Assembly: GCA_943704425.1 (NCBI GenBank)
Contig: CALSCP010001275.1
Location: 1-64,000, forward strand
DNA: 64,000 bases
Source: Ministeria vibrans ATCC 50519
Taxonomy: Eukaryota > Protista > Filasterea
Direction: 5' to 3'
Part shown: one piece after another, positions 1 to 64,000 of the stretch
How the letters are laid out: each line of letters begins with the position of its first letter
How positions within the stretch are numbered: position 1 is the stretch's first letter
Program-made: the position numbers and the translations under genes
Notes under the pieces: generated by a model
What the model was told of the DNA's origin: nothing
The model's input: the letters and a program-made list of their open reading frames with translations, nothing else
The model's database searches: none

Positions 1-60
1 AAGCGACGCAAACAGCGACAGATTGCACCCACGACAGTCGCAATCTTTTTTTTTTCCGAC

Positions 61-264
61 CTTCAATTCTGACATGACCGCTCGCGTATCGCCTCGAACC
101 ACCAGACATCGATCAGAGTACTCCTCGAGGCTCAACGTGGAGTGGACGACTGCCGCATTCCCGTCGACCTTGGCGCGTTTCGCAACTCCTTCCTCGTCTG
201 AACCATCGAGAAACACTGTTGATCCTTTTCGCTTTGGCTTGTCTTCCCCACCCTCGTTGCTCAT
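61..264 (-). CDS. First exon of a gene continuing off the left edge; basic NLS-like N-terminus followed by a YSxR..VRGDT motif
   Basis: Manual translation (not in the ORF track): ATG at 264 gives MSNEGGEDKPKRKGSTVFLDGSDEEGVAKRAKVDGNAAVVHSTLSLEEYSDRCLVVRGDTRAVMSELK, 68 codons, followed by a phase-0 GT donor (AAG|GTCGG) at 60. Confidence 0.65.
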
Positions 265-439
265 GGGTTGGATCAGCAATCACTGTATCTCGTATGCAAA
301 GATTGGTAACCTCACAATGAATAATAAAATGAAAGAAAGTTCACAGTCGGAAAATCATTGAACACACTAAAAAAAATTAAAAAATAGTCAATCAATTTCC
401 CTTGTACGATCCTAGGCGGAGCATCCATCGTCGCCCATC

Positions 440-2612
440 ATGGAGATGGAACGACCTCGTCCTGCGGCGGGTACAAAGAAGAAGCGAAAGCCCACAGCGG
501 CTCGGTCGACCGTAAATGTCGCCACAACTTCCTCCGACCCAACGCCGCCCGATACCGCCCCTTCCGCTCCAGTCGCACCCGCTGACAGTGCGCCGTCAGC
601 TCCCCCGGTGGACGACACTCCCGTCGCCGTGCACACCGCTGTTCTCGACGAGAACGAAAGTTTCCCCAAACCCCTCGACGACGAAGCGGTCGAACCCACT
701 GCGCCCACGGCTCCCTCGCCTTCTGTCGAACAGCACCAACAGCTTGGACTTGTCGAAGACTACTATCGAGCGGAGACGCTCGACGGCAGTGGCGACGCCT
801 TTGCTGCTTTACGCGAAGACGCCTCAGCACCTCCTCCTCCCTCTCTCGAACAGCCCTCGGCGCCCTCCGCAGCGCCCCTTTACCCGTCCTTGGAGATTGT
901 CGACGATGAACCCAGTGCTCTACCAGCAGCGCCGCTGATGGCGGTCACCTCCACACCCGTACTCAATGATGCTGCTGCCGCTGCTGCTGCTGCTGCTGCA
1001 GATGCTGTCGCGCCCCTTGCTGCCCCCACCATGCCCGTATTTGCCATCACGCGGGCCCTCAGCGACGGCGATCGAGCTGCCATCTACACCAACCGTCAAC
1101 TGGCTGTGCACGACGACTTTGTCGCGGACTTTTTGGGGGCTACGTCGCGACGTGAAGATCCCTTTTTCGCCCTGCTCGATCGCTATCGACGCGCCTGTGA
1201 CGCCTCTATTGTTGCTGAACAGTGTGTGTCCACACTCCAGCGTGACTGTCTGCGAGTCGAGGAGAACGTCTGGACGTCACACGAGCTCAGCGAAACCGTT
1301 TCAGGTCAGTGCGGCGATCAGCGTACCGTCCAGGCTACGGTCGAGCACCACTGGGCCGAAATCAATCCGTCACGTCTCGCCGAATTTATCGTGGGTCAAC
1401 AGGCCTATCGCTCGGCTCTCGGCAGCGATCTGGTTGCCGCACACTCCGAATGTGACCTCGTCCGTGCCGAAATCCACCATTTTCTCGCCTCCTTTCTCAC
1501 CTCCAACGCCCCCTTCAACGGTCTCACCGCCAGCTCGCCCATCGTTGCTTATCTCGTGCCTAGCGCCTCCGCCGCCGATCACATCGATCGCCTTCACGTC
1601 TACATCGATGCTCTCTTTGCCTTTGTTCGTGACGACCCCCACCACTTTTGCGACGGCGAACCATCCGATGCGTCGAGTCCCCACGAGACGGCCACCACAC
1701 AGTTTGTGCGCACCCTGCGTGCCTGGATTCGCATTGCGGTCTCGGCGCTGCTTCGCGTCGCCACCTACGACGATCACAAGTACCTCTTGCACCACTTTGT
1801 GCGCTGTCCCGGCATCGCTCATTGGGGCGCCGACCTCCTCCAATTTCCTCCTGTCGTCTCCGACGAGGACGTCGACCACTTCACCACCATGCTTCACATT
1901 CTGCTTCACCCCGACAGCACCCCCGATACACCCGCACGCTACATTCGCCCCCACAGTGCCTCGTCAACGTCCCGCGCAAATTCCGAAGGCTGGCTCCTTC
2001 TCGACACTCCCGCCAGCCCGGACGACATCCCTCCTCTCTCCTCCGCCACCGTTCACGTATCGGGCGGCGATGGGCTCGGTGCTTCGGCAGGTGTCTTCCT
2101 CGACAACGGCGACTTTTGTGCCCTTCTCGATCAGTTCCCCTTCACCCAGCTCTTCTCGTACGTCATGAACATCGAAGTACACTCCATCGTGGCCCAGTCG
2201 CACGTCGCCGACCAGGGCCAGTCCGCCGCCGGCCTCATGCGTCTCCTCGTCTTTGCCCGTCACTACATCGATCAAATGTGCATTGTCTTTATGCGCCTCG
2301 ACGCCTCCCACTACTCGCAGGTGCTCAAACGCGTCGCTCGTGCCATTGCCGAGTGTGTTCGCTTTCTTGCCGTCCACTGGCAGGCCTTCCAGCTCTCGCC
2401 TGTCAGTGTTCAGGATGCCCAACTCAACGGACCCTCCCTAGACAAGCTCAATGCCGAATTCTCGTCGCTCTTCGAACACACCACCGAGATCTTTGTCGAG
2501 GCTCGGCGTCTCGGCGTCTGGCAGTTTATGGTCGACTTGCCGTTTGGCTCGGTCAACGACCACGTCGCCTGGCGTGTCTTTGCCCTTCTGTTTATCGGCC
2601 AGGACAACGACA

Positions 2613-2644
<32 letters not shown>

Positions 2645-5600
2645 ACAATCTACGCAGAACAACGCAACACGGGCAATGGCACCACTCGGGGCGACCATCG
2701 GATGAACTTACGCGACCGACACGCCACCGCCATCTACCGGAACCCCTCTGCTTGCGCTGCTTTCCGCGACGCCTTCCTTGACCGCCTTGTCGTCCTCGAC
2801 GCCAACGAGTCTGTCTTTTTCTTGCACACCCTCGCCGCGCTCGCGTCCACCAAGAGCACAGCTCGTCCGCTCCCCTCGCAACAACACCTTGCCTCCGTCA
2901 TTGCCTGCGAACTCTTTCTCTCCGTGTACCTTGCACCACGTGCTCCCGAGCTTCTCTACAAGCCCACCCGCGAGGCACTCAGCATCGTCACTCGCGCTCA
3001 CCCACACACCCTCTCCCTTCTCTTTGCGCACACCGCGACCAACGTCGAGCGTCTCGGGGGCGCCGCCCTTTACCTCTTCCAGTCACTCGACTACTCCGGC
3101 TGGGTTCCCTCCGACGACGACTTTTCCAAACTCGAGCGTCTCCTCCTCGAAGACCACCAGAGTGTCGCCAGTGAATTTGCCCGTCTCGTGCTCAGTCACA
3201 TTGCCTGGCGCACACTGCCCCAGGCACTCCACCGTCGCACTGCGCTTATTGTCGTGAGCGCCTACAACCAAGCACTTCCCGAGGACACACACGGCACCAT
3301 ATTGTCACAGGCAAAGCACCTCACACGCACTGTTCTTCGTGGCGGCCTCAAAAAATTTGTCATTTGGTGTTGGGACTTGGTGCTCAGCTTGCGATTACGC
3401 TTGACAGCGGTCACCGCCGTGCGCGAACCCGACCTCAGGCCTTTACATCACTTGACAGACCCCGACGTGGGCTCGCTGGTGGCCGCAGCGCGCACTCGCC
3501 CGCTCGCCGCCTACGTCACTCTTCAGTGCACCTTTTGTGGCTACTCAGCACGCGAATTCGTTGACCTAGGTTTGCCCTGCCTTCAGCTGTTACTTGACTG
3601 GAACCGTGGCGATGCGGCCGTGAATGTGCTCGACGGCTGTCGCGATCTCTTTGCCTCGCCAGCGGGTGCTCCCATCTTTGACGAACCCGCCTTCCTTAAG
3701 TGTGTCATCACCCTAATTCATCCGGCATCGCCTGTCGCCCAAGTGGGCGCTCAACTACGTCGACTCGGCGTTGGCTTCGACAATGGCGGCGATCACCCGT
3801 GCACCGCCGACTTTGTTGCCATGGTGGCGGATCACGCGCGTCATAGTCGCCAGCTCCTCTCCAGCTGGCTGCGCACCGTGTCGCTTGTGCCCAGTTGGCA
3901 CCAGCTTGATCTTGGTCGCGATCTGGTCGAAGTACTCCTCAGTGCCTGTCCTGCCAATCAGCCAGAGTTGTGGGCGATTGCCGATCAGTTTGTCATCTCG
4001 TGTCACGACGGACTCGTTGATGCGTCCGTCTCGCAACAACGTGCGCGCCAAAGGAGCCTGGTGGGCACCCTTGTCAGTATGGTCTCGTCCGCTACGTGCC
4101 CCCCGTCTCTTCTTGATGCCCCGGCACTTTCGCTAAGCTCAATCAATGCCAAGGGCTGCCACCTCGACGTCCGCCGCCCCTATCTTGCCTTTCATGCGCT
4201 CTCCGCTGAGGCGTCGCGTGAGCAAGCACTGCGCGAGCGTTTTGTCAATCAGGCGCGCAAAAGCCCCGAGGTCATGGCCAAGGCGGCCGGTTACACGGGG
4301 CCCCTCGATGCTCTCTCCATCTACAAGTGGCTTCGCTATACTGTCGCACAGCCTCTTGACAGCCCCTTGATTACTTTTTTCTGGCAAGCCTTCTTCATGC
4401 TTTTTCTCAAGCCAGGTATGCGCTATTTTTTCACAGGCCGTCAACGCGAACAGCTCATCGAGAGCACGCGCAGTCGTCTTAAAGCGCTTACCAACGAGCT
4501 GCGCGATCGTATCAACCACGAGCCGGCCGAGGCGGGCTCGTCTGCGGCCGCCGGCGATCGTCCTAGCGACGTCGCGAGCGCACGCGAAGAGGTTGCCATG
4601 AAAAGGCGCTCGCGTGCACTCCATGGCATATTCGCTACCATGATTGTCTGGCTCAACGAATCCCGCCTGCACTCGCCCGAATTTAACATTAGTACGCTAC
4701 CGTCGACCTTTGACGTACCTCGTCTTGTTTCCGTCATGCAAGCGAATCCCTTTGACCGACGGCACACCTTTGAGCCGCTCGCGTACGCCTCCATGCTGCG
4801 CTCTGTCTTTTGGTTTGATCTTGCTGGCGACCCTTTGGTGCCTCTCCGTCTGCTACCCCTCGCCCAAACCTACCCCATGCTTGCCAACGACACGCGACCC
4901 TGGCGACACGAATCGGACCGAGACGACCGTGAACCGCAGCAACAGCAGCTGCAGCTCCAGTCTGATGTTGCGACGGACGCGGGAAGTGCCAGTGAGGCTG
5001 CCATCGACACGATAGCGACCCTTCGCGGCCTTGTGGTGGGCAACGTTGCTGTTGCCGCCACGACGTACACGTCTCCGCGCGTTGCGGTGCCTCTTGTAGA
5101 CCTGCGCGCCTGTGGCACACCCGACGAAATGGTCGCGCATGCCACTCGCGATGTACAAGTGGTGCTTCAGAGTGCCGGTGGGTTTGCTGCATTGCGTGCT
5201 GAGCTCACCAGCCTTGATGCAGACTACGCAGCAGGTCTTGAACATCTTTTCCACAACTCAACGACGCCCGTGGTGCTTCAGGTGCCTTGCAAGCCGTGGG
5301 GCAAGCACACGTGCATACGTGCCGCTCAAATCAACGCGAACCGTCGTGAGTGCACGCGTGTTCCTGTGGTTGTCAGTCGTCTGGCGGCGACCCGCGAACA
5401 GTCGCTCACGACGGCACGCCGTCTGCGCGACCTGCGTCCCATCAATGCTGTTCACGCCTCGCTGCGTCTTCTCGACTTTTGCCGCACGCTTGTCGACACG
5501 TTGGAGCACACGCGTCACTTGCAACAGCGGAATATGGCACGGAGTACGGGCGATGAGGAGCACGCGCAACACTGTGCCGAGGCGGCTCGCCAGGTGTTCT

Positions 5601-8347
5601 TCCACGTGGCTGGAACACTCGACGCGCAAGTGCGCTCGCACGAGAGCACACGGATCATTCTCGAGCGCGTGATTTCCATGCTGGGTCTTGCGGCCGTGGC
5701 GACGACGCGTGGCGAGCCTGCGCGTCTCATGCAGTTTCTCGAGGCACACACGGACCGCGTGACTCTGTTGGCGCCCTACTTCAATCCGATTGTGGACCCG
5801 GACCAGCTCGTCGCGCTGTACCGTCGCGTCTCGTCAGCTCACACTTCACTTGGCGTAGGCGGGGTCTTCCTCCTGCTCGGTCGCTTTGACATTGCCGCCT
5901 GGCTTGCCCTGCCACTTGCGCCCAATGAGCGCGTGCGTCTCCTCAAGTGTGTGGTGCGTCAGATGCGTCGGTTTGGTGCGCAAGTGGCCGTTGAGCTCAA
6001 GGAACTGCACACTCGCCACCGTGAACACATGCGCATTGTGAGCGCTTTCCAGTTTCCATCGCATGTGGGCGATGCGCTTGCGGCTCTCGTGGATGTCTCG
6101 ACCCGCGGAGAAATTCTTCCCGAGTGCTGGTCCGATCTATTGGGTCTATTTCAAAAGACACGCGTGAACGAAGACAGCAGCAGCGGGGGCGAGCAACTAC
6201 CGCCTCCCTTTGTGCTGCACTTTGAAGAGGCAATGCGACTCGCCGAGCAGCTACACACGCTGCTGTCGGCGCTGCGTGCCTCGCGGGGCCACCTCTACGA
6301 CGAGTGGATTCCTTACCTGGGTAGTGTCGCTGAGCTGTCGGAGCATCTCGTGTCGTTCCCGTTGTCAGCCCTGACCAATGTGCGCGATGGCAACGCAGCA
6401 GTGTCTCGCTTTGAGCAAGTCTGGTCTACCGCACTGCTTCTATACGGCCCCTGGCTTGCCATTGACGACCGCGGTCGCGAGCCATGGAGCGGCCGGCGTG
6501 TCAATGGGGTGGCTGCACGTGCCATGGCCAAGTCTTTTTTGCGCTGTGTTCAGCCACTGCAGCACTATGATTTGCTGCGTGACCGTGTCCTCTCGTGGCT
6601 CTCGCTAAACGTGTGCGCCGGACTGACCAGTCATTGCTTGGTCCTTGTGCAAGAGACGCTCCTGGAGCTGTCGTGGGAGGCATGGGACGTCACGGTGGAC
6701 ACTGTGGTGGCCAGTCTTGTGTCCTTTGTCGAGAACGGTCCGTCCGAGTGCGCCTCGTTTGTAGCGCAAGTGATGTTGCGCATGCGCTGGACTGGCTATG
6801 TCGAAGGACTGGTGCGTGTGGGCGGCCAGCAAGCGTCGGACAGCCTCATTCAGCTGCTGCGTGTGTTGCTATGGGTGACCACTCACAACGTGACTGCCGA
6901 CAAACTCTTCAGTCAGTTTCTGGGACGTCTGACGGGCATTGGGATTGTCGGAGGATGTGGCGCGCCGGGCGAGACGCCCCGTCTGCCTTGGCGCCTTCTT
7001 GGCGACCAGGCATATGAGACGATTGCTCGCTCGCGAGCCTACCTGGCTCCCTCGGATGCGGCTGCAGCGAGTGAGCGCGGCACGCGTACCTCGTATATTG
7101 TGGACCTGATGCGAGTGGCGGCGCAGTCGTCGTATGCCAAGACGCTTGCCTACGTCGAACTGTGTGTGTCCATTGTCGGTCCCGCCGTGGACATTCGTCC
7201 CGAGACCTTTTCCGCGCTCACGCGCCCACTTATGGATACCATTGCCGAGTGCGTGACCAACGAGAGCCTTGGGGTTGACGATGATCGACGTGTTATGATC
7301 TGCCGTGCAGTGCTCAACATGGCCAATCTGTGTGCGGTTGTCGAGGGTGCGGCGCGCGAGGGTGCACTCAACGCCATTCTCGGCGCCGTATGCTTTGGCA
7401 TTCGCCAGTGTCCGGTGCTTGCGCTCCCTGCGCTGCGAGCTGCCTGCAAGCAACTGAGTAGTGCCCACCGTATTCCGTGTGTGGTCGAAACCTGCTGTGA
7501 GGTGTACTTTGCGAGTGGGGGTGGCCCAGCGTCCACCTCGTACGGCTGGTCGGCGCTGTGCGAGCATCTTGCTGTGCCCGAGCTGTCCTATGCCGAGTTT
7601 GTCACCGACTGTGTCTCGTCGGGCTGTCCGCTCACGTTACACGCGCACATGATGCAAGTGGTGCAGCAACCCAGCGTTGCCGACTCCAACACTGTCGGAC
7701 GGACGCCGCCGGCGGTTGCATCGACGTTGTTGCGCTGGGCGTCTGAGTCGGCACGCCCGCGTCCCGGTGTCGAGGACAAGTGTGTGCTTTTGTGGGCGCT
7801 GTCGTTGTCGCACGTGAGTCGCGTTGTAATTGAGAATGGCTGGGAGATGCATCACTTGCGCGGTGAGCTGAGCAATGCTGCGACGCTATTGCGCAAGTGC
7901 AGCGCAGATCGCGAGTCGGGCGGCATTTTAGGCACCTTGGGCTTTGGCAGCAAGTCACTTTTTAGCGCCGAGTACCGTGCCTTTTGCCGCAGCTGTGCCT
8001 ACTTTTTGACGACTCTGCTGCCCATATCTGGCTCGGTCATTGTCACCAGTGAACAGGCGGCCGCCATGCATGCCCTGACATTGACGAACGGTGGCAACAG
8101 TAGTGGTGGTGGTGGGGGTACGTCGAGTGGCGCCCAGTTTCCCGCGGATCTTCGCCAAGACATGGACTTGTTCTCAACGGCAGCACGCAAACACGCGGCT
8201 AGTCCCTTGGGACGAGTTTCGTCGGTGATGTCGCGCTACACGGGAGCGAATGGGGGGCTTGTGAATATTCGTGCGTTTATTTGTGACATTGTGCGCGTCG
8301 TCTATCCTCAACCCCTTCACTTTTTAGATGTTATCAAACAACAATAG
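440..8347 (+). CDS. EPG5: Ectopic P-granules protein 5 homolog (autophagosome-lysosome tether), single exon, 2635 aa
   Basis: Size matches EPG5. It has a Pro-rich N-terminus with PLYPSL and recognisable blocks: VSGQCGDQRTV, LLRVATYDDHKYLLHHFVRCPGIAHWGADLLQFP, LDQFPF, WQFMVDLPFGSV, IYKWLRYTVAQPLDSPLITFFWQAFF, GILGTLGFGSKS. Confidence 0.88.
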
Positions 8348-8457
8348 TGTACAAAACGCAATGAAGAGAAAGAAGAGAAAAAGAAATTAAACCAACTAGA
8401 TGATAGCAATTGAATAAACCGTTTGCTTTGTTCAAGTGATAATATAATTGAGAGTGT

Positions 8458-9052
8458 CTATTTCATTTGGGCGCGAATGCGGTCAATGTCCTGCACAATG
8501 TCACCGCGGTGGGAAGATGCAGCACGTGTGCGGATCATTTCCAGCAGACTTTCGTCCTTGCTACTAAGCGCCGACTCCATAGCCTCTGTATAGTACCTGA
8601 CGAGATGGAGATGAACCGAGGAGTGTTGGGAACTATTAGTAATAAATATTATATTATATGTATGTTACCCTTGATCGAGATACACTACGACGCGTCTGTC
8701 CACCGCCAGTTTTGCAATGTACTTTTTGATCTCTGGTCTGGGCGCACCTTCGGCAATACAGAAATCAACCATGGGCTACGACAAAAAAAGGGGGTCAGAA
8801 ACGAGAGGGGGAGCACACGAGTAGGGGTCTCCTGTACCTGATACCCAATGGGCGATTTGGACTTGGACTTGACAAATGTGTCGAGTTCCTTCCAGTCCTG
8901 GACTTTTGCACACGCGCGCACTTTGATCCACCAGAAGCGCACGTCGGGCACACCAAACGTCTTTCTGAGCTCCTGTGCGCGTTTAGGAAAGTTGAGCAGC
9001 AAACAGCGGTAAATGGTGTCGGTGACACTGAAGCCCAGGAAGTCATTGCCGG
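8458..9052 (-). CDS. Vps16 C-terminal-domain-like protein (HOPS/CORVET; a VIPAS39-like identity is not excluded), last three exons
   Basis: Spliced translation: FLGFSVTDTIYRCLLLNFPKRAQELRKTFGVPDVRFWWIKVRACAKVQDWKELDTFVKSKSKSPIGYQ / PMVDFCIAEGAPRPEIKKYIAKL...YLDQG / YYTEAMESA...RAQMK*. This matches the Vps16 C-terminal signature (F.VP..R.WW.K..A...W......KSPIGY.P). Introns are GT-AG. Confidence 0.75.
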
Positions 9053-9145
9053 CTAAAGGAGAAAGCACAGTGCATGTAAATTGATAATAACAAAACGAAA
9101 TAAATAATTATTATTATAATTATGAGAAAGGAAAAAAGAAACAAA

Positions 9146-9149
<4 letters not shown>

Positions 9150-9229
<80 letters not shown>
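9150..9229. repeat. (AG)n microsatellite in an intron
   Basis: About 80 bp of perfect AG dinucleotide, followed by purine-rich degenerate repeats to ~9430. Confidence 0.95.
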
Positions 9230-9230
<1 letters not shown>

Positions 9231-9438
9231 GAGGGGGAGAAAGAAACAAAGTGGCGGAGGGAAAAAGAACAAAGTGAGAGGAGGGAGAAAGAAACAAAGT
9301 GATAGAGTGAGAGGAGAAAGAAACAAAATGAGAGAATAAAAAACAAAAACAGAGTGATAGAAGAAGAAAATGATAGAGAAACAGTGATAGATTGAGAAAC
9401 AACGTGATAGAAAGAGAGAGAGAGAGAGAAAGACATAC

Positions 9439-9827
9439 GCGCAGGGGGGCAGGTTGTGCCCGCCCACATTGACCAGCCACGGAGGGCACCAGCGAGAGGG
9501 AAACTTGGTCACTTTGAGCACGCGCATTTTCTCGCCCCACGCGTCCGGCCGGGGCGGGAGAGGGAAGTCCAGGTTCCAGTAGGACTCAACACCGAGCTTG
9601 TCATCGGTGGGCAGCATCCACGCGTCGCACGACAGTCGTGTCAGGTCGTTGTGGACGACGAAAACCTGCAGGAAGGAACGATGATGGGTCTGCGCTGTTG
9701 CACGCGCTCTTACGTGTCCCGGTCCGGGCGGGATGAGTCCTCGATCAAGCACAGCATGCTCATCAATGGCATGCGTCGAAGGCAATGGTGACGGGGGCGT
9801 TGATTTGGCAGCAGGTCGTCGTGACAT
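9439..9827 (-). CDS. Probable first exon (MSRRPAAK...NLPPCA) of unknown function; its link to the Vps16-like exons is unresolved
   Basis: GC-rich coding-like segment between AT-rich flanks, with ATG at 9827 and a GTATGT donor at 9438. The donor phase does not match the next acceptor. Confidence 0.45.
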
Positions 9828-10119
9828 ACCAATAAAAGTAGTCTGTAGTTCGTTATTATTCAAGGCGATCAAACTTTCAAAAGATTGTGTTGTCGCTTTT
9901 CGTTTGTGACTGATACTAAATAGGAAATGTCTTCTTCTTCTTCTTCAAAAGATTATTCTTCGCCCGGGTGTCGCCCGTCATGTGAACACCAGCAAAACTG
10001 TAAAACATGATTGAACATTAGAATATTTAATGTACTCGACCAGGCTCTATCTAAATTCGTGTGATTTCCTATGTATTCCTCTCCATTTTTTATTTTTGTC
10101 TTTCACACCTCTTTCTCTT

Positions 10120-10155
<36 letters not shown>

Positions 10156-10179
10156 TCACTCGCTCTCTACTGTCCTTGC

Positions 10180-13100
10180 TTAGAGGAAGTCAAGCACCAG
10201 TTGATTCACAACCTTGCTCGCCACCTCGCTGGCCACCTGCTTAACGATACCCTCTGACGCAGAGGCACCGGTAGCAACCTCCTCGAACACCCGTGACAGC
10301 GCCGTCACATCACCTGCGTTATGCATTTGACCATTCAGCTGTTGTATCGCCGGCACCAGCTTCGCCCCATTGGTTCGAAAGGCCACACCGTGAGCTGTCA
10401 ACTTGCGTCCCTGCATCGCCGCTTGAAGCGCTCGCGTGGGCGGCATTGGGTCGTCACCACACTCGCCATCCGTCATAAACACCAGCGTCGTGACAAATGC
10501 ACTCCCAGTACCTACCATCAGTTCTTTTGCGTTGTTCAACGGTGGCCCAAACATGGTACCACCACCACCGTACGAAAACGTATTGGGCATGCTCACAAGG
10601 CGCTCACGGGTGTGTGTCACGCGTGCACTCGATCCAAACTGCACAATAGACACAATGTCTTCGCCACCCTGATCGCCCATCCGGCGGTCCTTGAAGCGTT
10701 TCCACGCATCACACAGATCGCCCCAGGAGTTGCTCATCGAGCCAGACTCGTCGAGACAGAACACAAAGTGGTGGCGCACCGTGTCCACCGCATCCGCCGT
10801 GAACAGATTGACCCCAATCATCCGTCGCGCTCCCTTGACCGTCTGAAGCGCCGCCTCAAGTGCGTCCTCCAGATGTGCTGTGGCCGACCGCACACCTCCA
10901 CGCGACTGTCGAATTCGCCCAAAGAACACTTGCACTCCGTGATTCCACTCGGCCTCGCTCCGCACATTGCCCATGTTTGCCAGAAGTTGCATTGCCTCCA
11001 GGCCCCTTCCTTGCTCCCCACTTCTCGTGTCAGGGAAGCGACCTGTGTCGCCATTAAGATCGCCGTGACCTGGCGCGTCCGTTGTCACCAGAAGAAGCTT
11101 GGCCCGCGATCCCCATGAGAGCTTGCGTGCTGCCGCGAGCAGCGCATCGCCCACGTCCTCGGGCAGATCCCCGCCACCGTAGGCCGTCAGACCCTGCACG
11201 CACTGCACAAACGACTTGCCTTCCACCGTTCGGTCGGCCTGCAACACCGTCCCGTCGGGCCCGGTGTGCTCGTACACATGCATGAACGGCACCTCCTCCA
11301 ATACCGCGTCTCGGAAGGCCACAAGGGCACAGCGCATCTCCACCTGCAGCCCCGGCATGCTCTTCTGCACACCCGGCCTGATGCTCGCCACCACATCGCA
11401 AATGTCCTTCTTGATGTGCTCAAGGAAGGGCCGCATGCTGCCACTCACATCCACAACAAAGCACAGATCGACCGTGACCGCACCCGGTGCACTCCCCTGA
11501 ATCAGCGTCGCATTGCGCTCGCCCTCCATCTTGCTCTCGAGCTCCTTGAACACCGACTCCGCCTCGCGCAGCACTTCATTCAGTGCCTCCGCACCCGCAC
11601 GTACACCGTAGCTCTTGGTGGGTGCAACCATTCCGTCCGGCTCACCATCCTCCTGGTCAAACACAGCTCGAAGGGCGGCAGGAAGGGCAGCGGGAATCGC
11701 TGCACGTGCCCACTTCCCGTATGCGCGCTCCACACGAAGGCGATCGTAGCCAACACCGACACCAATCACGTCAACGGCGGACCCACCGTCGTCACCGCGT
11801 GCGCGCCTCAACACTGCCGTGTGCTCCCACGGCGTCAACGAGTAGCCGTCACTCAGCACAAACACATGCTTGGGCCCACGCACGCCGCTACCGGACACAA
11901 GGTCACACGCATACGCAATCGCCTCCGTGTCTCGCGTCACCGTCTCGTCGTCGCCAACGCGCACGTGCTCCATCACAAGCAACTGCGTCACCTCGTCCCA
12001 CGCATCCGACATGCGCTTCAGTACACGCACCTGCCGTCCCGCCTGCACCACTGCCACATTCTCCACACCCACTTGCGCCAGTGTCGCCACAAGGACCAGC
12101 AAGGAGTCAAACGCACACTGTGCCAAGTGACCCTGCATCGACTGCGACGTGTCCACCACAATCGCAACTGCATAGTCACGTCGACCTCCCGTCAGCTTCT
12201 TCGCCCAAATCTTCTTGTAGTTCCAGTCGGTCGAAAACGCCTTGATGAGTCCGGGAAGCGACAGTGCCGTACCCGTCAGCGCAGGCTTGGGCCGCGTAAA
12301 GCGATTGTGCGGATACACAGTCTCCTCAAAGACCGTACTCATCTCGTTCACCTCGCCGATCACACGGCCCATCGCCTGCGCCCACAACTGTTGCACATGC
12401 TGCAGCAAGTGCAACTCACCCTTTGCCGCCCGTCGCTCAATGTGCTCGCGAGCCACGTCGAGCGCTTGCAAGTGCGCCTCTCGCGCCGCAATCTCAGCCT
12501 CGCTTGCTCTCGAGGCAGGCTCCACCGTCTCATCCAAAGCATTTCGACCCACCTTCCACAACGCATCCAAAGAGCCACCGGCACCCTCTTCCTTTGCCTT
12601 CTCCAGCGACAATCCACCCACAGCAACCGCCATCTTGTCCAATCTCTTCTCCTCCTGGGACAGTTGCTCCTGCGTGAGTTGACCAAAGTCGACAAATGCG
12701 CCAAAAGGCGTTGTCCGCTGCGTCTCCGTTGTTGCCGGTCCCTTGCCCATACCCTTGGAGTCTCTCTCTTGCACCTGCTCAATCGTCTTGGTCACACGCT
12801 TCTCCACCAGTGCCAGCAGACATTTCGCCAATTCCTCCGCACGATGCACTTCGCTCACATGAGCAATGTTCTTGATGTTCCCCAGAAATTCGTTCGCGTT
12901 GTCAGGCAACCTGCCATGGCCACACAGAAGCATAAGCAAACTCAGCTCGGCATTACACCTCGTCAGAGGTTGCTTGTAGTTCACAGTTTCAATCTCCTCG
13001 CTCACTCCATCCGTGATCATCACAAACACTCGGCGACGTTCCACCTGTCCCCAGTCTGGCAGTGTCGCCTTCTCCTCGTCAACAATACGCGCCCAGTACT

Positions 13101-16100
13101 CGGCCATGTTGCCCAGCGCCGTCGCTGGCTTCGTTCCCTGATCAAACGTAAACATGTCGAGCATTGTCTGTCCCGTCGCATTAGTAAACGGCTGCGAAAA
13201 CTCCTTGGCCATCTTAGGGTTCTTCTCCGAGCCAAATCGCGCAATGGCAAAGCGCTGCTCCGCACGACGCAACGCCTCCGTCAGCATCACCAGTGCCTCC
13301 CACATTCGATCTCGTTGCACACTCATTGTCCCCGAGTTGTCCACGGCAAGGAACCAGTCGATGGCAACCGGCTGGGGTCGCATGTACAGCACGTGGGCCG
13401 TCGTACGCAACACATCCACCAGCTTGCTCACCATCGCTTCAATGGGTCCCACACGAAGCAGGCGCGAATACGTCCACATGTCCGACTTTTTCATCATATC
13501 GGCCGTCACGTTGCCCTTGAGTACCTTCAGCTTGCCCCCCGATGGTCGCTCGGCGAGCACACGTCCCCGAAAGATAGCGTTCAAATCAGCAGTTTCAAGG
13601 TGACGCCGAAGCATATTGGCGTCTAACTTGACCTGAACTTGTCGCATTTCACCAGTGCCTCCGCCCGTGCCTCCACCACCCAGTGACACTGACGTGTCTT
13701 CAGTCGCTTTCCGCACAAGGGCACGCGCAGCCACCGGCATTTGCTGTTGCTGTTGCGGCGCCTCAGACGGGGTGTGTTGCTGCTGGTCCACAATGCGGAG
13801 ACGTGCAGCACGTTGCGTCGATGAACCGCGCCGACGACGCCCCTCCACACCCTGTGTCCCCATCAGATTCAGATCGCTTGCGGCATTGAAGTCGACCTCA
13901 ATGTCGTCTTCGTGTGCCGGGAACGCAACTTCGCGGCGCCGGTCGCCATCGTGTGCAGCCTCCTCCGAGTCTTCCAGTGCACCTTCGCCGGTCACACGCT
14001 CCAAGAAGTTCAGGTCATCGTCTTCTTGCTCGTCTATCCGCGAAATATCATGTTGCATCGACGAGTTCAGATGGTCCAATGTACTCGCACCACTCTGAGT
14101 GTGCTTGTTCGCGTCCACATCGTTCTTGGTCAGGCGGAATGGAGGCGCCACTTGGGTGTGCTTGCCCACACCAATGGCGAGATCATCAAACGCATGGCGC
14201 ATGTCGCTCGAAAGTAAGTCGCGCGGTACCCGTCCTAACACGCGGCGCAACGGATGGCCCATTGCTCGCACCATCTCACTTGAACGTGTCGAATCTGCTT
14301 CCGCACGCGCACTGCTAGCATCCAGCTGCAACGCAGTCGCTTCGAGGAGACGCAGCATGTCCACACCGTTTCGAAGAAAGTTGAGGCTGTCACGCACGTT
14401 CGTCGCTCCATGACTGGCACTCACACACATAGGCCCAAACGACGATGACCACAATTGCGTAGCTCGCTTCAACAGAGGTAGGCTGTGCGTCAGAGACTTC
14501 ATTCGGCGTTCGTCTCCATTCCCACCATTGCCACCTTTAGCACCAATGAAAATTTCTGCAACTCGATGGAGCTGTCGCATTTCCAACAGTTGCTGCTCCA
14601 TGCGCGAATTCAACCCCCGGTCAGGACCGCCCTGTGCTGCAACCGGCCCAACACCGTCAGCGGCAAAAGTACTGGGTATGGCTGCTGGAGGCATATTCAC
14701 TTCGGCAGGAAACGCATACCACTCACCTTCAGGTCCTTTCCCGGCCCTACTAACCCCTGAACGTCCAGCTTCAGAGCCAACTGGGGCGTCTGTGCAAGTA
14801 AAAGTGCCCTCACTGTGAGCGCCACTTCTGTCACTTGACCCACTTGAGCCACTTGGGCTGCTCGATTCCTTGCTGCTTGCTCCGGTACCACTAGTGCCAG
14901 CGTCGCTAGCACCACTTTCTTCGGTACCACTCAAACTTATCGTAGCGCACAGCTGACCAACACACATTGCAATACCCGCAAGTGCAAGCGCGGCAGGCAA
15001 AGAATTGCTGGCAGCCAAGAACATCGAAACACCCATGGTAATGTTGGCAACCGTCTTGACCTCGGCTGACGCATCCAACTCGGCCAAAAGCGAACCAAGC
15101 AACGCCGTGACGGCCGAAGGATCGTTCTTGGCGGCGTTTGCAAGGTTCTCGCCCGCCGCCGCAACACGCCCTGCCTTGGCAGCCATCACACCAGCTTGAC
15201 CCGGAAGCACATGGGACACACCCTTCAAAACAGTTGGCAGAGCTTCGACAGAATCATCGTTCTGAAGCTGGTCACACATCTGGTCCATCGCGCTCACAGC
15301 GCTGCGCACTCGCCCAATATTAGGCACGCCCGCTGTCTCAGCAATCAGCTGAACTGCCATTAATACCATGTGAGAGTCACCTGTGGCACTCACATCCAAG
15401 AAGTTGCGCACAGCCTGACCCACCGCAAACGCGGTCGGGCTCACACCGGAGGCAAACGCAAGCTCCTCCATTGCGTCCAACACATCTCGTGAGTTTTGTG
15501 ACTTGCTCAACTTTCGAATACTCTTGACCACACGCTTCACTTGCGCTGCCCGTTTGGGCGTAAAGATGACAGAAATATCCATTGCTCCATCAATCGCATC
15601 GATCGTCGAGATGGCATTCGTGCTGGCTCGCTCGGCCACGCCAGCAACACGCTTGAGCGACTGTTTGATGTGTTGCAGAGCAGATGCTTCCCGTTCGGAG
15701 AGCGCCTTCTCCACCAGCCCACTCAGTGAGCGCACGGCACCCGACGTATCCCCCTGCCCTGCAGCCTCAATCAGTACGTTCAAGTGATGCATGACACCTC
15801 CAGCTTTGACGTCGTCCGAGAGCCCGGGCAACAAAGTCAGGGCATGAGTACAGTCCTCATTCGACTGTTGAGCCAGACAACGGAGCTTCTCAGAGTCCTC
15901 CAACAAATTCCTGACCGCACCAATCACCATTTTCCCACTCTCGCCCACTCGATCCTGCGTAACGACCTCCAGTATCGACGACATATCATCGAGCATCTCG
16001 CGGGGAGCCACAGCATCGCCTTTGCGCACCATCTTTCCCACAATTCGCCCAAGCGTCCGACCCGCGTCGCCAGCAAAGCCCAAAACGGCTTCCAGTGCGT

Positions 16101-19100
16101 TTGCAGCTTCTTCACGCGTTGCGTCGCCCGCCAACACGCTGTTGGCCACAGCCAACACGTCGTCAACCAATTTGCAGCCACTGTGGTCCATAGCGGGCAC
16201 ATCCGCATCCGTCGCAATGCGCTCCGCAATCTCATCCAGCGACGGCTCCGCTGGAATGGATTCAACCATCGCCAGAAGTCGTTCGACAACCTTTGCGGTC
16301 CGTTGGCCGTCTCGCCCGCCCACAATGCTCGCTAGATCGCTGCCGGTACGCAGGGCACTGTGAACACTGAAATCAAAGCCTTTGCTCATGTCAATCAGGC
16401 CAGACACAACGTTGGCAGCATTCACAACTGCTTCACGGTGAGTCTCAGGCATGGCATTGGCCGCAAGTTGGCCCATGCTCTCCATCACACCGCCAATATT
16501 GCGAACATCCATTGCCTCCAGAATGGCCACGCCAAGCTCGGCGTCAATCGCACTCACTCCAAACAGCTCCGAGACACGCTGCAGTTGACTTGTTTCCTCC
16601 ATGCTGTTCAGTGACTGCGCGTGCTTCATGAGGTGACTCATCGCCTGCAGACGCAGCGCACCCTCTGGCGGGAGATGTTCACCCGCTAAATGTTCCATCA
16701 GGCTCGCCGCGTTGCTCAACACTTCATCAAGAGGAGGAGAGCCATGCTGACGCACTAGACTGGCGCAGAGCGCGCCCACCTCACGCAAGTGATCGTTCCC
16801 ACTGGCGCGGAGCGTTCCCTCAATGACACGCGCAGCCGCTTCACACGGATCGTCCACGGTCGCCATGGCAAACAGCGCTTCGCGAACACCGACTCGTGCT
16901 CCTCCAGCCACACGATCCCGCAACACACTGCTTAGTGCACTCCACAACGGATCTCGCTCACCGACCACCAAGTCTTCCAACCGCTTCTCCTCCATCATAC
17001 GCGTCAATTGTTTGGCAGCCTCCACAGCATCGCCCTCGACCAGACTCCGCGCGAGCTTGTGCAACGTACCCTCGGGCAACTGCTCCGCCACATCCAGCGC
17101 TACCTCCGACACACTCTCGGCACTTGTGCCACGAGAGGCCATCACCATGCGAGAGGCCAACGTAAGCCAGGGCGCCGTCGCATCCCGCACCGGTTTGGGT
17201 GACGCTGCATTAACCATATTGTGAACGATTTCGGGTGCGGCCGAAGCAACATCGCAGTTGTCTGATTCGTACTCCCCTGCACTGAGCCTCTTCAACTGCG
17301 CCGCCACTGCCGTGCTCTGAAAAAACGTTCGCATGGCGCACTTCACCGCGTTCACACCTTCAACATCAGACTGAGCGTTCATCACATGCTCAAACACCCT
17401 CCTCGTTCCCTCCTCCACCGACACTGTACCATCAACGGAGCCAGACACAAGGTTGGCAAGGCCGTCGTACAGGGGGTGCATTTCGGTCGGTACCTTCACA
17501 CGAAGAAATTGCAACAGCTGTGTCACAAGCGTACTCCCCGAGTGTCCCGCATCAGCGTTGCCGCCGTTCTGCTGCGCCTTCAACCGCTGCAGTATGCCTG
17601 AGATCCCACCACTCACCGGCTGCTCCGTCTTCATTTGTGACTGCAGGCGTTCAATTACCAGTCGGCTCGATTGCGGCGCACGATTCAACGCACAATCTAA
17701 CACGTGTTTATCTGACATGGCACGTGCAGAGGTGAAAAACGCATCCGCTCCTCGGTCTTGGTCATTGGGTCTCGCAGCCACCATGCGTGTCACCTCAGAC
17801 GCCACAGTCGCTGCTGTCGCAAGTGGGAACTCTTGCAGATCGTCGCGTGCAACAAAACCTTGCAGACGAGCGGCATCGAGAGCCGCCAGTTGGTCCCACT
17901 CAAAAGGCAGCTGGCGTGCGGGCTGAAGCTCCTCTTCCGCAGCCGCGACGTCAACAACCCGACCTTGCACGAGAACGGACACAGTGCGAGGAGATAGCTT
18001 CTTTGTCAACGGATCCATGCTATAATCATTCCGGCCGACAAGACGAAGCTTTGTCTCGAAGGATCCCACGTCCATTGTTTGGGCGTTGATCCCAATTGTA
18101 AGCGACACGGTGCGCTTCTCGTTGACATGAAACGAACGAGCACCACCAGCCACTTCCTTCCCGTCGCAATTCACGGTCACAGTATCCATCCCGTCTGTGA
18201 GGACCTCAAGCTCAAGTGTCACATTGCCAACATTGGTGACTGTCATGCCCTTAAACGTCTTGGTGGTCCCGCGACAAATCGTGCCCAGGTTCCAAAAGGC
18301 AATGGGAGACACCGTCATCACTGCACGATGTACCTCCAAGCGCACGTTCACCTGTGGACCACCCGAACCAAGCTGTAGCGGCACGATAGATCGTTTCGTT
18401 GGCGGAGGCAGAGGCACAGGAGCGTAGCGGAGTGTCACGCATACCAAACCGTTCTCGGCAATCGTTGACGGTGCCTCCATCGACCAACCAGAAGGTGGAG
18501 CTTGTAGAGTGAGTGTGCCAGGAGCAGAGCCCTTGTTTCGAACGGTCAGTGTGTGCTCCACGAACGGCATGTGATCCTCATTGACGAGCTTCAGCTTCAT
18601 CTGCGGCGAGCGCTCAACCGTCAGCTGTGCCTCACCCACAAGTACAATGACATTCGTTGTCAAAGACTCCCCTCCGCTCAACCTCACTTTCAAAGTCAGA
18701 TTCTTCTTTGACGACCACCGCGATGTCGGCGCAGTCAATGCGAGAGGAAGAGAACGACGCTGGCCCACAGCGACAACAGCACGGTCTGCCATGGCGAGTG
18801 TGGCCTCTGACGAAGAGTGCGGTAAAATCTCTGCCTGGAAACGCACCTGGACCTTGCCAATGTTCTCAAGTGCAAAGTGCACAACCCTATGTTCTCCCGA
18901 CCGCATCACCACCTGTGGTAACGAGTCAAAGCCCGTCAATCGGCCAGTCTCGGCCACGACTTTCTCACTCACAGAGCCTTCAAAAAGCGCATGAAGACGA
19001 ATTCGAGGCATAATAAACGTGCCGCTGATTGAAAACTCACGCACATGGTCTGCACTGTGAACACCAACCACCAGTGTGCTATTCTTGATGTCCCACGCCC

Positions 19101-22100
19101 GCTCTTGCAACGCACTCGCGGAAAATTTCGACAGGCTGCCAGAGGGTATCTTTGATGGCGGTGCTACCGTCACCGCCAGAGTGCGAGTCGCGTGAGCGCG
19201 CAGAAGCAAGTCTTCGGAGCTCAGCTCAATCGGCCCAAGCGTGCTCTCAGACACAGTCAACTTGGCACACACACGCACTGGGAAACTCATTCGTGAGCGC
19301 ACTCGCAGCGGTTGAGTAACGCGCGATGCACCCACTCCGATGAGTCCAAAGTCAATCGACTCCTGATCAAACTCCACAAGCAATGGCTCCACGCGACCAT
19401 GCAGAGACAGACTCAGCATAGACGACACTTTCATGTCACCATCTGCGCTTCCATCTCCACCCAGCAGCTCCAATTGCAGTGAGCAAGCGCGATCGCCACA
19501 CTCGCCCCGCGGTTTCATCACCAACTTGACCTCGAGTCGACGCTGCGGTGCCAAGGACACCGCGTTCGGTGCGTGACAAACAAAGCTAGTCGTGTTGCCT
19601 TCGAGAGCGACACGCATGTGAATGAGCGTACCAGTGTCATTGTCGACGTACAGCACGCGTGTGACATTGTCCGTGTCGAACAGCACCGTGCCAAAGTCCA
19701 CATCGGCTTCCGACTGCGAGAACCCCAGGTTGTCTCCACCACACACTGAAATGGTCAGTTCGGTCGATTTTACGGCAGCAAGAGGATCATTGCTGGAATC
19801 TCCAGTGACGTTTGCAGCGCTGCCCCCACGCTCAAACTCTGTTGCATCAGCGGGACTCGTACTCGAGAGAAGATTGTGCATGCGGCGCAGGAGATTCCCT
19901 CGTGCTCGCTGGCGCGCCATGCTGCTGTCAATGGCCCGCTGAAGTGGCTTAATTCGAGACGTGAGTTCGCGCTTTCGTACGTCGGCAAGCCATCGGCCTT
20001 CCAACATGCCTTCAAGTGTCTTCTCCCAGTCCCGAGGCACGGCTGCCAACACGTCCACCTCTGCTTGATGCATCAATCCACTGACACCAATCGCCTGTGA
20101 CAGAAGACACAGCATCAAAGAATGTACTACCTCCGATCCAACGGTGCTCAGCAACTCGATTGCGCTGGTAGGTACTTTTTCTCGCAGAAAATTGCGCACA
20201 AACCGCATGCCTGCACTGCCTGCTAGAAGCAAATTTTTCATCGCGTCTTCCTTCACCAAGGAGACCACATCTGATGCTGTTTGATGGTTGGTAGGTGCCT
20301 CCTCCAGTCGACGCAACGCTGCAAGGATGTCGTCACGCAGACTCTCCATGGCCACTCGTTGCTCCTTGAATTTCGTTCCTTCTTTCCACCCTCGCCCAAA
20401 GTGCACCACCTCACTTGTTGGGTTCTGCAACCATCCGTTCACATCGCTCTCAGGCAATAGAGCACGCTCCAGGGCAAAAACCAGCTGAGTGATGTGCTGC
20501 TCAAGCGACTCTGAAGCCTTCGAACATGCTTCAAGTGCCGTGACCAGCGGATTCTGGTTGATGTAGAGGCTGTCCAAGCTGCGCTGCTTGTGCCAGTCAC
20601 GCTCAAGCTGCGCCTTCACTTCTTCCGGCCGCTTTGGTGTCGGCTGTTTGCCTTTACCTTTACCTGGTGCATACACAGGGTGAGATTTGGCATAGGCCGC
20701 CTGTTGATACGCGTCAATAACCATATCTCGTGTCACTTCGTCGACGAGAGGCACGTCGTCGCGCAATCGCGTGCCCCATTTCTCGTCACCAAACGTGACA
20801 CCATAAAGCAAGACTCGATATCCAACGGAGAAAAGCGACTCGGAATTGTGGCAGTGACACTCAATCGCTTTCAGATCTTCAAAGCTATAAGTTCGCGACA
20901 TGAACTCGCCATCGTCCTTGGTGACTTTTACCACAAAATTCAGTGTGTCGGGGTCGGTGAAGCGGAAAGACAGAGACTTGGTGTCGAAAAAATAGTGCCT
21001 AACCTTGTCAAGCACACTGAGGCCCACTTTCGTTGAGGGCGGTACAACTCCCTGTGACGCGGTCACCTCAACCGCAGACAAATGCTTCGAGCTAAGGCCA
21101 GAAAACTTGAGCAGCACGGAGTGAGGTCGTTTCACAAAGAAGTCTCCAAAGCGGGGAATCCTTGACAAATCGATAGTCCCCGGTTGTAGGAGTCGTTCGG
21201 CCTTGCCAACAAGATCTTGCTGACTGGCATAGTCACTGCACTGTACCAGTTTGTACAAGAGGTGTGTGTACTCCCAGAGATTGTCCGCGTAAAGGTTAAT
21301 CCAATCGTGGTGCCTCTGCAGCTCCTGTGCGTACTTGAGTTCTTTCGCCCGGCAATCCGCCTCAAATTCGTTCCACTTGGTCGATGCATAGCGCACCTTT
21401 TCGTCAACAAGGTCCCTCTGTCTCGTTGCACGGAGCCTTGCAACATCGTCTAGGCGGGCGCGGACATCGCTCAAGTAGCCCTTCAATACAGCACTCAGCG
21501 TCAGCTTTTGAGGCATGTCATGTAGCTTCCCCAGTGCCGAGCGCAGTTGATCCGTGGCCGACTGGCGAATAACGTTGTAGATACGCTTCTCAATCGACGA
21601 TAGGACGCCTGACACTGAGCCAACCGTTTTGTCCAGGGCTTCGACTGGCGCCAACAATAAATCCTTGGAGGCTGCGCACTGGTTCTGAAACATCTCGACA
21701 AGCGTGCCGACGTCCACTGTGTCCGGTGACAGGGCTTGAAGCCCACAAAGTAAGTCACCAACATCTGGCACACCGCGTGTCACCAGCTCGGAAGTCGCCC
21801 ACGCACGTCCAAACCAGTCGAGCAGCACGGACTCGGGCAGTTGCTTGCCAAACGTGTTTTGTTCGTCGTCCATCACAGCGTTGCACAGGTGGTCACGCAA
21901 GCGAGGCAAGTTCAACGCATCAACAACACGAATGAGAGTAAAGTCCAACCAATAGGCGCCGCTGTCGGGAACTGCATCGCCATCGTCACCGTCCTCTCGT
22001 CGCGTGCGCCAGTACGGCTCTGAGACAGTTCCTCCAGCAGTCGTCACAACCACTCCTTCCATAGGAGGTTCCGTCTTGAGCTTCCAAACACTGCCAAGCT

Positions 22101-25100
22101 TGTGTTGCTCAAGTGGAGGGATCGTATCTGTCCATTCTTTGAACCAACGTGTCCACAGAGCCATAAGAGTCTGAACAAGCACAGCCGACACACGCTGCAT
22201 GTGTTTGCGTACTTCATGCGCCACCGGAGCAAAGCGATTGCGTCGTCGAAGCAGCGTCTGGCCCCACGCCTCGGTCGCGCTCAGCAGCTCTCGCACTGCA
22301 CCGGCGCGTACCGCCTTCACAAGAGCACACTCGGCATGCAAAGGAGTCTCCACATGTGTCGTAGCAAGCTGCCTGATGGCGCGCAGCCACTGAATGCAAT
22401 ACTGCGCCTCGTCATGACTCGCACCGCTCACTAGTGCCTTGCGCACCAACTCGTTGGCACCCTTGTCAACAAGCGAGTCCACTCCCAAAAAAGTAGCACA
22501 GCAGCGCACAGCTTGCTCGCACACTTGGTCCATGACAAAAGACGGCTGAAGAAGAAAGTCAGTGATGTCTTGCAAGACAATTTCCGCGTCCTGCACCACC
22601 GCAAAGGGCGACGGCAAGTAGTCGTGCGCCAGCATAAGAAAGATGCGTGACAGCGACTGCATCGTCGATGGAAGCTGTCGCACATGCTCGTAGAAGGCGC
22701 GTTCCACCTCTTCGTCGCCACTGGGCAGGCGCCCGCCATAGGCCAGATCCGCACTGCGCTGCCCCTGCCATCGCTTCAAGGCTTCGTCCACAGAGTCGTA
22801 AATGCTACCAACGGCACTACGAGAACGCAGAAAGCGCACACACAACTGCAATCCGCGCGCCACATAGATTTCCACAGTTGCCACGCACGTCTCCATAGCC
22901 TGGGTCGGTCGAGTAAAGCGAGTCTCTTTGATAGCCACAGAGGTTCTCAAACACTCGTGACAGAGCCAAGCAATGTCTTTGTGTGCCATTTGGCTGCGTT
23001 GGAGCACAGCGTCATACAACTGACCAAGACGACGATGCAGTTGCACGCGCTTCTGACCAAGCTCAGTCACAGAATCGTGCCATGCGGGAGACTTTAACAG
23101 AGTTACGGCCTTCACTCTAGCGGGCCAGCTCGTAAGCAGGCTGAGAAGCGAGCGAGACGCCGTTTTGCACACCGTCACGAGCTGTTCCGTGGCTCGACGC
23201 ACCGCATCCGAAGGATCCAACATCTCACATACCTTTTGCATGGAACTTTGGAGGCTCATCATGGCACGCTCAAGCTCGTATACGTCCTCGTCGCGTCTCG
23301 TCACGCACGGCCAGTGCACAAGATGATCTCGTACCAGCGAGCCAATGTCCAGCAATCGTCGCTCAAAATCGCTACGCATTGTTGAAACGGACTCATTCTC
23401 ATCCTCGCCACTCCGACTGCGTTCTCGGTCAAGACGTCGTGCCTCCTCTTCCGTCATGGTATACGACGCATGCGTGAGGTTGCCAATAGAGCGCCGCACA
23501 GCACGATCGCTGAGGGACCAAATGCGCTCAATCTCCTTGAGAAGCTCAAAAAGATCGTGTGACACGGCCTGACGCTTCCGGCGTCGTTCCTCTTCAATAC
23601 GACGTTCGTATGACTGAACCAAGGCCAGCTGACGAGCTTTGGCTGCCTCAGCGGTGTTCAAGCTGTCCTTTGCATCCTTCAGATCCAATTCCATTTTTCT
23701 CAAACTCTCCTGCAATTGATAAGTCTGATCATGGCACTGCCATTGACGCTGCATGTCGGTCAGAGTACGTCGAGTGTCACTCAAGCTGTTCCACTCGGCA
23801 CGCTCTTCTTTCATCTTCTTTTGCAATCCGTCCACGTTATCATGGAAGGAGAGTACGCGCTGGTTCAAGCTAGACACACTTGTATTAGCACGGTTCAGGT
23901 TGCTGAGCAAAGTGGTATCAATCTCGACATTCAGCTGGAGTTGTCCACTCGACGACGTGCCGTCCGACGACGCAAGACACGTATGTAGGTGGCGCTTTAC
24001 GCGCTGTGCAAGCTCGTCGGCAGTCGCCACCATTGTCAGCACCAAGCCGGCACTTGCTGGCAGCATGTCACCGACTGAGCTGCACATGTGGCGCACACTG
24101 TCCATCGTGACACACGCCTCCAAAAGACTACATAGCGTCGTGGGCAATGTCCGACGCAAAACCTCGGCACAGTCACTGCCAAAGATCTGGTGACCATTGT
24201 GAGCGTAGGAGGAGAAACTCGTCCGTAGAAGATCGTCTGACATGACATCGGTGAGATTGGGCACCTGCACGGCGAACAAGCGCGGGTCCACCACTTCGCC
24301 ATCCATCAGTGACTGATCGATTGTACGCGATACGTGCCACAGTCGCTTCACCGCAGCAACATCTTCCGGGACAAAGAGCGCCAGTACATCACCAATATTG
24401 AGCGAGGGCGGCTCGAGTGTGCTCTGCAGCGTTGACCCGGCCAGTGCCAGAGATGAACGAATTTGAGTGACGCGCGCTGTGAGCTCACAGCCATACTCGT
24501 AAATGTTTGTCAGCATTGGCTTCTTGTCGGCAAGCCATTGACGTGCAGGGCGACACATCTGCTCCAATCTGGTGTGGTTTTCGTACAGTTCCAGAAGATT
24601 CGCGTCCGTGCAATTGGCAACAACAGCCCGCACTTGCTCTTCGTGGCACACCTTCTCCAGTTCCACCGCATCCTTGTTGCCCTTACGAAACTGCTCGACG
24701 GTCAGCGCGGCCCGGTCCGACAGCTGTGCTGCCAAACGGTACATGAGCTCGGCCAATCGCGCAGTTTCCTCCTGGCTTGGTGCCTCCGCCAGCGAGGCAC
24801 AGAGTCCCTGCAAATGCTGCCACTGCTCACGCTGCACGCGCACGCGCATCAACAGGCCCAGTGGGTGCATGTCATTGTCCGTCCCTCGCATGTCAATCGA
24901 GCGAACCGAATCACTTCCGAGGCGAACGCACCGACTGACAGGTGAGAGAGATGCAACGGTGCCCACCAGCTCTTTGAATTGCTCGTCGCTTGCCATACGA
25001 CCGGTCTCGTTGACCTCGCTGTTTGCTTGTACACCAAAGTTCGCCGCCTTGAGGGCCTCCACATCGACTAGTAGACGCACTTCGTTCAGACGCATCAGCA

Positions 25101-28100
25101 GCGGCACCTTCTGCGCCTGATCTCGCTCAAACGCATCGAGTAACAAATTCAAGCGACGCGGTGAGGAAGCCAGCCGACGCACTTCATCATCCAACATGGT
25201 CCCGAGGCGTTCTTTGTCATCAAGCAGCATGGATACTTCGGCCAGATCTCGACGAATCCTTGAAATAATGTTGAACGGAATCAAAACCTTGCGCGATGCA
25301 CGTGCACTCAGTTGGCGTAGTTCGTCGCGCGCCTCCTCCAGAGCGCGCACGCGCTCACGGTGCTTCGATTCTAGTCGGTTCATAGCGGTGTTTCCGTGCG
25401 GTGCGTCACGCCCGTCATCACTCGACTCAGACGACACACCCTTTTTTAATGACGCCCTTGACACGCCAAGTTTGGTGACGGTACACCTCTCAAACTTGTC
25501 CGAGAGACCAACAATGGCACTCACAAAATCGTGGCGATCCATATCAAGGCCAAGCAAATCCTGTGCAACCAAACGCACACGTTCCGCCCAGGCAGCAAGC
25601 CAGTCGCGAGAGCGCAGCTGTAAGAGCACAAGGGGACTCTCTTTGGTGCCTTCACCCTCAAAGGTTTCGGTGAGCAGCTCGTGATGAAACCGACGCAGCA
25701 CCGACGTCGCCTTGAATGCAATGCGAAAGGTGTCACTGCCGGGCAGGATGGTCGGGAGAATGCACTTGAAATACTTGAGCAGAGTCACGTTGATGCGCTG
25801 CAGCTCATCACGTGCAGCGGTGTGCAAACGCAGCCAGTGCAACATCTGCTGGGCTTCGGTTTTGCCCTCAAGGTATTGCTCCAACTCAACGAGCACCGGC
25901 ATTCCAACGGCGCCATAGACTGCGCGGATTTCGTCAATGGACTGTTGAAGCTGAGCGAGTCCCATGCCATGCTCGGACGTTGGTTTGACGTTACGAACGC
26001 CATTGCTGCGCTCTGTCCGCAGCTCATTCACCATTCTCATGGGTACAAGAGCGCGAAGCTCCTGCAACTTGGTTGCCATACTTGCGCACAGCTGATCACT
26101 ACCAGGTGTCTCGGCCAAGAGATGGTTCACGTCCACGCTTGCCTTGAGCAACTTGGAAAGGGACAATGAGAGGTCAAACCGCTGGTGGATGTCCTGTTGC
26201 ACGTCAAGTGCGTCCGTGACACCTCGCTGGACAACCTTCTCAATAGCCTCCGTGTCAACGCTATCACCAGACTCCCCCGCAAGAAGTTGGAGCACTACTA
26301 GCGCATCCTCAGGGCACTTATCGTTGACCCCATGCTCACTCGGCTGTGGCACAAGCGTTGTTTGGTGGTACTCACACTTGAGTTCGTCACACATCTTTTG
26401 ACTCCATTCCTCACATTCCGCACTTGCACTCGGTGTGACAAAATGTGTCACATGAGGGATATCAGTGTCGTTTGAGCTGCCTTGCACAAGCAACAGTGAC
26501 AGCTGTGCGCCCTCTGCGGCTGCATAATCAAACAGCAGGACAGCATGCTGAGTTACATCTCCAGAATTGTGTGTGCTGCCGAGACGTTTGATAAATTTGG
26601 CCGGTCGATGAACCAGTGCATCGCACATGGCGATGTGAAGGCGTTGAGCACGTGGAATGCCCTGTGGTCGTCCAAAGAAAAAACCAACTGCCACCCACAG
26701 CAGTGCTGAACGGAAGGCATACTCGCGGTCCATCAGCAGAGAGGCCAGACGCACGCCTTGATCACCGACAAAGAGATCAAGGTTGCCCGTATCACCATTG
26801 GCTGCGGCAAGTCGTTCCAGGAGCACATCAAACAGCTCCACTTGAATTACACCACATTGGTGGCGCGCCCGCTTTGCCGCAGAGTCTTGCGTGACGTTCC
26901 GGAACTTGCTACGAAGAGCCTGCCACTGTTTGAGGAGCGCGTCGTGCTGCTCCTCCTTTTGTCTCTTTTCTGCTTGATGGCGCTCCTCTGCTTCAAGTGC
27001 CTCGTTCACGCTGCGCTGACAGTAGACTTCAAAGGCAGCATGCAGTTGGCGAACTTGATCAAGTTGTTCGGGTACACTGTCGTAGAGTGTAGTGTAGTCT
27101 TGCGAGCTGAGGTTGTCACTTTCAAGTCGGGAAATAACTTGCAACACCTTAGCCAGTCCCACATCAAAGGCTTTTGACTCATCGAGCGAACGCGACCGCG
27201 CGCTGACAAAAGCGTGTTGCCGTGCAATACTGGTAAGAGGAAGTCGAGCTCGAGCCTCATTGTGCTGTAGCACATCCACCTCGATTTCTCCAGAGACGAC
27301 CTCCTCGCCAGTGCCACTCGGTTTCGACAGTGGAAGACAACCAAACTGGTTGACGGCTTCTCCCAAGCGTTCCTTTTGCTGCTCGCACTCGGCTAAAAGC
27401 TCATCGTTGCGGTGCTTATCAACGCTGTCGTGGTACGAGCGACTAGGCACGCTATTCTCTAAGAGATCCTTCAGAATCGCCTCCATAGTGCCCAGTACAC
27501 CGTGGGTGGCCGAAGCAAACTCCTCAGCGGCAGCGACCGCACAAAGATGCTGCAAATTGTCGACAGTGGGCGCCATTCGTGCAGCGCCCTCATCCTCGAG
27601 GTATGCTGGGAAAGTGAGTTGTCGAGGCAGGGCCCAAAGCGTGTCCCACAGCAGTTGGCGCCACTCGAGATGGGCCGCGTACACGGAGAGTGCCTCAGTG
27701 ACGGCAGGCGCTGTTGACTGAGCCATGAGACTGCGCACAATCGAAGTGCGAGCATCCGCGCTGTCGAGCACGGGACTGCAGAGTCCACGAGAGAGAATGA
27801 AGATAAAGTAGCGTTGGTGGGCGGCCGACAGGGTGTTTTTCAGGAAGGCATGCGAGTCAAGCACGGACGGGTGGGCAAGCGAGTCTAGGTTTTCGCGCAC
27901 ACTACACGCAACGAGAACACAAGAGAGGGCATTGGAGATGCGTTGTACGGCGCCGTTCACCGCCTCACCGGCCGACGCGTCTCGCAGAGGTGCGTAGTCA
28001 AGGGCGGCCCGAAGTGCCTCACAAGACGCTTGCACCATGCTGACGTGAGCACGACGCTCAGCAGCGTCCATGAAGGAGGCATCACGTGCAAAGTTAAGAA

Positions 28101-31100
28101 GTGCTTTGTGTAGTACAGTGGTGGCATTGCAGGCATTCTTCACTCGGTCGTTCAGCTTCACCAAAGTGCGCAGTTCGGCTGGTGTACAACTGGGTTTGAG
28201 GTTGCCAAACACGCGCGACTCGTGTGCCAGATGGCGGAGAATGTCATCGGGATTGCCATTGGACGGCAGTGCATCGGCGGGCATCAGACCATGTAGGTTG
28301 AGCGAGAGCGTGTGAGCAAATGCGCAAGTGTGCTCCGGTGGCGATTTCACAAGCAGCGTGTACGCCAGTTCCAGACACATTTGCTCGACGGCAGTGGTCG
28401 CGGGACGCACGCTGTCCATCCAGGCTTTGTGCCACTCGGGTTCGCTGGCCTCGACCGGAGGCGGGTACACTCGCGCACTGCCACCTTCTTCAAGCCACGC
28501 CGCTCCATTGTCAAGAAACTTGGCAATGCTGGTGTACACAAGCCGTCGCTCCTCCGGCACTGAAAGAGCAGCAGTGTAGCTGTGAATGAGGGCAAGCACA
28601 GCAGCAGCTTCGGGACGTGCCGACTCCGAATGGATGAGGATCTTGGCTGTTTTGGCGGCACGCAGCAGAGCACGACCGGTCACAGTGAAGTTCTCCATGA
28701 GTGTGAGCTTGCGCTCGCTGATCAAAAACTTCACTGTGGCGTGCGTGCGCAACATGAGCGTCCCCAACGCCTCGCCACCGTAGAGCCCACCAAAGGCGGG
28801 ACGGAGAAGCTGCTGAAGATCGTGATTCTTCGCGGTGTTTGCGTCAGTAAGACCTGCATCAATGGGAAGCAAAGTGCAGCGAATCACACGATTAAGTAGG
28901 GCACCCGAGAGCTTTTGAGCGTTGAGTCGCTGCGAGTCGGACGTGCAGAACAGGCGAAAGTCGGGGTGGATGCCCTTGTTAGCGTGCGTGAGAACCTGGC
29001 CATCGGATTTCTCGTACAGGTTCAGAACAGGATTCGCCTCAAATAGTGAGTTGAGACGCTCGAGTACATCGGGGGGCGCCGCGGAGACGCCGTCAAGCAG
29101 TACCCATGACCCCTCGCGCACAGCACGCACAAACTCCGCTTCAACAAACTCAAAGACAATCTGCGCTTTTGTGTCGTCGTCGACGACGCCCTCGGCAAGG
29201 TTTGTTTCGACGCGCTGCTGCAGCTCACACAGGCGCCTGTGTCGGTGGCGAATGCGAGCAAGATGCGTCGCGGAAACGGTCAGCAAAACATTGTGTAAGC
29301 ACTTCAGCTCTGCTACTTGCCCCAGAGCATCCATGGCAGCCCCGAGGACCTCGATGGAGCGTTGTAGGACGGCAATCTCGTACTTGGTGCGATCGAGGGG
29401 CGAGCTGTCCTCGACGTCGCACTTGGTGCAAAGACTTTCGCGACAGTCTTGCAGCTCTTTCACCGCATCAAAAATGCGAGCGGCAGCGTCAAGAATGGCC
29501 ATACGAGGTCCTGCTTCAAGCGACGACGCAATGGAACAGACAAGAAACTCAAGGACCTCGTTGCCCAGCGAGTCCGCGTCGGACATTGAGTTTGCTGTCG
29601 AGAGGCGTGTATATGTCGGCAGCCACTGGCCAATAAGACCGCTTACATCACTCTCATTATTCAGTGGCAACACAATGACCTGGCGTGCAGCGAGACGCGC
29701 CAACTCGAGCACAAGAGCTGTCTTGGCCGAGGCGGTGGGTCCTTCCAGGAGCACGGGTCGGCGCGACTCGGAAGCGGCAGCGAGCAGCGCAAGAGATTCG
29801 ACTGTGTTGGGAGTCATCTCGAGGGGTTTAAGAAGCGCATTGGCAAACGTGTGTACACCACGACGGACAAAAATCGAGCCAATTTGCACAATGTCGTCGC
29901 TGAGGAGGACCTTGGCGCCGCTAGAGGGCATCAGCTTACGAAGCGAGTCGGCCATCGGGAGACGCTTGTTGACAATGGCCGTTGCCTTGCGCTGGTCATC
30001 TTCGCTCAGGAAGCCGCGCACGTAAATGAGCTCGGCAGCCGCATGAAGCGCAATACGGCGAACGTCGGCACTACCATTGCGCGAGGCGGCCCCCGATACA
30101 CCCGAAGACTCGGCAAAATGCTGGTAGTGCGACATTTGGTCGCGCGCGGTGTGTCTCATCAGGTCCTTGATTTTGCTAAGGTCGCGCAAATTGAACTCGT
30201 AGGGACCACCAACGCGCCCAATTTCTCGTTTTTCGACGGCCGCAACAATGTCCTTATGAAGCTCAAAGAGTGCGTCCAGGTCCTCGTCGTCAATGACGGG
30301 ACGCTGAGCACTCTCGTTGATGAATGCTCCAAACAGTTGCTTGACAATCAGCTTCATCTCCTCTTCGTTGTAGGCGCCCAATTGAATGCGAGCAAAAAGT
30401 GAGCGGATGGAGCGGGGCAGCTGGCCACGGCCGCCACCGGTCGATGATGGATTCATGGTGGCAAAGAGAGTAACACCCGTCGGAAGCTCAAGAGCACCAT
30501 AGCCCGGCAGCACGACGGTGCGCGAGGCACGCGCGCCACGGTCCAGAAGAGGTAGGATGCCATCCAGAACGTCGGGAGGCGCAAGATTGAGCTCGTCAAA
30601 GAGAACCCAGTGCCCTTGCTTCAGTGCCTTGACGAGCTTGCCGTCGCGCCAGCGGAACACACGAGAACCATCACTTGCGGTGACTGGCATGATACTGCCA
30701 ACGAGTTGGGACAAGGTGGTGCTGCCGCTAAAGTTGATACGCTCACAAGTGGCTCCAAAGAGTTTTGCTGTCTCCTCCACCACGCGAGTCTTACCAATGC
30801 CAGGCGGGCCCTCCAAGAGCAGGGGTGCATCGCCCAGGATAGCAATGCCAATGCGCGAGAGGTTGGCAATAAAGGTGGGTGTGGTGCAAACAGAGAGACG
30901 GGCATTGGCCAACTGCGTGGCGCGTGTGTCGACATCCCAGGCGCCCGCATGGTCGTCGGGAAGAATGGGATTCTGCGAGGAAAAGAGGGGGACCTGTTCC
31001 TCATCGAATCGTGAGTCGTACTTGTCGTTAGCGGCGGCGTCATCGTCACCGCCACCACCACCACCGCCGGGTATGGTAAAGTTATCTGGGAGTGTTGGGC

Positions 31101-34100
31101 GAACCACAATGCCCGAGTAATGGAGACGGAAAAAGCCGTTGCGGAGGACCTGAACAGGGTTGTTGAGGTCGTCGATAGAAGTGTCAGAACCAGCTTTAGG
31201 AGGTCTGAAGATGCGCAGGGAGGCAGGGGGTGGCGGTGTAGTCTCTTCATGCTCGTAGAGCTTTTTCCACCATTCGTCAATGACGCGCTCCTGCTCGTCA
31301 ATCGTGAACTCATCAAAGAAGAAGGACTTGAGTGCAATGAGCACACGATCAGCAAGCGGGACGTGTGGTGGGCAGGCGACGATGAAGTCGGCGGAGCGGA
31401 ACAGCTGATGAATGTCTGGGGAGCGACCAAGTGCAGGCTTCTGCGCACGGAGTGAGCGACGCAGACCGTTTGGGTCGAATAGTTGATGCAGTGACTCGTT
31501 GAGCTCTTCGGCGGGAGGTGTCGGGCGCAAACGACGGTTTAAATCGGCGCGGACAAGTTTCTTGACGTCTGGCTCGCCGTACTCGGTCGTAGAGATAACG
31601 GTGAAACGCGAGAGAGTCGCTGGACTCACTTTGATTGGCTGTGCGGCGGAGGCACGATGAATGGAGGCAAATACCTGAAAGCCAGGAAGAATATGCAAAC
31701 CTGTGGCGTCACTGGTGATGTTCTCGGTGACGTTCAGCGACGGATCTGGCTCGAGCAGAGAATTGAGGCGTTCCGTGACAGCCTGGCTTGGCGAGTCAAA
31801 GTCTTCAAGGAACAGCAACTGCGCCTTTTGTGCCGCAACCGTCACAGGTCCTGCGCGGAAGCGAAACGACGGTTGTGTCGCATCACGGCAGCTGCCAATC
31901 GCCTCGCGCGACCACTCAAGCTCCTCTAACAGGCTACAGAGCACAGCATCTTGGGGAAGCAGCTGTTGCAAGTTGCGCAAGTGGCTGCACACCTTGCTGA
32001 TGTACTGAACAAGCTCGTCGGTGGCCGGGATGGGCGTGGATTCATCGGCAGTGTCCTTTGCGTTCGGCAGCAAGGCGTCTTGGAAGAGTTGCGAAGTCAT
32101 GATAGACGGTCCATCTGACGCGTTGCTGTCGTTGTCGCCTTCCGAATCGTACAGCAACGAAGAGTGAGCAGCTTCAACCGACGACAAAGGCACTGCAGCT
32201 GCGTGGTTGTCGTCGTCGCTGTCTGACTCGTAGCGAGGAGGAGCAGGGGATAGGACAATCTTTTGGTCGTTGTCCGACTCGCAGTGGGTGGGGGCGGCGG
32301 CGGCGGAGGAATCGGCAGCGGGGGCAGTCACGTCTTGGTCGCTGTCTGATTCGTAGCGGGCAAACAGATCAGCGGAGGAATCGACAGCGGGGGTAGCCAC
32401 GTCTTCGTCGCTGTCTGAGTTGTAGCGGGCAGGGGGAGCAGTCATGGGATCAGTCGTGGAAGTAGGGAAAGAATTGACAGCAGATATAGCCACGTCTTCG
32501 TCGCTGTCTGATTCGTAGCGGGCAGGGGGAGCAGTCATGGGATCAGTCGTGGAAGTAGGGAAAGAATTGACAGCAGATGTAGCCACGTCTTCGTCGCTAT
32601 CCGAGTCGTAGCGAGCAGGGAGAGGCGTAGTCTGGGGTGGACTCTCTCGAGTGACGAACACGTTGACGTCGTCATCTTCGGATTCATCTTCATCGTCCGT
32701 GTCAATGATGTCAACCACCTTGGTGCCCACACGATTTTCCGGCAGCAAAAAGTCATCGGAGGCGCGCAGATCGTCCATGTTGATGCCACTGCCATAGTGA
32801 GCTTCGGGTACGATTGCGTCGACAAGAAGCGCCGCTGCGTCCATAGCAATGCTCTCCTCTTCCTGTTCTCGTTCCATGGCACGCATCCGCTCTTGTTTTT
32901 TCACGTCCTTTGCGCGCTGATCCATGGCATATAAGAAGGTAGTGGCCGTGGTCTCCAACAGACGTGTGCTCTCATTGGCATGTTGTCGAGCAATGGTAGT
33001 TGACTCGCTATTGAGCGCCCCTGTTGTGCGTTCGACCAATAGATGCACGCGGTCGCACGCGGCCGACGCAAGAGGGTGCACTCCCTTGACAATGTCACGG
33101 AAGGCAATTGGACGAATCTCGCCCACCAGGTCACTTGTCTCCGTGTCAGGCGTGAGAAAAAGCTTGACCAGTTGCTCCGAGGCACCGTAGAGCTCACAGA
33201 AGGCGCGAACCAATGTAGTCTTGAATGACGTAGGACCAATGATGAGAACAGGTTCACGAAAGTGCACCGCAAGACACAGCTGCGCCAGGGACTCGCGAAA
33301 GTTGGCAGGGAGATCGCCAAAGTGAGCCAGAAGCGTTGATTGACGCAGGCGCTCATTCACAGTGCCGGTGACGGGTAGGTGTGCATCGAGTTGAATGGAT
33401 TGGCTACTGAGACTGCAGTGCAGCGTTTCGTCGTCAAAAACCAACGAGTGTAGCGAGCCGTTTGAAAGAAGATGGTCAATAGTGTCCCAACCGTCGACCT
33501 TCTTAAACGCGTTCAATAGGCACTTGTAGCCCGACGAGTCGCGAGTGTAGCGACCCGACAGAAGCGCAAATCCAACAACATGCCAGGGGGCGTCGGTAAA
33601 AGCGGCCTTGCGACGAATCCACTTCATCAACTCGCGCATTGTAATCCGCTGGGGTGTGGCACGCAGGTTGTGGTACAGTTGAGCAAGACGATCGGCGTCC
33701 TCGTCGGCAATGCGGACGTTGACACGGGCGTCGTGTCGGCGTTGAATGATGTCCGCCAGCTCGTCACGAGGAAAGTCTGAAATTTGCACTTCAAGAAAGC
33801 GGTTGCGCAGCGCAATTGGCAAACGGTGGCGGTTGGCGTAAGACGCGTCGTTTTGGGTGGCAAAGAAGCGGAAGTTGGGGTGGACAAAGACCGTCTCGTT
33901 GGTAGTGGGCACAACAAGCGTGCGGTGACCCTCGAGCAGCGGAAAGAGGACGTTGAGGACGTCGGGCGGAGCCAGGTTGAGCTCGTCGGCCAAAAACCAG
34001 TGACCCTTCGAGAGGGCTGTCAACAATTTGCCTTCCTGGTAGATGAAGGAGCCGCCAACAGGCATCCACGATCCAAAGAGGTCCTGCATCGTGATCGTGT

Positions 34101-37100
34101 CGGTGAAGTTGACGCGCTCAAGGCACGTGCCGCGTTCCAAGGCGAGAGCCTCAATGAGCGACGTCTTGCCCACAGCAGCGGGACCTTCAAGTAGAACAGC
34201 TGCGCCACTCAGGACACAGGCAAAGACACTTTCGGCTTGGGCAAGACGCGACCTGGTAAGAATGTGCTGACCTTGCCCGAGCGAAGTGTCTGGCAGGAGG
34301 GTCACACCGTCGGGTGAGCCACCATCACGACCGGAGGAAGGGAAGCACTGGCCAATAGCGCGGTGTAGCTGCGTTGTCTCTTGGACCTGCGATGGCGTCT
34401 CAGTCTTCATTTGCGAGTAGAATACCGTGTTGAAGGCAGACCAGAGGCACGCAACAAAGGTGCTGTCTGTGTTTGTGGAGCAAAGACGTGCCGACGTGTC
34501 AATAAGGCGCACGTAGTTGCGCATCGTGATGCTCGCTCCAGCTTTAGCGTGCAAGTTGTCCGAGAAAAAGGCATGCAAGCACTTGATGACCTTTTCGAGC
34601 AGCGCTCGATCTTGAGCCGGTAAATCCTCCGGCATGAGAGTTGTCGCAATGTCCATGATCTCTTGGTGGAAGACATTTGCGTCGTTGGGGTCGCGAGAGC
34701 GTTGTGGAGCGCTCATAAAGATGCTCGTGAATCGATTTGCAAGCGCGGGAGACAGCTCGTGACCAGAGGAGCCTACACCTGCCATGGCCGAGGCGCTTTT
34801 GTCGATGGGTGTCATAGTGGCAAAAAAAGCGTATCCACGGGCCTCCTCAAGAGCCTGATCATCGCCACGCTCAATAAGACGCAGCATCGTTGGCTGTTCG
34901 AGCAGTGGGTTGAGACGCTCGATGACGGTGCCCTCGGCCTGTGACAGATTGTCTAGCAACAGCCACCGGCCGTCTTCGTAGGCGACGTGCACGGGCCCAC
35001 GCTGCCACTCAATCTTGGCGTGGTCCGAGCCGGCGGCCGGCGCGAGCTGTCCGATGAGCTGCGAAGGCTCTGTCTCGGGTGTGAGCGAGTAGTGCTGCAG
35101 ACCGGGTGAGAGAAGCCAAGCAAGAGCACGGACAAGGCAACTCTTGCCAGCACCCTCATCACCGACGATGAGCACAGGCTGGGGAGTGCGCAGTGCATGA
35201 ATCACCAGCTGACACACAGCACGGGCGGTCTGTGTAAACACAAACGGTGTGTCGGGTTGTTCCTTGTCCATGATGGCGCGCTGGAGAACGCGTGTGTCGC
35301 GGGGCAGGTCAAAAAACTTGCAAAAGATCTCCGCCACAGAGTTCTGGGCCGTTATGTGCCGGAATCGGGACGCATACAGCGAAGCACCAAGCTTTGCCAA
35401 CGGTAACGAGTTGGTCGAATCAGCGAGACATGCGGCGTGCGTTGCAGAGGAGGCCTCGTGCAGCCAACGCACCACCCACTCGTCTGTTGGCATGTAGAGA
35501 CCGTGGCGCTCCACAAAATTGTCCGTTGAGACCATCTCGATGACACCTGCGTGACACGAGCGAATCGATTCAAGCCAGTCGTCATTGTCGAGAAGCTTGC
35601 GCGCGACACCCTCGGTGTGGCTAATCTTGAAGTTCTTTGCTCCGTCGATGCGGTCGAGGACACACGTCTTGATTGGGCGTGCCGTTGGATCCATCTTCGG
35701 GTCGCCGACTGAGAAGGTGGTGCGTGTCAGCTGGAGCGGAATGTGCGTTCGCTTTTTCGTAGGGTGCAGGATGGGTTGGAGGAGTTGAGGCGCACTCCAC
35801 TTGAACGACTTGTGCCAGGCACTGCACAGGAGGAGACCAAGAGCGGAGCGACCCTCGCCACGGAATCGAGCCCCATAGATGGCCCAAGCCTGAGCGGCAA
35901 GTGTCTTGTGCAACAGCGGGTCATCAAGTATCTCTGGCGCGTTGTTGGCCGCCTCGACAACGTGCGCAGTCCACTTGAGCAGCTCACGAATAGACACATC
36001 GGCGTACGCGGCGCGCTCAACAAAGGGCTCGGTCTTGCTGCGCAGCTTGTTGGCAATGGCGGCGTGTAGGCGTTGCATGATGCGGGCGAGATGCAAAGCA
36101 CGCTCTTTGGGCAACTTGTCCGACTCAAGTTTGCTGGCAACGATGGAAGTCCACTCATCGGACTGAAAGAAAAGAAGAAGTAACGTATAAAAGAATACAA
36201 TTTCAAGGGAATAAGGAGTAATAATAATAATAATAAAATAAAATAATATAATACCGGTAGTTCCTCGAAGATGATGGGTGTGAAGCGATCGAGGAAGGAG
36301 CGTGAGAGAGGTTCGCGAGCGCCCTTGAAAAAGCCAGCGTTGGGGTTCTGTGCGGCAAAAAGACGGAAGTTGGGGTGCATCGTGACGGTCTTGAAAGGCT
36401 GCTGAGCGTCGGACGAATCGTAGTAGTTGAGATCGCCAGTGTCGAGGGCAGCCTCAATGCAGTGTAAAACGTCGTCGGGAGCAAGGTTGCACTCGTCGAG
36501 GAGGAGAAAGTCGCCGTTTTCAAAGGCAAGCGTAAAGTCACTCTTGCTAAACTGGAAGGTGGGACCGGAAGACGACGCGCTAGCCTTAAGCTCAAGACGG
36601 CCTATGAGGTCGTCGATGGTCATGCGAGAGCTCATATTGGTGCGGCGCATAGTCATGTTACGCTCGTCGGCGGCCGCCATGATGATTCGTGACTTGCCCA
36701 CACCGGTGGGGCCCTCGAGGAGAACGGGACCGCTCCGATCGACAGCGTCAAGAATCTTGTCGAGATTGTGACGCGTCGTTGGGGTGAGGACAAGACCCTT
36801 GTTGTCGACAGAGGGTGTCTGGGTGCTCGTGGACGTCGCGTTGAGATCATCTTTGGTGAGAATGTCAGAGAGGCACCGGCGAAGTAGGGGTCCCGCGTCG
36901 ATTTTCATGAGGGTGGCATGCTTCAAGACCGCCGCGAGGGCACGGAGGTCCTTTTCATTGACAGTATGGCGATGGCGACGCCTTGAGGCGTTGGTCGCGG
37001 ACGACGTGTGATCTGCATCGCTCAGAAACGTGTTGCTGCCACTGATGGAGGAGGAGGGGGATAAGGAAGGCCCACTGTCGAAAACGGACACTTCGACATC

Positions 37101-39218
37101 GCGAGGCTGATTGCTCATGTCACCAAGAGACTCAATGAGCACGGCCGTATTGTCGTCGTTAAAGGAGAGAGTGATGGCGAGGAGACGAGCAGAGGCCGTG
37201 ACAACCGTAGGCTGCGAGTCTGCAATGTGCGTGAGCAGAACACGGGTGTGTGGAAGAAGCGCGACACAAAGTGGCTCGCGCAGGGAGGCGTCGGCGAGGA
37301 TCGAGGCGACGCTGTCAAGCAGGGCACCGAGCGACTCTTGTGGCGAGTGGAGCACGACGGAAGTAACAAAGTGCTCAAGAGAGCGCAGGTGAGCGTCGGC
37401 CTTGTGTGCAAGGGCAAGAGCGAGGGCGTGGAAGTTGCCGCGACGCTGAATCCATTTCGATTTGACCAAGGGAGACGAGCCTACAACGTACGAAGCGAAA
37501 TCGTTGATGATGGTTGATGGCGTGGAAATGCTCGGGGAGGCCACTAGAGTAGCAAGGATAGCAATGGAAGCATCGCACTCAAGAGAGACGTTTGAAAACA
37601 ACAGGGGGATGACGGCGTCGTTCTCGAGGATGGCGGTTGCGATCGGAGCAGGTGCACTAGTGATTAACTGGGCGAGGCAGTCAAGGAGCTCGCGTGGGGG
37701 CACAGCGGAGCGTAGCAGCACAGTGAGAATGTGTGGCACAGCCGAGGCAGCGTGGGAGGGTGCGCGGGCCAGCGTAAGTACCGCGCTGTGCGTGCACGCC
37801 TCAACAAGGGTACGGTTGGCAAGCGTTTCGGAAGCAGCCGGAACACTGGCAGCCCAGGTGGCAATAGAGAGGAGGAACGAGGGTTCTGGATGTTCACCGA
37901 GGTACTTGAGGCACACGATAGCATCGTCAACAAGAGTGCCAGGGTCGAATTCGTCCTGGGTTTCAGCAGAGGGGTCTTGACTGCCGTGGAGAAGATCCAG
38001 AAGGGTACGAGGGGCGATTGGAATGGAAGACACCTTGGGGTTGGCGTCAAGAAGGGCACGACAGAGGCGCACAAGCGTCGCTTGAGTGGTCGGAGAAATG
38101 TCGGCGCACCAAGTGCTAAGGGACTCCAAAGTCTTGGTGGCAAACAAAGGCAGCTTGGCAAAGCGTGCAATGGCAACGTGAGTGACGCACCGACAGATGC
38201 TATCTGTGTGTGTGTCGGACTCGAGCGCCAGGCCAATGAGCGAGTCGAGGAACAGTTCCGGGAAGTTGTAATGTGCCGTGAGATCGTCGTCACACTCTAG
38301 TGGCTCGAGCCACGCAACGAGGGCAAGAAACAGGCCCTTGTGACAAGTGTCGACGACGACACGAATGAGTTGGCGGAAACGGGCGCAGATGTGGTCTGGA
38401 TGGTGCGTAAACAAAGCCGAAGCGTGTATCGTAGTGAGACGGCGGAGGATTTTTGACATCTCGGCAGCTGGGAGCGCTGCTGCCACATCCGAATTGTGCT
38501 GCAAGATGTGCTGGAGGAGCTCTCGAGCGCGCTCACTACGCGCACGGACGCCCTGACCACCATCGTGGAGCTGTGTGCGACTGAGTGGCTCGTCGGAGCA
38601 GCGGTCGTGCCACAGGACACGCTTGACGTGAACGTCGGCAGGAATCGAGACCTCATTGGCAAAATCGCGGTGCGTATCACTTGTATCGGCTCTGGCGATA
38701 GTGAGTGGCGCGAAAAAACGGAACAGAATGCACTTGAGATATTCCGTCCCAAGCGTTGCAACTTGGTCCAAGACATCGTTGTCGAGGAGAAGGCTGACGG
38801 CGGCGTCGACGTGTCGCGAGCGAACATTCGGCTGGTCGAGGAGCTTGACGACGCGCTTGAGGACCTTCTTCTCGGGCGCGTACTTGAAGTCGTAGAGAAG
38901 ACCACGGTCAATGAGCGCAGCGATTTTGACTTGATCGTAGCTCTCGTGTTGACGCAAGCGAACGACAAGAGCATTGAGAAGACACACGAGCTGTCCAACG
39001 TAGTCGGAGTTGGTACTCTCGGTGATGAGGTGGTACAGGAGCGACGGCGAGCTTGCGTCGTCGGCGAGCAGCTTTGTCTTGAACAGCGCTTTGGCGATGC
39101 GACGCGTTGTGTCGAGATCTGCGCTGAGAACAAAGTCGATGGCACTCTCTAGCGAGACGCTCGAAGCATGGTTGGACGCCATCCGACGCATGGCCGTGAT
39201 TACTCTGTCTTTATCCAT
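10180..39218 (-). CDS. Giant midasin/Rea1-like protein, ~9648 aa: six AAA+ modules, linker, Ig-like domains, four vWA/MIDAS domains; exons 39218-36255 and 36162-10180
   Basis: ORFs 35727..39335 and 10180..36114 join in frame through a 92-nt GT-AG intron (36163-36254; FEELP|SDEWTSIV). Midasin-type AAA motifs (PVLLEGP.G.GK, DE.NLAP, HPNFR.FA.QN, L.NRF) recur six times. DxSxS/T vWA motifs: VDNSGTM, VDTSQSM, VDVSGSM, LDESGSM. Confidence 0.9.
32393..32620. repeat. 93-bp coding tandem repeat (~2.4 copies) within the AAA4 insert
   Basis: TAGCCACGTCTTCGTCGCT recurs at 32394, 32487 and 32580. It encodes the 31-aa unit ARYxSDSDEDVAxSAVNSFPTSTTDPMTAPP. Confidence 0.92.
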
Positions 39219-39221
39219 GTC

Positions 39222-39224
<3 letters not shown>

Positions 39225-39310
<86 letters not shown>
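39225..39310. repeat. (AG)n microsatellite, probably intronic on the minus strand
   Basis: Perfect AG run lying between a GTAAGT donor (39360) and a CAG acceptor (~39223) on the minus strand. Confidence 0.95.
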
Positions 39311-39314
<4 letters not shown>

Positions 39315-39360
39315 AGAGAAGATAGTACAAGTCACAGAAACAACAACAAACGTTACTTAC

Positions 39361-39450
39361 GACAATGAGAGGCACCGCAGGCGGCCGAAACGCTGCCATC
39401 ACATTAGTCAAGCCAATCACTAACGTAAATAACACCAGGCAAGTCTTCAT
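39361..39450 (-). CDS. Orphan 30-codon signal-peptide exon resembling the N-terminus of glutaminase A (GtaA)-type proteins
   Basis: MKTCLVLFTLVIGLTNVMAAFRPPAVPLIV followed by a consensus GTAAGT donor. RPPAVPL is the N-terminal motif I recall for the GtaA family. No continuing exon of that family is present in the window. Confidence 0.5.
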
Positions 39451-39534
39451 TGGGAACAAAATTCTGAATCATTATAATTATTTTTGTTTATTTTGTTTAC
39501 TTTAAGTTTTAACACACATATTTTTTCTTCTTCT

Positions 39535-46645
<7,111 letters not shown>

Positions 46646-46968
46646 TTACTTTTTTTTTCGCGTTGTACTCTATTATTTTCATTTTCATTTTTCCTAATTA
46701 AAAGCGTCTCCTTTGATTTTGGTCAGTATTTGAGTATTACATGAAGAAAGAACAACATAGTGGAGATGAAAATAATAAAGAAGGGACATAAGAAAGAAAG
46801 TTCTCGAACTTCCTTGACAGATAATACAGGCAGCCAGGCAGGAGCCAATAAGGGTATTGCGTGCTCAACACGGGCAGCCTCGACAGCTTGTACGAGCATG
46901 GTTCCTTTTTTCTTTGGTCTGATCTCAATTTTAATTAATCATTTTTTTTTGTCTCTTTGTATCACAGC

Positions 46969-49401
46969 ATGGACACGCAAGGTGACCTCCTCGTGTTCCC
47001 ACTGAAGAAGACGCCCCCCGTCGACTTTGCGGGACCCCTCGGACGGCACATCCAGGCGACGTATCACACGTCACCGGACGAATACCTCAACGAGTTCAAG
47101 CGACTCGACCGTCTGCGTCTCGATGCCACCCAAGCGGCGTCGTCCACATCGGAGACGACGCGCACAGTAAGTTTGCTGTCCATCTGTCTGATGCGTCGCC
47201 AGGGCTCGTCCTGGAGCGTGTTTTGGGGCTGGTGATACGACACCAACACGACATCGCCTCACACCCACACACACACACACACACTCACACTCTCTCCTCT
47301 TCCACCTTGCCCCGTCTAGGCGACCCTCGAGTACTTTTGTCAGCTTGAACGGCTCTCGCTGCGCTTTCCCTTGACGTCCGCCTGGTCCGACGAGGACATC
47401 AAGCTTGACTTCTACTGGAGCGATGCTTTTCAAGTGACGACTGAGGTGAAAAAAATACTGTGATTTCCCCTCTCTCTGGCGTTTTCCTCCTCTTACAACA
47501 CTGTGTCATATGTAGGTGCACCAGCGAGCATTGGCGTTTGAAAAGGCGGGAGTTCTCTTCAATTTGGCGGCGCAGTTTGCCAACGGTGCTCAGCAACAGT
47601 CGCGACACGAAGAATCGGGTGCCAAGGAGGCATGCAAGTTGCTTCAGACGGCGCTCGGGGTGCTTAAGTACATGCGTGATACCTTTGTTAATGCGCCCAC
47701 GGCCGACATGAGCAACAACATGCTCAACTTTTTGTATGCTCTGGTCGAGGCGCAGGCACAGCAGTGCTACTACGAGAAGGGTGCCATTAGCAAGGTGAAG
47801 ACGTCTGTGCTGGCGGGTCTGGCCAAGGCCTCAGCGCAACTCTATGACGAAGCAGTTCAGCTAAGTGTGTCGGAAGACATCGCCGGAGTACTGCCGCTGC
47901 ATTGGTCGGCGACGCTGCAGGCCAAGCACAAGCATATGCTTTCGCTGATGCACTCTCACCTGGGAACCTGTGCCGACGAGTCTGACGGCTATGGCGTGGC
48001 CGTGGCGCGCTACCGTGCTTCCGCTGCGTGTGCTGCCAAGGCTCTACAGCTCTGCTCGCCCAAAGATCGTCGCATCAAGGTCCCCACGGGGGTCTCTGAG
48101 CTGATCCAGCTGAACAAGTTCTCGGTGGACAAGACACTTGCGCGAGCCGCCAAGGACAACTCGACGATCTACAACGAACTAGTGCCCACTCTCGAGTCGC
48201 TCGAGGCCACCGACACGACGCCCGCACACAAACTCGTTCAAATTGTCACGCTTCAGTCGCACCTCGATGCTCACCAGGGCGCTCCCGACATCTTCCAGCG
48301 GCTCATTCCTCTCCATGCTGTCATGGGCGGCTCGCTCTACTCCGACATGAAGGACCGTCTTGCACGCGACCTCAATGCCGAAATGGCGCTGCACGAACGC
48401 CAGCTGAGTGATACACTGCACAAAATGGGACTGCCCGAGGCGTTGCATGCGGTTGAACGGCCTCATCAGATGCCGCGTGTACCTAGTGAGGTGGCACGCG
48501 CCGCTACCCAGGTGCGTGCAGGCAACGGACTTGCAGGTGTCACCACGGCTCGTCAGATGGTCGTGCAGATGAGCGAGCGTACTCAGGAGGCGCTGGCGGC
48601 GTTGCGAGTGCGTTGCGAAACAGCCGCTCTCGCGTTCTCTGATGACGTGGTTGCGACAGTGCTTGCGGACACGGTGCGCTTTGAGGAGGCACGGCGTCAA
48701 GCCAAGGCGTCCGACGAGCGACTGGCCGGACTGATGCACGAGTGGATGGACGACTTGTCGGCATTGAGCGCACCCGACGAAAGTCTGCTTATTGGGCGTT
48801 TTCCGCACGAGTCGCTGCTTGACACAATGCCGGCGGACGCCGAGGCTGTCGCTCGATTGCGCAGCGTCCTAGCAGACGTCGACACGCTGAAACGCGAACG
48901 TAGTGCCATTGCAGACCAATTGCGTGTAAAAATGCTCACGGACGACGTCCAGGGTCTTATTGTCGAGTGCGGTGGCGACGAGGGTCGCATGAAGACATTG
49001 TTTGACCACGAAATTCGCAAGTTTGATTCCTTTGTTGCCCGTTTTGCAGCCAACGTGCAGCAACAGCGTGCCCTTCTTACACGACTGGCGCAGGAGAATG
49101 CGCGTTTTGTGGCGTCACAGGCACCGAGCATGGATCGTGCCGACGAGCGTGCAGCTGCCACGAAGCGGCTGCTTGCGGCCGCGCGCCACTTTGACGAGCT
49201 GACAAAGAAACTCAATGAAGGGGTGGAGTTTTATTGCAAGCTTGACGAGGCTGTCGGGCGGCTCAAAGAGAAGCTCAGCGAGCACGAAGAGCGCAAGGAA
49301 CGCGAAGCGGAGGCACGGGCGCGTGCTGAGGCAGTGCACGCGGAGGAGGAAGAGGAGCGACAGCAGCAGCAGCAGCAACAGCAGCAACAACAACAGCAGC
49401 A

Positions 49402-49446
<45 letters not shown>

Positions 49447-50757
49447 GCAACAGCAGCAGCAGCAGCAGCAACAACAACTGGAGCGAGCACAAAGGGAAAG
49501 TGAAGAGGCGCGATTGAGAACGGAGCGAGAAGCAGCTGTCTCAGTGGCAATGGTACCGCCACTTACCCTGGGTGAGGTTGCCACTCCCTCTGCGCCCGAT
49601 CGTTCGGTGCCTCCGTCGCCTGATTATGCTGGAGCTGCACCATCATTCCGCCCGGCTCCTCGGCCGCCCATGGCTGGGGCTGGGGCTGTCGTTGTTGGTG
49701 GAGCCGGCTCAATGACTGGTGGCGCGGTTTTGCCACCGTCGCCTGCAGTCGATGCCTGGGCGCAGTTTAAGGCACACCAAGAGCGCATTGCGTCTGAGCT
49801 ACGACAGCAAGAGCAGCAGCGTGACAAGCAGCAAGGGCGCGGAAGTGGGGCTGAGACTGTGAGTTTGAGCGCGAGCGCTGCGAGTGGTGGGGGTTGGGAT
49901 CGAGAGACACAGGAGAAGCGCGCACAGGCTCTGGCCGAGCAGCATCGCGCGGCAGAAGAGGAGAGGCGACAGCAACCACCCCAAGTCTCTCCAGTACCCC
50001 AAGTGGTTCCTGCGGAATCACATTCACCCTCTGGGATGGTACCGCCCGGGACGCAAGCGCCAGTGGATGTGGCAGAGCAGCAGCGGCTGGACGATGAATG
50101 GCAGCGACACATGCCGTGGAAATTGCATCAGCAGCAGCAACAACAACAGGAAATTGAAGGAGAGCAGCAGGGGCGGGTGGAGGAGCAACTGCGAGTGGCG
50201 CGAGAGGATCACGAACGACAGCGATTGGAAATAGAGAAGCAGCAACGAGTGTTGGCAGAGCAGTTGCGCGCGGTGGCGGAGCAGGAGCAGCAACGACAGG
50301 AAGAGCATCGTCGGTTGATGATCGAGGAGCAGGCGCGACTGGAGCAGCAGCGACGGGCGTTGGAGGAGCAGGCACGGCAGGAGGCACAGCGAAGGTCAGT
50401 CGAGGAACAGGCACGAATGGAGCAGCAGCGACGGATGGCAGAGGAGCTTGCACGACTGGAGCAGCAGCGGAGGGCGATGGAGGAACAGACGCGACAAGAA
50501 GCACATCGAAGGGCAATGGAAGAACAAGCTCGAATGGAGCAGGCGCGGAGGGCGATGGAAGACCAGGCACGACAGGAGGCACAACGAAAGGCAATGGAGG
50601 AGCAAGCGAGACAACAACAGCAACAACAACAACAACAACAAGAACAACAGCAGCGACAACAACAACAACAACAACAACTACAACAGCAGCAGCAGGAGCA
50701 GCAACGACGCGCTATGGAAGAACAGGGGCGATTGGAGCAGGAGCGACAACAGCAGCT

Positions 50758-50794
<37 letters not shown>

Positions 50795-51316
50795 CAACAA
50801 CGACGCGCTATGGAAGAACAGGGGCGATTGGAGCAGGAGCGACAACAGCAGCTACAGCAGCAGATGCAGCAGATGCAGTTGCACCAACAGGAGCAGCAGC
50901 GTCGCATGCAGCAACAGCAACAGCAACATCAAACAGTGTCGCACAGTGCCATCACCGCCACCCAACCGACACAGCCGCCCTCCTCAGTCCCAGTGTATCC
51001 TCCACCACACATTGCAGCCGCAGCTGCCGCACCGCGCACTGCCGTCTACACCATCCCCCCCTCATCGTACTCAACGCCCACTCCCGCGACATACGCCGTC
51101 CCCGCACCCGTCGCGTACCCCCCACCCCACATTGTCGCGGCCACCGGGTCGACCCGCCCGATGTACGGCACCACCAACGCCGTCTACGCAGCGTCACAAA
51201 CTCAGCCACAGTCACAGCCGCATCCTTCACAGCCCATTCTGCCGTCCCAGGCTGCTACCACTCAGAGTGTCATGGACGACTGTGTGCCCAACATTCAGTG
51301 GCAGCCACTTGTATAA
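46969..51316 (+). CDS. BRO1-domain protein (ALIX/PalA/Rim20/HD-PTP family): Bro1 domain, V domain, polyQ/coiled region and Pro-rich tail
   Basis: Exons ~46969-47166 (FPLKKTPPVDFAGPL), 47320-47445 (YFCQL...RFP...FYWSDAF) and 47516-51316 (LAFEKAGVLFNLAA, AQAQQC, KDNSTIYNELVP, DIFQRLIP, MGLPEAL, EGVEFY). An additional upstream exon is possible. Confidence 0.88.
49361..49477 (+). repeat. Coding (CAG/CAA)n polyglutamine tract
   Basis: An uninterrupted CAG/CAA run in frame with the BRO1 gene; more tracts occur at ~50610-50930. Confidence 0.95.
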
Positions 51317-51665
51317 ACGTTACACAAACCATAAAAAGAAAGATGAAAAGGACAGAAGTTCTTCATGGAAATCGTTATGTCAAGTTCAGGTACAGTGCAC
51401 TCAAAGGACCTTCATCTGTTGCACAGTGCCAATACAGCGAGCACTCTGTCGCGTGTCGTGTTCCTCAATGGCCTTTCACTCCACATGAACGGTGCACTCA
51501 CAGATCCCTTCACTTCCCTCTGTCTCTCTCGCTTGTCCTTTCTATGGTGCCTTTAGGCATTGTGTCGCCTCACAGTACACGCGCACTCGCCACCGTCTGC
51601 CACTGACTCACTCACGCTCTCGCTCCTTTCTTGTTATACAGATGTAATAATAGATACATGTACAC

Positions 51666-53057
51666 TTAGAGCGGCTCCGACATGAGAAGGAGCAACGCCC
51701 AAAGACGATCGGAACCAACTGAGACATTGGCCAAGTGCTCAATGAAATTCGCAATCATTAGCTCACGGATTGTTCTGCTGGACAGCTCACTGTATATGCG
51801 AGAAAGACGGCCAATTCCGCGTTTGACATGCGCCTCCATTTGGGTGAGAGACGATTCGCTTTGGGACTGATGGAACGAACGCATCTCAGTGAGTGATTCG
51901 CTGTGGAGTGGGGGCACTCTGAGACGGCCCGACGAGTACAGTGGAGCGTATCGTTTGTCAACGATCCATTCACGCGTGAACGCATGTACGCTTTCATCTT
52001 CGTCAAAGACGGCTCGAATGAGCAAAGCAGCGTACACACGCGCAGCAAAAGACATTTGGAGGTGAGACCAGTCCTCCTCGAAGGGAATGGGCTGCTCATA
52101 GGCACTTTGTGCGAGGTTGTAGTCGTGAGAGTAGGTCCAGACGTTGACACTGACTGACGTGGACAGCGTTTCGACTTCGTGCAGCCAAAATGGAGGGAGC
52201 CATAACACATCGCCTGAAAGAGAACGAGATGAGAATAGTTGCACTAGCCAAGGGAAACAACCAACTGCTCTTTCGTTGCACTACCTGCTTCGAGGTCGGC
52301 AATAAGAACGAGCGGATCTTCGTCGATCGACGTGCGGCTGTGGCAGTAGTGTGGGTGGAGTACAGGGTACAAGTCAAATTTTCCGTATGGAGGGATCAGT
52401 TTGAAGCGTTTTCGGCCGTGCAACTGAGAAGAGAGAATGTTGAGAAGGTTTGAGGACGGTTACATTTTGTACCTGCACAAAGATGTTGTAGGTGTTGTCG
52501 TAGTGAGCTGCGGTCGTGATGCCCTTGCGACCCATCCAGAGGTTGACCTGCACGCCGTCGTTTCCAACCAAGAAGTCTGTGATGTTGATCTCGCGCGTCC
52601 AGAGAGCAGGGTTGGGCAGGCGGGCGAGGCTGCTGGTGAAGTAGAGCCAGTGGTGAGTGCTGAGGATGCGCGCCGTTGGAACGACGGGCATGGCGTTGAA
52701 GGCGTCTCGAGAGGCGTCGGCGACGTACGGCTCGAGCGGTTTGTAGTCGTGCCAGGTTGTGAAGCGACAGTGAGCGTCGCTCAGCGCGCAGTGGCGCCCG
52801 TCGTACACTGGCACTGTCGCAAGCCGTCGGACCACTTCTTCGGGCGACCAGAGCGTGCGGGCGGGCCACCCGTCGATGGGGGCGTCTGTGAGAATCATAG
52901 GCAAGCTGACATTGGCGAGATGGTGCTTGCAGGAGGACCAGGCAACGCGCGTCACATTCACCGACGCTCGCAGGGGCGGCGAGGGCCACTGCCGCACCAA
53001 CGCAATGTTGATAGCTAAGGCGACAGTAAACACAATGCTAGAAGCGATCAGATTCAT
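51666..53057 (-). CDS. JmjC/cupin-like Fe(II)/2-oxoglutarate oxygenase with an N-terminal signal/anchor; multi-exon
   Basis: VNLWMGRKGITTAAHYDNTYNIFVQ|LHGRKRF...LYPVLHP...GDVLWLPPFWLHEVETLSTSVSVNVW gives the HxD...H triad typical of FIH/JMJD5-like hydroxylases. The N-terminus MNLIASSIVFTVALAINIALV is hydrophobic. Confidence 0.85.
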
Positions 53058-53122
53058 AATAAAAATAATATTATTATTGTGAAACTGTGAGATACGAAGT
53101 ATTCATTCATTCTGATTTTGGA

Positions 53123-54004
53123 TTAGTGACGGAGAATCTTTGAGCGCTTAGCGACGATGCCGTCGCCCAGGGAAGCAAGAACACCAGCACGCTGCTCGGC
53201 GGCACACGAGCACTGATCGACACACTGCTGCACAGGAGAGCGACGGGCACACACCGCATAGCAGTAGTGAGAGCAGCGGGGCGCTCCCGTGTGGGCGGTG
53301 ACGGTGTGGGAGTTGATGGGGCGGTGTGTGTGGGCGGAAGAGCTGACCATCCAGAGTTCATCGATGCTGACGGCCTTTTCAGAGGTCGAGCCATCCGAGT
53401 GGGTGGACTTGACATGTTCGTACTGGATCCAGTGCAGATGAGACGCATTGACAGCCTGCAAGTGTCCAAAGCCGTAGCTGGCGGAGCGCACAAGCGACCA
53501 AGGGGCATTGTGGATGTCCGAGTAGTAGTCCAGATCTTCGGGACAGCCAGCGGCGCCCGTGACGATGTTCACTGTGTGTGCACTGTCATGGTACACATGC
53601 GCATCCGCCTGGGCCTGTGCCGTGTTGTTGAACACAGGAAGACTACAAAATTTAAGTTTAAGACAGTTGTCATTTTTTTTGAAAAGAGGTATGGGTGGCG
53701 GTGCGTGTACGTACGTGCGCTCATAGGAGTGCTCATGGGCGGTCAAGTACAGGTCCACGTGGTACTTTTCAAAGAGGTCGTCGATGGGATAGGCAGTGCC
53801 GTTGATGGGGAATCCGTTGCGCATCTTCTGCGCGTCCGTTGTGCAGTCAGGCAGGTCGTCGACGTTGGAGCAGTAGATGGGTCGATGTGCCATGGCAATG
53901 ACCCAGGGTGTGCGTGTGCGGTCCACCTGAGGAAGAGAAGAGTGTGAGTGGCACTGAGACTACAGTTGCGCGATAAAACAAACACCAAGCAAAGAGACAC
54001 ACAC

Positions 54005-54053
<49 letters not shown>

Positions 54054-55144
54054 AGACATACGATAGAAAGACAAACACACACAGAGTTAAACAACCAGAC
54101 AGAGAGTGCAGTTACTTTGCTCAAATCGTCCTCCAGCCACTTGTACTGCGCCACAAGAACATCGTTGAGGTATGCGTTGTAGTACACTTCCGATGAGAAA
54201 CCCACAATGTGCGCCAGTCCCACATTCACTGAGTAGTACCAATTGTTGCCGCTGTTTGCCTGCATTGCATTGTTCGAAAACCTACACAGAAGTGGTGTTA
54301 TGAGCACAGCATGGGTTCTGGTGTGTGTAATACCGTTCGGTGTAGTGTGAAAAGTTGTAGGCACTCTCGTGGTTACCCAAAACTGTCACGTACGGTCGCG
54401 CAGCCGCAATCGGCTCAATCATTTCCATAAAGGAGTCGCCCACTCGGCCTACATACATGCGTGACATTCAGTGGACCAGCGAGCTCGAATGAATCGTCGA
54501 ATACAGCCGGCGTACCTTGATCGTCATTCATGTTGTACGCAAAGTCGCCAACGTGCAACACAGCGTCAAAGGCCCCCGCTGCAGACTGGGACTGCAGCAT
54601 GTCGAGTGTACGGAAGTTTTTCACACCTGCATCGCCAAAGACGGCGAATTGGATCGGCTGGTCCTTCTGCTCACATAAGACGAGGTTAGCAAGAACGACC
54701 GAGAGAACAGAAGAAAGCGTACGGCGAACGTCGTGAAGTTAAACACAGCGGAGTAGCCGCCGGAAGGAGATCCGCATCGGTAGTAGTAGACGGTGGATTC
54801 GCGCAGGGCGTCGAGAAGGGCGTTGTGGATGTAGATTGTGCGGTGGTCTGAGCCACCGTCAACAAACGTGATGTTCTCAGCGGTTACAGCGCTGGAGAGC
54901 GCCGAAGCGCTCAGACCGTACTGAACCACCGACGAACTTGTGGCAGTTGGGGTCACCCAGCTGACGGTGCGTTGCGTGACGTCGCTGCAAGAGAGAGTTT
55001 GACGTTTGTTGACGATTTTTTTGTATAATAGTATTTCTTCGCTCACCTTGTGAGGCCAATGTGGACTTGCTCAGGGCCCGACGTGACAGGAGCACCCAGT
55101 ACACTTGACAAAAGAACAACAGCGGCGATCAGAAGTCGAAGCAT
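53123..55144 (-). CDS. Secreted purple acid phosphatase (ACP7-like metallophosphoesterase); multi-exon
   Basis: Signal peptide MLRLLIAAVVLLSSVLG, PEQVHI, an FN3-like N-domain (VSWVT, VQYG, YYYRCGS), and metal-ligand motifs GDAG, GDFAY, GNHE, AHRPIYCS, AHEHSYER spread over GT-AG exons. Confidence 0.9.
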
Positions 55145-55351
55145 TGCAAAAACTCTGAACATTGGTCATTGGTCATTGAGTAATGAGTTCTTACTCATTT
55201 ACTCAAGCAATGAAATTCTTTAATTGATCGCCAGTCGACACTCAAAGAATATGAAAGTGAGTAATAAAGCGATCGCATTATTGTCACTCTCTGCTGTCTG
55301 TCTCAGTGATGATAAAATGAAGTCAGAAGTACAATATTAGAATTATACATC

Positions 55352-56505
55352 TCAGTCTCTCGGGCATAGCCGAAGTCGTGCTCCAACAAGACGCTGTTGA
55401 ACGCGAATGGCAGGCGAGGTTACAGCGACACTTGCATTCCAGGGGACTCGAGTCAGCTGTTTCTGCCCCACTTTCGGTTTCGGTGGCGCACTAAGGGTTT
55501 TCCGCCTTGTTCGTTCTCCATACACGTAGCCTCGCTGTTGACAGCGTACTGTAAGCAGACGCCAGCGCAACCAGATCACCTTCAAGAGTGATTGGTGTCG
55601 AAATGCATCCGCGCGCGCCCGGTGCGCCTGTACATGGGAGAGCTCTGCAAGTAGGGCGCCCGTGCGTGCCCGACACTGCGCCTCACGCAGAGCTCGCTGG
55701 GCAGTCGCGCGATGCTGCCACAGTAAAAACAGGGAGCGCAGTGGGTCATGATGAGTACGGAAACACAAACGACGCGTCACCCAGTCGTCATGGAACGTCT
55801 CGGCGCGCCGACAGAGGGAGAGGGAGCGACGCCACGCTGCAAATGAGGCGTACAGGACGACGCGACGCGTTGGCTCGTCTCCCACGCTGTCTAGCAAGAC
55901 CGCCGCGCGTGCCTTGTCTTGATAGCACGTAAACCATTGGTGCCAGACACGACGAAGAAAAAAAAGACGTGCAAGACGTGCGAGGCGGCGTTTGCGTCGT
56001 CGTTGCTGAACATGGAGCGAGAGCGCCGTGAACGCGAGGCGCACAAGACGCTGACGCCCCATTGTTGCCGCCTTCACTGCGAGCAGTCGCCTGTCGCGCA
56101 TCTGCAACAAGGCTTGTTGCCACCGTCGCAGACACTGTGATTTGAGGTGTCGGTCGTGCTTGAGACGCGCAAGCTTTGCCTGGCGGCTCAACAGACAACG
56201 GTGTCTCCACTGCGTAAATCGCCTGTGCAAGAGCGCCACGCCGTCAGTGGCGGGTGTGCTTGCACTGGCAGGCCCCATACACGACGCCCAAGTGGTCCAA
56301 TACAACGCGCAGAACCCACCGTTGCTGGAAGGCGCGAAGGGCGGTTGCGAGGTGTTTCCGCTGGACGCACACTTGGCGCCAAGTCTGAAAACATCGCTGT
56401 GCCTTCTGAACTTGCTGCTGACGTGCACGAGCGCGCTGTTTCCACGCATTCCAGGCGTGCTCAATCAGTTGAAAGTGGCGCGTTACGTCAGCAAGGTCGC
56501 GTCCC
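55352..56505 (-). CDS. Sfi1-like repeat (centrin-binding-type) helical protein; 5' exon(s) upstream not resolved
   Basis: Arg-rich helical protein with periodic aromatic-x-x-W motifs: AWNAWK, CFQTWR, RFTQWR, CLRRWQ, VWHQWF, SFAAWR, LFLLWQ, IWLRWR. A phase-2 intron (~56320-56222) joins two reading frames. Confidence 0.55.
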
Positions 56506-57365
56506 TACAGAGAGACAGACAGACAGACAGATAGAAATTGAGAGAGAGAGAGAGAGAAAGATTGGCATTGATTGAATGTAAGGGACTACTCCGCACCTCA
56601 GGGTAGGCTGCCGTGTCGATTGCATCAAGTAGAGCTTTTCGGAGGGGCATGCGATAGAAGAGAATCGACTGTTTCAGTCAGACATTGGTTCTTTCCAGTC
56701 ATAGTGACAGAGTCAGGCGATTTATATTCAACCGCAGTCGATCGAAGGAACTTGACACGAACTTGACGCTCCCCTCTCCGCCTCTGTCGACTATGTGGTC
56801 CGCCAATGCCTAGCACCCTCACACGCGACGTAGCGCATCGGGTGTAAAGCGCGTCAATCACTGGTCTGCGCGTGTGCTTCTTCGGTGTGAGTGCAGAATC
56901 GTTGAGTTGATTGAGTTCAACAACGCAACGGCAGAAAAAGGAAGAAAAAGCGAAAAAAAAAGGTCTTTTGGTTGCGACCTGTGGGCAAGGGCCACGTTCC
57001 CTACCGAGCGCCAATTGGTGCCCTGTGTAACAGCCTTCGCGTCGCGCTGAACAAGTGCTCTCCAGGCTTCAGTGCGTCGACTCCCTTATTTTTATTGCTA
57101 GCGTTTTTTTCACCACGTTGGGGTGTTGGGTTAGGGTGAACGAAAAACAGTTACAGTCTGCGCCATCGTTTGCGCATTGCTTTGAGATCGATACATATTG
57201 GTCAGAATACTGAGAATAGTGGTGTTCCAGCCATCGTTTGGCGCGTGGTGTGTTTTGGTTGCGAATCGGACCCAGTCAAAACCGCATCGGACTGGAATTT
57301 GCCATTTCTGGTTGAGTACACAAACTCAAAGTGTCTCAAAACATTTCTTGCCCACACCGTTGACC

Positions 57366-58979
57366 ATGCTGGCTGCATGTACATGTGGCACGTGCAAAGA
57401 GGGTGCCCTGTCGCCACGCATGATGCTGCGGTTGGAGCAAGTTGCCCGATACGCTGCCGATCAGATTCTGCTCACGATGCCCCAGTTTCAGAGGCGCGTT
57501 GGGCTCGATCTGAGTTCCGTAGACACGCCTTTCCTTATGTCGTTTGTCCCCAGCGCCCAGCGCCTCACCGTGTTCAAGTCGTTCGCGTGCGGTTGGCACC
57601 AGCTTCTTGTGTTGACGGCTGAGCTGCTGCGCGATGGGGCCATCCCGTTTGCGCGCGACATCGACGCCGCCATGCTCACCCACAAGATATGCAACCGCCT
57701 GTACTCCCAGCACTTCCTGCGCGCCGGCGGCCAGGCCAAGCACGCCCTTGACGGAGTCTTGCATCTCGCGGCGCGAAACTCTGTCCCTGTCAAAGACCGA
57801 GAAGAAAACGCCCAGCTCCCCATCTGCGCCCGCGACACCGACTACGTTAACACCTTCCACCACCTTGTGCGGGACGCGGACGCCTCTCGCGGACCCTATT
57901 TTGCGACCGTCTCAAAAGGACGCCCGAAACTCCCGACGGAACCCGCGTCGTTAGCAGCACCGCGAGACCGCCCAGACCCACCAAGGGCCCCCTCATTGCC
58001 AATGCCCCCAACCCCCACTGCTGCGGATCCCCAACAAAACGACATGTGCCCCTTCTCGAATTTTTCTGGTAAAGAAAAACAACGTGAATTTTCCAAACGA
58101 CGAGAACAGCGCAAGCAGCAGCCGCAACAAGAGCAGCACCAGCGGCATCAACATGAACAGAAACAACAACCACGGCGGCGGCAGCAGAAACAGCCACAGC
58201 AACAGCAACAAAAGCAAGATCAACAACAACGACAACAACAACAACAACATCAACAACGACAACAGCAGGAACAACAGCAACAGCAACAGCAAGAACTTCA
58301 ACAACAGCAACAGCGACACCTCCAACAACTGGCGCAACCCGCTCCGACAGCAGCGGCAGCAGCAGCAGCAGCAACAACACTGCCACAGTATGCATCATAC
58401 CCTGTGCACCAATTGCATCCACTCCCACACGCCCAACAACAGCAGCAGCACCACCAACTTCAGTACCCCACCCCATACCCTCCGTGTCTTGCCCAACACG
58501 GCCGTAGCAGTTCCGACCCGCGCACCCTCCGTCTTCTTCACGCGCGCATGGAGCAACTGCACACCCAGCAGATGCACCAGCGCCAAGCAGCGCTTTGCCA
58601 GAATCGCGGTCTTGCCTACACCTCGACACCCGTCCCCTACACCGTGCCCGTCTGCCCCGCCAACTATCACTATCCTCACACCTACTACACCGCAGCACCC
58701 AGCGCCAGCATGAGCAGCAGCAGCAGCAGCATCTGCGACGGCAGTTCCGGCATCTTCTCCGACACGTCCACTCAAGTCGGCCGTGTCCCCTTTGCCGCCA
58801 GCGTCGCCTCCGCGTCAACCGCCTACCAGCCCTCCGTCGCACCCGCTGCCCCCGCCCTGCCCTTGTCCACTCCGCCCCCCACGATCACTGCACCTGCTTC
58901 GCCCCCCCGGCCGTCTCTCTTCCGCTCCGTCTCAGCCCACGATGTTGTGCCTTGGTCTGGCGCTGCCCATTTCCCGTGA
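57366..58979 (+). CDS. Hypothetical protein: CTCGxC..G.LSPRM domain followed by polyQ and Pro/Ser-rich low complexity; start uncertain
   Basis: Long ORF (57198..58979; first in-frame ATG at 57366) with a globular-looking region CTCGTCKEGALSPRM...FLRAGG...LPICARD, then Q-rich tracts. Confidence 0.65.
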   Translation: MLAACTCGTCKEGALSPRMMLRLEQVARYAADQILLTMPQFQRRVGLDLSSVDTPFLMSFVPSAQRLTVFKSFACGWHQLLVLTAELLRDGAIPFARDIDAAMLTHKICNRLYSQHFLRAGGQAKHALDGVLHLAARNSVPVKDREENAQLPICARDTDYVNTFHHLVRDADASRGPYFATVSKGRPKLPTEPASLAAPRDRPDPPRAPSLPMPPTPTAADPQQNDMCPFSNFSGKEKQREFSKRREQRKQQPQQEQHQRHQHEQKQQPRRRQQKQPQQQQQKQDQQQRQQQQQHQQRQQQEQQQQQQQELQQQQQRHLQQLAQPAPTAAAAAAAATTLPQYASYPVHQLHPLPHAQQQQQHHQLQYPTPYPPCLAQHGRSSSDPRTLRLLHARMEQLHTQQMHQRQAALCQNRGLAYTSTPVPYTVPVCPANYHYPHTYYTAAPSASMSSSSSSICDGSSGIFSDTSTQVGRVPFAASVASASTAYQPSVAPAAPALPLSTPPPTITAPASPPRPSLFRSVSAHDVVPWSGAAHFP

Positions 58980-59378
58980 CATATATTCATCACACACATT
59001 TTTCTCAATGCACACCATATCAATAACCAAATAGCTATTATAGCTTACGCATAACTCTAAACTCACCTAAGGTCTTAGAAGTTAGAATGACTTTCTGCCT
59101 TTGTTCTTTTTCATTTCTTTCAATATCAATCATAAATGAATGATTGGAGTGCCAAGTTCAAAAATCAAAACTAATAATCAAGTCTACAATATTTTTTTGC
59201 CGTTGCCCGGGCCAACGTCAAACCTAGTCCGTCTCACGCGACACTTGACCTCCGCAACAAACCGGGATTCTTTTCTTCTACATTTGGCGACCAGGCGTAC
59301 CCACGCAGACACACCCGAGGGTCTACAACAAGTCGTATAGTTTTTCGTTCGCTTTTCGTACCAACAGCGTTTGAAACA

Positions 59379-60002
59379 ATGAGCGACTCTTCGGGCGAAA
59401 TTCCAACTGCTGCCATTGTGGCGATTGCTGTTGGTGCTTGGGCGGTGCTTTTGTTTGGAGTGTGGCTCGTGCGACGGTGCATGCGCGACCGAGGGAGGAC
59501 GTGCCTGCCAGAGGGCACTCAGTGTCAGAAGGAGACGTGTTGTCCCTGCTGTCGACGCTGCTTCCAACTCACCTTCGACGACGTGGCCATGAAGTGCGAA
59601 CAGTTCCACTGCAAATGTCCCACCCCACGCGACTGCCTTCCGAGAAAGTGCGCCTGTCCCAACCCATTGGAACTCTGTGCCAGATGTCGCTGTCCCGACG
59701 CCGACTGCTTCACTTCATGCTTTGACAAGTGCAAGTGCACACTCCCCGGCTGTCCTTCCTGCGAGTGTCCCAAGTGCCCCACTTTCTCATGTCCCTCGTG
59801 CAAGTGCCCCTCCATCAAGTGTCCCACCTGCAAGTGCCCGGCCTGCACCTGTCCAACTTGTCCTGCCTGCTCACTTCCCGAATGCGATATCCAGTGTCAG
59901 CTGCCCGACCTCACTCTCTGTCTCCAGTGTTTGCTTTGCGTGCGTGTCGAACGCGCCCCTGCCGGTGCTGGTGATGCAAGAGGTGCTGTCGAAGAGGTGT
60001 AA
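59379..60002 (+). CDS. Single-pass membrane protein with a cysteine-rich (CxC/CPxC) tail, 207 aa
   Basis: Clean ATG-TAA single-exon ORF between AT-rich flanks. TM segment AIVAIAVGAWAVLLFGVWLV is followed by RR. I count 40 Cys. Confidence 0.8.
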   Translation: MSDSSGEIPTAAIVAIAVGAWAVLLFGVWLVRRCMRDRGRTCLPEGTQCQKETCCPCCRRCFQLTFDDVAMKCEQFHCKCPTPRDCLPRKCACPNPLELCARCRCPDADCFTSCFDKCKCTLPGCPSCECPKCPTFSCPSCKCPSIKCPTCKCPACTCPTCPACSLPECDIQCQLPDLTLCLQCLLCVRVERAPAGAGDARGAVEEV

Positions 60003-60098
60003 AGCTGTGGTCTTTGTGTATCAAGTTTATTTTTGTAGATGAATGTAATAATGATGGTGTTGTAAGACGAAAGTTTAAAAGAATTAGTGAATTATTCA

Positions 60099-60677
60099 TC
60101 ACTTTAATAAAGGTCTCTTGGCTTCGTTGTACAGCACAACATGGCCGTCATCGTCATCATCATCCGAGTCACTGTGTCCATCCTCCACGCGCGCTCCACT
60201 GTCGCGTCCCTTTTCATCATCACCGCGTGCCCCGTCGTCTTCGTCTGAATCTTCCAACAACCCTCCACTGCTCTTGAGTACACTCAACTCAATGGTTTGC
60301 GACTGATGACTCGTCTCCCTCTCCCCTGCCCTCGTCTTCTTCTTCTCCTTCTTTTGCAGCGCCCTCTTCTGTCGATTCTTCTCCGCCAGTGTCCCATAAG
60401 CACGTGTTGCCTTCGCCGCATTCAACTCGGGATTGGTCACAAGTACATCCGACGGCCCAGGAGTATCACTCTCACTCCCACTCTCACTGCCTCCACTCTC
60501 CTTGCCCTTCCCCCTCACTCGAGTACCACCTTTCCCTCCTTTACTCTTCCCGCTTCGTGTTGTGCTCACTTGTTCCAACGAGTCTTCGCTCTGTGATCCT
60601 TTCACATCCGCTTCCAATTGTGCGTACTTTCGGCGGTTCTCATCCTGCCAAACAGATTAGTATATTAATTGAGATAC

Positions 60678-60715
<38 letters not shown>

Positions 60716-61343
60716 TTACCTCTGAGAGAGTTGAGACTTCGAACCATTTGCGCAAGAAGAAAATGGAAATGGGGCCAATGAAACTGACACCACCTACAAA
60801 AAACAATTGAAAGACGATTAATGTAAAAAAAAAGTATTTTGTCTGCGTACCGATGGCGAGCCAAATAAAAGCGGGTTGAGGGCAGTTATTGCAAGTGCTA
60901 TTGGATAAAGAAATAAAAAGAGAGAGGAGGGATAGGTGATGTGTGTGTGTGTGTTAGAATATAGGAGAGAACTGAAGTGAGGGGTTACTCTGAAGGGGAC
61001 GCTGATGATGATGCTGTTGAGTTCGTAGTAGCTAGGGTCGCGGGACAGTGACCGGGACAGAAAGAAGCAAGAAGAATACCCGCAAAGGGACCCACAAAGA
61101 ACTTTGCAAGGAACATGGGGGTGGAGGCCAGGGCGGCAAAGACACCCTCATCGCCAGACGGGGACAGGGCCATTACGTAGTCGTACAAGCGCGGGGAGTA
61201 AATGGCCTCGCCGACCGACAGGATCACAATGAACGCAATGGTGGCTAACGAGGAGAGTGGCAGTCAGCAAGTGAGCGACAGTCAGTGAGAGAGAGAGAAT
61301 GGGTGAGAGAAAAATATAGTGCACGTGTGTGTGTGTGTGTGTG

Positions 61344-61384
<41 letters not shown>

Positions 61385-62825
61385 CAGAGCTGGCGAAAAA
61401 GTGAAACAGTTACAGTGAATGGGTGCGTCAAGTGGGGAATATGCGCAATACGTGAGTTGGAGTGTTGTTGTGTAATCTATAATAATTATTATTATAGTAC
61501 CAGCAATGGTGGGAAACATGAGAATGAAAGTAGACGCACACACGATCGAACTGCCAAAGATAATCACAGGAATGTGCGGTAAATGTCGGGCGGATGCAGA
61601 AATAATCGGCACAAGAAAACTAAAAAGTCACAAAAAATGTCAGTCTCACTGTCCAAAATGTAACGTATTGTAATGTTTTTTTTTGTTGTTCTCACATAAT
61701 CAGTAGAGGGTTGATTCCAATGATGGAACCCCACGCGTGAGAATGAAACATTCGCTCAAAGTACTAGTTGAACAAAGAAATGAGAAATAAGCAAAGTGAG
61801 GAGAAAGAAACAAAAGAGAGAGAGAGAAAGAGAAAGAACGAAAGAGAGAGAGAGAAAGAAAGAGAGAGAAAGAAAGAGAGAGAGAGAGAAAGAAAGAAAT
61901 AAAGAAAGAAAGAGAGAGAGAGAAAGAAAGAGAGAGAGAGAGAGAAAGAAAGAGAGAGAGAGAGAAGAAAGAAAGAAAGAGAGAGAGAGACAAAGTGATA
62001 GAGAGAGAAACAAAGTGATAGAGAGAGAAAAAGAAAAAAGTGATAGAGAGGAGAAAGAAACAAAAAGAATTTGAATTTGAGTTCCTTTTTGTGGAATACT
62101 TTTGGGAAGCCAGAATCGAGAACACGATAGATAATACGGACTATCATCACAGAAATCATAAAGATACATAACCTAATCACAATCAGACAAGTCAAAATAA
62201 GAGATTAAGAACAAAAAAGAACATTAATAAATATATTTTTGGTTTTGTTTTGCTGTACCGGACAAAATACTGATTTGAAACGGAGCGACGGATTCGCTTC
62301 AAAAAGTTCTCTTTGGTCTGTTCAAATTTCTTGAAAGAGCCGTCTGATTGGACGTCAATGTTACGAAAGGAGAAGATGGCAAACTGTAAGAAAAAGGGAA
62401 TGAGAGATGGAGAGAGAAAAAACGAGAAAGACAGAGAGAATGAGTATTGTTTACGAGAAGAGCACACGCAGTGGTGAAAATGGTTGAGAAGATGAGAATG
62501 CGCTGGGCGGAGAACTGGGAGCCAAAAAGACGGACGCCAGTGGTGTTTGCAGGGCATTTGGTGGAGTCGGAGAGGTCTTTGCAGCTGAGCGTGTCCAGAA
62601 CAAGTGTCGTTACATTGACTGAGTAATATAGAAAGAGAGGGAGAGAGAGAAAGAAGGGAACAACGTGTGTGTGTGTGTGTGAGAATGCCTCTTGTTGTGT
62701 TGTGTGTCTTACAGGCGACAAGAGCTGCGACATTCATGACAACGTAAAAGAGTCCGTATGCAACTGTGGATGTTTTGTGGTTCGTGTATCGCTTGATTCC
62801 AATAGTAAGCACTGTAAAGATGCAA

Positions 62826-62857
<32 letters not shown>

Positions 62858-63779
62858 AGGCGTGAGATGGAAAGCACATCATTTTGAGTGAGGTGTCTGA
62901 CCTGGGATGGCAAGCGCATCGGTGACGGGGAGGATGGCGTAGAGAGCGAGGTAGATGAGAGCGACATCACGAGCGGCAAAGAGCATGATGCGTCCTACAA
63001 GGCCAAAGAAGAGGCCAATAATAAGGGAGGTGCGCACACCCACGGCGTCAACCATGGAGCCAAGGATGAGCGAGACAAGACCGATCATGAGCCCGTGGAT
63101 TCCGTAGACCCATCCCGCCTCGCTGTCCGTCAGACCAAACTCCTCTGCAAAGATTGTTTTATTTGTTAAAGCAAGGCAAACTTTGTGCGTGTGTGTGCAC
63201 ACATTCCTCGTTTGATATGAAAATAGGGACAAAGAGGGAGTGCCCAAGTTGTGCTGTACATCGCGTCTTACTCGAGAGATACAGCGTAAGGTTGGTCATG
63301 ATGGCAAAGTAGGAGTAGGCAGAGAGGAACTTGATGATGTAGATGATCCAGAGCTCGTAAGGAGCGCCACTGTGTGGTGGAGAGAGAGAGTTCAAGAGTT
63401 CAAGAGTTCAAGAGTTCAAGAGAGAGTTCAAGAGAGAGAGTTCAAGAGAGAGTTCAAGAGTTCAAGAGTTCAAGAGTTCAAGAGAGAGTTCAAGAGAGAG
63501 AGTTCAAGAGAGAGAGAGAGAGTTCAAGAGTTCAAGAGAGAGAGAGAGTTCAAGAGTTCAAGAGTTCAAGAGAGAGAGAGAGAGAAAGAGAGAAAGACGA
63601 CAATGCTCAAAAGTAAGAAACAAAAATAGAGCAATTATGAGCGATTTTTTCAAGACGAACCGTAGATCAGACCAGCCTCGCCAGGGCCACGGAAAGGCAA
63701 CACACGACTGTTTTGTTCGCTCCCAGCGCGTTTCATTGGGCACCGACGTGGTTTCGTCGGCGTTGTCTGGGGGCGCCAT
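60099..63779 (-). CDS. MFS transporter (POT/PTR peptide-transporter-like) with a charged disordered C-terminal tail; many exons, start uncertain
   Basis: Exons give PYELWIIYIIKFLSAYSYF...LTLYLS / EEFGLTDSEAGWVYG...GSMVDAVGVR (MFS motif A-like) / IKRYT...AYGLFYVVMNVAA / SVGEAIYSPRLYDY...EGVFAALASTPMFLAK / GPISIFFLRKW. These splice into ORF 60099..60617 as the last exon. Confidence 0.8.
61795..62065. repeat. Purine-rich (AG/AAAG) low-complexity intron tract
   Basis: Seen directly. Confidence 0.9.
63383..63590. repeat. (GAGTTCAA)n 8-mer minisatellite interleaved with (AG)n, intronic
   Basis: More than a dozen GAGTTCAA units separated by variable AG runs, in the first visible intron of the MFS gene. 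Confidence 0.92.
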
Positions 63780-64000
63780 TGACACGGAGAGTCACAGCGA
63801 TGGGGCGCGTGTGTCGCTGGCTCGTTGTGTGTCACGATATATGTATATGTGTGTATGTGAGTGTGTGGGCGTGTGTGTGTGTGAAGACAAAGAGAGCGGG
63901 AAGGAGACAGAGAGGAAAATATTACTAATGGTTATTATTATTATTTTTTTTTGAAAAACATCGCCACAACTCTACTTTCACGTGCCTCGTAGACCGTGAT

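What the first reader, a model, noticed from the sequence alone, without database searches (positions are those of the whole stretch)
10180..39218. ~1-MDa midasin-derived machine: six-AAA ring, Ig-like domains and four vWA domains in one 9,648-aa chain
Seen: one intron fuses the 1202-aa and 8644-aa ORFs into 988+8660 codons. Domain order is helical N-terminus, AAA1-6 (~36800-28600), a ~3000-aa linker with coiled coils, Ig-like repeats (~19740-17950), helical repeats, a low-complexity spacer, then four vWA domains (~13360-10180). Established: Rea1/MDN1 is ~4,900-5,600 aa, has a single C-terminal MIDAS and a long D/E tail, and has no Ig-like array; MoxR-type AAA+ ATPases work with vWA adaptors. 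Inference: this is probably not the housekeeping ribosome-maturation midasin but a neofunctionalised paralog, a multi-substrate remodeller or possibly a defence-type giant ATPase conceptually like RNF213. It is the best candidate here for an undescribed system.
Basis: partly seen in the sequence, partly recalled or inferred. Interest (0 to 1): 0.92.

Follow-up and report, generated by a model that had tools for sequence, protein, structure and literature searches.

The report
Giant second midasin-like ATPase gene
This is a real, expressed 9,648-codon gene for a ~1-MDa six-AAA+ motor protein with four metal-site (vWA) binding domains; it is not the cell's ribosome-maturation midasin but a member of a widespread, apparently undescribed sister family of giant proteins.

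Summary
Two minus-strand ORFs are joined by a 92-nt GT..AG intron (36254..36163) into 988 + 8,660 codons. An RNA-derived contig lacks exactly that intron. The product (~1.06 MDa) has six AAA_5 modules, a ~2,900-aa orphan linker, about five ASH/PapD-type Ig domains, a Ser/Gly spacer and four vWA domains, each with a DxSxS/T MIDAS motif.

The main interpretation is supported.
- The same genome has a separate canonical MDN1: 5,679 aa, midasin lids, D/E-rich tract, one C-terminal vWA.
- In a tree, the window gene falls in a distinct clan of 27 giant proteins (5,000-8,000 aa). These come from rotifers, Hydractinia, green algae, a haptophyte, a chlorarachniophyte and metagenomes. The clan is split from 15 MDN1s with SH-aLRT 100.
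- The genome also holds a second giant paralog (28-59% identity), spread over three contigs.
- The family has its own conserved ring pattern: AAA1/3/5 have Walker A plus DE, AAA2/6 have D-N/G, and AAA4 has lost its P-loop. MDN1 has AAA2-5 active.

Nothing supports a defence or RNF213-like role. I found no paper describing the family. The best reading is an ATP-driven remodeller that pulls on ligands held by its MIDAS sites; the substrate is unknown. The scan separately noted a similar giant midasin-like gene elsewhere in this genome, probably this paralog.

The parts
36255..39218 (-). Exon 1 CDS: 988 codons from the ATG. About 810 aa of N-terminal region with no detectable family, then the AAA1 alpha/beta domain (aa 815-988; window 36776..36255; Walker A GPTGVGKS, Walker B LLLDE).
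   Evidence: The paralog starts at an equivalent position. No homologs of the N-terminal part alone were found.
36163..36254 (-). The only intron: 92 nt, GT..AG, about 14-25% GC, with an (ATT)n-like repeat.
   Evidence: Sequence. It is removed exactly in RNA contig X1 record 1 and retained in DNA contigs of X7. It is the only AT-rich stretch in the gene.
10180..36162 (-). Exon 2: 8,660 codons plus the stop. One uninterrupted 26-kb reading frame.
34663..35226 (-). AAA2 (exon-2 aa 313-500). Walker A is GDEGAGKS. Walker B is LLLDN: the catalytic Glu is replaced by Asn, and this is conserved across the family.
33733..34248 (-). AAA3 (aa 639-810). GPAAVGKT plus FLADE. This is the best-conserved module and matches Rea1/Mdn1 AAA3 and NorQ/CbbQ.
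31483..33300 (-). AAA4 (aa about 955-1560), degenerate. The Walker A-like motif is GPTSFKT at aa 976, and the Walker B position reads LLFLED. The module is split by an insert of about 380 aa that carries five RYxSDSDxD acidic repeats (32613..32209).
   Evidence: family consensus; profile G4 matches MDN1 AAA4 at 130 bits.
30328..30873 (-). AAA5 (aa 1764-1945). GPPGIGKT plus VLFDE.
28873..29805 (-). AAA6 (aa 2120-2430). The P-loop is GPTASAKT. An insert of about 180 aa follows, then Walker B WVLLDG, which has no catalytic Glu.
19756..28485 (-). Post-ring 'linker' (aa 2560-5469). It has no Pfam, PDB or Atlas match and is only faintly colinear with family members. No profile similarity to the MDN1 linker was found.
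17953..19755 (-). Array of about five ASH/PapD-type Ig-like beta-sandwich domains (aa 5470-6070).
14758..17952 (-). Region of unknown fold (aa 6071-7050), ending in an Ala/Gly-rich hydrophobic stretch (about 7040-7075) and a Ser/Gly-rich low-complexity spacer (about 7078-7135).
   Evidence: The hydrophobic stretch is marginal and is not conserved in relatives.
12793..13395 (-). vWA1 (aa 7590-7790), MIDAS motif DNSGT. It corresponds to the single C-terminal vWA of family members P0001, P0002 and P0009. It matches the MDN1 MIDAS domain weakly.
11593..12195 (-). vWA2 (aa 7990-8190), MIDAS motif DTSQS.
10843..11490 (-). vWA3 (aa 8225-8440), MIDAS motif DVSGS. Its best Pfam match is VWA_4, with an integrin-beta-like hit.
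10183..10785 (-). vWA4 (aa 8460-8660), MIDAS motif DESGS. C-terminal end of the protein.

Best explanation
The locus is one expressed two-exon gene for a protein of about 1.06 MDa. It belongs to a distinct, eukaryote-wide but patchily retained sister family of midasin (MDN1/Rea1).

Shown:
- A single chain carries six MoxR/dynein-class AAA+ modules.
- Modules 3-6 are colinear with midasin AAA3-6.
- The family keeps a fixed pattern of three hydrolysis-competent modules (AAA1, 3, 5) interleaved with three non-hydrolytic ones. AAA2 and AAA6 bind-only (Walker B D-N or D-G). AAA4 has no P-loop.
- The C-terminus holds four vWA domains with intact MIDAS motifs. The first is the counterpart of midasin's MIDAS domain.
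- The genome also keeps a normal MDN1.

Inferred:
- The protein works like midasin and like MoxR-vWA pairs.
- The vWA MIDAS sites capture acidic side chains of protein ligands through a bound metal.
- ATP turnover in AAA1/3/5 remodels the long linker, so that force is applied to those ligands and they are extracted or rearranged in a large assembly.
- Four MIDAS sites would allow multivalent or sequential capture.
- The ASH Ig array and the Ser/Gly spacer would act as docking and tether elements in place of midasin's D/E-rich tether.
- The substrate is unknown and is probably not the pre-60S particle, since MDN1 is present for that.
For: Gene model and splice.

Domains.

Separate MDN1 on C2736: six intact P-loops, AAA_lid_7 x3 plus AAA_lid_5, a tract of up to 56% D/E at aa 4700-5350, and a single vWA.

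Family:
- The top 25 database hits score 600-1173 bits, against about 470 bits for true midasins.
- The ring and tail align colinearly with these hits.
- In a tree of AAA5-AAA6 (42 rows, 762 columns), giants and MDN1 are split with SH-aLRT 100 on both sides, and the window gene is sister to the own-genome paralog.
- The closest solved structures are Mdn1/Rea1 (E about 1e-121), then NorQ/CbbQ; no dynein or RNF213 appears.

Ring:
- Module profiles match positionally: G3 to M3 at 200 bits, G4 to M4 at 130, G5 to M5 at 206.
- The Walker pattern is conserved across 14 family members and differs from MDN1.

Tail and selection:
- MIDAS motifs are conserved in the paralog and in the family.
- The ring and tail are the best-conserved parts between the two paralogs (46-59% and 52%, against 28-32% in the linker). 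That fits a motor-plus-binding-head logic.

Expression: the spliced contig in X1, and three contigs at 99% identity or more in a marine polyA metatranscriptome, X5.

Background: vWA domains as metal-dependent substrate-binding partners of MoxR/midasin-clade AAA+ proteins (PMC3495828); the Mdn1 MIDAS domain binds its substrates under tension (PMC8837202, title and abstract).
Against: - No functional data exist and no partner or substrate has been identified.
- The linker shows no detectable similarity to the Rea1 linker (hhalign probability 0.05%), and the Atlas gave nothing. Transfer of the linker-swing mechanism is therefore by analogy only.
- AF2 of the tail failed (pLDDT 33), so the vWA folds rest on Pfam hits and motifs. 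vWA1 is below the Pfam cut-off (21.3 against 23.8 bits).
- vWA1 has DxSxT rather than DxSxS.
- Only the first 6.6 kb of the transcript is shown.
- The 5' flank is unreliable because the contig is probably misjoined at the (CT)n tract. An additional 5' exon cannot be excluded.
- The tree is unrooted and was built with the quick method.
Confidence: 0.6

Rival explanations
1. It is a cilium-, centrosome- or microtubule-associated remodeller or scaffold. On this reading the ASH Ig array targets it to axonemal or centrosomal structures, and the motor acts on those assemblies. This is a specific version of the best explanation that names a substrate class.
For: - The Ig array's best structural matches are ASH-domain proteins of the ciliary central apparatus (9ijj, 7sqc, 7som) and CEP192 (7ptb). 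Pfam also gives Cep192_D3.
- The genome encodes 10 or more dynein heavy-chain loci, so the organism is flagellate.
- All named organisms carrying the family have ciliated or flagellated stages (the biology is from general knowledge).
Against: - ASH/PapD-like folds also occur in trafficking and other contexts.
- The Ig array is detectably conserved only in the paralog and in P0001/P0002.
- Many ciliated lineages, vertebrates among them, gave no family member among the best 120 hits listed.
- No localisation data exist.
Confidence: 0.15
2. It is a defence or immune-type giant ATPase, conceptually like RNF213 or STAND/MoxR-vWA conflict systems. The multiple vWA heads would sense or trap invaders.
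For: - Patchy distribution, within-genome duplication and a fast-evolving middle region.
- A vWA array as a multivalent binder.
- bpMoxR and nSTAND3 P-loop-level Pfam hits.
Against: - PADLOC gave only short P-loop matches.
- No effector, E3, nuclease, TIR or death-like domain was found anywhere.
- The ring and tail motifs are strictly conserved over very deep divergences, which looks more like a housekeeping machine.
- RNF213 was absent from the PDB sequence hits.
Confidence: 0.07
3. It is simply this organism's divergent, expanded MDN1 ortholog and acts in 60S ribosome maturation.
For: - Midasin is the best PDB match.
- AAA_lid_7 is present.
- vWA1 is weakly similar to the MDN1 MIDAS domain.
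- Some relatives are auto-named 'Midasin'.
Against: - A canonical 5,679-aa MDN1 with all hallmarks exists on C2736.
- The tree separates the two groups with full support.
- The window gene has no D/E-rich tract.
- The catalytic pattern of the ring differs.
Confidence: 0.03
4. It is a gene-model or assembly artefact: several genes or a chimeric contig read as one frame.
For: - The assembly misjoins contigs at microsatellites.
- Only 6.6 kb of the transcript is shown.
Against: - A 25,983-nt frame without a stop cannot arise by chance.
- There is no microsatellite or AT-rich break inside exon 2.
- Single proteins of 7,400-8,000 aa from other organisms are colinear from AAA1 to the vWA tail.
- The paralog has the same order of parts.
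Confidence: 0.03

Closest known systems
Midasin (MDN1 / Rea1)
   Same: - Six tandem AAA_5-class modules in one chain.
- A midasin-type lid (AAA_lid_7).
- Modules 3-6 are positionally equivalent.
- AAA6 is split by an insert.
- A C-terminal MIDAS-type vWA (vWA1).
- Best PDB match: 6or5 and 6i26 at E about 1e-121.
   Different: - A separate clan in the tree, with the genome holding its own MDN1.
- 9,648 aa against about 4,900-5,700 aa.
- AAA1/3/5 are active rather than AAA2-5, and the AAA4 P-loop is lost.
- An N-terminal region of about 810 aa.
- No D/E-rich tether.
- The linker is not detectably homologous.
- An ASH Ig array is present.
- Four vWA domains instead of one.
- AAA_lid_5 was not detected.
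Bacterial MoxR-class AAA+ ATPases with vWA partners (NorQ/NorD, CbbQ/CbbO, RavA/ViaA)
   Same: - Same AAA+ clade: AAA3 hits NorQ (E 1.7e-13) and CbbQ.
- Same logic of a motor paired with a MIDAS-containing vWA adaptor (PMC3495828).
   Different: - Those are homohexamers of proteins of about 270-500 aa with a separate vWA protein.
- Here six diverged modules and four vWA domains are fused in one eukaryotic megaprotein.
Dynein heavy chain
   Same: - A six-AAA+ ring in one polypeptide with a mix of active and inactive modules.
- The same deep origin from MoxR, according to PMC3495828.
   Different: - No dynein hit in the PDB sequence search.
- In dynein the linker is N-terminal to the ring, and there is a stalk with a microtubule-binding domain and no vWA (general knowledge).
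- The genome's dyneins are separate loci.
RNF213 and VWA8
   Same: - Giant or multi-AAA proteins of the dynein/midasin-like class.
- VWA8 also ends in a vWA domain (general knowledge).
   Different: - RNF213 was not recovered by any search, and no RING or E3 module is present.
- VWA8 is about 1,900 aa with fewer AAA modules.
- A separate multi-AAA_5 gene on C1726 may be this genome's VWA8-like protein. It was not among the own-genome hits to the AAA5-6 query, whereas MDN1 was.

Membership tests
Midasin (MDN1/Rea1) orthologs | Groups with MDN1 of other eukaryotes and is the genome's midasin. | tested here: not met
   A tree splits 27 giants from 15 MDN1s, including the genome's own MDN1, with SH-aLRT 100 on both sides. 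There is a bit-score gap of 600 bits or more against about 470. A separate MDN1 lies at G000:C2736:42573-59609.
Midasin (MDN1/Rea1) orthologs | Six tandem AAA_5-class modules forming the ring. | tested here: met
   AAA_5 hits for modules 1, 2, 3, 5 and 6. AAA4 was found through the family consensus, the GPTSFKT motif, and a profile match to MDN1 AAA4 at 130 bits.
Midasin (MDN1/Rea1) orthologs | Midasin-specific lid domains (PF17867 AAA_lid_7, PF17865 AAA_lid_5). | tested here: inconclusive
   AAA_lid_7 scores 43.9 bits (cut-off 22.7) at exon-2 aa 1958-2066. AAA_lid_5 was not found. The genome's own MDN1 has both: 156.6 and 75.3 bits.
Midasin (MDN1/Rea1) orthologs | Catalytic pattern: Walker B DE in AAA2-5, with AAA1 and AAA6 non-hydrolytic (as read from the own-genome MDN1). 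| tested here: not met
   The window gene has AAA1 DE, AAA2 DN, AAA3 DE, AAA4 without a P-loop, AAA5 DE and AAA6 DG. The own MDN1 has AAA1 DG, AAA2-5 DE and AAA6 DG.
Midasin (MDN1/Rea1) orthologs | D/E-rich unstructured tether before the MIDAS domain. | tested here: not met
   No 100-aa window reaches 30% D+E in either exon product. The own MDN1 reaches 56% over aa 4700-5350.
Midasin (MDN1/Rea1) orthologs | Rea1-type helical linker after the ring. | tested here: inconclusive
   hhalign of the family's post-ring 1,500 aa against the MDN1 linker alignment gave probability 0.05%. The alignments were rough, and no usable structure model could be made.
Midasin (MDN1/Rea1) orthologs | Single C-terminal MIDAS (vWA) domain. 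| tested here: not met
   There are four vWA domains with MIDAS motifs. vWA1 and vWA2 each match MDN1 MIDAS domains weakly (E about 3e-9). vWA1 corresponds to the single terminal vWA of P0001, P0002 and P0009.
Giant midasin-like family (P0001-P0025; unnamed) | Colinear ring with the family-specific Walker pattern: GxxGCGKS plus D-N in AAA2, GPAAVGKT in AAA3, GPTSxK in AAA4, GPPGIGKT in AAA5. | tested here: met
Giant midasin-like family (P0001-P0025; unnamed) | C-terminal vWA with a DNSG[ST] MIDAS motif; in one subgroup, further vWA domains downstream. | tested here: met
   The motif is found in P0001, P0002, P0009, P0024, P0010, P0013, P0014 and P0019. P0019 has all four vWA motifs.
RNF213-like / defence ATPases | E3 or another effector module, or similarity to known defence proteins. 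| tested here: not met
   No such Pfam domain was found. PADLOC gave only P-loop matches of 27 bits or less.

The most novel reading that the evidence does not exclude
Besides dynein and midasin, eukaryotes have a third, ancient single-chain six-AAA+ machine. It has a fixed active/inactive alternation in the ring (a pseudo-trimer of dimers) and one to four MIDAS heads. It acts on a large non-ribosomal assembly, perhaps ciliary or centrosomal. It has been lost many times and has never been studied.
Probability: 0.45. Interest if true: 0.8.

Novelty: new variant of a known kind. Interest (0 to 1): 0.66.

Why it matters
Only two single-chain six-AAA+ lineages descended from MoxR are discussed in the literature I could search: dynein and midasin (PMC3495828). 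A third, conserved family would be a natural experiment in how such rings are wired and how force is passed to substrates. Its features are a different catalytic layout, a different linker, an Ig array and up to four MIDAS heads.

The family occurs in tractable organisms such as Hydractinia, rotifers and green algae, so function, localisation and structure could be tested directly. It also matters for annotation, because relatives are currently auto-labelled 'midasin' or 'MoxR-like ATPase'. That hides the fact that these genomes have a true MDN1 as well as a second, different machine.

Tried and rejected
- AF2 of the whole vWA tail with a 2-sequence alignment gave mean pLDDT 32.8 and was unusable. 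No fold search was run on it.
- Aligning window fragments with full-length family proteins, to get a deeper MSA for the linker, failed. MAFFT spread the fragment over other AAA modules, so alignments A2 and A3 were not used for folding. A2's family rows were reused only to cut module profiles.
- The ESM Atlas gave no usable hit on linker aa 2560-4560.
- The search of protein representatives on the Ig region gave only 2 weak hits among 1.84 billion representatives.
- The search for homologous proteins found nothing in the allowed length ranges with exon 1 alone or with vWA2-4 alone. These blanks say little.
- phmmer of the last 1,560 aa against PDB gave nothing.
- A transmembrane hairpin at about aa 7040-7075 was rejected. 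Its hydropathy is marginal (1.96), it is Ala/Gly-rich, and it is not conserved in the paralog or the family.
- The 'signal-peptide exon' at 39450..39361 as part of this gene was rejected. RNA joins it to an exon on contig C1413, and it would be out of frame.
- One MAFFT --auto run timed out and was redone with a faster setting.
The AAA1 lid, which spans the junction, was therefore not analysed as one piece.

Full report
GENE MODEL

Reading the overlap shows a coding end at ...CTACCG (36255). It is followed by GTATTA and an AT-rich, (ATT)n-like stretch ending in TTTCAG (36163). Coding then resumes in the frame of the long ORF.

- Exon 1: 39218..36255, 988 codons from the first ATG.
- Intron: 92 nt.
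- Exon 2: 36162..10183, 8,660 codons, followed by a stop.

The splice is backed by data. In run X1, a 6,612-nt contig (record 1) lies on 39216..36259 and continues at 36163..33600, with three letters between the two pieces. That is exactly the exon-exon junction. Contigs of the DNA-like run X7 instead run into the intron. A marine polyA metatranscriptome (X5) holds three short contigs of the gene at 99% identity or more.

Apart from the intron, no stretch of the gene is AT-rich enough to be a hidden in-frame intron. Only the first 6.6 kb of the transcript is documented. All searches were done exon by exon, by reference. The mass (about 1.057 MDa) is the sum of the two parts.

DOMAINS

Pfam finds AAA_5 once in exon 1 and five times in the first 2,500 aa of exon 2. 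It also finds the midasin lid AAA_lid_7 and vWA families in the last 1,100 aa.

Motif reading gives the following ring:
- AAA1: GPTGVGKS / LLLDE.
- AAA2: GDEGAGKS / LLLDN.
- AAA3: GPAAVGKT / FLADE.
- AAA4: a shortened GPTSFKT and LLFLED, split by an insert of about 380 aa with five RYxSDSDxD repeats.
- AAA5: GPPGIGKT / VLFDE.
- AAA6: GPTASAKT, then an insert of about 180 aa, then WVLLDG.

The four C-terminal vWA domains are each recovered when scanned alone (vWA1 is just below the cut-off). Each carries a MIDAS motif followed by the downstream Thr and Asp: DNSGT at 7608, DTSQS at 8004, DVSGS at 8238, DESGS at 8471.

The Ig-like region (aa 5470-6070) gives a sub-threshold Cep192_D3 hit. With a four-sequence alignment, AF2 returns an all-beta model. 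pLDDT is about 80 for the first two domains, lower for the next two, and poor for the last. Foldseek's best matches are ASH-domain proteins of the ciliary central apparatus (9ijj, 7sqc, 7som) and the CEP192 SPD-2 domain (7ptb). So this is an array of about five ASH/PapD-type sandwiches.

A Ser/Gly/Thr/Pro-rich spacer lies around aa 7051-7150. There is no D/E-rich tract anywhere.

The N-terminal 810 aa, the 2,900-aa linker and aa 6071-7050 gave no signal in Pfam, PDB or the Atlas. Their helical nature is therefore unverified. No conserved transmembrane segment exists.

NOT THE HOUSEKEEPING MIDASIN

The same 29.7-Mb assembly has, on contig C2736, one 5,679-aa ORF with these features:
- six intact P-loops;
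- three AAA_lid_7 domains and one AAA_lid_5;
- a tract of up to 56% D/E at aa 4700-5350;
- one C-terminal vWA.

That is a textbook MDN1.

A search with the ring of the window gene returns a top group of 25 proteins of 5,000-8,000 aa at 600-1,173 bits. True midasins follow only at about 470 bits. The named sources of the top group are:
- Rotaria, Adineta and Hydractinia;
- Mesostigma and Bryopsis;
- Prymnesium and a chlorarachniophyte;
- several metagenomes.

The ring aligns colinearly with these proteins. The vWA tail aligns with the C-termini of P0010, P0011, P0013, P0014 and P0019.

I built a maximum-likelihood tree of the AAA5-AAA6 region (42 rows, 762 columns, LG+C20). It splits 27 giants from 15 MDN1s, including the genome's own, with SH-aLRT 100 on both sides.

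The closest solved structures are Mdn1 and Rea1 (E about 1e-121), then NorQ and CbbQ. No dynein or RNF213 appears.

A SECOND GIANT IN THE SAME GENOME

Own-genome searches with the tail, the ring and the Ig array find a paralog (28-59% identity) with the same order of parts:
- C1380:3308-11984: N-terminus to mid-AAA5, with several introns.
- C597:47111-28869: one 6,152-aa frame, from AAA5 to vWA1.
- C2411:7060-3906: vWA1 to the end.

The junctions are introns full of (AAT)n or (CT)n, where the contigs end or are misjoined. The ring and tail are the best-conserved parts between the two copies; the linker is the least conserved. This is probably the 'giant midasin-like protein with a re-built tail' that the scan noted elsewhere in this genome.

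WHAT DEFINES THE FAMILY

Across 14 members the Walker pattern is fixed:
- AAA1, AAA3 and AAA5 have Walker A plus DE.
- AAA2 and AAA6 have a P-loop but D-N (D-G in the window's AAA6).
- AAA4 has only GPTSxK.

The own MDN1 shows DG in AAA1 and AAA6, and DE in AAA2-5.

I compared profiles of the six family modules with modules cut from 13 MDN1s. G3 matches M3 at 200 bits, G4 matches M4 at 130, and G5 matches M5 at 206. G6 matches M2 and M6 equally (126 and 123). G1 and G2 look like M5/M3 and M4. So at least modules 3-5, and probably 6, are positionally equivalent to midasin's, which argues for a shared six-module ancestor.

The MIDAS motif of vWA1 (DNSG[ST]) is present in all members checked. Motifs for vWA2-4 recur in P0010, P0011, P0013, P0014 and P0019. 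P0019 has all four. vWA1 corresponds to the single terminal vWA of P0001, P0002 and P0009. Both vWA1 and vWA2 match MDN1 MIDAS domains weakly (E about 3e-9).

By contrast, the post-ring 1,500 aa show no profile similarity to the MDN1 linker.

MECHANISM

Shown: a single chain with a midasin-like ring, three hydrolysis-competent and three degenerate modules in alternation, and four intact metal-site vWA domains.

Inferred, by analogy with midasin and MoxR-vWA pairs (PMC3495828; PMC8837202):
- The MIDAS sites hold protein ligands.
- ATP turnover in AAA1/3/5 remodels the linker, so that the ligands are pulled out of, or rearranged in, a large assembly.
- The ASH array and the Ser/Gly spacer replace midasin's acidic tether as docking and tether elements.

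The substrate is unknown. The ASH similarity and the flagellate nature of the organism (10 or more dynein heavy-chain loci) make a ciliary or centrosomal target a reasonable but untested guess.

A defence role has no support. PADLOC gives only P-loop noise, and no effector domain is present.

NOVELTY

Five full-text searches found no description of a second midasin-like family. The one evolutionary account I read names only dynein and midasin as six-AAA descendants of MoxR. Relatives exist in public databases but only as 'unnamed', 'hypothetical', 'MoxR-like ATPase' or auto-named 'Midasin'.

I therefore rate the finding as a new variant of a known kind. It is a distinct family within the midasin/dynein class, not a new principle.

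CAVEATS

- The tree is unrooted and was built with the quick method.
- The family's age is not established.
- The tail fold prediction failed.
- The linker is a blank.
- The 5' flank of the gene is unreliable, because contig C1275 is probably collapsed at the (CT)n tract at 39217-39322. The start codon is nevertheless consistent with the paralog's N-terminus.
- The organism is not identified. Other first-stage notes (unchecked) point to an opisthokont protist.

Noticed in passing
window 39217-39450 and L010 (G000:C1413): The 90-nt signal-peptide-like exon at 39450..39361 (-) has a GTAAGT donor. In RNA contig X1 record 2 it is spliced not to the giant gene but to an exon at C1413:3090 (-), which is preceded there by (CT)n...TTTAG. 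Contig C1275 is therefore probably collapsed or misjoined at the (CT)n tract at 39217-39322. The secretory exon belongs to another gene.
   Followed up: yes
G000:C1380:3098-11984, C597:28869-47221, C2411:3906-7060 (L004-L009): A second giant paralog (28-59% identity, same domain order) is spread over three contigs. These contigs end or are misjoined inside introns made of (AAT)n or (CT)n microsatellites. This is a systematic weakness of the assembly.
   Followed up: partly
G000:C2736:42573-59609 (L001-L003): The genome's canonical MDN1 is a single 5,679-codon ORF without introns. It has a D/E-rich tract at aa 4700-5350 and one C-terminal vWA.
   Followed up: yes
window 32209-32613: Five copies of an acidic RYxSDSDxD repeat lie inside the AAA4 insert. 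They sit in units of about 23-41 aa and look like casein-kinase-type phospho-sites. The insert is variable in length across the family.
   Followed up: partly
G000:C1726:20794-23456 (L011): Another multi-AAA_5 gene has at least 3-4 AAA_5 modules (248 bits) in ORFs of 730 and 209 aa. It is possibly a VWA8-like protein. It was not characterised further.
   Followed up: partly
G000 contigs C1831, C1488, C25, C1679, C883, C1793, C216, C1168, C298, C2648, C2014: At least ten dynein heavy-chain loci give DHC_N2 hits, so the organism is flagellate. Several of the AAA_5 hits in the genome belong to these loci.
   Followed up: no
Read-laying run X5, window 33851-34039, 34928-35158, 36297-36515: Contigs of a marine polyA metatranscriptome match the gene at 99% identity or more. 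The organism, or a very close strain, is therefore present and expressing this gene in the sea.
   Followed up: no
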